Assembly (NCBI RefSeq): GCF_023055435.1 | Contig: NW_025963968.1 | Location: forward strand, 5,828,001-5,892,000 | Length of the DNA: 64,000 nucleotides | From: Haliotis rufescens | Taxonomy: Eukaryota | Reading direction: 5' to 3' | Shown here: positions 1-64,000 of the stretch, one piece after another | Position numbering within the stretch: the first letter of the stretch is position 1 | Layout of the letters: each line of letters starts with the position of its first letter | Program-made: the position numbers and the translations under genes | Notes under the pieces: model-generated | Databases searched by the model: none | Seen by the model: the letters and a program-made list of their open reading frames with translations, nothing else | What the model was told of the DNA's origin: nothing

Positions 1-119
1 TTTTCAATTTATCTTTTCTTGTAAACCGACTGTGGAGTCTAATATCGCTTGTATACTTGATGTATTCACGTGTCATGTTCTTCAGCATCCTTATATTATT
101 GTGTATTAAGTACCTTTCC

Positions 120-760
120 GTTAGAGATCGCCCCTTGGAAACAGCGGAAGGTCCGGGCTTCGATCCTTGGCCACGTCAAACCAAAATACACAAAAAAGAT
201 GATACTTGTTGTTACCCTGTCTGGCGCTCGGCATTAAGGGGCTAAAGCAAGGACTGGTCGGCTCAGAGTCAGTATAATGTGTCTGAGTGTGGTATTCATG
301 TCAAGGGACGACCGGGTAGCCTGGTGGTTAAAGCTCATAAGAAATATCCATTGTGCGATTCAGACTACATCATAGGCATATCTTTATGGATCACTATCAG
401 AAGTGATGATACCAGGTGTTCGCCCTAGGATGTGCAGGGGCGGTCGGGTAGCCCAGTGGTTAAAACGTTCGCTCGTCACGCCGAAGGCCCGGGTTCGATT
501 TCCGACATGGGTACAATGTGTGAATCCCATTTCTGATGTTCCCCGCCGTGATATTGCTGGAATATTGCTAAAAGCGGCGTAAAACCATATTCACTCACTC
601 ACTATTCATGTTAAACTGCGGCAATGCCAGTGGGCTAGCACTATAAAATCGGCATTAGTCCGGACTAGTACAAGCAAATACACAGAAACACACACGTGCA
701 TACATGTCACTATATGAGTGCAATAATTTTGAAAGCGACATTAAACCCCATTTTACCTCA
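120..760 (+). mobile_element. Old tRNA-derived SINE (mollusc Meta/RUDI-like body) in intron 1 of A1; copies ~5290-5930, ~14660-14910 (-), ~22750-23010 (-)
   Basis: Degenerate B-box (GGGCTTCGATCC; GGTTCGATCCC in A4 copy) followed by GCATTAAGGGGCTAAAGCAAGGACTGGTCGGCTCAGAGTCAGTATAATGTGTCTGAGTG; a dispersed copy also lies at ~29810-30015. Confidence 0.6.
305..602 (+). mobile_element. Nested insertion ending in short tRNA-SINE family 1 (437..602); same in A2 (5475..5772)
   Basis: A-box TAGCCCAGTGG, B-box GGTTCGATTTCC, tail ATATTGCTAAAAGCGGCGTAAAACCATA(CTCA)n; flanked by TSD TATTCATGT(C/T)AA. Confidence 0.8.
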
Positions 761-1034
761 CCACCTGTTCGGGAGATGTAAATATCTGTGTGCGAATGTG
801 TCATTTGTTAGCTTTCATAAAATCTCAGTCAGTCAATGTAAATAGTAAACTCTGAACCAAAGCAAATATAATAGTCGCCTAACCATAACTACACCTCAAC
901 GTGTGTTGTCATTATGTTTGTTGATATAACTTGCATTAAATATTACTTTTCAATATACTATATCATCTTGCATTTAACATTAATGTTCGTTATACATTCA
1001 CTTTTACAGAACAGAAATTACAACCACCCGAATC

Positions 1035-1894
1035 ATGAGGACGGCTATAATTCTACCTGCTGCCATCCTGGCCTGTTTGTGTGTCATAAGTGATGCCCGT
1101 TACATTCGTAAGTATTGAAGTCAATCGCATCGTCATACTCATTACCCGGAGCAAAAAAATATGAAATTTATTGATGTCCCTCTGAGTCGTTTAACTACTC
1201 ATTACCTCTAGCAAATATTGGGTATTCTTCCTTATTCCTGACTGTTGACCTCCTATCATCAGTGTGTTTTAACAATGATTCGTTGATGGAAATCGTTATG
1301 ATTTTATTGTCTCCATCCTTCTGGACTTTCATGGGCCATACACACTATCATGCATACCTCTGAGGAACTGACGGCAGAGGACCAATATAGCTGTTAAACC
1401 GTTGGCTGTTCAATCTCAAAACTTTGTTTCCGACATTGAAACAATGTGGGACACCCTTTCTTTTGTGATCGTAGAAGTCATGTTGCCGAAAACGCCATAC
1501 TCACTCACTCTAATACCTAGGCGATTTAATTCCAGGTGCCTCAGGATTGCAAGTGCAGCCCAGGACTGTCAAAGGGTATGCCAACCAACAACCAAGGGTG
1601 ATTATCATCAACCAAGACAAACCTAGGCAGGCTGCACGGGTACCTACTGCTGCACGATCTGGATACGCACCACGACACGGCAACGGATACAACAACTTCC
1701 TCAACGACTACCTCCTTGCTGATGCCCTTGATATCAACCATCCCGGTCTATTGCACGGCTTCAACCAGATTGCCTCCCCTTACGCCCCCTCCGCCCGTAC
1801 AGGTAGAAACAGCTACGACCCTCTCTACGCTGCGCTCATCTTGGACCAGCTTGACGCTCAGCCAATTGGAGCCAGCTCCGCCATCGTTGGTTAG
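1035..1894 (+). CDS. Family A secreted protein, copy A1 (143 aa); CDS join(1035..1107,1536..1894)
   Basis: ATG at 1035 follows acceptor ttttacAG (1008-1009). The 73-nt coding part reads MRTAIILPAAILACLCVISDARYI (signal-peptide-like). Donor GTAAGT 1108; acceptor ttccAG 1534-35 joins in phase 1 to ORF 1547..1894. AATAAA at 2003. Non-coding exon 1 would lie just upstream of the window. Confidence 0.9.
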
Positions 1895-2329
1895 ATGATG
1901 TGCTTTTAACGAAAAATGTTTTCTCGGAGTGACATGAGACGGATTTTTTTGAGTTTTGAGTTTTTGAGATTATGCTTTTGTGTCATGGTTTCTGTCTAAT
2001 GAAATAAAATGTTTAATTGATTACCTTGCATTCATTGTTATCGATTGTTCCACCACACTCACTGTATCGGTATGGTCTTGAATGTATGTATACATATGTA
2101 TATTTATATGGCACTACTTGTAAATGGGGTGAGAATATTAAAGAGAATTTCATCGCACCGAACACATCATACGAACATACACTACACACTATGAATCACA
2201 CAGCACATTACACATTATACATTATACATTAAGGTCATACACTACAAGTTAAGTCAAAGCACGTGATGCAGGGAAGACATATGTACATATGCTCACACTT
2301 ATAGACATAGATATGTTCAGTGCATTGGT

Positions 2330-2333
<4 letters not shown>

Positions 2334-2395
<62 letters not shown>

Positions 2396-2410
2396 AGATA
2401 TACATATAGA
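2334..2410. repeat. (TA)n/(TAGATA)n microsatellite
   Basis: Direct reading; much shorter in the A2 copy. Confidence 0.95.
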
Positions 2411-2746
2411 TATGCCTATATTTTATTGACATTAGTGATAAATACTTTTCAATGGAAGGATATTCGCAGTTATATATTTATAAACATAATGTGCATATTC
2501 TATTTTCTCTACTTACATTGTGCCATTGAGTTAAGCTTAAACCGAGGTTTTCAGGTAATGATGGTATGGTTCAATGATTTGTAACTATTTAAACATAAAT
2601 AATAATGATAATAATAATAATAATAATAATAATAATTCTATAATACTACATATAATTCATTACACACCATGCATTGCACTTATATAATTACACACCATGC
2701 ATTACACTTATATAATTACCCACTCTTAATCACACTACCGCACTCT

Positions 2747-4311
2747 AGTGGGCGGAGCTTATACGAGTGATCTGACAGGTCAATATGACGTCTTGATAAC
2801 ACACGCATTTCATTGGTTAATGCCTAACGGGTGACGTCATTTAAACACCCACCCACGTGGACCGTTTGACAACAAGGACGTAAGTTTTAAAAGTAATAAA
2901 TATCTATCAAACGATTCCAAGACTTTTCAACAAACGCGTAGGTCTTTGGTTTCAAAACCTTCACACCTTCATAAAATGATAGCGCGGAATGTCCACGATT
3001 TATCCAACGTACTCCAACACAGAACTTATAGATGTTCTCGTTCTGAGCTATATTCTAGATCTCTGGACCCGGTTGTATCAAAGCCTCATTAACTAATCGC
3101 TACATTAAACCCTAATGATACATTAAATGCTTAATGCACCATTAGTTAATGCATCATTAAAGTTTGATACAACCGGGTCCTGGACGAGAACGAAATACGT
3201 TTGTCGTGATGAATATGAGCAGTGTAATTGAACATAAAACATAATAAGTGTTACGGCATCAATCGTTATCCTGTGGTGTACGGTATATATGCAGTTTATA
3301 AATAACATTTCTCACAATATATACGGCAATCGGTGATTTCAACAGTGTTTTTCTTCGTTGTGTTCGTCTTGCCGCATCTAGAATCTGGATGACAATGATC
3401 GTGTAAAAAACCCTGGTAATGGTAAAAAATATTTTCAAAGTAGTTTTTTGTCGTTTCCGTGACATTTTTTTATTGCCCAGTAGCAATGTATTTTGGTCAA
3501 AGTCACACTTGTCCGATGAAGCGCCTCATGCCGAAGTAACTCGATCCGTGAAACTTGGCGGATCTCAGTGACCCAGATCCCTCTTGATTGGCATGCCAAG
3601 TGGCATTTGCATAAGGCCATCCATATTTTTTGTATGTGTTTCTCCCCTCAAGCCTCAACTAACCAGAGAGCGGGTGGACGAAATAAAATATATTACTTAT
3701 CAAAAAATGTCTTATTTTAAGTTATTTTAAGACATTTAAAAAAAAGGTTTAACACTTCGTACTAGAATCTAGTCTATGAATTAATTTATGATGTAGATCG
3801 ATTCGCTTTGCTTCGGAAACGAATTTTGAATAAACAACGGAACAAAGATAAAGTTGACCTGGTTCTTTTATGACGGTGCAATGGTAGATCTAGTAGTATT
3901 TCTTTTATTAGATCGGTGCGCAATTTTCCACAGCGGCAGCAAAATTGAGACACGAAGACATTATATTATTTCACGTCGGAATGGAGATAAAAATATTTTA
4001 AAAAATACGGACAGCCTCACAGACTTCGAAATGATGTTCAGATAAATGTTGACTGTTGAATGCAAATGACCAAAACTAAACAAATATCTGTAATTTTCGG
4101 ATTGAACTGATAGAATCGCTATGTCAATTTCGTATTTAAGTATCGTTACTGTTACATTAACCGAAACTGATGTTCTGCTGCTGTTCTGCCGTAAAAATAT
4201 ACAACACAATACACTTTGACCACAAATGCATTCATTTTTTAATGTGTCACATGTATACATGACCATGTGCTTTGCTATTTATAGCGCAACCGTAAATAAG
4301 CTCCGCCCACT
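2747..4311. mobile_element. Putative non-autonomous DNA element bounded by 16-bp perfect inverted repeats
   Basis: AGTGGGCGGAGCTTAT (2747-2762) and ATAAGCTCCGCCCACT (4296-4311); no transposase ORF visible. Confidence 0.45.
3066..3179. mobile_element. PIF/Harbinger-type MITE
   Basis: 17-bp TIR GACCCGGTTGTATCAAA / TTTGATACAACCGGGTC, 3-bp CTG TSD, largely palindromic interior. Confidence 0.7.
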
Positions 4312-5029
4312 GTGATTGATGCAGACGCCAAACACGATCGATTCGATTTTTTATGATAAAACTACAGAAAATTTATTGACTTATATCTTGATATGGATCC
4401 ATTTTTGGGATCCATGGTTTGTCATTCAAGTTGATACGAAGTTTGACGGTCAATGGTGATCTGGTTCCCGTATGGTTTTCAAAAGACTTCTCCCGACACT
4501 CGGTTGTGTTTACATTGTCAGTCATTGTTCGAAACTGAAACACCGCCACCTTGCGGGCTATTTATAGTCAGGGTGGGGCTTTAAACACTTTTCCATAAGT
4601 ATGAAAGTGACCATTTCAAGTTGGAAATCTTATAAAATTACATTCAGGAATCATTCATCAGCTGTATAGGATGTCAACATTAAAGCAATTCATTTTTTCA
4701 TCTTGTCACGGGTTGTTCTAGGCAAAACTATAGTTTTACACACTGTGCATTCCTTAAAATCTTTGTATGACAGGCATTCGTGTTAGTCACTGTCAATGAA
4801 TATGTAATTGTAGTTAAATCTATTGATGAACCTGTAATTGTTTTTGTCTAAATTCTGCCTCGGGATATTTTCATCTCGTTGATGGGTACAAGGAGGCTTG
4901 ATTTATGATGGACGTCTTGTTATATGTAAGAACATAGTAGCATTTCATACTTACATCACAGACGAATTTGACTGTCCAACCAATACAGGCATGGTATTGT
5001 CAGGGTAAGTTGCATGACAGTGACCACTG

Positions 5030-5113
5030 TGACGTCACTGTGTCACGATGCTCCCTGAAGGATGTCCGGCTGGCGTATAAAAGTATTCCTCATTTCTCTG
5101 GACACCATCATTC
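5030..5113 (+). promoter_or_regulatory. A2 core promoter: CRE palindrome TGACGTCA (5030), TCACGATG (5043), TATAAAA (5076), Inr-like TCATT (~5108)
   Basis: Motifs read directly. TATA-Inr spacing is about 32 bp, followed by a short exon with a GTGAG donor. The region is conserved in A3 and A4. Confidence 0.7.
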
Positions 5114-6204
5114 TCCAATTGTAGCCACAGAGCAGCAGCAACAGGTGAGCCAACTGTTTGTTATATTTTCTTTTCAATTTATCTTTTCTTGTAAACCGAC
5201 TGTGGAGTCTAATATCGCTTGTATACTTGATGTATTCACGTATCATGTTCTTCAGCATCCTTATATTATTGTGTATTAAGTACCTTTCCGTTAGAGATCG
5301 CCCCTTGGAAACAGCGGAAGGTCCGGGCTTCGATCCTTGGCCACGTCAAACCAAAATACACAAAAAAGATGATACTTGTTGTTACCCTGTCTGGCGCTCG
5401 GCATTAAAGGGCTAAAGCAAGGACTGGTCGGCTCAGAGTCAGTATACTGTGTCTGAGTGTGGTATTCATGTCAAGGGACGACCGGGTAGCCTGGTGGTTA
5501 AAGCTCATAAGAAATATCCATTGTGCGATTCAGACTACATCATAGGCATATCTTTATGGATCACTATCAGAAGTGATGATACCAGGTGTTCGCCCTAGGA
5601 TGTGCAGGGGCGGTCGGGTAGCCCAGTGGTTAAAACGTTCGCTCGTCACGCCGAAGGCCCGGGTTCGATTTCCGACATGGGTACAATGTGTGAATCCCAT
5701 TTCTGATGTTCCCCGCCGTGATATTGCTGGAATATTGCTAAAAGCGGCGTAAAACCATATTCACTCACTCACTATTCATGTTAAACTGCGGCAATGCCAG
5801 TGGGCTAGCACTATAAAATCGGCATTAGTCCGGACTAGTACAAGCAAATACACAGAAACACACACGTGCATACATGTCACTATATGAGTGCAATAATTTT
5901 GAAAGCGACATTAAACCCCATTTTACCTCACCACCTGTTCGGGAGATGTAAATATATGTGTGCGAATGTGTCATTTGTTAGCTTTCATAAAATCTCAGTC
6001 AGTCAATGTAAATAGTAAACTCTGAACCAAAGCAAATATAATAGTCGCCTAACCATAACTACACCTCAACGTGTGTTGTCATTATGTTTGTTGATATAAC
6101 TTGCATTAAATATTACTTTTCAATATACTATATCATCTTGCATTTAACATTATTGTTCGTTATACATTCACTTTTACAGAACAGAAATTACAACCACCCG
6201 AATC

Positions 6205-7064
6205 ATGAGGACGGCTATAATTCTACCTGCTGCCATCCTGGCCTGTTTGTGTGTCATAAGTGATGCCCGTTACATTCGTAAGTATTGAAGTCAATCGCAT
6301 CGTCATACTCATTACCCGGAGCAAAAAAATATGAAATTTATTGATGTCCCTCTGAGTCGTTTAACTACTCATTACCTCTAGCAAATATTGGGTATTCTTC
6401 CTTATTCCTGACTGTTGACCTCCTATCATCAGTGTGTTTTAACAATGATTCGTTGATGGAAATCGTTATGATTTTATTGTCTCCATCCTTCTGGACTTTC
6501 ATGGGCCATACACACCATCATGCATACCTCTGAGGAACTGACGGCAGAGGACCAATATAGCTGTTAAACCGTTGGCTGTTCAATCTCAAAACTTTGTTTC
6601 CGACATTGAAACAATGTGGGACACCCTTTCTTTTGTGATCGTAGAAGTCATGTTGCCGAAAACGCCATACTCACTCACTCTAATACCTAGGCGATTTAAT
6701 TCCAGGTGCCTCAGGATTGCAAGTGCAGCCCAGGACTGTCAAAGGGTATGCCAACCAACAACCCAGGGTGATTATCATCAACCAAGACAGACCTAGGCAG
6801 GCTGCACTGGTACCTACTGCTGCACGATCTGGATACGCACCACGACACGGCAACGGATACAACAACTTCCTCAACGACTACCTCCTTGCTGATGCCCTTG
6901 ATATCAACCATCCCGGTCTATTGCACGGCTTCAACCAGATTGCCTCCCCTTACGCCCCCTCCGCCCGTACAGGTAGAAACAGCTACGACCCTCTCTACGC
7001 TGCGCTCATCTTGGACCAGCTTGACGCTCAGCCAATTGGAGCCAGCTCCGCCATCGTTGGTTAG
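6205..7064 (+). CDS. Family A secreted protein, copy A2 (143 aa); join(6205..6277,6706..7064); non-coding exon 1 ~5108..5144
   Basis: Direct repeat of A1 offset by 5170 bp with the same splice sites. TATAAAA at 5076 and exon-1 donor CAG|GTGAGC at 5145. Differs from A1 by K>R, R>L and one silent change. Confidence 0.9.
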
Positions 7065-7624
7065 ATGATGTGCTTTTAACGAAACATGTTTTCTCGGAGT
7101 GACATGAGACGGAGTTTTTGAGTTTTGAGTTTTTGAGATTATGCTTTTGTGTCATGGTTTCTGTCTAATGAAATAAAATGTTTAATTGACTACCTTGCAT
7201 TCATTGTTATCGATTGTTCCACCACACTCACTGTATCGGTATGGTCTTGAATGTATGTATACATATGTATATTTATATCGCACTACTTGTAAATGGGGTG
7301 AGAATATTAAAGAGAATTTCATCGGATGGAACACATCATACAAACATACACTACACACTATGAATCACACAGCACATTACACATTATACATTATACATTA
7401 AGGTCATACACTACAAGTTAAGTCAATCTTACTCTCATAAATCAAAGCACGTGATGCAGGGAAGATATATGTACATATGCTCACACTTATAGACATAGAT
7501 ATGTTCAGTGCATTGGTATACATATATACATAGATATACATATAGATATGCCTATATTTTATTGACATTAGTGATAAATACTTTTCAATTGAAGGATATT
7601 CGCAGTAATATATTTATATACATA

Positions 7625-10600
7625 CCATACCATACACATACTTCATTACACACCATGCATTGCACTTAATTCATTACACACCCTGCATTACACATACTTC
7701 CTTACACACCATGCATTACACATACTTCCTTACACACCATGCATTACACATACTTCCTTACACACCATGCATTACACATACTTCCTTACACACCATGCAT
7801 TACACATACTTCCTTACACACCATGCATTACACATACTTCCTTATACACCATGCATTACACATACTTCCTTACACACCATGCATTACACATAATTCCTTA
7901 TACACCATCCATTACACATACTTCCTTATACACCATATAAGTCATTATGTGTAATGCATGGTGTGTAATGAATTTCGTGTAATGCATGGTGTGTAGTTAA
8001 TTATGTGTAATGCTTGGTGTGACATGAATTATATGTAATCCATGGTGTGTAATGAATTAAGTGTAATGCATGGTGTGTACTGAATTATGTGTAATGCACG
8101 GTGTGTAATGAATTATGTGGAATGCATGGTGTATAAGGAAGTATGTGAATGCTTTGTATATAATAAAGTATATGTAATCCATGGTGTGTAATGAAGTATG
8201 TGTAATGCATGGCGTGTAATGAATTATGTGTAATGCATGGTGTGTAGTGAATTAAGTTCAATGCATGGTGTGTAATGAATTATGTGTAATGCATGGTGTG
8301 TAATGAAGTATGTGTATGGCATGGTGTGTAATGAAATATGTGTAAATGCATGGTGTGTAATGAAGTATGTCCAGTGCATGGTGTGTAATGAATTATGTGT
8401 AATGCATGGTGTGTAATGAAATATGTGTATGGCATGGTGTGTAATGAATTATGTGTAATACATGGTGTGTAATAAAATATGTGTAATGCATGGCGTGTAA
8501 TTATATGAATGTTATGCATGGTGTTTAATGGTATAAGTGTAATGCATGGTTTTGTAGTGAATTATGTGTAATGCATGGTGGGTAATGAATTATGTGCAGT
8601 GCATGGTGTGTAATTATATGACTGTTATGCATGGTGTTTAATGATATAAGTGTAATGCATGGTGTGTAGTGAATTATGTGTTATGCATGGTGTTTAATGA
8701 TATAAGTGTAATGCATGGTGTGTAATGAATTATGTGCAGTGCATGGTGTGTAATGAATTATGTGTAATGCATGGTGTGTAATGAATTATGTGCAGTGCAT
8801 GATGTGTAATTATATGAATGTTATGCATGGTGTTTAATGATATAAGTGTAATGCATGGTGTGTAATGAATTATGTGTAATGCATGGTGTGTAATGAATTA
8901 TGTGTAATGCATGGTGTGTAGTGAATTATGTGTTATGCATGGTGTGTAATGAATTATGTGTAATGCATGGTGTGTAATGAATTATGTGTAATGCATGGTT
9001 TGTAATTATATAAGTGTTGTGCATTTGTGACACGTCATGCACTTCACATAATACAAAATGCACATTTCACCATACGCCAGATACCATATTTTACACATTA
9101 TGGACTACATGCCATGCATTAAACAGCATGTGCACCATGCACTACATTTCCCATCTCTCACAAACATTATCTTAACAGTTTTCCTGGAATGTGTATATAT
9201 AATATATATTACGTCAGAAGGTAAGTGATGTGTCAGTCGGACAGTGACAGCCAATATAGTTCCAACTGAAACCTTTTTCTTAGTTCACCAAAGGCTGATG
9301 GTTTGTTTGTTTGTTGTTTGACGCCGCACTCAACAATATTGCAGCTTTATGACGGCGGTGATCTAGTGTTTGACATCATTAGCATCGATCCACGCAGTTG
9401 GGATACGATGACATGCATCAACCAAGTCAGCGAGGCTGACCATCCGATCCCGTTAGTCGCCTCTTACGACAAGCATAGTCGCCTTTTACGGCAAGCATGG
9501 GTTCTGCCCCGCATCTTCATGGGTGCATGGTGTGTAATGCATTATGTGTAGTGCATGGTGTGTAATGAATTATGTGAAATGCATGGTGTATAATGAAGTA
9601 TGTGTAGTGCATGGTGTGTAATGAATAATGAGCAGTGCATGGTGTGTAGTGAATGTGTGATGCATGGTGTGTAATGAATTATGTGCAGTGCATGGTGTGT
9701 AATTATATGAATGTTATGCATGGTGTTTAATGATATAAGTGTAATGCATGGTGTGTAGTGAATTATGTGTTATGCATGGTGTGTAATGAATTATGTGTAA
9801 TGCATGGTGTGTAATGAATTATGTGTAATGCATGGTGTGTAATGAATTATGTGTAATGCATGGTGTGTAGTGAATTATGTGTTATGCATGGTGTGTAATG
9901 AATTATGTGTAATGCATGGTGTGTAATGAATTACGTGTAATGCATGGTGTGTAATGAATTATGTGTAATGCATGGTGTGTAGTGAATTATGTGTTATGCA
10001 TGGTGTGTAATGAATTATGTGTAATGCATGGTGTGTAATGAATTATGTGTAATGCATGGTGTGTAATTATATAAGTGTTGTGCATTTGTGACACGTCATG
10101 CACTTAACATTATACAAAATGCACATTCCACCATGCGCCAGATACCATATTTTACACATTATGGACTACATGCCATGCATTAAACAGCATGTGCACCATG
10201 CACTACATTTCCCATCTCTCACAAACATTATCTTAACAGTTTTCCTGGAATGTGTATATATAATATATATTACGTCAGAAGGTAAGTGATGTGTCAGTCG
10301 GACAGTGACAGCCAATATAGTTCCAACTGAAACCTTTTTCTTAGTTCACCAAAGGCTGATGGTTTGTTTGTTTGTTGTTTGACGCCGCACTCAACAATAT
10401 TGCAGCTTTATGACGGCGGTGATCTAGTGATTGACATCATTAGCATCGATCCACGCAGTTGGGATACGATGACATGCATCAACCAAGTCAGCGAGCCTGA
10501 CCATCCGATCCCGTAAGTCGCCTCTTACGACAAGCATAGTCGCCTTTTACGGCAAGCATGGGTTCTGCCCCGCATCTTCATGGGTGCATGGTGTGTAATG

Positions 10601-13460
10601 CATAATGTGTAGTGCATGGTGTGTAATGAATTATGTGAAATGCATGGTGTATAATGAAGTATGTGTAGTGCATGGTGTGTAATGAATAATGAGCAGTGCA
10701 TGGTGTGTAGTGAATGTGTGATGCATGGTGTGTAATGAATTATGTGCAGTGCATGGTGTGTAATGAATTATGTGTAATGCATGATGTATAATGAATTATG
10801 TGTAGTGCATGGTGTGTAATGAATTATGTGTAATGCATGGTGTGTAATTATATAAGTGTTGTGCATTTGTGACACGTCATGCACTTCACATTATACAAAA
10901 TGCACATTCCACCATACGCCAGATACCATATTTTACACATTATGGACTACATGCCATGCATTAAACAGCATGTGCACCATGCACTACATTTCCCATCTCT
11001 CACAAACATTATCTTAACAGTTTTCCTGGAATGTGTATATATAATATATATTACGTCAGAAGGTAAGTGATGTGTCAGTCGGACAGTGACAGCCAATATA
11101 GTTCCAACTGAAACCTTTTTCTTAGTTCACCAAAGGCTGATGGTTTGTTTGTTTGTTGTTTGACGCCGCACTCAACAATATTGCAGCTTTATGACGGCGG
11201 TGATCTAGTGATTGACATCATTAGCATCGATCCACGCAGTTGGGATACGATGACATGCATCAACCAAGTCAGCGAGGCTGACCATCCGATCCCGTTAGTC
11301 GCCTCTTACGACAAGCATAGTCGCCTTTTACGGCAAGCATGGGTTCTGCCCCGCATCTTCATGGGTGCATGGTGTGTAATGCATTATGTGTAGTGCATGG
11401 TGTGTAATGAATTATGTGAAATGCATGGTGTATAATGAAGTATGTGTAGTGCATGGTGTGTAATGAATAATGAGCAGTGCATGGTGTGTAGTGAATGTGT
11501 GATGCATGGTGTGTAATGAATTATGTGCAGTGCATGGTGTGTAATGAATTATGTGTAATGCATGATGTATAATGAATTATGTGTAGTGCATGGTGTATAA
11601 TGAATACTGTGCAATGCATGGTGTGTAGTGAATGTGTGATGCATGGTGTGTAATGCATTTTGTGTAGTGCATGGTGTGTAATGAATTATGTTAAATGCTT
11701 GGTGTGTAGTGAATGTGTGATGCATGGTGTGTAATGCATTATGTGTAGTGCATGGTGTATAATGAATAACAGTGCAGTGCATGATGTGTAGTGAATATGT
11801 GATGCATTATCTGTATTGCATTTTGTGTTATGATTATGCAGTGTATGATGGGTAGAGAATATGAAATACGTGGTGTGATGTATAATGCATGATGTGTAGT
11901 GCATTTCGTGTAATACATGATTGTAATGAAAGTTTTTGTACGGTGTGTAGTGCTTTGTTTGTAGTGCATACTTTGTAATTAATTACATATGTTGAATGGT
12001 GTGTAATTATTTATATATTATGCATGGCGTGTAATTAATTATATATATTATGCATGGTGTGTTATCAGTTATATATTATGCATGGTGTGTTATTAATTAT
12101 ATATTATGCATGGTGTGTAATTAATTATATATTAAGCAGGGTGTGTACTCAATTATATATGTTGGATGGTGTGTAATCAATTATATATTATGGATGGTGT
12201 GTAATTATTATATATTATGCATGGTGTGTAATTAATTATGTATTATGCATGGTGTGTAATCAATTATATATATATGCATGGTGTGTAATTTATTATATAT
12301 TATACCTCGTGTGTAATTAATCATATATTATGCATGGTGTGTAATCAATTATATATGTTGCATGGTGTGTTGTGCATGGTATGCAATTAATTATATATTA
12401 TGCATGGTGTGTAATCAATTATATATTATGCATGGTGTGTAATCAATTATATATTATTCATGGTGTGTTGTGCATGGTGTGTCGTGCATGTAAGTCATTA
12501 ATTATATATTATGCATGGTGTGTTGTGCATCGTGTGTCATGCATGTAAGTCATTAATCATATATTATGCATTGTGTGTTGTGCATGGTGTGTTGTGCATG
12601 GTGTGTCGTGCATGTAAGTCATTAATTATATATTTTGCATGGCGTGTTGTGCATGGTGTGTTGTGCATGGTGTGTCGTGCATGTAAGTCATTAATTATAT
12701 ATTTTGCATGGCGTGTTGTGCATGTGTGTCGTGCATGGTGTGTCGTGCATGTAAGTCATTAATTATATATTTTGCATGGTGTGTTGTGCATGGTGTGTTG
12801 TGCATGGTGTGTCGTGCATGTAAGTCATTAATCATAAATTATGCATTGTGTGTTGTGCATGGTGTGTTGTGCATGGTGAGTCGTGCATGTAAGTCATTAA
12901 TTATATATTTTGCATGGCGTGTTGTGCATGTGTGTCGTGCATGGTGTGTCGTGCATGTAAGTCATTAATTATATATTTTGCATGGCGTGTTGTGCATGTG
13001 TGTCGTGCATGGTGTGTCGTGCATGTAAGTCATTAATTATATATTTTGCATGGCGTGTTGTGCATGTGTGTCGTGCATGGTGTGTCGTGCATGTAAGTCA
13101 TTAATTATATATTTTGCATGGTGTGTTGTGCATGGTGTGTTGTGCATGGTGTGTCGTGCATGTAAGTCATTAATCATAAATTATGCATTGTGTGTTGTGC
13201 ATGGTGTGTTGTGCATGGTGAGTCGTGCATGTAAGTCATTAATTATATATTTTGCATGGCGTGTTGTGCATGTGTGTCGTGCATGGTGTGTCGTGCATGT
13301 AAGTCATTAATTATATATTTTGCATGGTGTGTTGTGCATGGTGTGTTGTGCATGGTGTGTCGTGCATGTAAGTCATTAATTATATATTTTGCATGGCGTG
13401 TAGATCAAAGCATGATTGGCTCCACGTTTCGTGCACGGTCCAAAGTGCATGGTGTGTAGT
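7625..13460. repeat. Satellite A (~28-bp TGCATGGTGTGTAATGAATTATGTGTAA, grading into a longer TGCATGGTGTGTCGTGCATGTAAGTCATTAATTATATATT variant)
   Basis: Tandem array; orientation flips at ~7940; related arrays at ~2650-2720 and ~19780-20990. Confidence 0.95.
9030..11367. repeat. Three copies of a ~500-bp cassette (unique segment plus short retroposon) embedded in satellite A
   Basis: Near-identical blocks starting ~9030, ~10090 and ~10870; duplicated ORFs 9303/11145 and 10098/10879. Confidence 0.9.
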
Positions 13461-13675
13461 ATCTATACTCATTAGCAAGTGTTAGGATGTACATATGAAA
13501 ACATACACATTCAAAGCAATACTGATATGAGTTTGGTGGAGCAATCAAGGACAACGAGTGCAAGGTTGTCAATGAAACATTTATTTCATTAGACAGAAAC
13601 CATTACACAAAGAGCATAATCTCAAAACAGTCTCATCTCGCTCCGCGAAAACTTGCTTCCTAACATGCACATGAT

Positions 13676-14481
13676 CTAACCAACGATTGGCTGAGCGTCA
13701 AGTTGGTCCAAGATGAGCGCAGCGTAGAGAGGGTCGTAGCTGTTTCTACCTGTACGGGCGGAGGGGGCGTAAGGGGAGGCAATCTCGTTTAAGCCGTACG
13801 ATAGACCGGGATGGTTGATATCAAGGGCATCAGCAAGGAGGTAGTCGTTGAGGAAGTTGTTGTATCCGTTGCCGTGTCGTGGTGCGTATCCAGATCGTGC
13901 AGCAGTAGGTACCCGTGCAGCCTGCCTAGGTCTGTCTTGGTTGATGATAATCACCCTTGGTTGTTGGTTGGCATACCCTTTGACAGTCCTGGGCTGCACT
14001 TGCAATCCTGAAGCACCTGGAATTAAATCGCCTAGGTATTAGAGTGAGTGAGTATGGTTTACGACGTTTTCGGCAACATTGCAGCATTACTACTACGATC
14101 CCAACAAGAAAGGGTGTCCCACATTGTTCCCATGTCGGAATTTGAGTTTTGAGATCGAGCCAACGCTTTAACAGCTATACTGGTCATCTGTCGTCAGTTC
14201 CTCAGAGGTGTTCATGATGGTGTGTAGTCCCATAGGATGGAGACAATAAAATCTTAACAATTTCCATCAACGAATCATTGTTAAAACACACTGATGATAG
14301 GAGGTCGACAGTCGAAGAATACCCAATATTTGCCAGAGGTAATGTGTAGTTAAACGACGCTGAGGGACATTCATAAATTGTAAGACTGAATTCTCCTGAT
14401 ATACTTACGATTGTAACGGGCATCACTTATGACACACAAACAGACCAGGATGGCAGCAGGTAGAATTATAGCAGTCCTCAT
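13676..14481 (-). CDS. Family A secreted protein, copy A3 (137 aa); complement(join(13676..14016,14409..14481)); exon 1 ends 15057
   Basis: MRTAIILPAAILVCLCVISDARYN exon of 73 nt, GTAAGT donor, ttccAG acceptor, in frame with ORF 13676..14005. TATAAAA at 15119-15125 (-). Lacks the GASSAI hexapeptide of A1/A2. Confidence 0.9.
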
Positions 14482-15089
14482 GATTCGGGTGTTTTTAATT
14501 TCTGTTCTGTAAAAGTGATGCAAGATGTCAACAAAAATAATGGCAGCACAATTTCAGTCGTATTCGTTGTTAGGGTATCATTACATTTAACACTGACTGA
14601 GATTTTATGAAAGCTAACCAATTAATGACACATTCGCATACATATATTGATATTCAAAATTATTGCGCTTATAAAGCGACGTGCGTGTGTGTATGTATGT
14701 GTGGCTGCTTATACTATTCTGGACTAATGCCGACTTGATAGTGCGAGCCCACTGGGATTGACGCATTTTAACACGAATACCCCACTCAGACACAGTATAC
14801 TCCGAGCCGACCACGCCTTGTTTTAGCCCCTTAATGCCAAGTACCATCTTATCGAACCCCGGACCTTCCGCTCTCCAGAATGGCGCTCTACCACTAGACC
14901 ACGGAGGCGTTCTCTAACGAACAGGTCCTTAATACACAAAGGTTGTAGAAGAACATGACACATGAAAACTTCTAGTATACAAGCAATATTAGACTCCACA
15001 GTCGATTTACAAGAAAAGATAAATTGACAAGAAAATATAACAAACAGTTGGCTCACCTGTTGCTGCTGCTCTGTGGCTACAATTGGAGA

Positions 15090-15172
15090 ATGATGGTGTC
15101 CAGAGAAATGAGGAATACTTTTATACGCCAGCCGGACATCCTTCAAGGAGCATCGTGACACAGTGACGTAAC
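15090..15172 (-). promoter_or_regulatory. A3 core promoter (TTACGTCA, TCACGATG, TATAAAA)
   Basis: Reverse-complement homolog of the A2 promoter. Confidence 0.65.
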
Positions 15173-15569
15173 AATGGTCACTGTCATGCAACTTACCCTG
15201 ACAATACCATGCCTGTATTGGTTCAAATTCGTCTGTGATGTAATAATGAAATTTTACTATGTTCTTACATGTGACAAGACGTCCATCATAAATCAAGCCT
15301 CCTTGTACCCATCAAAGAGGTGAAAATATCCCGAGGCAGGATTTAGACAAAAACAATTACAGGTTCATCAATAGATTTAACTACAATGACATATTCATTG
15401 ACAGAGACTAACACGAGTCCCTGTCATACAGAGCTTCAAAGGAATGCACAGTGTGTACCACGATGATTATGCTTAGAACAGCCCGTGAGTTGATGATAAA
15501 TGAATTGATTCCTGAATATAATTTTATAAAATTTTGTTATACACAAGATTGTTTCTTTGTGCTCGTATG

Positions 15570-18500
15570 CTGGAAAGGTAGTGATGATTGTGTGAGTATA
15601 TTCCTGTATGTCAGCAGATGAGTGTGCCTATGCCTCTGTATTTGAGGGTAGCAGATATGGTGTGTGTATGTGCCTGTATGTAGGAAGGGTAGCGATGATT
15701 GTGTGTGTATGTTTCTGCATGTAAGAAGGGTAGCGATGATTGAGCGTGAGTATGTTCCTGTATGTAAGAAGAGTAGCGATGATTGTGCGTGTGTATGTTA
15801 CTGTATGTAAGAAGGGTAGCGATGATTGTGCATGTGTATGTTACTGTATGTAAGAAGGGTAGCGATGATTGTGTGTGTATGTTCCTGTATGTAAGAAGTG
15901 TAGCGATGATTGTGCATGTGTATGTGCCTGTATGTAGGAAGGGTAGCGATGATTGTGCATGTGTATGTTACTGTATGTAAGAAGGGTAGCGATGATTATG
16001 TGTGTATGTTACTGTATGTAAGAAGGGTAGCGATGATTGTGCATGTGTATGTGCCTGTTTGTAAGAAGTGTAGCGATGATTGTGCATGTGTATGTGCCTG
16101 TATGTAGGAAGGGTAGCGATGATTGTGCGTGTGTATGTGCCTGTATGTAAGATGGATAGCGATGATTATGCATGTGTATGTGCCTGCATGTAGGAGGGGT
16201 AGCGATGATTCTTCATGTGTATGTGCCTGTATGTAGGAAGGGTAGCGATGATTGTGCATGTGTATGTGCCTGTATCTACCCTTCTTTCATACAGGCACAT
16301 ACACATGCACAATCATCGCTACCCGTCTAACATACAGGCACATGCAAATGCACAATCATCGCTACCCTTCTTACATACAGGCACATACATTAAAACCGTT
16401 TGAATAAAAGTCATCTCAACTTTGAAACCAAGTTGTTGTATTCCTGCCGTGGTGTCTCCTGATTGTGAAGACCAAGAAGAAGAACCCTGGTTACAACCTA
16501 GACTGATCGATGAGCCGAATTTTTATGGTGCCGAGACCCGGATCTTGGAAAGCAACTCTCCAACCAGGAGCACCCCAGGAACCAAGAACATAACTAGGAA
16601 AAATCTCTCGAGGTAAGTTTTACCCTAAGTGATTCAAATTGTTCTGCTGGCTTATAGTATATCATATATAGTTAAGAAGAGATTAACTAACAAAGGACTG
16701 AGTAAGGGGTATATATATATATATATACGTAAAAGTGGAAAAAAGGTAATTGATGGCAGTAGCATGTACCCCGGATCTAAGGACCCCAGAATAGACGGTT
16801 AGCGAAGGGAGGTTTGCGGCTCAAGTAAGCTGGGGGGTCGTTTTAGTGCGGAACTAATAGAGAAAGATTTGAAGGAGTGGGTGAAGTTGTCCCCAGTATT
16901 AAGGAATTGGATAGGGAGACAAAGAAATAGCGGGTACGGAGAAAGAAAACAATTCTCCCGACCACATAATAGCGGTATGTATTACGTTTTTAAGCAGACA
17001 AAATGATCATGGCCGGGTAGAACTGAGAGAGAGAGACCCTAGAACCCACCGATCAGCCCAGGCAGAGTTGATCCCTTTGACCGAAATAACCACCAACACA
17101 CGACCCCAAGAAGCTTTTCCTAGACCAGCTTCACGATTCGCCGGTCAGAAGAGAAAGCATTCGCCGTTTCATCCTGAGAAGATAAGCGAAGGGCGAGCAT
17201 CCCACGATGAGAAATCTGATGAAGAGGACCTGCCTCTTACATCGGCACCCCTTGACGTACGCAGTCAGAAACCAGATCAAGTAACAGGTTCATTCCGATT
17301 GGTGCAGTGAGAATTCTCGACGAAATGGCGGGGAACTATATGGGAATGGTGTGTTGTAAGTCGGTGAAGGCATTCAACTAGTGGCTGTGGTGTGGATAAA
17401 AAGTGTGCAGCCAGAAAGTGAAAGGTGTGGCTGGATTATTCGAGGATGAAGATAAAGGAAGGGATAGTGTATTCTTATGTGAATATGCCAAGTAATTCCT
17501 ACCCTTGTGAACAAAGAGCACGAAATAATTGACAGAGCCGGTATAGGACGACGGGCTGTAAAGACTATACAGCGATACAAGCCAAGAACTATTAACTATA
17601 AATAATAAAAAGGACAAAACGTGCTGACGTTGGATCAGGAAGATTAATTTACTCTGGGTATATGCAAGAAAATGTAATTGTGAATACATTTTCTTACCCT
17701 AAGGAAGGGAGGATTTTAACCAGGAGTCGCACACCCGGTTATAATTATATAAATAATTAAGATAAATGCAAGCATATTACTGTACATGAATTATATGTGA
17801 ATATGGAAGTGTTGAATTGAATATGATATGAATTTATGTGAAGGAATTTGAATGTACTCACATTGTATAACTGTATAACCCGAGGAGCGCAGGTGGCGGC
17901 CAATTATATTTAATTAATTGGTTTTCTAATTTGAATGAGAGGGTGTCAAGTAAAGAGCTAAGGTTTTCACGAAACAGCCAAGGTGATTTAAGAGAAATTA
18001 TTAGTTAAGATTAACTATACGAAATGTACAGGGAGGGAACCGGTCCGACCCCCGTAGTTGCAAGTTAGAAAATATATCAAGGACTTAATAGATAGGAATA
18101 ACCTGAGAGTACGAGATCAAAACCTCGGATAAGTCACTAAGAAGCTTTTTAACTACTCATTCTTCATAATAATAAATAGTTTTAAAGCATGAGCACCAGA
18201 ACGGACTCACGTGCTGGTCAACCTCGTGACGTCATATTAATTTATCATTGGACTGACGTAGAGAAGTTTGAGGGATAAAACGAGGTGGAAAATCGTCATT
18301 CGGGGAGAACGGTTTGCGGGACACTAGTAGACAGGTCAGAGGTCACTGCGCTCCTAAGAAACTCAGATTGCTGCCAGCACGTTTGCGTGGTATCTGATTA
18401 CTATATTAAAACCGTTTGAATAAAAGTCATCTCAGCTTTGAAACCAAGTTGTTGTATTCCTGCCGTGGTGTCTCCTGATTGTGAAGACCAAGCAAAAGAA

Positions 18501-19760
18501 CCCAAGAAAGAAGGGTAGCGATGATTGTGCGTGTATGTTCCTGTATGTAAGAAGGGTAGCGATGATTGCGTGTACATGTTCCTGTATGTAAGAAGGGTAG
18601 CGATGATTGTGCGTGCGTATGTTCCTGTATGTTAGACGGGTAGCGATGATTATGTGTGTATGTTCCTGTATGTAAGAAGGGTAGCGATGATTGTGTGTGT
18701 ATGTTCCTGTATGTAAGACGGGTAGCGATGATTGTGCATGTGTATGTGCCTGTATGTAAGACGGGTAGCGATGGTTGTGCATGTGTATGTACCTGTATGT
18801 AAGAAGGGTAGCAATGATTGTACATGTGTATGTGCCTGTATGTAGGAAGGGTAGCGATGATTCTTCATGTGTATGTGCCTGTATGTAGGAAGGGTAGCGA
18901 TGATTGTGCATGTGTATGTGCCTGTATGTAAGAAGGGTAGCGATGATTCTGCGTGTGTATGTGCCTGTATGTAGGAAGGGTAGCGATGATTGTGCATGTG
19001 TATGTGCCTGTATGTAAGAAGGGTAGCGATGATTGTGCGTGTGTATGTGCCTGTATGTAGGAAGGGTAGCGATGATTGTGCATGTGTATGTGCCTGTATG
19101 TAGGAAGGGTAGCGATGATTGTGCATGTGTATGTACCTGTATGTAAGAAGGGTAGCAATGATTGTACATGTGTATGTGCCTGTATGTAGGAAGGGTAGCG
19201 ATGATTCTTCATGTGTATGTGCCTGTATGAAAGAAGGGTAGCGATGATTCTTCATGTGTATGTGCCTGTATGTAAGAAGGGTAGCGATGATTCTTCATGT
19301 GTATGTGCCTGTATGTAGGAAGGGTAGCGATGATTGTGCATGTGTATGTGCCTGTATGTAGGAAGGGTAGCGATGATTCTTCATGTGTATGTGCCTGTAT
19401 GAAAGAAGGGTAGCGATGATTGTGCATGTGTATGTGCCTGTATGTAGGAAGGGTAGCGATGATTCTTCATGTGTATGTGCCTGTATGTAGGAAGGGTAGC
19501 GATGATTGTGCATGTGTATGTGCCTGTATGTAGGAAGGGTAGCGATGATTGTGCGTGTGTATGTGCCTGTATGTAGGAAGGGTAGCGATGATTGTGCATG
19601 TGTATGTGCCTGTATGTAAGAAGGGTAGCGATGATTGTGCATGTGTATGTGCCTGTATGTAAGACGGGTAGCGATGATTGTGCATGTGTATGTGCCTGTA
19701 TGAAAGAAGGGTAGCGGTGATTGTGCGTGTGTATGTGCCTGTATGTAAGAAAGGTGGCAA
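15570..19760. repeat. Satellite B (~42-bp GAAGGGTAGCGATGATTGTGCATGTGTATGTGCCTGTATGTA), interrupted by the LTR element
   Basis: Tandem array; inverted block 16276-16388. Confidence 0.95.
16389..18503 (+). mobile_element. Non-autonomous/deleted LTR retrotransposon (Gypsy-like): 5' LTR remnant 16389-16495, PBS 16526-16543, PPT 17701-17713, 3' LTR 17715-18503
   Basis: About 99-bp direct repeat (16389-16487 = 18405-18503) containing AATAAA. Termini TTTAACCAGG...CCTGGTTACA are inverted (TG..CA type, one mismatch). TGGTGCCGAGACCCGGAT resembles a tRNA-His/Phe PBS; AAGGAAGGGAGGA is the PPT. Confidence 0.8.
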
Positions 19761-19779
19761 ATGTGGTGTGATATATAAT

Positions 19780-20990
19780 GCATGATGTGTAGTGCAATTT
19801 GTGTAATGTATGATTGTAGTGCATGGTTTGTATTGTGTGTAATGCTTTGTTTGTAGTGCATAATTTGCAATTAGTTATATATGTTGCAATGTGTGTTGTG
19901 CATGGTGTGTAATTAGAAAACAAATATATCATGCATAGTGTTGTGCATGGTGTGTCGTGCATGGTATAATATTCCATAAATTATATATTTTGCATGGTGT
20001 GTTATTGATTACATATTATGCATGGTGTGTTGTGCATGGTGTGTCGTGCATGGTATTTCATTAATTATATATTTTGCATTGTGGGTAATTGATTATATAT
20101 CATGCATGGTGTGTTGTACATGGTGTGTAATGGATTATATATCATGCATGGTGTGTTGTACATGGTATGTCATTAATTATATTTTATGCAAGGTGTGTTG
20201 TGCATGGTATATAATTAATTATATATTATGCATGATGTGTTGTGCATGGTATGCCGTTAATTATATAGTATGCATGGTGTGTTATGTATGGTACGTCATT
20301 AATTATATAGTATGCATGGTGTGTTGTGCATGGTATGTCATTAATCATACATTATGGATGGTGTATTGTACATGGTATATCATTGATTATATATTATGCA
20401 TGGCGTGTTGTGTATGGTGTGTCGTGCATGGTATGTTATAAATTATATACTTTGTATGGCGTGTTATGCATGGTATGTCATTAATTATATATTATGCATG
20501 GTAAGTCATCAAATACATATTATGCATGGTGTGTTGTGCATGGTGTGTTGTGCATGGTGTGTCGTGCATGTAAGTCATTAATTATATCTTATGCATGGTG
20601 TGTTGTGCATGGTGTGTCGTGCATGTAAGTCATTAATTATATCTTATGCATGGTGTGTTGTGCATGGTGTGTTGTGCATGTAAGTCATTAATTATATATT
20701 ATGCATGGTGTGTTGTGCATGGTGTGTCGTGCATGTAAGTCATTAATTATATCTTATGCATGGTGTGTTGTGCATGGTGTGTCGTGCATGTAAGTCATTA
20801 ATTATATATCATGCATGGTGTGTTGTGCATGGTGTGTTGTGCATGTAAGTCATTAATTATATATCATGCATGGTGTGTTGTGCATGGTGTGTCGTGCATG
20901 TAAGTCATTAATTATATATCATGCATGGTGTGTTGTGCATGGTGTGTCGTGCATGTAAGTCATTAATTATATATTTTGCATGGCGTGTAG
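19780..20990. repeat. Satellite A-related array downstream of A4
   Basis: TGCATGGTGTGTTGTGCATGGTGTGTCGTGCATGTAAGTCATTAATTATAT units, as downstream of A3. Confidence 0.9.
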
Positions 20991-21353
20991 ATCAAAGCAT
21001 GATTGGCTCCACGTTTCGTGCATGGTGTGTAGCGTATGATGTGTACAGTATGTTGTACCTACCATGCATCACTCATTGTACTACACAGTATTATGCGTAC
21101 AGAATTTCTGCATCGTGATATACTAGTATCTATACTCATAAGCAAGCGTTAGGATGTACATACATATATGTATGAAAACATACACCTTCAAAGCAAAACT
21201 GATATGAGTTTGGTGGCGCAATCGAGGACAACGAGTGCAAAGTTGTCAATGAAACATTTTATTTCATCAGATAGAAACCATGACACAAAGAGCATAACCT
21301 CAAAAACATCTTATCTCGCTCCGCGAAAACATATTTCCTAACATGCACATGAT

Positions 21354-22500
21354 CTAACCAACGATTGGCTGAGCGTCAAGTTGGTCCAAGATGAGCGCAG
21401 CGTAGAGAGGGTCGTAGCTGTTTCTACCTGTACGGGCGGAGGGGGCGTAAGGGGAGGCAATCTGGTTGAAGCCGTACGATAGACCGGGATGGTTGATATC
21501 AAGGGCATCAGCAAGGAGGTAGTCGTTGAGGAAGTTGTTGTATCCGTTGCCGTGTCGTGATGCGTATCCAGATCGTGCAGCAGTAGGTACCCGTGCAGCC
21601 TGCCTAGGTCTGTCTTGGTTGATGATAATCACCCTTGGTTGTTGGTTGGCATACCCTTTGACAGTCCTCGGCTGCGCTTGCAACCCTGAAGCACCTTGAA
21701 TGAAAATGTTAAGCTATTAGAGTGAGTGAGTATGGTTTACGGCGTTTTCGGCAACATTGCAGCATTACTACAACGATCCCAACTAGAAAGAGTGTCCCAC
21801 ATTGTTCCCATGTCGGAATTTGAATTTTGAGATCGAACCAACGCTTTAACAGCTATACCGGTCCTCTGTCGTCAGTTCCTCAGAGGTGTTCATGATGGTG
21901 TGTAGTGCCAATGTAAGTCCCATAGGATGGAGAAAATAAAATCATTACAATTTCCATAAAAAATGCACGATTCTTAAAGAAATTTCAAAATAGACTCTTG
22001 AACATCTGTGGAGACTGCGCTAACGATATGGGTGAATACAAATATTTGTTTATTATTTTGATCTTTTTGACCACCCCGAGGCTTGTGACAATGCACAATA
22101 TTTCAAGAATCTTTTCACCTGTTAAAATTCACAATATTAGGCTCAAAATAGGCGCTTGGACAACTTGGAGACTGCGCAAATGATATGGGGAATAAAAATA
22201 ACGTTTTTCGATTTTGAAAGATTTTTTACTTCTTAAAATACAAAATTTTAGGCTCAAATAGACTCTTGGACATACTGATGATAGGAGTTCAACAGTCAGG
22301 GATAAAGAAGAATACCCAATATTTGCCGGAGGTAATGTATAGTTTAACGACTCTGAGGGACATTCATGAAATGTATATTATTATTCCGGGTAACAAGTAT
22401 GACGATGCGATTGACTTCAATACTTACGAATGTAACGGGCATCACTTATGACACACAAACAGGCCAGGATGGCAGCAGGTAGAATTACAGCAGTCCTCAT
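21354..22500 (-). CDS. Family A secreted protein, copy A4 (137 aa); complement(join(21354..21694,22428..22500)); exon 1 ends 23160
   Basis: MRTAVILPAAILACLCVISDARYI 73-nt exon, GTAAGT donor, ttcaAG acceptor, in frame with ORF 21354..21683. TATAAAA at 23222-23228 (-). Confidence 0.9.
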
Positions 22501-23191
22501 GATTCGGATGGTTGTAATTTCTGTTCTGTAAAAGTGAATGTATAATAAAACATTAATGTTAAATGCAAGATGATATAGTATATTGAGAATGTATGTCTAT
22601 TGCAAGTTATGTCAACAAAAATAATGGCAGCACAATATCAGTCGTATTCGTTGTTAGGCAACCATTACATTTTCTTTGGTTAACACTGACTGAGATTTTA
22701 TGAAAAACTAATGAGACATTCGCACACATTTATTTATATTCAAAATCATTGCACTTATAAAGCGACGTGCGTGTGTGTATGTGTGGCTGCTTATACTAGA
22801 CCGGGCTAATGCCGAGTTTATAGTGCTAGCCCACTGAGATGCCATGCCGCAGTTTTACATGAATACCCCACCTGACACAGTATAATGACCACTCCTTGTT
22901 TTAGCCCCTTAATGCCAAGTACCATCTTTTATCGTCTTTTGGTGTGTCGCGGCCGGGATCGAACCCCTGACCTTCCGCTCTCCGGGCGGACGTTCTACCA
23001 CAAGACAACGAAGGCGTTCTCTAACGAACAGGTACTTAATAAACCATAATATAAGGATGCTGAAGAGTATACATCAAGTATACAAGCGATATAAGAATCT
23101 ATATTCGATTTACAAGAAAAGATAAATTGACAAGAAAATATAACAAACAGTTGGCTCACCTGTTGCTGCTGCTCTGTGGCTACAATTGGAG

Positions 23192-23275
23192 AATGATGGT
23201 GTCCAGAGAAATGCGGAATACTTTTATACGCCAGCCGGACATCCATCAAGGAGCATCGTGACACAGTGACGTAAC
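23192..23275 (-). promoter_or_regulatory. A4 core promoter (TTACGTCA, TCACGATG, TATAAAA)
   Basis: Reverse-complement homolog of the A2 promoter. Confidence 0.65.
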
Positions 23276-23759
23276 AATGGTCACTGTCATGCAACTTACC
23301 CTGACAATACCATGCCTGTATTGGTTCGACAGTCAAATTCGCTTGTGACGTAATAACGAAATGTTACTATGTTCTTACATGTGACAAGACGTCCATCATA
23401 AATCAAGCCTCCTTGTACCCATCAAAGAGATGAAAATATCCCGAGGCAGGATTTAGACAAAAACAATTACAGGTTCATCAATAGATTTAACTACAATGAA
23501 ATATTCATTGACAGTGACTTACACGAGTGCCTGTCATACAGTTTCAAAGGAATGCACAGTGTGTAACACTATGATTATGCTTAGGACAGCCCGTGAGTTG
23601 ATGATAAATGAATTGCTTTTGTGTTGACATCGAATACATCTCGTGAATGATTCTTGAATCTAGTTTTATAAGATTTCCAACTTGAAATGGTCACTTTCCC
23701 ACTTATGGAAAAGTGTTTAAACTTGTCAGTACAATTGTCGAACTGCCCGTACATTTCAT

Positions 23760-26700
23760 GTTGTGTGTGTATGTTACTGTATGCAAGAAGGGGAGCGATG
23801 ATTGTGTGTGTATGTCCCTGTATGTAAGACGGGTAGCGATGATTGTGTGTTTGTTTCTGTATGTAAGAAGGGTAGCAGACGATTGTGTGTGTGTTCCTGT
23901 AATAAGGGAAGCAAAAGATTGTGTATGCATATTCCTGTATGTAAGAAGGGTAGCAGATGACTGTGTGTGTGTATGTGCCTGTATGTGAGAAGGGTAGCAG
24001 ATATGGCGTGTGTATGATCCTGTATGTAAGAAGGGTAGCAGATGATTGTGTGTATGTTCCTGTATGTGTGAAGGGTAGCAGATGATTGTGTGTGTATGTT
24101 CCTGTATGTAAGACGGGTAGCAGATATGGTGTGTGCACGTTCCTGTATGTAAGACGGGTAGCAGATAATTGTGTGTGTATGTTCCTGAATGTAAGACCGG
24201 TAGCAGATGATTGTGTGTGTGTATGTTCCTGTATGTAAGACGGGTAGCAGATAATTGTGCCTGTATGTTCTTGTATGTAAGAAGGGTAGCAGATGATTAT
24301 GTGTATGTTCTTGTATGTACGGCGGGTAGCAGATGATTGTGTGTGTATGTGCCTGTATGTATGATGGGTAGCAGATGATTGTGTGTATGTGCCTGTATGT
24401 GAGAAGGGTAGCAGATGATTGTGTGTCTGTTCCTGTATGTATGATGGGTAGCAGATAATTGTGTGTCTGTTCCTGTATGTGAGAAGGGTAGCAGTTATGA
24501 TGTATGTATGTGCCTGCATGTGAGAAGGGTAGCAGATGATTGTGTGTGTATGTTCCTGTATGTAAGAAGGGTAGCAGATGATTGTGTGTATGTTCTTGTA
24601 TGTACGGCGGGTAGCAGATGATTGTGTGTGTATGTTCCTGTATGTAAGACGGGTAGCAGATGATTGTGTGTGTCTGTTCCTGTATGTAAGAAGGGTAGCA
24701 GATGATTGTGTGTATGTGCCTGTATGTGAGAAGGGTAGCAGATATGGTGTGTATGTGCCTGTATGTGAGAAGGGTAGCAGATATGGTGTGTGTATGTTCC
24801 TGTATGTAAGAAGGGTAGCAGATGATTGTGTGTGTGTTCCTGTAATAAGGGAAGCAAATGATTGTGTGTGTATATTCCTGTATGTAAGAAGGGTAGCAGA
24901 TGATTGTGTGTGTATGTGCCTGTATGTGAGAAGGGTAGCAGATATGGTGTGTGTATGTGCCTGTATGTAAGAAGGGTAGCAGATGATTGTGTGTATGTTC
25001 CTGTATGTATGATGGGTAGCAGATGATTGTGTGTGTATGTTCCTGTATGTATGATGGGTAGCAGATAATTGTGTGCCTGTTCCTGTATGTGAGAAGGGTA
25101 GCAGATATGGTGTGTGTATGTGCCTGTATGTAAGAAGGGTAGCAGATGATTGTGTGTATGTTCCTGTATGTAAGACGGGTAGCAGATGACTGTGTGTGTA
25201 TATTCCTGTATGTATGATGGGTAGCAGATAATTGTGTGTATGTTCCTGTATGTGAGAAGGGTAGCAGATGACTGTGTGTATATTCCTGTATGTATGATGG
25301 GTAGCAGATATGGTGTGTGTATGATCCTGTATGTGAGAAGGGTAGCAGATGAGTGTGTGTCTGTTCCTGTATGTATGATGGGTAGCAGAAGAGTGTGTGT
25401 CTGTTCCTGTATGTATGATGGGTAGCAGATGATTGTGTGTCTGTTCCTGTATGTATGATGGGTAGCAGATGATTGTGTGTCTGTTCCTGTATGTATGATG
25501 GGTAGCAGATGATTGTGTGTCTGTTCCTGTATGTATGATGGGTAGCAGATGATTGTGTGTCTGTTCCTGTATGTATGATGGGTAGCAGATGATTGTGTGT
25601 CTGTTCCTGTATGTATGATGGGTAGCAGATGAGTGTGTGTATGTTCCTGTATGTGAGAAGGGTAGCAGATGATTGTGTGTATGTGCCTGTATGTGAGAAG
25701 GGTAGCAGATATGGTGTGTGTATGTGCCTGTATGTGAGAAGGGTAGCAGATGATTGTGTGTATGATCCTGTATGTGAGAAGGTTAGCAGATGATTGTGTG
25801 TATATTCCTGTATGTGAGAAGGTTAGCAGATGATTGTGTGTATATTCCTGTATGTGAGAAGGGTAGCAGATGATTGTGTGTATATTCCTGTATGTATGAT
25901 GGGTAGCAGATGAGTGTGTGTATGATCCTGTATGTGAGAAGGGTAGCAGATGAGTGTGTGTTTGTTCCTGTATGTATGATGGGTAGCAGATGAGTGTGTG
26001 TCTGTTCCTGTATGTATGATGGGTAGCAGATGATTGTGTGTCTGTTCCTGTATGTATGATGGGTAGCAGATGATTGTGTGTCTGTTCCTGTATGTATGAT
26101 GGGTAGCAGATGATTGTGTGTCTGTTCCTGTATGTATGATGGGTAGCAGATGATTGTGTGTATGTGCCTGTATGTGAGAAGGGTAGAAGATAATTGTGTG
26201 TCTGTTCCTATATGTGAGAAGGGTAGCAGATGATTGTGTGTATGTTCCTGTATGTATGATGGGCAGCAGATGATTGTGTGTCTGTTCCTGTATGTGAGAA
26301 GGGTTGCAGTTATGATGTATGTATGTGCCTGTATGTGAGAAGGGTAGCAGATGATTGTGTGTATGTGCCTGTATGTGAGAAGGGTAGAAGATAATTGTGT
26401 GTATGTTCCTGTATGTGAGAAGGGTAGCAGATGAGTGTGTGTATGTTCCTGTATGTATGATTGGTAGCAGATGATTGTGTGTCTGTTCCTGCATGTGAGA
26501 AGGTTAGCAGATGATTGTGTGTCTGTTCCTGTATGTGAGAAGGGTAGCCGATGATTGTGTGTCTGTTCCTGCATGTGAGAAGGGTAGCAGATAATTGTGT
26601 GTATGTTCCTGTATGTAAGAAGGATAGCAGATGATTGTGTGTATGTTTCTCTATGTAAGAAGGGTAGCAGATGATTGTGTGTATGTTTCTCTTTGTAAGA

Positions 26701-27060
26701 AGGGTAGCAGTTATGATGTATGTATGTGCCTTTATGTGAGAAGGGTAGCAGATGATTGTGTGTATGTGCCTGTATGTGAGAAGGGTAGCAGATGATTGTG
26801 TGTCTGTTCCTGTATATGATAACGGTAGATAATTGTGTGTATGTTCCTGTATGTAAGAAGGATAGCAGATGATTGTGTGTATGTTCCTGTATTTAAGAAG
26901 GATAGCAGATGATTGTGTGTATGTTTCTCTATGTAAGAAGGGTAGCAGATGATTGTGTGTATGTGCCTGTATGTGAGAAAGGTAGCGATAATTGTCTGGT
27001 TTGTATGTTCCTGCATATAAGGGTAGCAGATAGCTGTTTGCGTATGACCCTGTATGTAAG
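23760..27060. repeat. Satellite B' (~40-bp GAAGGGTAGCAGATGATTGTGTGTATGTTCCTGTATGTAA)
   Basis: Tandem array, variant of satellite B, upstream of A4. Confidence 0.95.
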
Positions 27061-28075
27061 AAGATCATAGAAGAGCAAGTGAACACTTGCGTTGCCTTTG
27101 CATGTGTTTGTGATGGGTGCTGCGGGTGAGGCAGGATACACTCACCCTTTCGCGAACACATGGTATTTTCACTTTTTCATAGTGATCCATTAACACATGC
27201 TAATGATATAGTCGGAATCGTACAATGGACCTGCTTTCGGCATATATTTCTGATGATTATGGAAAGGGGTTTGTCGCTTTTACTTAAACATGGACGATAT
27301 GTACAGTCCTTTCCTGTTGCATTTCTTTACATTTCTCAATTCTTCTTTACAATTCTTTACATTTTTTTACGATTCGCATACAATCGACTCTGCTTATAGC
27401 AGAGATTTCCATTAAATATAGAAAGGATTTTGAGGCTGTTATTTATATATGAGCTTATTTTACAAATGCTAAAAAGAGTCCACTTGACATGCAGTACCAC
27501 TCAGAAATTGTTAAAAGCTTATTCTGTTATGCCTGTGTCCTAGATCTATACCTCGCTTGCAAAATCAGAGTAACATATTACCGTGTATTATACTTAATGA
27601 GCGATATTATGAAAAATCAAGATAAACAATTTTGGCTATTTCTTGGTGTAGGAAACTGTAGCTATTGTTTATATAATAAGATAATCAAATGAGTGCAGCT
27701 ACAAATTATAAATATATTTGTGGGTCCCTTTCTACAGTTTTAACCAATCAATACAAGCAGCAATCTAAGAAAAAATATTCTTGGGATTAGTTCGGGACAT
27801 AAAGACATCGAACATACCAGCGGACATATCCTGGTTATCTAAAGATGATATTTATTTAAACGTTCAATCAGCTCTGCTTTTGGAAAAAAAGACTTCACGG
27901 ATATGGAAAGTGTTTTGTTGCTTTTATTCAAAATTAAATCGAACCTTAGTGTACGGGACTGAGGTATCCAATTTGCTTATATTGAAAAGGTGCATTTTAT
28001 TTTATGTCATAAAGTATAAAGGAAAATATATGAAATACATTAGCATCAGGTAGTGTGGTATATTACCTTTATGTT

Positions 28076-28330
28076 TAGTGTTTATCGCCGCACTCACCAA
28101 TATTCAAGCAAAATGACAGCGGTCTGTAAATAATCGAGTCTGGACGAGACAATCCAGTGATTGATATCATGAGCATCGATCATCGCAATTGGGATACGAT
28201 GACATGCATCAACCAAGTCAGCGAGCCTGACCACCCGATTCTGTTAGTCGCCTCTTACGACAAGCATAGTCGCCTTTTACGGCAAGCATGTGTTGCTGAG
28301 GAACTATTCTACCCCGGGTCTTCACGGGTA
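28076..28330 (-). mobile_element. Short non-autonomous retroposon without tRNA head; copies 9301-9524, 10362-10586, 11143-11367 (-), partial 44140-44293 (+)
   Basis: 5' CCCGTGAAGACCCGGGGTAGAAT...TGCTTGTCGTAAGAGGCGACTAAC; its 3' tail AATATTG(C/T)TGAGTGCGGCG..AAAC(AAAC)n resembles that of the SINEs. Confidence 0.7.
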
Positions 28331-29560
28331 TGTAAGAACACACAATATGTAACTGTTTTGTAAGAACACACAATATTTACATGTATGTAAGAACACACAA
28401 TATGTACATGTATGTAAGAACACACAATATGTAACTGTATGTAAGAACACACAATATGTAACTGTATGTAAGAACACACAATATGTAACTGTATGTAAGA
28501 ACACACAATATGTAACTGTATGTAAGAACACACAATATGTCACTGTATGTAAGAACACACAATATGTAACTGTATGTAAGAACACACAATATGTAACTGT
28601 ATGTAAGAACACACAATATGTAACTGTATGTAAGAACACACATTATATAACTGTAAGAACATAAAATGTGTAACTGTATGTAAGAACACACAATACGTAA
28701 CTATGTAAGAACACACAATATGTAACTGAAAGTAACAACACACAAGATGTATGTAAGAAAACAAAATATGTAACTGAAAGTAACAACACACGAGATGTAA
28801 CTGTATGTAAGAACACACAAGATGTAACTGCATGTAACAACACACAAGATGTAATTGAATGTAAGAACACACAATATGTAACTGAAAGTAACAACACACA
28901 ATATGTAACTGTATGTAAGAACAATCAATATGTAACTGAAAGTAACAACACACAAGATGTAACTGTATGTAACAACACACCAGATGTGGCTGTATGTAAG
29001 AAAACAAAATGTGTAACTGTGTGTGAGAACACGCAATGTGTAACTGTATGTAAGAACACACAATATGTAACTGCATGTAACAACACACAAGATGTGGCTG
29101 TATGTAAGAACACATAAGATGTCACTGCATGTAACAACACACAAGATGTAACTGAATGTAAGAACACACAATATGTAACTGAAAGTAACAACACACAATA
29201 TGTAACTGTATGTAAGAACACACAATACGTAACTGAATGTAAGAACACACAATATGTAACTGTATGTAAGAACAATCAATATGTAACTGAAAGTAACAAC
29301 ACACAAGATGTAACTGTAGGTAACAACACACCAGATGTGGCTGTATGTAAGAAAACAAAATGTGTAACTGTGTGTGAGAACACGCAATGTGTAACTGTAT
29401 GTAAGAATATACAATATGTACATGAATGTAAGAACGCACAAGAAGTGGCACAATATGTAACTGTGAGAACATATAACATATAACTGCATGTAAGAATACA
29501 ATATGTGACTGTATGTAAGAACACAATATGTGACTATGCATAAATATACAATATGTGATT
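28330..29560. repeat. Satellite C (27-bp GTAACTGTATGTAAGAACACACAATAT)
   Basis: Tandem array; 9-aa periodicity in spurious ORFs. Confidence 0.95.
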
Positions 29561-29741
29561 GTGTGTTAGAAATATAGATTTCTAAACGAGTCCACGTGAG
29601 ATACCGTTTTTATTACGAGTGCACTTCAAAACTTCAAGACGAGTGGAGTGATCTATTTAGTACTCACTTTAACCTAAGATATTATCGACATTCAGCGTTG
29701 AAAAATACCTTTGCTGGTGTAAGCTGGTAAAAGAGTGGCGT

Positions 29742-29799
29742 CTGTGTGTGTGTGTGTGTGCGTGTGTGTGTGCGTGTGCGTGTGTGTGTGTGTGTGTGT
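29742..29799. repeat. (GT)n microsatellite
   Basis: Direct reading. Confidence 0.95.
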
Positions 29800-30815
29800 A
29801 CATATCATGATCATGCCGCAGTTTAATATGAATACCCTACTCAGACACAGTATACTGACTACGTGCCGACCAGTCCTTGTTTTAGCCCCTTAATGCCGAA
29901 CGCCAGACAGGGTTCCATGGAACAACAAGTTCCATCTTTTAACATCTTTTGGTATGACTCAGCTGGGGATCGAACCCCGGACCTTCCGCTCTGCGAGCGG
30001 ACGCTCCACTACTAGATCGTAGTGATCAATTTTATACGAGTCAGCAGTTAGTGTATATGGTATAGAATTGGTTGTAATTACCGTTAAGCTATACCCTTTG
30101 TTCAGTTTCGGAGCACGAAAGATTCACGACACGAGATTGCATCGGCTGACATTAGCACGGCATTACTACCGACAGGCCACGTGATCCAAGGGGCGCTACT
30201 CTCATTAACCAAACGAAGTTCAAGGTCGTAAGTAGACGTGGCGATGAATGTTGTGATGATCTTTCGACACAGTGCTTTGGGTATTGGCGATACTCTGAAC
30301 TATAAATGTAACGCTCATAATGCCACAAAGCTTGTACTGCTGCAATAGAGTTTGTATATTTTGTTTCAAACGTATTTGTTACGATGGTTGTGTTATAAAT
30401 CACAAGCTGCACAAACTCTTGTCTTGACTCCAGTGAAATATGTCAACAATACAGTTTTGAGATGCATGCTCAGTGAAAAACAACAGCAGTCCCTAGCACG
30501 GTGCTACCGACGCCTTCATTTAAATGACCAGTTGATGCCAAAATTGTCCCGTCGGCACGTGATGTTTAACACAATGTTTACCTGTATGCAAGAACAAACA
30601 AAAACATAAAATCAAAGATAAAGATTGCGGTGTTTATTATTGACGCATCCAGCTTTGAACAAAATACACACATGCAAGATATACTCATTTTTCAAATGAG
30701 ACCACACATAATCCCACCACAGAAACATGTGACATTTCAATTTCTGTTTGAAGGAGAACATCAACATCAGGTCCTCGGCTACAAAAGACTGAAACGTCAG
30801 TAGACATGTGCATAT

Positions 30816-33601
30816 CTATCCCGCGAGAGGCATAAGAGGTAAGTCAAGAGCCTCGCGGAGATAGAGGTCATAAGGATTGAACTGTTGTGAACCAGCGGGG
30901 TATGCTGCTGGTTCTACTGGTGGCTTTGGTGCTTGTTCTACTAGTGTTGTTGCTGCTGGTTCCGCTGCCTGTGTTGCTGCCGGAGTTGCTGCTGCGTCTG
31001 TTGCTGCCTTTGCTGCTGGTACTGCTTCCAGTACTGCTGGTTGTAGTGGTGGTTCTGCTGTCGGTGCTGATGCTGGTTCCGCTGCCAGTGCTGCTTCCTT
31101 GGGACTGTTAGCGACATTTGGTTTACCGGGAGCACCTGACGCTACGTGGCCAGGGAAGGGAGGAAGGTCCAGTGCCTCAGCGAGTTGAAGGGAGTATAAG
31201 CGATCAAACTTGTTTTGGTAACTTGCACCTTGAGCACCCTTCGAAAAGTAAGGCGCTTGGAAGGCAGACGTGGCAGCTGGAGACTGAGCTGCACCCCGGC
31301 TGGCAGGTGCTCCAAGAGTTTGAGCGAGCTGGTGCAAGTTCTGATGTCCACCATAGTGCGGAAGCTCCATTTCAGCGAGCATGCTGAGTCTCAACATTTT
31401 GTCGTAGTATCTGCCTTCAGGTCCAGCAGGGAAGAGACCAGATGCAAAACTTACCGGGGAGTTGGGTTCTGGAGCGGGTACCTGTGGTGAGGCTCCTGTC
31501 TTAGTTGCTGGAACCGGGAATGAGGAAGAAGCGGTGGCAGAGACTACGTTTGAAGCAGGGGCTGGAGCGAGAGGGGCTTGAGCCTGGACAGGAACGGAAA
31601 CAGGGGTAGGCGCATCGATTGCGCTTGAAGCAGGGGCTGAGACGAGAGGGGCTTGAGCCTGGGCAGGGGCGGAAGCAGCACGAGCATTAGGGTAGTCCTC
31701 CTTGATGATAATGATAGTATTATGGGGGAAGGGTTGGTGTCTAGGTGTGTTCCTGCCGTATCCTTGCTCGATCTGGGACCCGTAGTAATCAGGTTGGCCA
31801 TTGGCAATGACATACTGAGGCTGTGTGTTTGGAGGGTTCTCATACACCGTGGGTTGGACTCTTGAGGGACCAGAGGGCGTGACTATGGGGGTATATGTCG
31901 GAGCTTGGGGAGAGACCTTTTGAGGTCGTGGAGCTGGGGGATAGACATTATTTTGAGCTCTTGGAGCTGGTGGATAGACGTTTTGAGCTCTTGGAGCTGG
32001 GGGATAGACATTATTTTGAGCTCTTGGAGCTGGTGGATAGACAATTTGAGCTCTTGGAGTTGGGGGATAAACGTTTTGAGCTCTTGGAGCTGGGGGGTAG
32101 ACGGTTTCAGCTCTTGGAGCTGGGGGATAGACATTTTGAGCTCTTGGAGCTGGGGGATAGACATTTTGAGCTCTTGGAGTTGGGGGATAGACATTTTGAG
32201 CTCTTGGAGCTGGGGGGTAGACAGTTTCAGCTCTTGGAGCTGGGAGATAGACATTTTGAGCTCTTGGAGCTGGGGGATAGACATTTTGAGCTCTTGGAGT
32301 TGGGGGATAGACATTTTGAGCTCTTGGAGCTGGGGGGTAGACAGTTTCAGCTCTTGGAGCTGGGGGATAGACATTTTGAGCCCTTGGAGCTGGGGGATAG
32401 ACATTTTGAGCCCTTGGAGCTGGAGGATAGACATTTTGAGCTCTTGGAGCTGGGGGATAGACATTTTGAGCTCTTGAAGCTTGGGGATAGACGTTTCGAG
32501 CTCTTGGAGCTGGTGGATAGACGTTTTGAGGTCGTGGAGCTGAGGGATAGACGGTTTGAGCCCGTTGAGCTTGTGGTGCTGGGGGATATACTTTCTGATT
32601 TGGTGCAACTGGTTGGGTTTTTCGAGTAAGGGCAACGGGCCTAACTTGAGTGGACTTGATGACGTTTCTTCGGAGTGTTTCAGTTGGGTGGTATATAATC
32701 TGACTTTCTAAATTTTCGCGTCTGGGATTTACTAAATTGTAAGAGTTGACTCCAGATTTTGAACCTGGAAGAAAACCAAAATGCTATATTAACACAAGCG
32801 GCAAACCCTTTCCAAAATCATACAAATCTCTGCTGAAAGCAGAGTCCATTGTATGTTTATGAATCACTGTCAAATTGTGATAATACCAGGTGTTCGTGAA
32901 GGGTTTAGCGTACCCTGCTCCACCGGGGGAACCCGTTGTCACTTTAACTGTGTATTTGACAGATAATTAAATGCAAATGTTAATACTACTAAATCTTCTG
33001 AGAACATTAAATTTTCTCCGTGACCTGCTCGCACACACACAAGACGGTTACAGCTGGCCCACACAATGATGAGTGAGGGAGTGAGTGAGTATGGTTTTAC
33101 GCCGCTTTTAGCAATATTCCAGTAATATTCTGGGACACCAGAAATGAGCTCCACACATTGTACCCATGTCGGGAATCGAACCCGGGTCTTCGGCGTGACG
33201 AGCGAACGCTTTAACCACTAGGCTACCCGACCGCCACCACACAATGATGAAAATTCTTAATCGACTCGAAAAAATATAGGAAAACTTAATTATAGTTATA
33301 TATTGACATGCTTACCCATTTCAAAAGCATCGCTCAGAGAGTGATTGAGTGAGTGAGTGAGATGGGTTTAAAGCCGCTTTGAACGGGACTTAGACAGATG
33401 TATGGCAACAGCATTAAGCATTCCATCGTATGCCAGCTGGATATATGGGCAACTCAGGAAACTGTATGCTCTTGAAGACACGTATTATGTCAGACTCTGT
33501 TATGTTACCTCCATATCAACGTACTTACCAATTACGAAAGCGTCGCTCAAAAGACAGCAACAGCCTAGTACGGCCATGGCCAAGAGCATGGTGGCTCTCA
33601 T
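30816..33601 (-). CDS. Family B secreted Pro/Ala/Gln-rich repeat protein B1 (673 aa); complement(join(30816..32764,33529..33601)); probable non-coding exon 1 ending 35644
   Basis: 73-nt exon MRATMLLAMAVLGCCCLLSDAFVI, donor GTAAGT, acceptor ttccAG. The frame is open from 32762 through about 22 NVYPPAPRAQ decapeptides into ORF 30816..31847, whose GTG start is internal. Carries three L-[AR]-E-[AM]-L-[DE]-L-P-like motifs. Confidence 0.88.
33073..33237 (-). mobile_element. tRNA-SINE family 1 in B1 intron 2 (others 44991-45153, partial ~41752-41870)
   Basis: A/B boxes, (CTCA)n tail, 13-bp TSD CACACAATGATGA. Confidence 0.85.
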
Positions 33602-33788
33602 AGTATATATATTGTTGTCCGAAGAGCATTCTGAAAAGCAAAGACAATATATATCATTATATTCCAATAAACCTGACATACAGGTAGCAAGGCATTTAGT
33701 CTTTATTCACAAATGTGGAATAGAATCAAATATTGAAGCGAAGTGCTCAAAAGAGGTCTGAACAATCCTTCAGGGTTTTTTTTGTTAT

Positions 33789-33824
<36 letters not shown>

Positions 33825-34110
33825 CTAATAATAATGATAATAATCATCATCATCATCATCATCATATTAAAAATAATAATAACTTCTTCACACATTTATT
33901 TGTCTGATGATCATCTTGTGAAGCTTGTCAAGACTAATGATGGAAACAAGATATTCCACAGTTTTATTAAACGAGCCAAGTATGTGGGACATAATCTCAA
34001 TGTCAGTGTGGATTTTGTTGATGGTTCTGTACTGCTGGACGGCATAGAAACGAGTGTCAACCAAGCGAAGTGCCATGTCAAATCGGCCAATACTAAGTTT
34101 TTCAAGGAGA

Positions 34111-34394
34111 GTGAGTGAGTGAGTGAGTTGGTTTTAACGCCACTTTTAACAGTATTCCAGTTATATCACGGCGTGTCAGCTTAATGTGGGAGGAAAGCCC
34201 GAAGTGATGCAGGTCTCAGACATTTACCACTTCGGTGAAACCCACGAGCACGGGTATGGTGCTGACAAACCTAGAAACATAATCGGGGCGAACCGGGATT
34301 CGAACCCACAATCATAGGTTTCTGGCGTGTCCAAGGGACGCAACTCAGCACAGCGAATCACGGTGCTTTAGACGACTGGGCCACCCGTGCCCCC
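34111..34394 (-). mobile_element. tRNA-SINE family 2 (~280 bp)
   Basis: GGGGCACGGGTGGCCCAGTCGTCTAA head, GGGTTCGAATCCC B-box, (CTCA)n tail, 13-bp TSD TTTTTCAAGGAGA. Confidence 0.88.
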
Positions 34395-34479
34395 TTTTTC
34401 AAGGAGAAGCTATCATAACGATCACTGCATCTGTGCAAAGAACCCTGCAGCAAACCTGCAGAATCCTTCTCTTGAATAA

Positions 34480-35115
34480 AGTCTGCTGGCCTGAAAAGTG
34501 ATACAGAAGGCTTTCTCTTTGCTGCTGAGGAGCGGTCACTTTCCACTCGAAACCGTCAATGTGTGATTTGGAATCAAAATGTGAATACAAAATGTAGATC
34601 ATGCAATGAATTTAGTGAGACTGCCCAACACATTTTCAGTGGATGCACAAACACAGTATCTTAAACGACATGATGGAATGGCTCGATCCTATTATTACCG
34701 TTTTCGCCATGCTTCTGGTTTTGATACAGAGGTCCATCCATGGTACGACCCAGAATATGTAGAGGGCGTCTTGGAAAATGATAAATACAAAATTCTTTGG
34801 AATAGGCCCGTATACAACCTCAGACCTGTTCAGGCCAACAAACCTGAACTTGTCCTTTTTTTATAAACCCGATGAAAGTATTTATATCATTGACACTAAT
34901 GTCATTGACAAGGTTCAGGAAAAACATGGCATCATGCGGACCTCGTATCCCAAGTACCAAGTTGTCTGACTCCTCATTGTTCTCGGTGCATCCCAATCTG
35001 TTGACTGACATTGGAAGTGTACCCGAGTTTGCCGCCAGAATACAGCCCTTATGACAATCTGGGTAATACAGAAGGCTACAGTGTTGTGGAGTTAACATTC
35101 TGCGAAAGGTTCTGT
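34480..35115 (+). pseudogene. 3' relic of an RLE-type non-LTR retrotransposon (R4/Dong-like) in B1 intron 1
   Basis: CRSC knuckle (~34593), YLKRHD, KILWN....QANKPELVL and IYIID restriction-like endonuclease motifs; frameshifted. Confidence 0.65.
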
Positions 35116-35643
35116 GTGGGTCCGACTAGGCAGCGTTTCCTTGGGGGAAGTCCCATTCGCTGTCTGGGCTGCGTGTAGAAGGAGCAAGGGCACTGAGCTG
35201 ATGATGAGCCTAACCAGCCTGACTGTGCCAGGATCACACAAACCCTCTTTGTTGCATTTTTTTTATTTTAATCTGTACATATTAATGAAGATGCTCAAAG
35301 CGCTACATTGTGACCCCAGTCAGAGGATCAATGTGCACTCGGTTTTCAGTCTTATCTCGCTGGTGAGCATACAATCCAAGCAGCTTGTAAGGCGTCGGAG
35401 GGTTTACAGTCACACTACCATCTCACCCTACCGGGTACCCATTCACTGATGGCAGAACAGAAGCACTTGCGTAAGGAGACACCACATGTGCTACCAGCAA
35501 CATTTTTCAAAGGCTTTTTATAAAATATTTACCGGGAAAAACATTGATATCTCCTTTTACCTTGTCGTATGAAGCAAAAACAATGTTTCAAAGTTACCAG
35601 AAATATAAGCCGTGAAGGAACTACAAACAAACACAGAACTCAC

Positions 35644-35750
35644 CAATGACCGTTGTTTGTCTGTTGCTGTCCAAAGCATAAATGCTTCCTGTTTGAGAGA
35701 ATCACGGGGGTTAATAAACCTTCCTCGTCACCCGCAAATGGTCATCGTGA
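35644..35750 (-). promoter_or_regulatory. B1 putative promoter and non-coding exon 1 (TCACGATG 35743-35750, TTTATTAA 35711-35718, donor GTGAGT)
   Basis: Aligns by eye with the B2 promoter/exon 1 (gaactcac-ca ... ggggtt[at]ata[at]acct ... tcatcgtga). Confidence 0.55.
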
Positions 35751-36228
35751 CGGGTGACAATCCATCACCTGTGGTGTCACAATGTCCACTGTGGTGTCAC
35801 AATGTCCACTGTGATGTCATATCGCCCAGTGTGATGTCTCACTGCCCGCTGAGACGTTTCAATGTCAATGTCAATATACTCATACATTAAGGTTATCAAG
35901 TATTGGTCGAGACCGCTAAATGTGTCTTCATGTAGATTTCCCAGGAAATGATATATGATGTTAATGACTGACAGCAGTTTGGTAACATATGAAAGGTAAG
36001 TATTGTATAATGTTGGGTTTGGCTATGTTCGGAGTTATCAGTATTTAGAACCCCACTCTGTATTGGTCATGTCACTAACACAGTGCCTGAATGATATATG
36101 TATATTTAGAAGCTGGGTTCGATCTTTAACAACAGCATAAAACAAATGTACTTCTTTCGCATACATCATACACTGAACATTATTTATATATCATTTATTA
36201 TTTAAAAGAGGTCTGTACAATCCTTCAG

Positions 36229-36392
36229 NNNNNNNNNNNNNNNNNNNNNNNNNNNNNNNNNNNNNNNNNNNNNNNNNNNNNNNNNNNNNNNNNNNNNNNN
36301 NNNNNNNNNNNNNNNNNNNNNNNNNNNNNNNNNNNNNNNNNNNNNNNNNNNNNNNNNNNNNNNNNNNNNNNNNNNNNNNNNNNNNNNNNNNN
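36229..36392. other. Assembly gap (164 N)
   Basis: Run of n. The flanks match 33750-33772 and 33898-34085, where the intervening sequence is a compound microsatellite. Confidence 1.
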
Positions 36393-37764
36393 ATTTGTCT
36401 GATGATCATCTTGTGAAGCTTGTCAAGACTAATGATGGAAACAAGATATTCCACAGTTTTATTAGACGAGCCAAGTATGTGGGACATAATCTCAATGTCA
36501 GTGTGGATTTTGTTGATGGTTCTGTCCTGCTGGACTGTACAGAAACGAGTGTCAACCAAGCGAAGTGCCATATCAAATCGGTCAACCAAGAGAAGTGCCA
36601 TATCAAATCGGTCAACCAAGCGAATGCACTTCATACGCACACATCAAACACTGAACATTATTTATCCGTTTTAAATATAAATAAATCTCGAATTTATAGT
36701 TTAAGTGAGTGAGTTAATATTTAATGTCACATCGGCAGTATTTCAGACATATCGAAAAGATCTAAATAGAGAGAGAAGAGCGTATTTGTCTGTTATGTAA
36801 TTTAAATGCGGTAGAGGATGAGTAACATTTTCTTTTGTATTTCCAGAATATGCATCATTAAGAAAGAAATATATATATCGGAATATGTACATCCCAATGA
36901 CTTTGAATTTAATTCCCTGTTGCCTTGGCCTTGCTGTGTAACAATTGCCAATCTTTATTCTATCATACTATGAAGTATAGAAAAACATATTCTTTTACAG
37001 AAATAGTATCCAGATACAATAGTCCTGTGTCCTCCTCAGGGCAGAAATAGAGATTGAATAAAGATGCCTGCCTTGTTATAGAATGTGTAACCATTTTAGT
37101 TTGAGGGAATATTAGAATAATGTTACCATACAGAACTCTGTTTACGGATTATAAGGTTATGGTACTCTGTATTATTTATTTAAATGTCTAAAGAACAGGA
37201 ACAATGTTTACGGTGATATTTTGAATCCGGAAATTCATAACCTCGGATACTTTCAATTTTACATGATTTGGGTAAGTATAGGGTCATACTTGAGCTTCGT
37301 TTTAACCTCAGTAAAACTCCTGCAAATACTACTACTACCTACTATATATTTTGTGAATCATGTTCATTATACCGACTTTCTTGACAAAGGTATAAGGATC
37401 TATATCGCCTTTACAGTAAATACAGAAGTTGTTATCTATAAATTGTATCTACTTTGTCATCCGTCAACTTCCAAGTAATGCCTATCAAACAACTCAAAAA
37501 TGCAAATAAGTTGACATCAAATTGAAGCGAATGTAATATTCTATTTATTTCTTTATGTGGCATCCAAAGCGAAGTACATAATGAATATGTTTAGCATTGA
37601 GAGAGTGCCACGGTCACAACGTTACCGTTTATCGAACCACTGCGGATTTGACCGGTGATCTCTGTGAGAAATAGTTCCTGTTTTATTGTTTCAGTACATA
37701 CATGTAGGTTACCAACTGATATGGGATTTGTCAACTGAAAAGCCGACCTGGAATTGGTGCTGTA

Positions 37765-38044
37765 GTGAGTGAATGAGTTGGGTTTAACGCCACTTTTAAC
37801 AATATTCCAGTTATATCACGGCGTTCCAGCTTAATGTGGGAGGAAAGCCCGAAGTGATGCAGGTCTCAGACGTTTACTACCTCGGTGAAACCCACGAGCA
37901 CGGGTATGGTGCTGACAAACCTAGAAACATAATTGGGGCGAACCGGGATTCGAACCCACAATCATAGGTTTCTGGCGTGCCCAAGGGACGCAACCCTGCA
38001 AAGCGAATCGCGGCGCCTTAGACGACTGGGTCACCCGTGCCCCC
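37765..38044 (-). mobile_element. tRNA-SINE family 2
   Basis: Near-identical to 34111-34394; TSD AATTGGTG(C/T)TGTA. Confidence 0.88.
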
Positions 38045-38489
38045 AATTGGTGTTGTAACAATGCAGTAACGCCTTGACGTATGAGAAATATCATTGATCT
38101 CGCACTCTTGTTAATGTCGCCCTCTGAACAATTACTCTATCTAAACACAAACGCGTTGCAGTCAATATAAGTATGTATACTCAAATTGCAAATTGTGTGA
38201 CTTCGGCATCCCAGTGACCAAGGTCAACTGGAAATGTCAAGGCAGATGAAATCCAGATTTTTTTCAAATTCAGATTTTGTCTGTACACACTTCCACAGAA
38301 TGTACTCTCCGATAATCATATGAATATTTCCTTTAATGGTCCTCTTGATCTTGGCTCATTTTCGTGGCTCTCTCTTCCCATCTTGAAGTCCACGGTCCTT
38401 GCACTCCTTAACAAAGAAAGGAGCATAGTCCCCTTAGTGTGACACCATGACCGCAGTCATGGCTGTTGGAGTTTTCACTTTCCTTCACA

Positions 38490-41400
38490 CAGTACTATGT
38501 ATTGTATGAGTCGTGTCTACAGCTGTAGGTATTGTATATGTAGTGAGTCATGTTTACAGCTATAGGTATTGTACATGTAGTGAGTCGTGTATACAGCTAT
38601 AGGTAATGTACATGCAGTGAGTCGTGTATACAGCTATAGGTATTGTACATGTAGTGAGTCGTGTGTACAGCTATAGGTATTGTACATGTAGTGAGTCGTG
38701 TATACAGCTATTGGTAGTGTACATGTAGTGAGTCGTGTATACAGCTATAGGTATTGTACATGTAGTGAGTCGTGTATACTGCTATAGGTATTGTACATGT
38801 AGTGAGTCGTGTATACAGCTATAGGTATTGTACATTTAGTGAGTCGTATGTACAGCTATAGGCATTGTACATGCAGTGAGTCGTGTATACAGCTATAGGT
38901 AGTGTACATGTGGTGAGTGGTGTATACAGCTATAGTTATTGTACATGTAGTGAGTCGTGTATACAGCTATAGTCATTGTACATGTAGTGAGTCGTGTATA
39001 CAGCTATTGGTAGTGTACATGTAGTGAGTCGTGTATACAGCTATAGGTATTTACATGTAGTGAGTCGTGTATACAGCTATTGGTATTGTACATGTAATGA
39101 GTCGTGTATACAGCTATAGGTAATGTACATGTAGTGAGTCGTGTATACAGCTATTGGTATTGTACATGTAGTGAGTCGTGTATACAGCTATAGGTATTTA
39201 CATGTAGTGAGTCGTGTATACAGCTAAAGGTATTGTACATGTAGTGAGTCGTGTATACAGCTATAGGTATTGTACATGTAGTGAGTCGTGTAAACAGCTA
39301 TAGGTTTTGTACATGTAGTGAGTCGTGTATACAGCTATAGGTATTGTACATGTAGTGAGACGTGTATACAGCTATAGGTATTGTACATGTAGTGAGTCGT
39401 GTATACAGCTATAGGTATTGTACATGTTGTGAGTCGTGTGTACAGCTATAGGTATTGTACATGTAGTGAGTCGTGTATACAGCTATAGGTATTATAGATA
39501 CAGCTATGGGTATTTTACATGTAGTGAGTCGTGTTTACAGCTATAGGTATTGTGCATGTAGTGAGTCGTGTATACAGCTATTGGTATTGTACATGTAGTG
39601 AGTCGTGTATACAGCTATAGGTATTTACATGTAGTGAGTCGTGTATACAGCTAAAGGTATTGTACATGTAGTGAGTCGTGTATACAGCTATAGGTATTGT
39701 ACATGTAGTGAGTCGTGTAAACAGCTATAGGTTTTGTACATGTAGTGAGTCGTGTATACAGCTATAGGTATTGTACATGTAGTGAAACGTGTATACAGCT
39801 ATAGGTATTGTACATGTAGTGAGTCGTGTATACAGCTATAGGTATTGTACATGTTGTGAGTCGTGTGTACAGCTATAGATATTGTACATGTAGTGAGTCG
39901 TGTATACAGCTATAGGTATTATAGATACAGCTATGGGTATTTTACATGTAGTGAGTCGTGTTTACAGCTATAGGTATTGTGCATGTAGTGAGTCGTGTAT
40001 ACAGCTCTAGGTATTGTACATGTAGTGAGTCGTGTATACTGCTATAGGTATTGTACATGTAGTGAGTCGTGTATACTGCTATAGGTATTGTACATGTAGT
40101 GAGTCGTGTAAACAGCTATAGATATTGTACATTTAGTTAGTCGTGTATACAGCTATAGGCATTGTACATGTAGTGAGTCGTGTATACAGCTATAGGTAGT
40201 GTACATGTAGTGAGTCGTGTATACAGCTATAGTTATTGTACATGTAGTGAGTCGTGTATACAGCTATAGTCATTGTACATGTAGTGAGTCGTGTGTACAG
40301 CTATAGGTCTTTACATTTAGTGAGTCGTGTATACAGCTATAGTCATTGTACAGGTAGTGAGTCGTGTATACAGCTATAGGTATTGTACATGTAGTGAGTC
40401 GTGTATACAGCTATTGATACAGTATATGTAGTGAGTCGTGTAAACAGCTATAGGTATTGTACATGTAGTGAGTCGTGTATACAGCTATAGGTATTGTACA
40501 TGTAGTGAGTCGTGTATACAGCTATATGTATTGTACATGTAGTGAGTCGTGTATACAGCTATAGGTATTGTACATTTAGTGAGTCGTGTATACAGCTATT
40601 GATATAGTATATGTAGTGAGTCGTGTATACAGCTATAGTCATTGTACATGTAGTGAGTCGTGTGTACAGCTATAGGTCTTTACATGTAGTGAGTCGTGTA
40701 TACAGCTATATTGTACATTTAGTGAGTCGTGTATACAGCTATAGTCATTGTACAGGTAGTGAGTCGTGTATACAGCTATAGGTATTGTACATGTAGTGAG
40801 TCTTGTATACAGCTATGGGTATTGTACATGTAGTGAGTCGTGTATACAGCTATTGATATAGTATATGTAGTGAGTCGTGTATAAAACTATAGGTATTGTA
40901 CATGTAGTGAGTCGTGTATACAGCTATAGGTATTGTACATGTAGTGAAACGTGTATACAGCTATAGGTATTGTACATGTAGTGAGTCGTGTATACAGCTA
41001 TAGGTATTGTACATGTAGTGAGTCGTGTATACAGCTATTGATATAGTATATGTAGTGAGTCGTGTATACAGCTATAGTCATTGTACATGTAGTGAGTCAT
41101 GTGTACAGCTATAGGTCTTTACATGTAGTGAGTCGTGTATACAGCTATATTGTACATTTAGTGAGTCGTGTATACAGCTATAGTTATTGTACATGTAGTG
41201 CGACGTGTATACAGCTATAGTCATTGTACATGTAGTGAGTCATGTGTACAGCTATAGGTCTTTACATGTAGTGAGTCGTGTATACAGCTAAATTGTACAT
41301 GTAGTGAGTCGTGTGTACAGCTATAGGTCTTTACATGTAGTGAGTCGTGTATACAGCTATATTGTACATGTAGTGAGTCGTGTGTACAGCTATAGTTATT

Positions 41401-41710
41401 GTACATGTAGTGCGACGTGTATACAGCTATAGGTATTGTACATGTAGTGAGTCGTGTATACAGCTATAGGTATTGTACATGTAGTGAGTCGTGTATACAG
41501 CTATATGTATTGTACATGTAGTGAGTCGTGTATACAGCTATAGATATTGTACATGTAGTGAGTCGTGTATACAGCTATTGATATAGTATATGTAGTGAGT
41601 CGTGTATACAGCTATAGGTATTGTACATGTAGTGAATCGTGTATACACCTATTGATATAGTATATGTAGTGAGTCGTGTATACAGCTATAGGTATTGTAC
41701 ATGTAGTGAG
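38490..41710. repeat. Satellite D (37-bp TGTACATGTAGTGAGTCGTGTATACAGCTATAGGTAT)
   Basis: Tandem array of roughly 85 units. Confidence 0.97.
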
Positions 41711-42322
41711 TATCATTTGGGGCGCGTATACAGCTTGAAATGGGGAAAGCGTGAGTGAGTGCATGGGTTGGATTCTACGCTGCTTTTAGCAAGATTCCAG
41801 CAATATCACGACAGGGTACATCAGAAATGGGTTCACGCAGTGTACCCATGTGGGGATCAAACCCATGCCTTTTGGAGTTATATCAGCACGCACCAACTCA
41901 GCATGAAGCCCTAAGTGACGTACGTCTCCATTGTTTCCCGCTTGGGTGACACCCACAATCAAGGGGATGGTTGAGAAAAGCCTTGAAACAATCGGGGTGA
42001 GTCTGGGATTTCAATCCTCGACAACATATAAGTATATTTGTTTAGTTGATGACATATATAATACCATCACAGTGACCTCGAACGCTACATACGCCAACAG
42101 AAATTCCACCTTGAGTTGTAGATGTACAGATAAACAAATATTTTCTTTTGTTCATAGTGCTTTTATTGTCAGAAACAACACCAACGATGACCTTATGACA
42201 TGTCAACCTCTGAACAAATAATTAATACAGATGCATCTATCTGAGACGTATCTGAACCAATCATCCTGAGCTAACTTGTCGAAAGCTGAAGCATCGACCA
42301 GTCATGTGAAGGCAAGATCACA

Positions 42323-43970
42323 TCACACGCGAGGCACAGAGGGCTTGGGGGGTAGGTCAAGAGCCTCTCGGAGATGCATGGAGTAGAGGTCATGAGGGCT
42401 GTAACCATGGGGACCTCCAGCTGGTTTAGCTGCTGGTGATGCTGCCTGTTCTGCTGTTGGTTTTGGTGCTGCTGGGTGGCCTTGTTGTGGAGGAAGGTCT
42501 AGTGCCTCAGCGAGGTGCAGTGAGAACAAGCGGTCGTACTGGTTCTGGTGACCAAGGGAAGAGGACTTGGAAGCTTGATACTGAGCCGCACCCTTGCTGG
42601 CAGGTGCTCCAAGGGTTTCAGCGAGCTGGTGCAAGTTGTGATGTCCTCCATAGTGAGGAAGCTCCATTTCAGCGAGCATGTTGAGTCTCAACATGTTGTT
42701 GAGGGCGTCGTATCCACGTTGGGAAGCACCAGGGTAGAGGCCAGATGCAGCCCCTGCTGGAGAGTTGGGTTCTGGGATGGGAACCCGTGGGGAGGCTGCT
42801 GTTTTAGCTGGCGCAGATGCTGGGTCAGCCAATGGATTCGCAGGGGAGCGGGAAAAAGGGTCTGCTGAGAAAGGGGCAGGGAAAGGGTCTGCAAAGTTGG
42901 GGCCAGTGGCAGAGAAAGGGCCTAAAGAGATCTGGGAAGGGGAAGGGGCAAATGGGGCTTGAGCCTGGTCAGGGGCGGAAGCACCACGGGGATTAGGGGA
43001 GTCCTCTTTGATGATGATGATAGTATTCTGGGGAAAGGGTTGGTGTCTGAGTGTGTTTCTGCTGGAAGCGCGGATAGGCTGAGTGTCGTATCCTTGCTCG
43101 GTCTGGGAACCGTAGTGATCAGGTAGGCCATTGGCAACGACATACTGGGGCTGTGGAGCTGGGACATAGACTTTTTGAGCTTGTTGGGCTGGGGGATAGA
43201 CGTTTTGAGTTTGTGGGGCTGGGGGATAGACTTTCTGAGCTTGTGGGGCTGGGGGATAGACGTTCTGAGCTTGTGGGGCTGGGGGATAGACTCTCTGAGT
43301 TTGTGGGGCTGGGGGATAGACTTTTTGAGTTTGAGGGCCTCGGGGGTAGACGTTTTGAGTTTGTGGGGCAAGGGGATAGACATTTTGAGTTTGTGGGGCT
43401 GGAGGGTAGACATTTTGAGTTTGTGGGGCTGGAGGGTAGACTTTTTGAGTTTGTGGGGCTTGTGGGGTTGGTCGAGCAGGAGCCACCTGTTTGACTTGAG
43501 TGGACTTGATGGCTTTTCTTTGGAGTGTTTTAGTGGGATTGTAGATAATCTGTCTTCCAAATCTTGGGGTTTGGACCCTGCGATTTATCAGCTGATTGTA
43601 AGGATTGATAATATATGGTGAACCTGCAAGAAAACCAAAAGTCCATTTAAATACAAGCGACGAAACCCTTTTCCATATGGGTCCGACATTTTGATATTCC
43701 CCTTTTGGGTGAGTGAGTGAGTGAGTGAGTGAGTGAGTGAGTGAGTGAGTGAGTGAGTTGGGTTTAAAGCCGCTTTGAACGGAACTCAGACAGTATCATG
43801 GCCACATCATGAAGCAGTTCCGTCGCATGCCAGCTGGATCTATGGACAACTCAGGAAACAGTATGCTCTTGATGACACATGTTAGGAATGTACGTACCAA
43901 TAACGAAAGCGTCGGTCACAAGACAGCAACATCCTAGTACGGCCATGGCCAACATGATGACGGCTCTCAT
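42323..43970 (-). CDS. Family B secreted Pro/Ala/Gln-rich repeat protein B2 (457 aa); complement(join(42323..43623,43898..43970)); exon 1 ends 45221
   Basis: 73-nt exon MRAVIMLAMAVLGCCCLVTDAFVI, donor GTACGT, acceptor tgcAG, in frame with ORF 42323..43486. Ten QNVYPPAPQT-type repeats. Clear paralog of B1 (shared QPQYV.ANG.PD.YGSQ, MLRL.MLAEMELPHYGGH.NLHQLA). TATATAAA at 45289-45296 (-). Confidence 0.9.
43708..43758. repeat. (GAGT)n microsatellite (expanded SINE tail remnant) in B2 intron 2
   Basis: Direct reading; shorter homolog at ~33347-33360 in B1. Confidence 0.9.
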
Positions 43971-44384
43971 CGTATCTATATGATGCCCAATAAGCTTTCT
44001 GAAAACAACATTTGAACAAATGAAAACAATACTTCTATTGGTTGCCCAGCGTTGTCAGTGTACGATTAACCACTGGATCATTTGTGGTGGATTTTCACAC
44101 GTGAGTGAGTTAGTTATATCATCGATCACATACTCTCCTCCAACTTGGTTGATGCATGTCATCGTATCCCAATTACTTGGGTCGATGCTCATGATGTCAA
44201 TCACTGAATTGTCTGGTCCAGACTCGATTATTTACAGACCTTCATATAGCTGCAATATTGCTGAGTGTGGCGTTAAACAACGAATAAACAAACATGTGGA
44301 GAAAAAGTCCATTTTTTTATCACTTCCGTAAACTCTTGGACATACATATGACACTTACAAACCCAGAAACATGATCAGAACAAT

Positions 44385-44830
44385 ACTTAACCCAACAAAG
44401 TAAGCAGATATATGTAGAATGGATGGAAATAAACTTCCTTATATACAGCACACCCTATACCACACGTGGTAATAACTTAACCCAACCAAGTAAGCAGATA
44501 TATGTAGAATGGATGGATACAAGCTTCCTTAAACACAGCACACCCTATACCACACGTGGTAATAACTTTACGAAACCAAGTAAGCAGATATATGTAGAAT
44601 GGATGGAAATAAACTTCCTTAAACACAGCACACCCTATACCACACGTGGTAATAACTTTACCCAACCAAGTAAGCAGATATATGTAGAATGGATGGAAAT
44701 AAACTTCCTTAAACACAGCACACCCTATACCACACGTGGTAATAACTTTACGAAACCAAGTAAGCAGATATATGTAGAATGGATGGAAATAAACTTCCTT
44801 ATATACAGCACATCCTATACCACACGTGGT
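44385..44830. repeat. 90-bp minisatellite, 5 copies, in B2 intron 1
   Basis: TAAGCAGATA recurs at 44401, 44491, 44581, 44671 and 44761. Confidence 0.95.
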
Positions 44831-45220
44831 AGACAATTACTACTTGAGTACGCTCAGTGTACCTTATGTCGCCATGATTCTACGTTATTCATTAACGCTA
44901 AGTTGTAACTTTTCTCTTAGTGTATCGAAACATCTGTGTCAACTCGGTCTTGCAGTTCAGAAGGTCATATGTACGTAATGTTAGACCATTTGAGTGAGTG
45001 AGTGTGGTTTTACGCCGTTTTAGCAAGAATTCAGCAATATCACGCCGGGGAACACCAAAAATCGGCTTCACACATTGTACCCATTTGGGGAAGCAAAACC
45101 GGGCCTTCGGGGTGACGAGCGAACGCTTTAACCACCAGGCTACCCTGCCGCCTCAAGATCATTGGAAGAAAAAACTGTAACTAAGAAATAAAAAAAGTTA
45201 CAAGCAAACATTGAACTCAC

Positions 45221-45329
45221 CAGTTGCTGCTGTTGGTCTGCTGTTGACGAAGGTGGAGAAGGAATGATACTCGTGACGACCGTCGGGGTTTATATACCTC
45301 CATCGTCCACCGGTCAACAGTCATCGTGA
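45221..45329 (-). promoter_or_regulatory. B2 promoter and non-coding exon 1 (TCACGATG 45322-45329, TATATAAA 45289-45296, donor GTGAGT)
   Basis: Canonical TATA, TCATT Inr-like site about 30 bp downstream, and an exon ending CAGCAGCAACTG|GTGAG, similar to the family A exon-1 end CAGCAGCAACAG|GTGAG. Confidence 0.7.
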
Positions 45330-45559
45330 TGGGCCGGACAAAGGAGAAGAGGAGGGGCATCCATCAGGAGTATGCGCATGCGTCAATCTGTAAGGTTCGT
45401 GAAACTTTGGTCTGGCAAAATACCTAGTTTTGTTCTTCTGAACCTATATTAACTAATAAGCACTAAAATGGACTGATACCTTGAATTTCTGAACAGACAA
45501 AGATATTTGCCAGGGAGTTGTATTCAAGCCTTTGCATCATGCACAGGCGGGGACTGATT

Positions 45560-46990
45560 GGTAGGTCCCACTACACATTGAGCGGTTCCTAGAATGACAT
45601 GGAATACACTCTGTATCTCACACAGACGGTGGAGGATAGAGACAATGATATATTCCGTTAGATACACAAAAAGGCTGGACAAGTCGATAGAATTTCATTC
45701 GAAAGTGAATTGATCGAGTTATATACAGGGGATGAAGACAAGCTGGACGATAAGTCTTTTAATGACCTAGCCAACGCGATGTGTGAAAATGTGCCTATGG
45801 ATAGTTAATGAAGTGAATCTCAAGTAAAGGTTTAGCATAGGAACATACCTCAGAGGTTTTTTACCTCTTCAGGTTCAGGTTTATATTATCATATGTCCAC
45901 TCTGATGTTGTTCAGAAACCCTGGGAACACTAATGTTGATTCTGGTTTGAGCAACAAGATAAGCAATCACAGAAAAATATAGACATCACGTCAATCATTG
46001 AGAATAAACTAGTTCTTAAAGGTACCACTTCAAGACCATGATCCGATACTTTAGACAGATATAGACTTGAACTAAAACGAGTGAAACAAAACATTAACAT
46101 GATAAAATCGCAAAGACCGTACCAAATTACAAACACATGTATTTATTTCGATCGATATTTGCACCTAAAACACTTAACCAGGCTGTTTAACCTGATGATA
46201 CGTACTTGCTATACACCTGCACCGTTAAGATCCGGAACAATTATTCCAATATATAAAGGAAACAATTAGGACACATCGAATGTATAAACTCAAAGAAGTT
46301 TTATCGTTCTACACGGAAATATCATCCAATGTTTACACTGTGTTTCTTGATAATGAGAAAGCGTTTGGTCACATCTGGCACAACGGACTACACTTGAAAC
46401 TATTTTTCCTCGGTGTACAAGGGAAAGCCTGGCATATCATACGTCAGTCGTATCACGTCCATCAATACGCTTGCCAATGGAAACTAACACATAATGCAGG
46501 CATAAGCTGTCTTAGTGCTTAAAGGTGGAAACAAAATAAACGAATCGTGTTCTTTTAAACTATGTTCCCATATACTGGACATGAAATCGAACACAGTGCT
46601 AGGAGGTTTAGTCATTTATGTTCATTTTTAATCCAAAATGAGAGCTTGTGTCAAGACGAGAGACAATTTAAACTCCCTGAGAGATATTGGACTAAAAGTA
46701 TGTGGTCTGAACCCAATCTGTTATGGAGGAAGTTACAGTTCCATGTTCCTTCCTTCTAATATATCCAAGAAAGATTACATTGAAAACAGAAGTCGAAAAC
46801 TCCACCTTGCATGTACTGTACACATGTTCCTGTAAGATCTCCGCCCGTTGCAATTATTCGGACCTGGGATTGTGGACTAGACAGCTGTGATTGACAAAAC
46901 TAATTATGCACCTTATACAATATGTCAACCAGATCTGTGAGCTCCTGTACCAATAAATAGAGGATGTTATATAAATGTTCATGTCATACT
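45560..46990 (+). pseudogene. Degraded LINE ORF2 fragment
   Basis: SGTIIPIYKG and VYTVFLDNEKAFGHIWHNGL..KL..LGVQGKAW RT motifs; many stops. Confidence 0.75.
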
Positions 46991-47059
46991 ATGTTTACGA
47001 CAGGAGTGTTATATAGTATAACATGACCACGAATATGATGTTCTATTTACTACCGAAGT

Positions 47060-47326
47060 GGGGGCACGGGTGGCCCAGTCATCTAAGGCGCCGCGATTCG
47101 CTGTGCAGAGCTGCGTCCTTTGGGCACGCCGGAAACCTATTATTGTGGGTTCGAATCCCGGTTCGCCCCGATGATGTTTCTAGGTTTGTTAGCACCATAT
47201 GCGTGCTCGTGGGTTTCACCGAAGTGGTAAATGTCTCGGACCTGCATCACTTCGGCCTTCCTCCCACATTAAGCCGACACGCCGTGATATAACTGTTAAA
47301 AGCGGCGTTAAACCCAACTCACTCAC
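47060..47326 (+). mobile_element. tRNA-SINE family 2
   Basis: Same family; degenerate TSD TACTAC(CG/TA)AAGT. Confidence 0.85.
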
Positions 47327-48056
47327 TACTACTAAAGTAGATGTCTTCATACAGAGACAAATTTTAGTGTTTACCTATAAGGACAGCAAGTCGCAACAGC
47401 AGCGGAACTACAATTTGTCGAATGACGTTAACAATCTTCAGCTATAACGTCGATTCTAGTATGACGTCATTCTGACCTCACGTCACAATAAGATGCAATG
47501 GCGTCAACAATGCCTTTCGGATGACGGAAAAAAATACACTGTTGTCTCGTGACGTGATATAACCCAAGGGCAAATACGACTTTTATGAACCTCTCTATGT
47601 TTGCCCACGAAGGTAACAAAACCAGGACTGTGCGATAACGAGTGTTATTACATAATAAAACTCCAAATGCTGAGTTGTACAGCTTCAGCTGATGCAAGGA
47701 ACACCCTTTATATGGAATGTATTTGACACTTTATACATCGAATCCTGTTTGTGTATTGTAGACTGTACAGATGACGAAGTGAACATTGTGACAAGCTAGG
47801 TGACATAACCCCATTTGCAGAGGATATTAGCATTGACACATGGGCTGGATTCAAAGCATATGTATCAAGAGATATAAGCTCCTGGAACCTGCTGTCAATA
47901 CATATTAGGAAACTTTCAATTTCTCTACACCATGCTTCAGTACATCTGCTGTGTTAACATGAATAGAAATGTATGTCACTCCACAAACCAAATGGAAGAA
48001 GCAAAGACCATTCTTTTCTTCTCCCTTCCTTCCTTCCCTCCTTCCTTCCTTCCCTC

Positions 48057-48338
48057 TTGTAGTGAGGCGTGTATACAGCTGTAGGTACTGTACATACAGT
48101 GAGTCCTGTATACAGCTATAGGTATTGTACATGTAGTGAGTCGTGTATACAGCTATAAGTATAGTACATATAGTGAGTCATGTACAGCTATAGGTATTGT
48201 ACATTTAGTGAGTCGTGTATACAGCTATATTGTACATGTAGTGAATCGTGTATACAGCTATAGGTATTGTACATGTAGTGAGTCGTGTATACAGCTATAT
48301 GTATTGAACATATAGTGAGTCATGTATACAGCTATAGG
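48057..48338. repeat. Satellite D (left portion of split array)
   Basis: Same 37-bp unit. Confidence 0.9.
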
Positions 48339-48339
<1 letters not shown>

Positions 48340-48407
<68 letters not shown>

Positions 48408-51400
48408 TTCTTTATTTCCTTCAAATGAATGAAGATATGCAGATATAATTATGTTACATTATGTTACATGTTTAACATGAATTGGGGGTATATTTACATA
48501 TGTTCATAAACATCCAAGTGTTTTAGCAGGTATCGCCATTTCCTTATAAAGCGGCTTACATTAATTATTACTTCTGCCCACACATCTCTTTCTCGTTCCA
48601 TAATTCTATTTGACATCCACCAAGTAAAGACGCAAGAATAACATCAATATCTTTCTCCCAGATCTTAACAAAAACATTTACATCCGGGATATCATATATT
48701 GTGTTAAAAAGTAAATTTCGGTCATTCATATTGATCGTGCAAGACATAAACACGTGCTTTACAATATCATTGGCAACAGTTTTACAATAGCATTCTCTAG
48801 AGACAATTTCAGCTGATCCATAGAATACAAGTCTTGCAATATTAGTTAAATGGTCATACTTCTCCAAGGCTAGTTTCCAGAGATAGTGTTCATTACTTGA
48901 TCTTATACTAACACATCTTGACAGTCTTGAATTCAGATGGACATAAAAAACATCATTTCGATGAGATTTAATAGCATCATTCACGGCCTTGGACTAGCAT
49001 TTCTTATTAATAAATTGACAATTATTGACACAGTTAACAAGTGTATCATTTATGTTATACTTTTGTACAAGTTGTAGCATATTATATATCGGATATTTTC
49101 TACTCCATACATTGCATTTAAAACTATCTGTACACATAAATTGACCCAGGCGAACTAGAAACATTACTTTAAAAACACAGTTATACTTTGCATTACATAG
49201 CTTTCCTAAGACGTAGAGTGCTCTTTTATCAATGTAATACTGTAGTGGCATGATACCGATAGCATCCAATACAACAATACTGAACTCTTTTACATAATTG
49301 ACGTTGTACAACTTCAAGCATTTCATACTCTTAAAGAGGAAGTTTACCCCATACGCTGCATCCATAGAGGCCACATGATAAGATTACCCTCTCCCAGATT
49401 CGTGCTTCAGATATAGGATTCAGACCACCAAAGTACAGCCCATTATTATGGTTAGTGTTGATGAGTACACGTAACTTTTCACATGCAGATTGTGTACGTT
49501 CAAGTGATGATTTATCTGTGCTAAGATATACACCTGCATATTTAATAGATTTCCTTTGTGGAACATCCATATCGCCAAATGATACATTAGTGGTTAGAAC
49601 CTTATTGTTTGGGCATCCAAAGTATAGAACTGCACTCTTGCTTACATTATATTTTAGCTGCCACATATGAGCATAGTTTTGAACGACGTAAAGAAGATTT
49701 CGTAGGCCTTTATTTGAGATACTCATCAAAGTAGTGTCGTCAGCAAGAAGAATCCCAGGACATTTACCCCATGGCAGAATTAAACCAGAATCTGAGTTTT
49801 CAAGTTCATATAGGAGGTCATTAATAAATAGCGTGAAAAGCCAAGCGGACATTACTCTACCTTGACCTACTCCTTGATTCACGGGGAATGCATCCGACTT
49901 AAATCCTTCAAAGCATACAAATGATTTCATAGAGCTGTAGGAGAGTCTTAATATTCTCCATAGTTTACCCGTTATTCCTATATCATACAGTTTAATAAAT
50001 AATCCATGAAGCCATACCCGATCAAATGCTTTTTCGTTATCTAAGAATGCACAGTATACAGGCAACATCCTTTCATTGTAATATGCAATATTTTATGTTA
50101 ACGTAAGTACAGCCGTTTCAGCACCATAGTGACGTCTAAATCCAAATTGCAAAGGATGTGGAAATTCTATGTTATCATCTACCCACGAGTCTATTCTGTT
50201 GAGAAGAAGTCTTTCAAAGAGTTTGTTTAATACAGGCGGCATTGTTATTCCTCTATAATTGGCAGGGTCATATTTTGATTTACCATGGCCTTTGTGTATA
50301 GGAAGGATTTGACCTATAGAAAATGATTTTGGAATGTATTCAAAGTTAATATTGCCATTGAATAGTAAGGCAATATGACACAGCAGAGATCTACCAGCTT
50401 TCTTTATATGTTAATTTACAACACCGTCAGTATCAAGACGTTTTACTGCACAATGGATTTCATCTTTAGTGAATGGACAATGCAGTGGCGATCTGGTGTC
50501 GTTACCTATATCCTCTATTGTTTCAATATTAGCAACTCACTCTTTAAGATTCTGAGCATGTGCATAGTCTCATTTTACATCAGGACAAGGAGTAGCTAGT
50601 GTATGAAAATAAAGTTCAAACAGATTGCAAATATCCTTTTTTCCTCGTAACAAGTTTGAGTGCCATAGACAAGCTTTTCAGTATTACGTTTGTAGCGTTT
50701 GTAACGTTTTGTCGTTTTGTAGAATTCTTTGACATCTACTTCTGCTGCCGCGCAGATTTCATTAAATCTATCTTTAGATAGATACTCTGGTACTTTGCAT
50801 GGCGATGTTTCTTACGGAAGAGATGTTTACTTTCTTTATATTTTGCGTAGGCAGCATCTTTTTTGTCTCTAACTTTACTGTTACGGCCAAAATGATAAAA
50901 TTATTTTTGGGTATTTATGTGTTCCCGATAGATTGTCGGAGAATTGCTATGATTAACCCTAGTGCAAATAGCAGTGATTTATTGTCAAGTTTGTTTTTTA
51001 GCGGGTAGCAATTTTCGTGGTTACAAAGGGGGATAACTGCTGGTAGGTTTTATTTTGGAAGTATGTCGCTTGCCTGCCTGCCATCATTGCCATGTGGGTT
51101 ATTCTTTTGGAAGAATAGATGGTCTACAAACAGTATGAATTACTTTATTAGCAGTCTTTGCTTGGAAGCATTTTGTGTTAGTATTATTAACTTATAAGCA
51201 GCACTTTTTATAGTATTCAGTCACGTTATTTAGTCTGTATTTTCACAAGGCTTTCGAAGCTGTTTGCTGCATTCAAAACTCGCTCGCTTTGCACGAGGTG
51301 TTAAAAATAGATTTTGCAACAGGTTGTTTTGTGAGGGCTTTTCAAACTTATTATTTAACAGTACATGCTTATTTATTGAAATATTGGTTATATGACTTGA

Positions 51401-53110
51401 CTGACATGTTTCGGTTCCCCAGAATTTTAAAGTTGTAGACTTTGTAAAAATATATCTTTATTGGTGAAGTATGTTACATAAGGTTGTAATAGTATCACAA
51501 TGTAAAATAGCATTATGTCATGCTATATTTTCTTATTTATTGCAGTCAATCTGTCACAAGTGAGACTTCAACACGCTATGAAATATGAACTGAACTTTGA
51601 TATAAACTTTCACTACAGTCTTCAGTCTTGCTTGTTTTCTGAATTGGCGATAGGGCCTATAGACCTATCTACTATAGAGAAGAACATTTACCATTAGTAA
51701 CCCATTGACGGCGATACTTTCGCATTTCTTTATGTAGATTATTAAAACCATCCTTCTTCCAGCAAGGTTTAAGATAGGCTCTAAAGCGTGTTGATGGAAT
51801 ACTACCGGCGGCAGAAGCATGTAGAGAACCTGTGATAAAGTCACAGTAGTATTCAATATAGTCTGCATTGCTATCAAAGTGAGCGTTGTTAATTTGAGTG
51901 CCACGGAAGTAATTTTCCGTTTCATATCGATATAGCATTAGGTCAGTTTCACTTGCTTTAGTCCAGTTTAAGATCTCTCCATGATAGTTCCCAATATTTA
52001 CAGAAAGATAAATACAAACAAATATTGGTAGGTGATCTGAGACGTTATATGGAATGCTAGTGTATATGACATATCCAGTAACACTGCTTAGTGAATCAAT
52101 ATCTATAAAGATTCGTGGTTTTACTTTGTTACATTTACTATTGAAAGTGTACTTGTACTCACCAAGTGGAACCACCGAATAAGGTGACGTTCGTTAAGCA
52201 GTCGTAATAAGCACCTAGCCCTGGGTCTCCTAGAAGGTAGGTTGGGTATTCTTGAGAAAGAATATCATAGCGTTCCATAACATGGTACAGTTCTTCAAAG
52301 TACACACTGTCTAGGACATTTGTTGATGGCAGTCTAGTCCCAAGTACATACACATGGCTAGTGCCAATGTGTAGTTTAATGCACAGTACGTGGCGGCTGT
52401 AGTGGGTGTCAATAGGAGTAACTTTGCACCAGTCACCTTTCCGTACAAACACCTCCAGAACCTCGCTGGTGCTGGTTAGAGTCAACTGGATTTCGAATAC
52501 ACATTAAAGTTGTCGTGGAATGTTTCCAGAAACTGTAAATGTTCCCTGTCTAGCCAGTGCTCTGTAACAAGCACGACGTCACATATGTCGAGTTTTTTGC
52601 ACAGCTCTGTTGTTCCATGTTTAATACCACGAATGTTCTATGTTAAGTAGGGTCATCAGTGTACATACGTTGATGGCCTCGGTTGCAGAATGAGGCATCA
52701 CAGTTAATACTCACTCTCGCCTTGTTTATCATTAGAGTACCATGTGTTACGGGGAACCCATTCTCAACAGTTCACGTTCTCGGGCCAGAATGTGTTATCG
52801 TCCAATATTGTTTTGGCACACTGTACAGGAACTGCAATGCGGATGGTATACGTTGGGTTCGAGCCTTCCCAGTGTCATAAGAAAATTATATTTGTAATGG
52901 TCACACCCCATTATTTGGCGTAGTCAACGATAGCGTCTTTCACAATGTCAAATGATTCGTCTGCTCTCATATATGACATCACGAGTCTCCTGTTCTTGTA
53001 TTTAGCTACACCTGTGAAAGATCGTCTCCACTGATTATCAAACCGCACAGATCTTAAATGTTGATGTTCCATTTCATGAAGAGTACAAGGTATACAGTGA
53101 AACGACAACA
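48340..53110 (-). mobile_element. Degraded APE-RT LINE (copy 1) with (TATC)n 3' tail
   Basis: APE motifs (VTEHWL, SDHLPI), RT motifs (FLDNEKAFDRVW, GVGQG, LLADDT), C-terminal Cys/His motif, AATAAA plus microsatellite tail at 48340-48416; multiple frameshifts. Confidence 0.9.
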
Positions 53111-53139
53111 TCTATAGTATATGTCAGAAGAGGTTCATA

Positions 53140-56100
53140 TAAGTATGTATCATATTGATTATTGGTGTTATTTAATGGACGATTAGCATGTGCTATTTAC
53201 AATTGTACACTTGCTTACAATATATACATTGTTTAGTATAAGCAGCTTCGGATGACTTCATCCCACTTTTTAACTGCATCACCAATATTTATCATGCTCT
53301 CTACCCATACATTGTAGTCTAATTCATCTTCAAGTTGTTTAGGTAAACCGCCAAGCAGAAAAGTCAGAAAGCTATCATCGTCTGTCCAGATTCTCACAAA
53401 TATTTTAACATCAAGCAAATCAATGATTTTCCATAACCTATGTTCTCATCCAGATCGTATTGTAAGATATCTTGACAGAGATAATCTGCTCAGAAGCGCA
53501 TTGTATAGTATTTTTTTGTCGTGTAGGTGAATCTGTTCTTTCACCGGTTTTGACCATAATCGTTTCTTAATGAAATTTGAACACATTATATAATCATTAA
53601 CCTCGTCAGACAAATTATATTTGGAGACTAGATGTAGCATGCTAAAGAAAGGTGATTTCGTGTGCCACTTGTTCTTATTAACTTGTGTTGTTTTATATCT
53701 AAACTGTCCAAGTCGGACTAGAAACATTTGTTTGAAAATATACATTAGGTTTGAATTACATAGCTTACCAAGGAGCAAAAGCTTTTGTTGATCAATGTAT
53801 CCTTGTACTGATATAACACCAATTGTGTCTCTCTCTATTTCTTTGTGCAAACGCTTATTAAAACCCTGGATTTTCTTACAGAAATAGCGTTGAGTGATTT
53901 CGAGCATTTCATATTCCTTTAATGATAGTTTTCCCCACACATTACATCCATATAAGCCACAGGGTAATATCACTCGTTGCCAGATGCGCACGGCGGCTAT
54001 AGGATTAAGTCCACCAAAGTACAGGCCAGAATCATAGTTTACATTTATCAATTTTCTCAGTTTTTTCACATACTAACCTCGTTCCTTCTTCAAAGGTTTT
54101 AACAGTACATATGTGCACTCCCGCATAGACAATTGCCTTTTGAACAGGTAATTTTACCTAACCAATGTAAAGATGTTCAGGCGACACTGTTTTTTTACTA
54201 CATCCAAAAGTTAGGACAGCACTTTTGAACACATTGTATTTTAACTGCCACTTGTTACCATAATTTTCTTCAACGTTTAGGAGCATTTGACCTGTTTTAG
54301 TTACGGCTGATCAAGGTCGTGTCGTCTGCTAACACTAACCCTGGGCATCGTCCCCACGGGAGACATAGTCCACAACCGGAATTGCTTAGTTCATGAAGTA
54401 AATCGTTTATATAAAGAGTAAAGAGCCATGCTGATATGACACGACCCTGACCTACACCCTGTATAACAGGGAAAACATCAGATTTGAAGCCAGCAAAGCT
54501 AACACATGAGTACATAGAATTGTAAGATAGCCGTAGAATTCTCCAGAATTTACCATTGATACCAAATTTATGTAATTTGTAGAAGAGACCGTTAAGCCAA
54601 ACACGAGCGAAGGCTTTCTCGTTATCGAGAAAGGCACAATAAACTGGTGACTTTCTTTCGTTAAAGTATGAAATACTTTCTAGAAGAGTGAGAGCCGCCG
54701 TTTCAGCACCAGCATTTTTCCTAAATCCAAACTGTAGGGGGTGACGAAAGGCTACATCGTCGCTTGTCCATTTTTCGATTCTGTTGAGAAGCATTCTTTC
54801 GAAAAGCTTACTTAGGAGTGTTATGCCCCTGTAGTTAGATGGATCACTTTTACTTCTTCCTCGTCCCTTATGTACTGGTAAGATTTCGCCAATATGATAC
54901 ATTTTGGGTATATATTCATGTTTAATAATAGCATTGAATAATACCATAATATGCTTTAATAAAGATCTTCCCGCATTTGAATATGTTCGTTTGTGAGCCC
55001 ATCAGGTCCTGGAGATTTATTGTTTTTCAGTCCTTTAACTGTACTTACTACCTCTGCAATGGTGAATGGTCTCTTCAATGGATGGTTAGCAGTTACATCG
55101 GTATCAGCATCAGATGTTTCGTTGTTTTCAATATTTGTGACTGAACATATTACTTCATCAGCAAAAGAGCAGTCAAAATGACTTTGCATGGTTGGGATTG
55201 ACAAGTCTCTAAAGTATTTACCAAAGATTCCACAAATACCTTCCGCGTTACTACTTTGATTATATAAAGAAGTTTGTGTATTTACAAATGTAGCCCTTAG
55301 TTTTGTGATATCGTCTTGCAGTTTTAAAATATTCATGTACATCTATTTCAGCTGCCTCATAGAGTCTTCTAAAACTACGCTTTGCTTCTTTATATTTAAC
55401 AAAGTTCTCATCGTTCTTAGCATGTGACCTGCCATTCTCTTGCCAATGTCGTCTTTTACTTTGATTTCATCATGTAATAACTTCAGATTGTCTTTTTCCA
55501 GTTGGGTTTGAGGTAGGGTTTAAACTTCGTTGATGGGATACTTACTGCAGTAGATGCATGGAGGGCTTCTGTAATATACTTATTATACGTTTCAATATAT
55601 TCATTATGGGATGGGAATAGGGACAAATTGCATATGTCTTTACGAAAGTAATTTTCAGTTTCATAACGATAGAGCATAAGATCAGTATCACACGCTTTCT
55701 TCCAATTGAGCTTATATGCACCATATGCTTTTTTAGGACAGTCATTTGTTATACACAGAAGGATAGGCAGATGGTCTGAGACAGTATATGGTATATCGGT
55801 ATCAATGGTAAAACCAATAATCCAGCTGTTCGAAGTATACACTGTCTAAGATGTTAGTGGAAGGTAATCTAGTTCATATAATGTGTTACTACCTGTTTGT
55901 AGACTTACTCCGATTACATTTTGGCTTTGTGGTGTATTGATAACGGATAGCCTACACCAATCGGCTTTACGAAAGTTGCTATACCACCTGACCCACGCTG
56001 AGAAGTACTGGTACAGCTGCATTTATAGTAAACATCAAAATCATCATGTATAGTGTTCATAAGGGAAGCATTTTGTTCACTTAATCAATGTTCAGTCACA

Positions 56101-57172
56101 AAGAATAGATCTGTGCTGTCTAGTCTGGCACATAACTGATGTGTACCGTGCATAATGCCTCGTATGTTCTAAGTTGCTATTCGATTCATAACGAGTAGTA
56201 GCATGGCTTGTATGGCTTTTCATTCTCGGCTCCTGAGTTGTCATATGTATACCAGGAACTTATCAAACCGCACAGATCGTAAATGTTGATGTTCCTCAGG
56301 TTGGCTGGATATATTGTCTTGGGTTGAAGTTGGCTTGTCTCTCCTGCTTTCAGCGTGTTTCGTCGTGTCGGGCACGTGCTCGTGGGGTTGGCTATCATCC
56401 AAAAGGAGTAAGCTGTCCTCTGGGCTTGGTGGTGGATGGATATCAGCGAAGGTTGGGACTGTGCTGTTTTGTACAGCATGGTGTGTTACATCATAGCCTG
56501 GACTGAAGTTTGCTTCAGCAGTGAATGGCCTTGAGTTGGGCCGAACTGGAGGCCGGGTCTCGCCACAGCTTGGGTTGTTAACTGCCTCTGAATAGAGCAG
56601 CTTGTTTCTGGTATTCATGCTGTCAATCTTGCCACCAATTGCACAGGCTGTTTTATTTATCCCATTTATTGTTGTATTCAGAGTGTCTTTCATGTCCTTA
56701 ATGACAACATCTTTCCTCTGGATTTCACTTTTTAAAGTAGTGATTTCAGATTTCATTTTGTCTACATTACACTTGAGCTTCTGGGCTTCACTGTAGTATA
56801 TTTTGATTTCATCTTTCTTTTATTCAAGTGTCCTTATCCTATCCCGCATGTCACTCTCATATTTAGACTTGAAATCTTGCAGGTTCTCATTTACATCCAT
56901 GAACTTTCCACACATATCTCCATGAAAAACACATCAATTTAGTGAACATACGAGCTAGTGTCCTTATTGTTCAGACTATTGTCGGAGCTTTCTATGTCAG
57001 TATAATCGTCTGATCGAGTTTTCTGTTTACTCATGACTTCACTCTGTATCACATGAGCTGGCACGGATCCATGTATGTATCTATACAGCAGGTACACATC
57101 AGAAGCATACTTTTCTAGAACAGTTTTCAATTGTCCAGATCGTAGAATGTCACAGTCAAGTGAGTCGGTGAT
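53140..57172 (-). mobile_element. Degraded APE-RT LINE (copy 2) with coiled-coil ORF1 remnant
   Basis: ORF1-like coiled-coil 56241..56756; SDHLPI, KSPGPDGL, NYRGITLL, FLDNEKAF, GVGQG, LADDT. Confidence 0.9.
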
Positions 57173-58290
57173 ATAGGTACAGGTATTGTACATGTAGTGA
57201 GTCGTGTATACAGCTATAAGTATTGTACATGTAGTAAGTATTGTATACAGCTATAGTGTACATGTAGTGAGTCGTGTATACAGCTATATTGTACATGTAG
57301 TAAGTCTTGTATACATCTATAGGTATTGTACATGTAGTAAGTCTTGTATACAGCTATAGGTATTGTACATGTAGTGAGTCGTGTATACAGCTATATTGTA
57401 CATTTAGTGAGTCGTGTGTACAGCTATAGGTATTGTACATGTAGTAAGTCTTGTATACAGCTATAGGTATTGTACATGGAGTGAGTCGTGTATACAGCTA
57501 TAGGTATTGTACATGTAGTGAGTCGTGTATACAGCTATAGGTATTGTACATGTAGTGAGTCATGTATACAGCTATAGGTATTGTACATGTAGTAAGTCGT
57601 GTATACAGCCATAGGTATTGTACATGCAGTGTGTCATGTATACAGCGATAAGTATTGTACATGTAGTAAGTCTTGTATACAGCTATAGGTATTGTACATG
57701 TAGTAAGTCTTGTATACAGCTATAGGTATTGTACATGGAGTGAGTCGTGTATACAGCTATAGGTATTGTACATGTAGTGAGTCGTGTATACAGCTATATT
57801 GTACATGTAGTGAGTCGTGTATACAGCTATATTGTACATGTAGTTAGTCTTGTATACATCTATAGGTATTGTACATGTAGTAAGTCTTGTATACATCTAT
57901 AGGTATTGTACATGTAGTGAGTCGTGTATACAGCTATATTGTACATGTAGTAAGTCTTGTATACATCTATAGGTATTGTACATGTAGTAAGTCTTGTATA
58001 CAGCTATAGGTATTGTACATGTAGTGAGTCGTGTATACAGCTATATTGTACATTTAGTGAGTCGTGTGTACAGCTATAGGTATTGTACATGTAGTGAGTC
58101 ATGTATACAGCTATAGGTACTGTACATGTAGTGAGTCATGTATACAGCTATAGGTATTGTACATGCAGTGAGTCGTGTATACAGCTATATTGTACATGTA
58201 GTGAGTCGTGTATACAGCTATAGGTATTGTACATGTAGTGAGTCTTGTATACAGCTATAGGTATTGTTCATGTCGCGAGTCTTGTATACA
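57173..58290. repeat. Satellite D (right portion of split array)
   Basis: Same 37-bp unit, same orientation as 48057-48338. Confidence 0.95.
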
Positions 58291-60458
58291 ATATCACACA
58301 GTGGTAACATAACAGTGGTTTACGTATTAGAATGTTTGACATATCTTCTTTCCCAACTGTGCCTGATGGAAGGTTGACAATTCGTTCCGTTGTTACCGAT
58401 CACTCTTCACGTCAGAACAGGTCTTGCATATCCGTTATGTCAATATATTACATAAAACGATCAATCACACACCAGAGTTCAAGCAGGACCAAGATATAAA
58501 TTAAGTAAAGACATCTATATCAAACAATAGACGAAAATGTCACTCCGAATATGGCACAATTTCCGGGCTTGATCAAGATGACAGGACAAAATGAAATATG
58601 GTTTTTATCATTTTAAATATATCATTGACATTTCGAGGCAGAATTCATTGAAACAAAGTTATTAGAAGCTACTGTTTGACTGCCTGATGCGTGACGATTA
58701 TGTAGTCTGGTCCTAAACTGGAATATTTGCAAAAGCGGTGTGAAACAATATTTAATCAAGTACTTGGTAACATGTACAACACCCCTCATTCCACGGGGGC
58801 CATCTTCAACACGACTCATTCCATATTCCGGGATTTTAGAAATCTGGTCGATTTCAATCAAATCTTTGTAAAATCATAATTGGTGATGAATTTCATTTTA
58901 TACCAGGGTGCCATGAATTGGACCATTTAAGAAATAAATATGTTCCATTATATTATTGTAAATATCCAAATACTGAACAATTTGTTTCACTTATGATTTG
59001 TTCTTCCAAACTTCCTCTCTTACGACTAGCCCAGTATGTAAAATGTGGACTGCGTATGCTCCACTAGCAATTGTCTAATTTCGTTGTATATATGTCTCTC
59101 TTGTCAACTTATTTATGTCACCACGGTGATTCATGAGACAAGATAAACATCAAACATCAAACGATAAAGCTGGAATATTGATAAAGCAGCGTAAAAACAA
59201 ACTCACTCACTCAAACGTCAAAAACTAATACTTGGATACTTTGGGTTATTTACTCTATAACTACTCTGTAATTTATCCAATTCAAAAATGATTCCAAGCG
59301 AGTGTAAATGACATAATGTTTTTACTTATTAGGTCGAAACATTCATATTATCGTTTATCCCATGTGAGAAACATGCGTGACATATATGCAGTTGTGATAA
59401 TGGAAGAAAACTGCTTGATATACCTCACATGCACAACGGTTACTGCTGTGAAAGTCTCATAATTAAGGGGGATACAACGAGCGCCTGAATTGTTGGAGGA
59501 CAGGTCTCTCTGGTCGCATTACACCAGAGGTTAAGCCAATGTGATTGACAGTCGAACCTTATCCCCGGATCAAAGAGGATGATCTAACACGAAGCATGTT
59601 CATTTTGACGTCATCTTCCAATGTCCCTGACAAAGCAAGTCGAAGAAGTTATTTTAAGACCCACCCGTACATTAGCTTAGTTAATGTGTAAAAGCATTAC
59701 GCTTGTCTAGCTTCTTAAATTATACAATATATGTTTATTCAGGGTTTTATGTAATGACTAATTTGTTTAAAACACTGCATATTAAAGAATATTGCTTGGG
59801 CCAACATTTATAAATCTCTGATATTCGTTGTAACGGTTGGCAGATGGGGTATCGAATTCCTTTTATTAAATAATTTCAACACTTTATGTACATACATCAT
59901 GTAGCGTCTGTCCATTCGCCTACGAGCACGTGTAAGTGCGACACGCATAAATTACTTGAGTGAGTGAGTGAATATTGCTTAACGCCGCATCAGCAACTTT
60001 GCAGTTATTCCCATCAGTGCATTTGAGTGTTCATGTTCACACCCGTCCACTGAACAGTCAAGCGATAAATACAGTATATGTTATGCATGACAACGTCTTT
60101 ATTCTATTATTATGCGACGTTTCCTTACAGATCCTTAATGATAAATGATCATGGATGAGGCTTCTGGCTTCTAGCTCCTGATCAGAAACAATCCAGGTTC
60201 ATTATCTCTCTTGAGAATCTGCGTCTCTTTTAAGCAGACCCAGGTGATTTTGTTGAGCGTTTGTAACCATGGAAGAGTCTTTGGTTCACAACTATCAGCC
60301 AGAGAAACAGCAGAAGCATTTAACGTCTCCTCCTCCTGAAGGCAAAGGCAATGATCATTGCTTCGGGTTTCTGCGCAACCCATTCACGTTAGTACTGGCA
60401 GTCAGGCCCACAGCCGATTTCTAAATCCCGAGTATCATTAAGAAATACTGCAACTAAG

Positions 60459-60734
60459 AGTGAGTGAGTTGGGTTTAACGCCACTTTTAACAGTATTCCA
60501 GTTATATCGCGGCGTGTCAGCTTAAAGTGGGAGGAAAGCCCGAAGTGATGCAGGTCTCAGACGTTTACCACTTCGGTGAAACCCACGAGCACGGGTATGG
60601 TGCTGACAAACCTAGAAACATAATCGGGGCGAACCGGGATTCGAACCCACAATCATAGGTTTCTGGCATGCCCAAGGGACGCAACTCTGCACAGCGAATC
60701 GCGGCGCCTTAGACGACTGGGCCACCCGTGCCCC
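60459..60734 (-). mobile_element. tRNA-SINE family 2
   Basis: Same family; TSD CTGCAACT. Confidence 0.88.
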
Positions 60735-61126
60735 CTGCAACTCACAAGGTACCGATACCCGGTAGACAGCTGGCTGAAGACACCCAAACCACCTAAACCT
60801 TTCAACTAGTTAACCCAGGAGGGTTACATAAATAGTAAATATAATTTATCATTCGGGCCAATGTAACAGAAATCACCGTAATTTAACAACGTGAAAAGTA
60901 AGGCATGTCCATGCAATTGAGGAAAATACATTATGATAAACCATATGCCATTTGGAAAAAAAGGAATATCGGAATGCTTCGTTATTTGCGTTATAGAGAC
61001 AAATAACGAAATATTTCGTCATTCGTGTTTCACATTCTTGAGTGACGGATAACGAATTATTTCGTCATACTTCTTTCAAATAACTCAATGACGAATTACA
61101 TTGTTGTCCGTGTCTGATAACGGTTC

Positions 61127-61548
61127 CATCGTCTTAGGAATGGTGCTTGGTGCTATGTGGAAAAACCTTGCCACAGCTGAAGAAGATTCTCCCGTTTGCA
61201 GTCGGCCGATGGCGTTGTTGCGTTTGGCTTCCGTCAGTCGTGGAATTTTTTCGCTGTTCACTTCCTATAAGATTGTGAAGGCATGGACATGAAAACCCAA
61301 CGTCATTATAGCCCTACAAGTGACGTTGCACGTGCACGTTATGTTGGTGTGTTTCGGCACCAGGCTCTCACGTGGTTGTGTTTTTGCGATATTTCCATCA
61401 TTTTACCAAATTTCCTAATCATTTCCACAAATCAATCCCAGTCCATGTAGAAATGATCAATTCATTTTTGGCATTAATTTTATATGGATTTCGGAAACAC
61501 TGTCACATTACGATTTTACTAATTTTGCGTTTCTTTTTTTGCAGAGTA
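61127..61548 (-). mobile_element. Tc1/mariner 5' relic (TIR plus transposase N-terminal HTH)
   Basis: TA|TACTCTGCAAAAAAAGAAACGC end at ~61548. The minus frame from 61246 reads (I)PRLTEAKRNNAIGRLQTGESSSAVARFFHIAPSTI, typical of a Tc1 paired-like HTH. Confidence 0.7.
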
Positions 61549-62063
61549 TATCAATGTTTCCCTTCTTCAGGAATCTTTTCAGAAAACATTGTCTCAGTCC
61601 ATGTCTGTGCAACGTGTGATGTTAGCGAACCATTTCATCAGTCGTCATTGATATGTGTAAAAGACGAAATAATTCGTTATGCTTTATTCAGTAATTCAAA
61701 TGCGGGTAACGAAATATTTATACACTTCCATAAACATGTAGAATGTCAGTTTCCCTTCCTCCATAGCACACGCTGTGTAACCCCGATGTAATGTACATAA
61801 TGTACAAACTTCATATACACTCTCACCTTACAGGTACCCAACCGCTTCACATTTCATGTCCACAACATGAAACTATAACGCATGAATAAAACTAAAATGC
61901 GAATTTCAAATTCCCTTTTCATGCCCCAGTGAGTTTATTTACAAGCGTAGGATACATGGATGATGAGCTTTGAACTGTAAATCTCGTCTAGTGAAACACA
62001 CAAGTACTACAAATTCAAGAATTTATTTGAGTAAAGTGAGGACAGATGACGCACAAATGAAAG

Positions 62064-63581
62064 TTAGTAATAGTAATCACTGGAACCGTAGTAGTATCCT
62101 CCTCCGTTTCCTCCTTTTCCATTTCCACCGTTTCCGCCATTTCCACCGTTTCCACCGTTTCCTCCACCGTTTCCACCGTTTCCTCCACCGTTTCCACCGT
62201 TTCCACCACCGCCGCTTGAACTTCCGAAAGCTTGGGCGAAAGCACTGGCAGCAGCATTGGCTGAGGCCCCAAAACTACCAAATCCACCATCACTACCACC
62301 AGAGCCGAAACCGGAACCACTTGCACTTGCTCCGGCGGAGGCACTCGCGCTTGCGGCGGCAGAGGCAGCAGCTCTGGCAGCAGCTGCAGCAGCAACCTGG
62401 ACACGAGCGTAGGCGGAAGCACGGGCCTCAGCAGCGGCAGAAGCACTAGCTCTAGCTGATGCAGACGCTGATGCACTGACCCTGGCACGAGCACTGGCGA
62501 CAGCCTGTGCGCGAGCTCTGGCAACTGCTCTTCCGGCAGCTGAAACTGAAGCCCTTGCCCTGGCGGTGGCAGAAGCGAAAGCACTTCCACTTGACCTAAC
62601 TCCAGCAATGGAGGCTCTTGCAGCAGCACGTGCTCTTGCAACAGCTCTAGCGTAAGATCTTGATCTGCCCTCAGCTGAACGCACTGCTGAAACAGAAGCC
62701 TCAGCACTAGCTTGAGCACTGGCGAAAGCCCTCCGAGCTGATCGAACCACGGCCTCGGCGCGTGCACGTGCCCTGGCAATGATGGAAGATCCACGAGCAT
62801 TAACAGAAGCCGCAGCACTAGCAGTGGCACTAGCAAGAGCAGATCCATCAACGCTTCCTCCATTTGCAGAGGCCTGAGCCGTGGCCTCGGCATAAGCGCT
62901 GGCTTGATCGTAAGCATCCTGAGCCGATTGTAGTTCGGCAGTGGCTGTCGCAAGTGCTTGGGCCTGAGCGCTGGCACTGGCACCTCCAAATCCACCATTT
63001 CCTCCAGAGCCTCCATTCCCAAAGCCTCCTGCATTAGCATTGGCGCTGGCACTTGCACTGGCGCTGGCATCCACTAGAGATGAGAGCCGTCCTACGAGGT
63101 TATTATAACTGTTTGCCCGAGCACTAGCAGAGGCAGAAGCTGAGGCCCTGGCGCTGCCGGATCCACCACCTCCTCCACCGTTTCCACCATTTCCACCGTT
63201 TCCGCCGTTTCCACCCTTTCCGCCGCCATTACCGCGACCCCAGCCATAGCCTAAAATACATTCAAAAAGTAGTTCAGTTTTATGTTTGTATTGGCATAGA
63301 GGTCAGGATATTATTCACAAAGGTGCGTAGCTTTGGGATGTGTAATATAACTTCACATTGGATGGATTAATTTTACTTTGTATTTCCAGTGTCGACATTG
63401 AACTTTGTAGATGAGCAGGGGGCTAGCTGCTCTTGAGAGAAGGTTTCTTAGGAGTGGAAGTACCGTTCCCTGTCCATATGGTGCCAAACAATTATTATTC
63501 AATCCACATCCATGTCCTCTAAACCCTCCCACTCCTCCCCTCCACACATCCCCATTCTCATCCACACGCACACATGTCATT

Positions 63582-63616
<35 letters not shown>

Positions 63617-63733
63617 ATCATCAAACTGTAAAAGTCCCCAACCAACGGTCCTCCCCAATCCATCTTTCTTACCGTAATAGTCTGCACCCACGCTGAAAGC
63701 GAGGCAGAGAACCAACAGTGGGACCCTCAACAT
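62064..63733 (-). CDS. GAAP: Glycine-, alanine- and asparagine-rich shell matrix protein (415 aa); complement(join(62064..63250,63673..63733))
   Basis: Signal peptide MLRVPLLVLCLAFSVGADYY|GYGWGR, GGN repeats, an Ala/Ser/Arg-rich core (AQALATATAELQSAQDAYDQASAYAEATA) and C-terminus YYYGSSDYYY match my recollection of Haliotis GAAP. Canonical GTAAG/AG phase-1 intron; AATAAA at 61934-61939 (-). Confidence 0.85.
63578..63615. repeat. (CAT)n microsatellite in GAAP intron
   Basis: Direct reading; source of the spurious poly-Met ORF. Confidence 0.95.
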
Positions 63734-64000
63734 TGTGGCTGAAATGAAAGGTAAACTTCTGTAAAATAGGGACATTTGTCATGAATACACGGCATGAAAA
63801 GAAATGTTTCAAACGTACAGATAACCTTTTGAAAAATCTAAGGATTCTCAAAGAAGAAATACGCTCCACAGTTTGGTGCGAATGTAAGGTTTATACGTGA
63901 AACTGAGGCATTGTACCTATGTAATTTAAGTAATCCTTAACTACTAGCCTGATACACACCACACACGCGGTGATTTGGGAGACAAGTCAGTGCTAGGTGA

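Follow-up and report, generated by a model that had tools for sequence, protein, structure and literature searches.

Two branches of a clustered Haliotis rufescens gene family probably share an ancestor and may encode proteins of an unmineralised secreted coat

A cluster of thirteen side-by-side genes in the abalone Haliotis rufescens, nine of a short type (A, 137-143 aa) and four of a long type (B, 434-673 aa), forms one locus, and it is on balance probable that the two types are old branches of a single abalone family, made jointly and in bulk for an unmineralised organic coat. The window, that is, the whole stretch of 64,000 nucleotides analysed, covers six of these genes (A1 to A4, B1 and B2), which correspond to RefSeq models of this species. 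Every genome match of A and B falls inside a single 90-kb locus, and the cluster is bordered by a chitin synthase exon on one side and by a gene resembling the nacre protein GAAP on the other. A gene cluster of this type is ordinary for molluscs. The family itself appears to be undescribed so far, as a literature search by gene and protein accessions and motif strings, with most subscription journals outside its reach, returned nothing published on the locus. For secreted proteins of low complexity that evolve fast, the protein sequence usually cannot settle homology. Between A and B, the link is supplied jointly by gene structure, the order of the motifs and a promoter element, which also suggest that one branch grew by repeats and the other by amplification of its gene.

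The stretch from the ATG to the GT donor of exon 2 comprises 73 coding nucleotides and ends in phase 1 in 13 of the 13 cluster genes, which bears out, for all six genes of the window, what the initial annotation had reported. This stretch lies on the plus strand in A1 (1035-1107) and A2 (6205-6277) and on the minus strand in A3 (14481-14409), A4 (22500-22428), B1 (33601-33529) and B2 (43970-43898). Exon 2 as a whole measures 98 nt in A (A1, 1010..1107, including 25 nt of UTR; A2, 6180..6277; A3, 14409..14506; A4, 22428..22525), 102 nt in B1 (33529..33630, 29 nt of UTR) and 101 nt in B2 (43898..43998, 28 nt of UTR), the total length varying because the UTR portion differs. The signal sequences quoted earlier for this exon are present in all six genes, except that A3 ends in ..ARYN. 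On the same strands, the coding part of exon 3 occupies 1536..1894 in A1 (143 aa protein, identical to RefSeq XP_046340768.1), 6706..7064 in A2 (143 aa), 13676..14016 in A3 and 21354..21694 in A4 (137 aa each), 30816..32764 in B1 (673 aa) and 42323..43623 in B2 (457 aa, RefSeq XP_046340773.2); the predicted B2 and B3 models are the same as RefSeq proteins (457 and 434 aa). RefSeq labels B2 'adhesive plaque matrix protein-like'. As for splicing, the A junction from the A2 donor at 6277 to 6706 (GT..AG) is joined in contigs from 3 of 4 runs, whose RNA nature is a guess, and the junction between exons 1 and 2 was absent from the joints listed from these contigs.

Upstream of the predicted TATA box, the 8-mer TCACGATG is found in 13 of 13 genes, at a spacing of 25 nt in 11 of them, 24 nt in B1 and 13 nt in one A copy, and 13 of the 15 TCACGATG-type sites in 264 kb are the predicted A/B promoters. 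An 8-mer in common with A at an equal offset occurred in 123 of 20,000 random windows. Both TCACGATG and the motif windows were picked after inspecting the sequences. The predicted promoter and non-coding exon 1 of A2, defined from sequence only, span 5043..5144 on the plus strand (TCACGATG 5043-5050, TATA 5076-5083, an initiator-like site at 5108, donor after 5144). Their minus-strand counterparts span 15057..15158 in A3 (TCACGATG 15158-15151, TATA 15125), 23160..23261 in A4 (TCACGATG 23261-23254, TATA 23228), 35644..35750 in B1 (TCACGATG 35750-35743, TATA-like 35718) and 45221..45329 in B2 (TCACGATG 45329-45322, TATA 45296, initiator-like 45267). The exon-1 ending attributed earlier to A and B2 was found in A2, A3, A4 and B2, that of B1 is different, and exon 1 of A1 lies just to the left of the window. 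Between A and B, the stretch from TATA to donor is not significant on its own (43-155 of 1,000 shuffles), nor is the alignment of promoter plus exon 1 of A with that of B1 (73-152 of 1,000). The GAAP-like shell matrix gene (62064..63733, minus strand, 415 aa) served as neighbour and control and stands outside the A/B family; it adjoins the cluster and has the same two-coding-exon plan. TCACGATG is absent near it, so co-regulation of A/B with nacre genes lacks support here.

A and B very probably descend from a common ancestor, given the similarity of their signal peptides, their collinear motifs, a motif of B type in H. asinina A and the presence of TCACGATG in all thirteen genes. Signal-exon alignments score 43-56 in 9 of 9 A-B pairs, values matched by 0-1 of 10,000 region-wise shuffles, and two neighbouring signal peptides used as a control score only 4-13. 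At the nucleotide level, exon 2 is identical at 70-73 of 73 positions among A copies, at 64 of 73 between B1 and B2 and at 36-38 of 73 between A and B; given the near-identity of the A copies and the similarity of B1 and B2, the six window genes amount to one independent comparison. In both types the signal is followed by the III motif, by helix motif 1 and its His/Gly tail and then by helix motif 2, as seen in A1 (III motif 1601-1624, motif 1 1682-1741, motif 2 1805-1864; plus strand), and three motif profiles derived from B match 3 of 3 A proteins in order without the signal peptide, which none of 1,500 shuffles does. In mature-region alignments, the A-B score is matched by no more than 2 of 1,000 shuffles in 14 of 20 pairs; the other 6 pairs fail, all four with B1 among them. 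The GAAP control, which is unrelated, gives 3-10 of 1,000 when aligned with H. asinina A. Protein similarity stands above the composition-matched background in most, not all, of these comparisons. The IIIx[QE]DxP motif is present in all six window genes, in the QDKP form in A1 only and as QDRP in A2-A4, and in H. rufescens A the IIIxxDxP pattern is weak alone (10-17 of 1,000 shuffles reach the score); H. asinina A, on the other hand, carries IIIKED as B does (III motif versus B, 0-1 of 1,000), and one of its copies has a Gly at the exon junction, like B. At database scale the A-B similarity is below significance: the A profile retrieved no B at E<=0.001 from 1.84 billion representatives, the 7,997 candidates scored with the B profile included no A at E<=10, and HHalign of A against B, with shallow profiles, gave probabilities of 74% and 30%.

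These observations bear on two readings that differ from the favoured one in how A and B are related. It is improbable that they are unrelated low-complexity secreted genes in one matrix-gene neighbourhood, or that only a 5' cassette (promoter, exon 1 and signal exon) was borrowed and the exon-3 motifs are convergent. Such a reading would fit the lack of database-scale matches, third codon positions of exon 2 that stand at background (5-7 of 24), the strongest single signals coming from 5' features, and the identical phase-1 plan of the unrelated secreted gene next door (a 61-nt signal exon in the GAAP-like gene), such an intron after the signal peptide being a general pattern in secreted animal proteins (PMC1626468); against it stand the collinear exon-3 motifs and the bridging III motif of H. 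asinina A. Common ancestry, proposed initially from the phase-1 signal exon and the III motif, is upheld mostly by other evidence. The initial annotation further saw A as a minimal version without the decapeptide array and one helix motif, within a family evolving in modules inside a single exon. Modular change within exon 3 is supported, and A does have two helix motifs and no array, as opposed to three motifs plus an array in B: B1 carries about 21 Tyr-Pro-Pro (YPP) decapeptides (32591-31917), a III motif (31712-31689) and helix motifs at 31415-31356, 31217-31158 and 30893-30834, and B2 has 10 decapeptides (43441-43148), a III motif (43018-42995) and helix motifs at 42712-42653, 42547-42488 and 42406-42347, all on the minus strand. 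The B:A size ratio is, however, 3.0-4.9, the fivefold difference given earlier applying to B1 only, and the array plus one helix motif explain 38-63% of the length gap, the remainder coming from the longer linkers of B and its second type of repeat. It is very improbable that A arose by reduction from an ancestor resembling B. B motifs 2 and 3 are closer to each other (mean score 54.7) than either is to A motif 2 (34.4 and 26.7), resembling a B-specific duplication, and the array is variable in size (2 to 21 units, with only two weak ones in H. rubra B); in this comparison within Haliotis, gain in B is likelier than loss in A.

The mature proteins contain no Cys, have a pI of 8.4-9.8 and are rich in Pro, Ala and Gln, and the N-terminus of A and B is hydrophobic, as expected of the predicted signal peptide. 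AlphaFold models (pLDDT ~46-50) place helices at the motifs only, with a helical moment of 0.06-0.10 in A versus 0.28-0.37 in B, the A helices not being amphipathic. Over motif 1, H. rufescens and H. asinina have 25 consecutive residues without a single difference, against an overall identity of 58-60%. No Pfam family scored above cut-off for A, B1 or B2, cuticle and chitin-binding domains included, and PDB sequences gave no match at E<=1. The ESM Atlas, as a source of leads only, gave a top feature score of 0.85 for A and nothing usable for B. Two hits of the whole-library search, one to a cadherin-like repeat protein of bacteria and one to a repeat protein without a name, had E values of 1e-4 and 5e-4 as sums over 4-5 stretches and were dismissed as chance matches.

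It is likely, judging from these sequence properties and from the chitin synthase and GAAP-like neighbours, that A and B are secreted structural matrix proteins; that the structure they build is an unmineralised coat of periostracum or cuticle type is a more tentative proposal. Accepting the same family, the product may instead be an adhesive or protective secretion of the foot or skin, or a larval structure (larval shell layer, operculum, or radula or jaw matrix), an alternative to a mantle coat that seems rather unlikely. It is favoured by the period of 10 and the Tyr-Pro-Pro core of the B decapeptides, as in mussel foot protein 1, by the chitin synthase exon ~50 kb distant and by the adult shell proteome of H. 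laevigata (PMC6003135), in whose 27 supplement files five A/B motif strings, searched as exact strings in this different species, had no match and the GAAP control was present; none of the 36 YPP units, on the other hand, has the second tyrosine that the mussel repeat carries. A role for A and B in the matrix of the adult mineralised shell, in its nacre or its prismatic layer, as for their GAAP neighbour, has little probability. It would be favoured by the adjacent GAAP-like gene, which is related to major shell proteins that nacre-forming mantle expresses, and by a basic low-complexity composition as in many Haliotis shell proteins; against it are the same absence of the motifs, searched as exact strings, from the tables of nacre and prism peptides and proteins, which a diverged orthologue could escape, and the GAAP-like gene's lack of TCACGATG. 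The supplement of PMC5400390 contained neither the A/B motifs nor the positive control, and the missing motifs there carry no weight.

Under the favoured reading, that of a jointly made organic coat, A and B would be secreted, mostly disordered chains for the periostracum or another epithelial cuticle, with the short conserved motifs serving as stickers through which the chains come together. B would have lengthened inside exon 3 through YPP decapeptides, Asp-Pro-Phe repeats and a duplicated motif 2, A would have remained short, its gene being multiplied for dosage in tandem units of 5.17 kb, and the tyrosines and prolines of B may undergo hydroxylation and cross-linking of the kind known from tanned mollusc coatings. 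The locus offers concrete candidates for abalone unmineralised secreted layers, together with a testable cis-element.

The mussel foot protein 1 (Mefp-1/mfp-1) is a byssus cuticle protein (PMC7018715), and B resembles it in being a predicted secreted protein and in carrying a tandem Tyr-Pro-Pro decapeptide array beside a non-repetitive part. In B1, Ala precedes the YPP units by four places in 15 of 19 and Lys/Arg follows five places on in 18 of 19, but B2-B4 have no basic residue at the latter position, the second tyrosine is missing from B units, Lys makes up only 2-4% of B and repeats number 2-21, the mussel decapeptide being lysine-rich and having two tyrosines. Searches with the non-repetitive half of B returned no mussel or other non-Haliotis protein, and B would at best work like mfp-1 and is probably not a member. 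It is a doubtful, speculative extension that abalone independently evolved a coating like mussel varnish, in which long B YPP chains and a short amplified A partner would be linked by helical stickers and activated jointly through a single promoter element lying 25 nt upstream of TATA; if true, a gastropod would possess a tanned coating or adhesive of two components that has so far gone undescribed, and the regulatory switch of this system would already be identified. Closer to home, A and B share with the repetitive abalone mantle proteins GAAP/HasCL10contig2, Has-vm2 and Has-tsfgr1 (PMC2989941, PMC2034539, PMC6003135, PMC4944945) a lineage-restricted distribution, a signal peptide with repeats and predicted disorder, and with Haliotis adult shell matrix proteins a predicted signal peptide and a low-complexity disordered chain, although their motifs are missing from the proteome tables of the latter (PMC6003135). 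Identity of B with Has-vm2 was rejected, since, in a comparison by description only, the B repeats do not fit the published account (PMC2034539).

The A copies, arranged in the 5.17-kb tandem units, are unlikely to be an assembly artefact, because adjacent units differ at 3-18 of ~2,500 positions in 4 of 5 comparisons (at more in the fifth) and because H. asinina has three A models. Contig depth over A exons, a poor measure and a hint only in runs not on record as RNA, was 50,000-240,000 in two runs versus 0-4 in two others. Insect chorion and cuticle genes also form tandemly amplified clusters of structural proteins. The A/B cluster differs from these in having no cuticle or chitin-binding Pfam domain. 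It resembles them in layout: short secreted proteins encoded by a signal exon and a single long exon, tandem copies that are nearly identical, and a common short promoter element near TATA.

When all evidence is pooled, it is very likely that the short A genes (137-143 aa, nine copies) and the long B genes (434-673 aa, four copies) share an ancestor, as the initial annotation had proposed, although its own arguments, intron phase and the III motif (IIIx[QE]DxP) alone, proved weak. The signal exon itself was found as described, with 73 coding nt ahead of a GT donor in all six window genes and in 13/13 genes of the cluster, and for A only, the junction from 6277 to 6706 is joined in contigs of three of four runs, whose RNA status is presumed. 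A phase-1 signal exon is nevertheless weak evidence of ancestry, since phase-1 introns have been reported in excess near residue 20 of secreted animal proteins (PMC1626468) and two unrelated neighbours carry such exons, of 61 nt and 85 nt, in a scan restricted to phase 1. Moreover, exon 2 coding identity is 70-73/73 among A copies and 64/73 between B1 and B2, so that the six genes amount to one independent comparison, while A and B match at 36-38/73 positions and at 5-7 of 24 third codon positions, from which an old A-B split would follow.

The III motif taken alone is likewise weak in H. rufescens, where the B profile was matched by 10-17/1,000 shuffles of A; in the reverse test, the A profile gave 12-34/300 in five B proteins and 227/300 in B1. 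The H. asinina A protein reads IIIKED at this motif, as in B (reached by 0-1/1,000 shuffles). Ungapped A-B signal peptide scores of 43-56 were reached by 0-1/10,000 region-wise shuffles in 9/9 pairs, compared with scores of 4-13 for control signal peptides from two neighbours, a small set of controls. Similarity of the mature regions above compositional background was upheld for 14 of 20 pairs (≤2/1,000 shuffles) and not for the other six, four involving B1 and two H. rubra B (22-120/1,000); the control, a neighbouring GAAP-like protein, gave 180-437/1,000 against H. rufescens A and 3-10/1,000 against H. asinina A. The B profiles for the III motif, the His/Gly tail and helix motif 2 match A collinearly with totals of 41-50 (null maxima 16-26), reached by 0/1,500 shuffles for 3/3 A proteins, the motif windows having been picked after inspection. 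On the other hand, HHalign of A versus B, from shallow alignments, returned 74% (E 2.7e-5) and 30% (E 5.4e-4), which was counted against ancestry, and in database-scale profile searches the A profile did not match B, nor the B profile A.

The promoter provides evidence of ancestry first brought in by this analysis. The 8-mer TCACGATG lies 25 nt upstream of the predicted TATA box in 11/13 genes; the spacing is 24 nt for B1 and 13 nt for one A copy. Of the 15 sites of this 8-mer in 264 kb, 13 stand at predicted cluster promoters; a common 8-mer at the same offset to A occurred in 123/20,000 random windows. Promoter plus exon 1 alignments with A are above background for B2 (0-1/1,000), weak for B3 (6-29/1,000) and at background for B1 (73-152/1,000), and an alignment restricted to the segment between TATA and the exon-1 donor shows no significant A-B similarity (43-155/1,000). 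The A copy with the 13-nt spacing, at G000:C190:5807392 on the contig, is a natural spacing variant owing to the deletion of 12 nt between TCACGATG and the TATA box. A TGACGTCA-type palindrome directly precedes the common 8-mer in A promoters (window 5032-5075) and is altered in three copies, and TGTCCGGC is present at differing positions in A and B2-B4 promoters (window 5032-5075, 45322-45342).

Regarding size, the stated five-fold difference was measured at B/A ratios of 3.0-4.9. All length change was found inside exon 3, in agreement with modular change confined to that exon. The absence from A of the tandem Tyr-Pro-Pro decapeptide array and one helix motif explains only part of it: the array plus the third motif with its linker was computed to account for 63% (B1), 47% (B2), 38% (B3) and 43% (B4) of the extra length, the remainder consisting of longer linkers and a second repeat, Asp-Pro-Phe, in 1-10 copies. 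In B3/B4 and H. rubra B, this 19-residue repeat lies between the III motif and motif 1; in some B proteins the profile of A motif 2 also hits it, so that it may represent decayed helix motif copies. B motifs 2 and 3 score 54.7 with each other, versus 34.4 and 26.7 with A motif 2, and H. rufescens arrays hold 4-21 units, the H. rubra array two weak ones. From these unrooted comparisons, gain in B rather than loss in A is the simpler reading.

Mature A and B chains have zero cysteine, a pI of 8.4-9.8 and high Pro, Ala and Gln; Pfam and PDB searches gave no match, and low-confidence structure models confine helices to the motifs. In A motif 1, a 25-residue run is invariant between two species at 58-60% identity elsewhere, which suggests a candidate binding surface. 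Two runs reached contig depths of 50,000-240,000 on A exons and another two had 0-4; contig depth being a poor measure, these values at most hint at strong and restricted expression. The GAAP-like shell matrix gene (window 62064-63733, minus strand; 415 aa, Ala/Gly/Ser-rich with Gly-Asn repeats), 18 kb right of B2, matches H. laevigata CLC_21 at its N-terminus; GAAP is described as a major shell protein of H. laevigata (PMC6003135), and in H. asinina its expression has been reported in nacre-forming mantle (PMC4944945; PMC2989941). Five A/B motif strings were absent from the 27 supplement files of the PMC6003135 proteome, including peptide tables (cells covered up to 400 characters), where the GAAP control was found, and TCACGA is absent from the 7.8 kb that precede the GAAP-like start codon. 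An unmineralised secreted layer is therefore favoured, with periostracum or cuticle ranked first and foot, larval or radular material second. The shells in PMC6003135 are described as bleached or sand-blasted, which would strip an outer organic coat.

Mussel foot protein 1, a cuticle protein that bears DOPA (PMC7018715), has a repeat with the same period and Tyr-Pro-Pro core as the B decapeptide, which comes closest to it in B1, but the second tyrosine of the mussel repeat occurs in 0/36 B units; judged from this repeat, B may work like mussel foot protein 1 and is not classed as a member. Has-vm2 repeats, as published (PMC2034539), differ from those of B. Literature searched by accession, motif string and topic (titles and abstract starts) held nothing on the locus, and relatives were not found beyond Haliotis, A being seen in H. 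asinina and B in H. cracherodii and H. rubra. The family is apparently undescribed and confined to abalone, its kind being well known, and the cluster is comparable to chorion and cuticle gene clusters. The common promoter element and the repeat growth in B versus gene amplification in A are worth following.

The family comprises 13 genes within about 90 kb, ordered B4(+), B3(-), seven A(+), two A(-), B1(-), B2(-), and own-genome searches with four query proteins gave no matches outside this locus, the counts being lower bounds. Six intact genes lie in the window, A1 and A2 in plus and A3, A4, B1 and B2 in minus orientation, and each consists of a short non-coding exon 1, the signal exon and a single long exon 3. 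The A1 model (143 aa) is identical to H. rufescens RefSeq proteins, and RefSeq proteins of 457 aa and 434 aa equal the B2 and B3 models, respectively. A plus-strand chitin synthase exon (L018:3660-5615, i.e. G000:C190:5731660-5733615; EDR and QRRRW motifs, PF03142, E 1.7e-14) is located to the left of the cluster at a distance of about 50 kb. The neighbour with the 85-nt signal exon, a predicted secreted minus-strand gene (G000:C190:5910532, stretch L029), has a Ser/Thr-rich, mucin-like open frame without a Pfam match, and some 45 kb beyond the right end of the window, a C-type lectin match (L032:4473-4883, minus strand; PF00059, E 0.01) is weak and below cut-off.

Six plus-strand A copies recur with a tandem period of 5,167-5,170 bases. 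Long minisatellite arrays occupy the intergenic spaces of the window, with units of 28 nt (7619-13401), 43 nt (15663-20988), 40 nt (23764-29525), 27 nt (38503-41711) and 37 nt (57159-58290), and may have driven the gene duplications and inversion. Orientation switches within the 28-nt array near 7940, at a position that separates the plus-strand from the minus-strand A copies, and within the 43-nt array near 16275. A intron 1 (window 5345-5500 and 5580-5800) contains very common short interspersed repeats, which draw thousands of contigs from other loci.

What the first reader, a model, noticed from the sequence alone, without database searches (positions are those of the whole stretch)
1680..42720. 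Novel repeated motif Y-D-x-L-(Y)-x3-L-x-[ED]-A-L-D-L-P unites families A and B
Seen: A has YNNFLNDYLLADALDINHPG and SYDPLYAALILDQLDAQP. B1 has YYDKMLRLSMLAEMELPHYG, KFDRLYSLQLAEALDLPPFPG and PYDLYLREALDLPLMP. B2 has LNNMLRLNMLAEMELPHYG, QYDRLFSLHLAEALDLPP and HDLYSMHLREALDLPP. So there are 2 copies in A and 3 in B, conserved while the Pro/Ala linkers diverge freely. Inference: a short acidic amphipathic helix acting as a multivalent 'sticker' between disordered spacers (self-assembly, partner or mineral binding).
Basis: partly seen in the sequence, partly recalled or inferred. Interest (0 to 1): 0.82.

Follow-up and report, generated by a model that had tools for sequence, protein, structure and literature searches.

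The report
Abalone-only secreted protein family, helical motifs
The shared motif is real, but it marks common descent: the short (A) and long (B) proteins are paralogues of one abalone-only, tandemly amplified family of abundant, secreted, mostly disordered proteins whose short helix-prone acidic segments are kept by selection, and whose function is still untested.

Summary
The window is Haliotis rufescens (red abalone). All eight quoted peptides sit at the stated places: four A genes and two B genes, each intact. The assembly gap (36229-36392) lies between B1 and B2 and touches no exon.

A and B are paralogues, and the motif is only one of their shared features:
- the same 73-nt signal-peptide exon;
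- the same phase-1 intron inside codon 25;
- a second conserved box (VIIINQD / TIIIIKED);
- a collinear m1-linker-m2 module (0 of 2000 shuffles reach the observed score).

Support differs by motif copy. B's m2 and m3 are clear duplicates (z 10.9). The link of m1 to m2/m3 is only suggestive (P about 0.015). A's two copies are not significantly alike on their own.

In the oldest B pairs, m2 and m3 have dN/dS 0.09-0.24, while the m2-m3 linker has about 1 plus many indels. AlphaFold2 puts helices on the motifs at low confidence. Amphipathicity is not supported.

A profile search of the genome finds 13 copies, all in one ~85-kb locus. A search of 1.84 billion protein representatives finds no relative outside Haliotis. 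RNA contigs show spliced, very abundant transcripts; the tissue is unknown.

The sticker function remains inference. The scan noted this motif before on adjacent DNA (s1-813688).

The parts
1035..1894 (+). Gene A1 (143 aa, identical to NCBI model P0006). Exon 1 is 1035-1107 (signal peptide), the intron is 1108-1535, exon 2 is 1536-1894. Box VIIINQD 1598-1618; m1 1688-1747; m2 1811-1864.
   Evidence: GTAAGT..AG splice sites, no internal stop
6205..7064 (+). Gene A2 (143 aa). Exon 1 is 6205-6277, exon 2 is 6706-7064. Box 6768-6788; m1 6858-6917; m2 6981-7034.
13676..14481 (-). Gene A3 (137 aa). Exon 1 is 14409-14481, exon 2 is 13676-14016. Box 13934-13954; m1 13805-13864; m2 13688-13741.
21354..22500 (-). 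Gene A4 (137 aa). Exon 1 is 22428-22500, exon 2 is 21354-21694. Box 21612-21632; m1 21483-21542; m2 21366-21419.
30816..33601 (-). Gene B1 (673 aa). Exon 1 is 33529-33601 (signal peptide), the intron is 32765-33528, exon 2 is 30816-32764. A 30-nt (decapeptide ..VYPPAPRAQN..) array of about 22 units lies at 31900-32561. Box TIIIIKED 31695-31718; m1 31350-31409; m2 31149-31211; m3 30828-30875.
36229..36392 (.). Assembly gap (N). It is intergenic, between B1 and B2, and lies in no exon or motif. It could hide further sequence, so the copy count here is a lower bound.
42323..43970 (-). Gene B2 (457 aa, identical to NCBI model P0001). Exon 1 is 43898-43970, the intron is 43624-43897, exon 2 is 42323-43623. 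The decapeptide array (about 10 units) lies at 43152-43460. Box TIIIIKED 43001-43024; m1 42647-42703; m2 42488-42541; m3 42347-42394. The transcript 3' end is near 42150-42220.

Best explanation
SHOWN. A and B are paralogous members of one Haliotis-restricted, two-exon gene family. It is amplified in a single ~85-kb locus holding 9 A and 4 B genes. The genes encode abundant, secreted, Cys-free, mostly disordered proteins. The quoted 'motif' is the set of short helix-prone segments (m1, m2, and m3 in B), each ending in a Pro or Asn-His-Pro stop. These segments are the main acidic patches of otherwise basic chains, which carry a basic N-terminal half and an acidic, motif-bearing C-terminal half. 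m3 arose by duplication of m2; m1 is probably an older copy. m2 and m3 are under purifying selection at the protein level, while the Pro/Ala linkers change neutrally and by insertions and deletions.

INFERRED. The helices are interaction modules (folding-upon-binding 'stickers'). They would let the bivalent A and trivalent B chains associate with each other, or with the basic regions of the same family, to build or condense an extracellular material of the abalone: a mantle or shell-associated matrix, periostracum, or mucus/adhesive. The second conserved box (IIIxxD, a beta-prone hydrophobic run flanked by charges) may be a further contact site.
For: Organism and homologues: (only H. rufescens, H. 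cracherodii, H. rubra and H. asinina; all named 'uncharacterized' or given low-complexity misnomers).

Paralogy:
- collinear A-B alignment, z 7.6, 0/2000 shuffles, and signal peptides z 10.1;
- the MAFFT alignment pairs m1 with m1, the linker (H.G..H...Q.A....AP.A..G) and m2 with m2;
- identical exon 1 length and phase-1 intron in codon 25 in all six genes;
- no A-B nucleotide similarity in coding DNA, so gene conversion does not explain the likeness.

One locus only: 13 profile matches in the 1.33-Gb genome, all at C190:5787979-5870739.

Selection (B1 vs B2/B3): m2 and m3 have dN/dS 0.09-0.24 at pS 0.42-0.52, while the m2-m3 linker has dN/dS 1.0-1.1 with 46-61 indel columns. A 25-residue m1 block and the box core are invariant between H. 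rufescens and H. asinina A proteins that are otherwise about 60% identical.

Helices: AlphaFold2 places helices at B2 C-part residues 7-25, 67-79 and 115-126 (m1, m2, m3) and at A residues 77-92 and 120-131 (m1, m2). The rest is coil, with pTM 0.18-0.19.

Charge blocks and absence of Cys in the mature chains.

Expression: in runs X1 and X2, contigs cover the exons only, with k-mer depth up to about 44,000 and zero depth in the intron. X2 has an exon1-exon2 joint.

Neighbourhood: a GAAP-like Gly/Ala/Asn/Arg-rich ORF lies at 62064-63074. It fits the published description of the mantle-expressed shell protein HasCL10contig2 (PMC2989941).
Against: - No binding, assembly or location data exist.
- The tissue is unknown, because run labels are coded.
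- The motif strings are absent from the held supplementary files of the H. laevigata shell proteome and from all searchable papers.
- The helix models have low confidence (pLDDT about 45-70).
- The helical hydrophobic moment is not above shuffles.
- The relation of m1 to m2/m3 is only suggestive (P 0.015).
- The m1 module among B paralogues has low pS as well as low pN, so part of its identity may come from gene conversion.
- The codon counts per motif are small (16-19).
Confidence: 0.6

Rival explanations
1. The helices are docking sites for a different partner and not for each other. Candidates are a basic matrix protein such as the neighbouring Arg/Ala-rich GAAP-like protein, chitin, or a calcium carbonate surface via the Asp/Glu residues.
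For: Each motif carries net charge -1 to -4 in an otherwise basic protein. A GAAP-like basic ORF lies 18 kb away. Conserved Tyr/Phe-Asp starts and Asp/Glu positions are kept across species.
Against: The motif peptides are not found in the held H. laevigata shell proteome supplements. The acidity is modest compared with Asp-rich mineral binders. Gene neighbourhood alone is weak evidence. The GAAP-like identity could not be confirmed by sequence search.
Confidence: 0.2
2. The motifs act inside the secretory cell. They would be pH- or Ca2+-dependent condensation or sorting helices that pack very abundant cargo into secretory granules, as amphipathic helices do in granins and prohormone convertases. 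In this case the material properties would reside elsewhere, for example in the Tyr-Pro-Pro repeats.
For: Transcript abundance is very high. The proteins have a signal peptide. Acidic helix-prone segments with several His nearby (HYGGHH; His counts) could respond to pH.
Against: No direct evidence exists. The hydrophobic moment is not raised. A proteins lack the repeat domain yet keep the motifs, so the motifs appear to be the core of the family.
Confidence: 0.1
3. The motif has no function of its own. The likeness is a relic of common descent, kept similar by recent duplication and gene conversion among tandem copies.
For: A copies are 94-99% identical. The m1 module among B paralogues has low pS (0.02-0.17). 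Within-protein m1 vs m2 similarity is weak.
Against: m2 and m3 keep their residues while synonymous sites are about 45-50% changed (dN/dS 0.09-0.24). The 25-aa m1 block is invariant between H. rufescens and H. asinina A proteins of about 60% identity. A and B share no nucleotide similarity in coding DNA.
Confidence: 0.07

Closest known systems
Mussel foot protein Mfp-1 ('adhesive plaque matrix protein', the automatic NCBI name given to B2)
   Same: Both are secreted, basic and Pro-rich, and both carry tandem decapeptides containing Tyr-Pro-Pro (B1 about 22 units, B2 about 10 units).
   Different: There is no sequence homology: no Pfam hit and no hit outside Haliotis. The repeats lack the Lys of AKPSYPPTYK. 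A proteins have no repeats at all. The conserved helical motifs and the IIIxxD box have no counterpart in Mfp-1 (this last point is from my own knowledge of Mfp-1).
Repetitive low-complexity-domain (RLCD) proteins of mollusc mantle secretomes, e.g. GAAP/HasCL10contig2 of Haliotis (PMC2989941, PMC6003135)
   Same: Both are taxon-restricted, signal-peptide bearing, disordered and compositionally biased. Both are highly expressed and evolve fast by repeat gain and loss. A GAAP-like gene lies in the same window.
   Different: The A/B family was not found among the shell proteins in the held supplements. Its defining feature is a set of non-repetitive conserved blocks (box, m1-m3), not the low-complexity repeats.
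Sticker-and-spacer disordered proteins, such as tropoelastin (alternating Ala-rich helical cross-linking domains and Pro-rich spacers)
   Same: Both alternate short helix-prone conserved segments with variable Pro/Ala-rich spacers and have a multivalent architecture (2 or 3 segments per chain).
   Different: This is an analogy only. The abalone helices carry Asp/Glu/Tyr and no Lys. No cross-linking or phase separation has been shown.

Membership tests
Mfp-1 / adhesive plaque matrix protein | Tandem decapeptide of the AKPSYPPTYK type, with Lys and Tyr (DOPA) in each unit | tested here: not met
   The B units read ..VYPPAP[RQ][AT]QN... Only the YPP triplet is shared and Lys is mostly absent. A proteins have no such repeats.
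Mfp-1 / adhesive plaque matrix protein | Detectable sequence homology to mussel foot proteins | tested here: not met
   The profile search of 1.84e9 representatives used the C-terminal module only and gave only Haliotis A/B proteins plus one false hit. The word search with B2, scored on residues 250-490, returned Haliotis only. The repeat domain itself was not used as a query.
Any Pfam-A family | Match above the gathering threshold | tested here: not met
   There are no families for A and B1. B2 has one chance-level hit at E 0.22, 12.4 bits against a cut-off of 27.8. PDB sequence profiles find nothing.
Haliotis shell matrix proteome (RLCD shell proteins) | Peptides or sequences identified in shell extracts | tested here: not met
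   Twelve motif, box and repeat strings conserved across Haliotis are absent from the 28 held supplementary files of PMC6003135. Long files were cut when stored, so this is weak negative evidence.
Haliotis shell matrix proteome (RLCD shell proteins) | Expression in mantle epithelium | not testable with these tools
   RNA runs hold abundant spliced transcripts, but sample and tissue labels are coded.
New A/B family (this locus) | A 25-codon signal-peptide exon, a phase-1 intron, the IIIxxD box, and m1-linker-m2 in that order | tested here: met
   All six genes of the window meet this. So do the three genes read upstream: B3 and B4 with signal-peptide exons nearby, and one A gene. The H. asinina, H. 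rubra and H. cracherodii proteins show the same order of blocks.

The most novel reading that the evidence does not exclude
The m1-m3 helices are a previously undescribed, genus-specific sticker module. In this reading, bivalent A chains (nine gene copies) cross-link trivalent B chains by helix-helix or acidic-helix/basic-block contacts. This would drive coacervation or gelation of an abundant abalone secretion (periostracum, shell-associated matrix or pedal adhesive), giving a compact natural sticker-spacer system that could be tested with peptides.
Probability: 0.15. Interest if true: 0.6.

Novelty: new member of a known kind. Interest (0 to 1): 0.35.

Why it matters
Mollusc secretomes are full of lineage-restricted disordered proteins whose working parts are unknown. 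In this family the working parts can be pointed to: a few short blocks under purifying selection, set in freely changing spacers, in very abundant transcripts from a tandemly amplified locus next to a GAAP-like gene. That makes peptide-level and knock-down tests feasible in an aquaculture species. As it stands, it is an uncharacterised orphan family with a plausible but unproven role.

Tried and rejected
- Pfam scan: nothing.
- ESM Atlas: only sub-threshold look-alikes for A and no usable hit for the B C-part.
- PDB sequence profiles: nothing.
- P0014, the only non-Haliotis hit of the big profile search, is a translated tandem satellite from an unnamed ENA contig, so it is a false positive.
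- Complex prediction (B2 C-part with the A m1-m2 module): 'no answer', score 0.00. This is not evidence either way.
I could therefore not read the orthologous loci of H. asinina and H. rubra, test synteny, or compute cross-species dN/dS.
- Word search with the GAAP-like ORF: no hit at E <= 0.001, flooded by low-complexity candidates.
- Literature searches for motif strings, LOC numbers, XP accessions and the automatic names: no paper. One call was malformed.
- A narrow m2/m3 HMM barely detects m1 or the A motifs (p 0.02-0.13).
- Neuropeptide or prohormone reading rejected: no dibasic sites flank the motifs.
- Fold searches were not run, because both models are low-confidence.
Exon 2 was searched by reference, and full-length proteins were those the database returned (P0001, P0006). 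Exons were joined only inside a local script to check frames.
Full report
**What is there**

The window is Haliotis rufescens, contig C190:5828001-5892000. The A pair occurs four times, twice on each strand. The B triplets occur once each in two genes on the minus strand.

The only N run (36229-36392) lies between the ATG of B1 (33601) and the 3' end of B2 (about 42150). It is in no exon and breaks no frame that matters here. It could hide extra sequence, so the copy count in the window is a lower bound.

**Gene models**

Each of the six genes has the same structure:
- a 73-nt first coding exon that encodes the signal peptide;
- a GT..AG intron inside codon 25 (phase 1);
- one large second exon that runs to the stop, with no internal stop.

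The joined translations equal the NCBI models P0006 (A, 143 aa) and P0001 (B2, 457 aa). Exons were joined only in a local script to check frames.

**A and B are paralogues**

- The mature A protein aligns collinearly with the C-terminal part of B. No shuffle out of 2000 reached the observed score (z 7.6). The signal peptides are also alike (z 10.1).
- MAFFT pairs A m1 with B m1, the inter-motif linker with its B counterpart, and A m2 with B m2.
- A second conserved block precedes the motifs in both families..QQPRVIIINQD.. in A (IIIKED in H. asinina) and ..QPFPxNTIIIIKED.. in B.
- A and B share no nucleotide similarity in coding DNA. The only shared DNA is a 173-nt repeat element upstream of A1 and inside the B1 intron. 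The protein likeness is therefore old and is not due to gene conversion.

The motif is one of several inherited blocks. It is not a device that joins two unrelated families.

**Is the motif a repeat?**

- B m2 and m3 are clear duplicates (z 10.9), and both are present in H. rubra and H. cracherodii.
- A m2 matches B m2 without gaps (z 5.9).
- m1 is more distant. A m1 resembles both B m1 and B m2 (each z 3.2, about 0.012 of shuffles). A profile-profile comparison of all m1 with all m2/m3 instances gives P 0.015, in register up to the closing D-L-P.
- Inside one protein, m1 vs m2 is not significant (z 1.0-1.8).
- A narrow m2/m3 HMM detects m1 and the A motifs only at p 0.02-0.13.

I read this as one sure duplication (m2 to m3) and one probable older duplication (m1/m2).

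**Selection**

The oldest B pairs are B1 vs B2 and B1 vs B3. Regional values:

| Region | dN/dS | pN | pS | Indel columns |
|---|---|---|---|---|
| m2 and m3 | 0.09-0.24 | 0.055-0.134 | 0.42-0.52 | 0-3 |
| m2-m3 linker | 1.0-1.1 | 0.30-0.32 | 0.28-0.32 | 46-61 |
| Ala/Pro/DPF linker | 0.64-0.71 | 0.28-0.35 | 0.39-0.44 | 19-29 |
| m1 module | 0.46-0.61 | 0.07-0.11 | 0.15-0.17 | 2 |

The m1 module has low pN but also low pS, so conversion among B copies may contribute there. The counts per motif are small (16-19 codons).

Between the H. rufescens and H. asinina A proteins, which are about 60% identical overall, a 25-residue block around m1 and the core of the box are invariant. m2 keeps its pattern (aromatic-D-P-x-Y-A ... 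D-x-hydrophobic-D-A-Q-P) while its hydrophobic residues change.

**Structure**

- AlphaFold2 on the B2 C-terminal part puts helices on m1 (7-25), a short linker segment (35-42), m2 (67-79) and m3 (115-126). Everything else is coil, with mean pLDDT 52.6 and pTM 0.18.
- On A it puts helices on m1 (77-92) and m2 (120-131), with mean pLDDT 46 and pTM 0.19.
- This fits helix-prone segments in a disordered chain, at low confidence.
- The helical hydrophobic moment of the motifs is not higher than in shuffled versions, so 'amphipathic' is not supported.
- The mature chains have no Cys and are rich in Pro and Ala (A and B), with Gln also high in B. The H. rufescens proteins are basic overall (pI 8.9-9.8). 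They have a basic N-terminal half and an acidic, motif-bearing C-terminal half.

**Distribution**

- A profile of the m1-to-end module finds 13 places in the 1.33-Gb genome, all within C190:5787979-5870739: 4 B genes and 9 A genes. Seven of the A genes lie in the same orientation, and six of these are spaced about 5.17 kb apart.
- The same profile, run against 1.84 billion protein representatives, returns only the Haliotis A and B clusters and one false hit, a translated satellite.
- Word searches find orthologues in H. cracherodii, H. rubra and H. asinina only. All are named 'uncharacterized' or carry low-complexity misnomers.
- Pfam, PDB sequences and the ESM Atlas give nothing.
- No searchable paper contains the motif strings, the LOC numbers or the accessions.

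**Expression**

In two runs of different species labels (X1, X2), contigs cover the B2 exons only. Summed k-mer depth reaches about 44,000, and depth is zero in the intron and beyond the 3' end. X2 holds a contig that joins exon 1 to exon 2. X15 covers the intron as well and is DNA. The B genes are therefore spliced and very abundant in some samples. Sample labels are coded, so the tissue is unknown.

**Function**

What is shown: a secreted, abundant, disordered, tandemly amplified family with a few selected helix-prone acidic blocks.

What is inferred: these blocks are interaction modules that let bivalent A and trivalent B chains associate, possibly with the basic halves of the same proteins, to form or condense an extracellular material.

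A GAAP-like ORF at 62064-63074 fits the published description of the mantle-expressed shell protein HasCL10contig2. This hints at a mantle secretome neighbourhood, but a sequence search could not confirm the identity.

Against a major shell-matrix role, twelve conserved strings are absent from the held supplements of the H. laevigata shell proteome.

**Earlier notes of the scan**

Note s1-813688 recorded a 'repeated acidic-hydrophobic motif shared by long and short proteins' 39.5 kb upstream. I read that DNA: it holds B4, B3 and further A copies of the same family. The scan has therefore seen this motif before on adjacent DNA.

**Verdict**

Its statistical support is strong for A-B homology and for m2/m3, and only suggestive for m1. 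This is an uncharacterised orphan family of a familiar kind, of moderate interest.

Noticed in passing
window 62064-63074 (-): A 336-aa ORF rich in Gly/Ala/Asn/Ser/Arg, with GGSGGNGGFGG-type and GNG repeats and Ala/Arg/Ser blocks. It matches the published description of the Haliotis shell protein GAAP (HasCL10contig2, PMC2989941). A word search gave no hit at E <= 0.001, so the identity is unconfirmed.
   Followed up: partly
window 7619-13401, 15663-16389, 18508-20988, 23764-27063, 28328-29558, 38503-41711, 48060-48338, 57159-58290: Large satellite arrays with periods of 28, 37, 40, 43 and 55-69 nt fill most of the space between the A and B genes. The 37-nt family recurs at 38503, 48060 and 57159. 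Many long 'ORFs' here are translated satellites.
   Followed up: no
window 431-603 (upstream of A1) and about 33076-33243 (B1 intron): A 173-nt element that is 88% identical sits upstream of A1 and inside the B1 intron. It is probably a dispersed repeat, and it recalls note s1-813777 on intron sequence shared between genes of this region.
   Followed up: partly
window 49331-56756 (-): ORFs with reverse-transcriptase-like sequences (..FLDNEKAFDRVW....ADDTTL..) suggest two decayed non-LTR retrotransposon copies.
   Followed up: no
window 44146-44200: Summed k-mer depth is extremely high in all four runs, reaching millions in the DNA run. This indicates a highly repeated element just upstream of B2.
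   Followed up: no
G000:C190:5787379-5788482 (+) and window 30816-33601 (-): B4 (an open frame of 565 aa) and B1 (673 aa) look intact, but neither was returned as an annotated protein by the word search that found B2 and B3. They may be unannotated or modelled differently.
   Followed up: no

What the first reader, a model, noticed from the sequence alone, without database searches (positions are those of the whole stretch)
1035..63733. Cluster of six related secreted-protein genes beside the abalone shell-matrix gene GAAP: candidate biomineralisation/mantle-secretome locus
Seen: every intact non-TE gene I can reconstruct here encodes a signal-peptide protein with a low-complexity, Cys-free mature chain (4 x A, 2 x B, GAAP). 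All are built as a signal exon, a phase-1 intron and one large exon. Known: GAAP is a Haliotis shell organic-matrix protein, and molluscan shell proteins are often lineage-specific, repetitive and tandemly clustered. Inference: A and B are co-expressed mantle/shell (or periostracum) proteins of one family, which I cannot match to any named family.
Basis: partly seen in the sequence, partly recalled or inferred. Interest (0 to 1): 0.9.

Follow-up and report, generated by a model that had tools for sequence, protein, structure and literature searches.

The report
Abalone-only secreted disordered-protein gene cluster
Red abalone has a roughly 105-kb cluster of 13 intact genes for two related, abalone-only secreted disordered proteins next to the known shell-protein gene GAAP, but nothing yet shows that these proteins go into the shell.

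Summary
The window is Haliotis rufescens, contig C190. It carries four A genes (137-143 aa), two B genes (457 and 673 aa) and a clear GAAP orthologue. Each has a signal-peptide exon, a phase-1 intron and one large exon, and each mature chain is Cys-free and basic.

Five of my six A/B spliced models equal RefSeq proteins. The cluster is larger than reported: 9 A and 4 B genes over about 105 kb, with five A units 99% identical.

A and B are one family. They share a 73-nt signal exon, colinear motifs, and a homologous TATA promoter with a TCACGATG element and a short non-coding first exon. GAAP shares none of this.

No relative was found outside Haliotis, there is no Pfam domain, and both proteins are predicted to be disordered.

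The mantle/shell reading is untested. The one available test is negative: the deep H. laevigata nacre and prismatic proteome holds GAAP peptides but no A or B motif.

The assembly gap is intergenic and touches no gene model.

My best guess, at about 0.4, is a mantle-edge or periostracum matrix material.

The parts
1010..1894 (+). Gene A1 (143 aa). Signal exon 1010-1107 (ATG at 1035), phase-1 intron, large exon 1536-1894. Its predicted promoter and non-coding exon 1 lie just before the window start (C190:5827873-5827974).
   Evidence: Spliced product equals RefSeq P0001.
5043..7064 (+). Gene A2 (143 aa). TCACGATG at 5043-5050, TATA at 5076-5082, predicted non-coding exon 1 about 5110-5144, signal exon 6180-6277 (ATG at 6205), large exon 6706-7064.
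   Evidence: Spliced product equals P0011.
13676..15158 (-). Gene A3 (137 aa). TCACGATG at 15158-15151, TATA at 15125-15119, predicted exon 1 about 15091-15057, signal exon 14506-14409 (ATG at 14481), large exon 14016-13676.
   Evidence: Spliced product equals P0009.
21354..23261 (-). Gene A4 (137 aa). TCACGATG at 23261-23254, TATA at 23228-23222, predicted exon 1 about 23194-23160, signal exon 22525-22428 (ATG at 22500), large exon 21694-21354.
   Evidence: Spliced product equals P0008.
30816..35750 (-). Gene B1 (673 aa model). TCACGATG at 35750-35743, degenerate TATA at 35718-35711, predicted exon 1 ending at 35644, signal exon 33630-33529 (ATG at 33601), large exon 32764-30816.
   Evidence: No RefSeq twin was returned, so this is the least certain model.
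31900..32561 (-). B1 decapeptide array: about 22 copies of a 30-bp unit coding PAPRAQNVYP.
42323..45329 (-). Gene B2 (457 aa). TCACGATG at 45329-45322, TATA at 45296-45290, predicted exon 1 about 45265-45221, signal exon 43998-43898 (ATG at 43970), large exon 43623-42323.
   Evidence: Spliced product equals RefSeq P0003, which is named 'adhesive plaque matrix protein-like'.
43152..43460 (-). B2 decapeptide array: about 10 copies of PAPQ[AT]Q[NK]VYP.
62064..63758 (-). GAAP orthologue (415 aa). Signal exon about 63758-63673 (ATG at 63733), phase-1 intron of 422 nt, large exon 63250-62064.
   Evidence: Colinear with H. laevigata GAAP transcript CLC_21 from the signal peptide, across the splice junction, to the C-terminal YYYGSSDYYY.
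36229..36392 (.). Assembly gap. It is intergenic, between B1's promoter and B2's 3' end.
48568..56756 (-). Two degraded LINE copies (reverse-transcriptase fragments at 49331-50068 and 54297-54947) separating B2 from GAAP. They are not part of the family.

Best explanation
A and B are the short and long forms of one Haliotis-restricted family of secreted, basic, Cys-free, intrinsically disordered structural proteins.

All 13 genes use the same promoter type: TCACGATG about 33 nt before a TATA box, followed by a short non-coding exon. They are therefore probably switched on together. The A genes have been amplified recently, which suggests a need for high output.

The proteins share a short beta-prone strand (VIIINQD or IIIIKED) and two or three acidic-hydrophobic helices capped by proline. 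B adds arrays of a Tyr-Pro-Pro decapeptide.

I infer, but have not shown, that they self-associate and are cross-linked through tyrosine into an extracellular coat. The most likely product is periostracum or another organic layer laid down by the mantle edge beside GAAP, not a major protein occluded in nacre or prismatic mineral.
For: Shown:
- Gene models and secretory leaders.
- A-B homology.
- The shared promoter and first exon. Twelve of the 14 TCACGATG sites in 154 kb sit in these promoters at fixed spacing.
- 9 A and 4 B genes, with 5.17-kb units 98.9-99.6% identical.
- dN/dS of 0.3-0.65, and a motif block fully conserved between H. rufescens and H. asinina A, so the proteins are under constraint.
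- Predicted disorder with helices exactly at the two motifs.
- C-ending codon preference of 81% in A, which may indicate high expression.

Supporting the mantle link only indirectly:
- GAAP lies 16.7 kb from the B2 promoter and is a proven, mantle-expressed shell protein. Chance adjacency to one of the few dozen known shell-protein genes in a 1.33-Gb genome is unlikely. That estimate is my own, not a tool result.
- Composition and pI resemble basic framework proteins.
Against: - There is no expression evidence of any kind.
- A and B motifs are absent from the deep H. laevigata shell proteome, whose search database included a mantle transcriptome. GAAP is present there.
- GAAP shares no protein or upstream similarity with A or B.
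- No Logan-derived (transcriptome-run) member appears in the A or B protein clusters. This is weak, because the coverage of that source is unknown.
- Self-association was not supported by modelling, which gave no verdict.
Confidence: 0.4

Rival explanations
1. A and B are secreted structural or adhesive proteins of a non-shell epithelium, such as pedal or epipodial mucus and adhesive, or jaw or radular matrix. Their position beside GAAP is coincidence.
For: - They are absent from the shell proteome of a congener.
- They share no cis-element with GAAP.
- The Tyr-Pro-Pro decapeptide arrays recall mussel foot protein 1.
- RefSeq's automatic name for B2 is 'adhesive plaque matrix protein-like'.
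Against: - There is no homology to any adhesive protein.
- Adjacency to a shell-matrix gene is improbable by chance.
- A has no adhesive-type repeats at all.
Confidence: 0.3
2. A and B are true occluded shell-matrix proteins of nacre or the prismatic layer. The published proteomes missed them.
For: - GAAP is the neighbour.
- They are low-complexity, secreted and lineage-restricted, like most Haliotis shell proteins.
- Some supplementary files were cut when stored.
Against: H. rubra B would give several good tryptic peptides, yet none of 12 motif strings occurs in 6.2 million characters of peptide tables and sequences. GAAP strings do occur there.
Confidence: 0.12
3. A and B are stage- or sex-specific secretions, such as larval shell or attachment material, or an egg coat or jelly. 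Adult somatic data sets would then never see them.
For: - No transcriptome-derived copies appear in the protein collection.
- The family is lineage-restricted and its repeat numbers change quickly.
Against: dN/dS is below 1, unlike the fast-evolving abalone gamete proteins. There is no similarity to known gamete proteins (from my own knowledge of lysin, sp18 and VERL).
Confidence: 0.1

Closest known systems
[quoted passage not shown]
   Same: It is the immediate neighbour on the same strand as B1 and B2. It has a signal exon, a phase-1 intron and one large exon. It is basic, Cys-free, low-complexity and Haliotis-restricted.
   Different: It has no detectable sequence similarity to A or B in the signal peptide, mature chain or upstream DNA. 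Its signal exon codes 61 nt, not 73. It is proven in shell proteomes, and A and B are not.
Mussel foot protein 1 (adhesive plaque matrix protein; decapeptide AKPSYPPTYK)
   Same: B has tandem arrays of a 10-residue unit with a Tyr-Pro-Pro core. It also has a basic pI, a signal peptide and a disordered chain.
   Different: The unit has one Tyr and little Lys (PAPQAQNVYP). No homology is detected. B also has a non-repetitive C-terminal half with helix motifs. DOPA or hydroxyproline modification is unknown.
Tandem clusters of lineage-restricted secreted matrix genes (vertebrate SCPP cluster; pearl-oyster shematrin and KRMP families). This comparison is from my own knowledge.
   Same: These are arrays of fast-diverging genes for disordered secreted proteins that keep exon structure and signal exon while the mature sequence drifts. 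Copy number is amplified.
   Different: No link to calcium or mineral is shown for A or B. SCPP introns are phase 0. There is no sequence relation.

Membership tests
GAAP (gene at 62064-63758) | Colinear unique blocks and termini shared with published GAAP sequences | tested here: met
   The signal peptide, the sequence across the splice junction, the ELQSAQDAYDQ block and the C-terminal YYYGSSDYYY all match H. laevigata CLC_21, printed in Mann 2018 supplement file 27.
GAAP (gene at 62064-63758) | Gly/Ala/Ser/Asn-rich composition, GNG repeats and very basic pI | tested here: met
   A 29%, G 21%, S 17%, pI 11.1. Marie 2010 describes the same features.
GAAP (gene at 62064-63758) | Recovered from the shell and expressed in the mantle in this species | not testable with these tools
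   Shown only for H. asinina and H. laevigata.
One A/B family | Sequence similarity beyond composition | tested here: met
   Smith-Waterman 79 against 37 +/- 6, with 0 of 1000 shuffles reaching it. Signal exon z is about 9. BLAST E 1e-4. hhalign E 4.9e-4 but probability only 32%. An A profile did not retrieve B from 1.84 billion proteins, so the similarity is weak.
One A/B family | Same exon structure, homologous signal exon and homologous promoter and first exon | tested here: met
   The signal exon codes 73 nt and is followed by a phase-1 intron in all 13 genes. The TCACGATG-N25-TATA promoter and an exon 1 ending CAGCAAC[A/T]G|GTGAG occur in A, B2, B3 and B4, with a diverged copy in B1.
Mfp-1-type adhesive plaque matrix protein (RefSeq name of B2) | Tandem decapeptide repeats | tested here: met
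   30-bp period, 10.3 and 21.9 copies.
Mfp-1-type adhesive plaque matrix protein (RefSeq name of B2) | Lys- and Tyr-rich consensus and sequence homology to mussel foot proteins | tested here: not met
   The unit is PAPQAQNVYP. Only Haliotis proteins were retrieved, and there is no Pfam family.
Mfp-1-type adhesive plaque matrix protein (RefSeq name of B2) | DOPA and hydroxyproline modification | not testable with these tools
   Needs protein chemistry.
Shell-matrix protein (operational definition) | Peptides recovered from cleaned shell | tested here: not met
   Twelve A and B motif strings, including H. rubra variants, are absent from the Mann 2018 supplements. GAAP strings are present as a positive control. 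This is a congener, not H. rufescens, the shells were bleached, and some files were truncated.
Shell-matrix protein (operational definition) | Mantle-specific expression | not testable with these tools

The most novel reading that the evidence does not exclude
A, B and GAAP together form an abalone shell and periostracum gene island analogous to the vertebrate SCPP cluster: unrelated-looking disordered proteins that keep a common gene plan and are made by the same mantle cells. B would be a gastropod counterpart of mussel Mfp-1 whose Tyr-Pro-Pro decapeptides are oxidised to tan the periostracum. The amplified A genes would supply a short helix-only partner.
Probability: 0.2. Interest if true: 0.65.

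Novelty: new member of a known kind. Interest (0 to 1): 0.4.

Why it matters
If A and B are mantle products, this locus would give abalone biomineralisation research three things. It would offer a defined, co-regulated gene battery with a candidate cis-element (TCACGATG at fixed distance from TATA). It would supply protein candidates for the abalone periostracum; I know of none yet, though I did not search for any. It would also provide a clean example of very recent tandem amplification of a matrix gene. If they are not mantle products, it is one more lineage-restricted secreted family of unknown role, already in RefSeq under uninformative or misleading names.

Tried and rejected
- **GAAP word-index search.** It was swamped by low complexity and gave only two irrelevant hits. 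Identity was settled from the printed H. laevigata sequence instead.
- **A-profile search of 1.84 billion proteins.** Besides A itself it returned only a Marinomonas repeat protein and an unnamed metagenome protein, both multi-stretch artefacts.
- **B-profile search of this genome.** The 120+ extra hits (C2:46.55 Mb, C556, C512 and others) are translations of 30-bp satellites, not genes.
- **Pfam.** The only hit, PKMT_2nd at E 0.18, was rejected.
- **ESM Atlas.** Nothing usable for A or B.
- **AlphaFold model of A.** pLDDT 48. I used it only for the helix positions.
- **Complex prediction on an A homodimer.** No verdict, so it is not evidence either way.
- **Literature.** No paper holds the LOC or XP identifiers or six motif strings. 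Searches on the RefSeq name and on abalone mucus proteomics found nothing relevant. The Jackson 2006 supplements have no motif, and no Aguilera 2017 supplements are held.
- **Shared promoter between GAAP and A or B.** Alignment scores were at shuffle level.
- **Joined spliced models.** Searches used single exons by reference or RefSeq ids returned by the tools. Joining was done only in local scripts, to check the frame and identity with those ids.
Full report
**What the window is.** Protein matches place it in Haliotis rufescens. The genome tool gives its position as contig C190:5828001-5892000. GC content is about 40%. Much of the intergenic space is minisatellite arrays with units of 27, 28, 37, 40 and 43 bp. 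These arrays produce most of the long but meaningless open frames in the mechanical ORF list.

**Observation check.**
- Stop-to-stop frames give large exons of about 113-118 codons (A), about 430 and 650 codons (B), and about 395 codons (the GAAP-like gene).
- Upstream of each lies an exon that starts with ATG and codes a hydrophobic leader. It ends one base into a codon before GTAAGT, GTACGT or GTAAGA.
- Joined in a local script, all seven frames are open. The introns are 274-764 nt and all are phase 1.
- Spliced A1, A2, A3, A4 and B2 are identical to RefSeq proteins returned independently by the searches: P0001, P0011, P0009, P0008 and P0003. B1 (673 aa) has no twin among the returned proteins and is the least certain model.
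- Mature chains have no Cys and no Trp (one Trp in GAAP). pI is 9.6-9.8, and 11.1 for GAAP.
- All searches used single exons by reference or the returned RefSeq ids.

**The assembly gap.** The gap at 36229-36392 lies between B1 and B2. B1's predicted promoter is at 35750-35711, so the whole B1 gene lies on one side of the gap.
- The 193 bases on one flank (36393-36585) are 96% identical to 33898-34090.
- The other flank resumes colinearly with about 33770.
- In that paralogous copy the interval between is about 125 bp of trinucleotide microsatellite.
- The flanks therefore look continuous across a short simple repeat. No reading frame is involved, and I did not fill it.

**The cluster is larger than reported.**
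- Searching the genome with the A exon finds nine copies, all on C190 between 5.800 and 5.850 Mb. Seven are on the plus strand, six of them spaced 5.17 kb apart, and two are on the minus strand.
- The B C-terminal region finds four loci: the two in the window, plus a convergent pair at 5.787-5.794 Mb.
- All 13 genes have intact signal exons with GT donors.
- Five internal A units are 98.9-99.6% identical over their full 5.17 kb, so this is a very recent amplification or ongoing homogenisation.
- dS among A copies is at most 0.06. Among B2, B3 and B4 it is 0.07-0.21, and B1 against the rest is about 0.6. dN/dS is 0.3-0.65 throughout, which means relaxed purifying selection rather than decay or strong positive selection.

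**A and B are one family. Protein evidence.**
- Mature A1 against mature B2 scores 79, against 37 +/- 6 for 1000 shuffles (none reach it). The two signal peptides score 60 against 21 +/- 4.
- BLAST gives E 2e-5 for the signal peptide and 1e-4 for the mature chain. hhalign gives E 4.9e-4 but a probability of only 32%.
- A1 against B1 alone is not significant (69 of 1000 shuffles reach it).
- An A profile did not retrieve B from 1.84 billion proteins. The protein similarity is real but weak.

**A and B are one family. Gene-level evidence.** This is what settles it.
- The signal exon codes exactly 73 nt in all 13 genes.
- The order of motifs is the same: a strand, VIIINQD in H. rufescens A, VIIIKED in H. 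asinina A and IIIIKED in B, followed by two (A) or three (B) acidic-hydrophobic helix motifs that end in proline.
- Each gene has a conserved module 0.9-2 kb upstream of the signal exon. It consists of TCACGATG, then 25 nt, a TATA box, an initiator-like TCATTC about 30 nt further on, and a 35-45-nt exon ending CAGCAAC[A/T]G before GTGAG.
- B1 has a diverged copy with the same spacing. It scores 49, against at most 28 for shuffles.
- Twelve of the 14 TCACGATG sites in the 154 kb I examined are in these promoters.
- The genes therefore most likely have three exons, and A and B are probably driven by the same factor. These first exons are predictions, because I had no RNA reads.

**GAAP.** The word-index search failed on low complexity. 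However, the H. laevigata GAAP transcript printed in the supplement of Mann et al. 2018 (PMC6003135) is colinear with the window's gene. It matches from the signal peptide, through the exact splice junction, to the last ten residues.
- GAAP is a major protein of both shell layers in H. laevigata.
- In H. asinina the paper describes it as highly expressed in the mantle (PMC2989941).
- GAAP shows no similarity to A or B in leader, mature chain or upstream DNA. All scores are at shuffle level.
- It lies 16.7 kb from the B2 promoter, beyond two degraded LINE copies and satellites.

**Relatives and fold.**
- A has homologues only in H. rufescens and H. asinina (60% identity).
- B has homologues only in H. 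rufescens, H. cracherodii and H. rubra.
- There is no Pfam family. The profile search found nothing outside Haliotis, and the ESM Atlas gave nothing usable.
- Both proteins are predicted to be disordered: Atlas pLDDT 0.46 and 0.39, AlphaFold 48. The only predicted helices sit exactly on the two conserved motifs of A.
- A block of about 25 residues around the first helix is invariant between the two species.

**Function.**
- No paper in the library holds the gene or protein identifiers or the motif strings.
- One indirect test was possible. The Mann 2018 supplements hold 6.2 million characters of peptide tables with flanking residues, plus full sequences of identified proteins.
- They hold GAAP strings (positive control). 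They hold none of 12 A or B motif strings, including the variants of H. rubra, which hybridises with H. laevigata.
- That study searched spectra against a mantle transcriptome and used hypochlorite-cleaned shells.
- I read this as evidence against A or B being abundant in nacre or prismatic matrix. It is not evidence about periostracum or secretions that are not occluded in mineral.
- Caveats: the species is different, some files were truncated in storage, and A's peptides in that species are unknown.

**Most likely mechanism.**
- Shown: a co-regulated, recently amplified battery of genes for secreted, basic, disordered proteins under constraint.
- Inferred: they are a structural extracellular material. 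The isoleucine-rich strand and amphipathic helices would mediate assembly. Tyrosines (5-8% of residues, one per decapeptide in B) would mediate cross-linking.
- A modelling test of an A homodimer gave no verdict.
- Given the improbable chance adjacency to a proven shell-matrix gene (my own rough estimate) and the negative calcified-layer proteome, I put about 0.4 on a mantle-edge product such as periostracum. I put 0.3 on a non-shell epithelial secretion, 0.12 on a missed occluded shell protein and 0.1 on a stage- or sex-specific secretion.

**Comparison and novelty.**
- B resembles mussel Mfp-1 only in having a Tyr-Pro-Pro decapeptide array. The consensus differs and there is no homology, so RefSeq's name is misleading.
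- The locus resembles the known kind of tandem clusters of lineage-restricted matrix genes.
- The genes are already in RefSeq as uncharacterised proteins. I found no description of the family, its promoter module or its extent.
- I class it as a new member of a known kind, of moderate interest until its tissue of expression is known.

Noticed in passing
window 33300-33350 (minus strand, inside the B1 intron after the signal exon): A partial duplicate of the 3' end of the B1 signal exon with its GTAAG donor lies about 200 nt downstream of the real donor. It could act as a decoy splice site.
   Followed up: no
window 44385-44831; also C190:5783540-5784736 and upstream of B4: A 90-bp minisatellite (5 copies in B2) sits in the predicted first intron of B2 and is also present upstream of the signal exons of B3 and B4. 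The intronic array is therefore retained among paralogues.
   Followed up: partly
window 439-601, 5609-5771, 33079-33235, 41752-41871, about 44990-45150: These are copies of a tRNA-derived SINE with a CACT-repeat tail. One, inside the B1 intron, reaches the Rfam tRNA threshold (33161-33232). SINE tails also lie just before the large-exon acceptors of A and B.
   Followed up: partly
window 7619-13401, 15663-16275, 18508-20988, 23764-27063, 28328-29525, 38503-41711, 48060-48338, 57159-58290: About 17 kb of minisatellite arrays (units of 27, 28, 37, 40, 43, 55 and 69 bp) fill the space between genes. Their translations give long false ORFs, and similar 30-bp satellites elsewhere in the genome give false hits to the B decapeptide profile.
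   Followed up: yes
window about 5030-5037, immediately upstream of TCACGATG in A2, and the same place in the other plus-strand A units: A perfect CRE-like palindrome, TGACGTCA, lies next to the conserved promoter element in the plus-strand A copies. The minus-strand copies A3 and A4 have TTACGTCA.
   Followed up: no
window 1538-1891 and the other A large exons: The A genes prefer C-ending codons for Asn, Asp, Tyr, Phe, His and Ile: 81%, against 49% in GAAP and 33-46% in the LINE ORFs. This may be a mark of high expression.
   Followed up: partly
window 1010-1034 and 63734-63758: A and GAAP both have TTTTACAG|AA as the acceptor of the signal exon and exactly 25 nt of leader before the ATG. I judge this probably coincidence, since nothing else aligns.
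   Followed up: partly
C190:5909113-5909628 (minus strand, 17 kb beyond the window end): An open frame of 172 codons rich in Ser and Thr, mucin-like. It is the only other low-complexity candidate in the 40 kb downstream of GAAP.
   Followed up: no
C190:5802158-5803654: A LINE reverse-transcriptase insertion lengthens the first A unit to 8.1 kb. The first and last plus-strand units are only partly alignable with the five near-identical inner units.
   Followed up: partly
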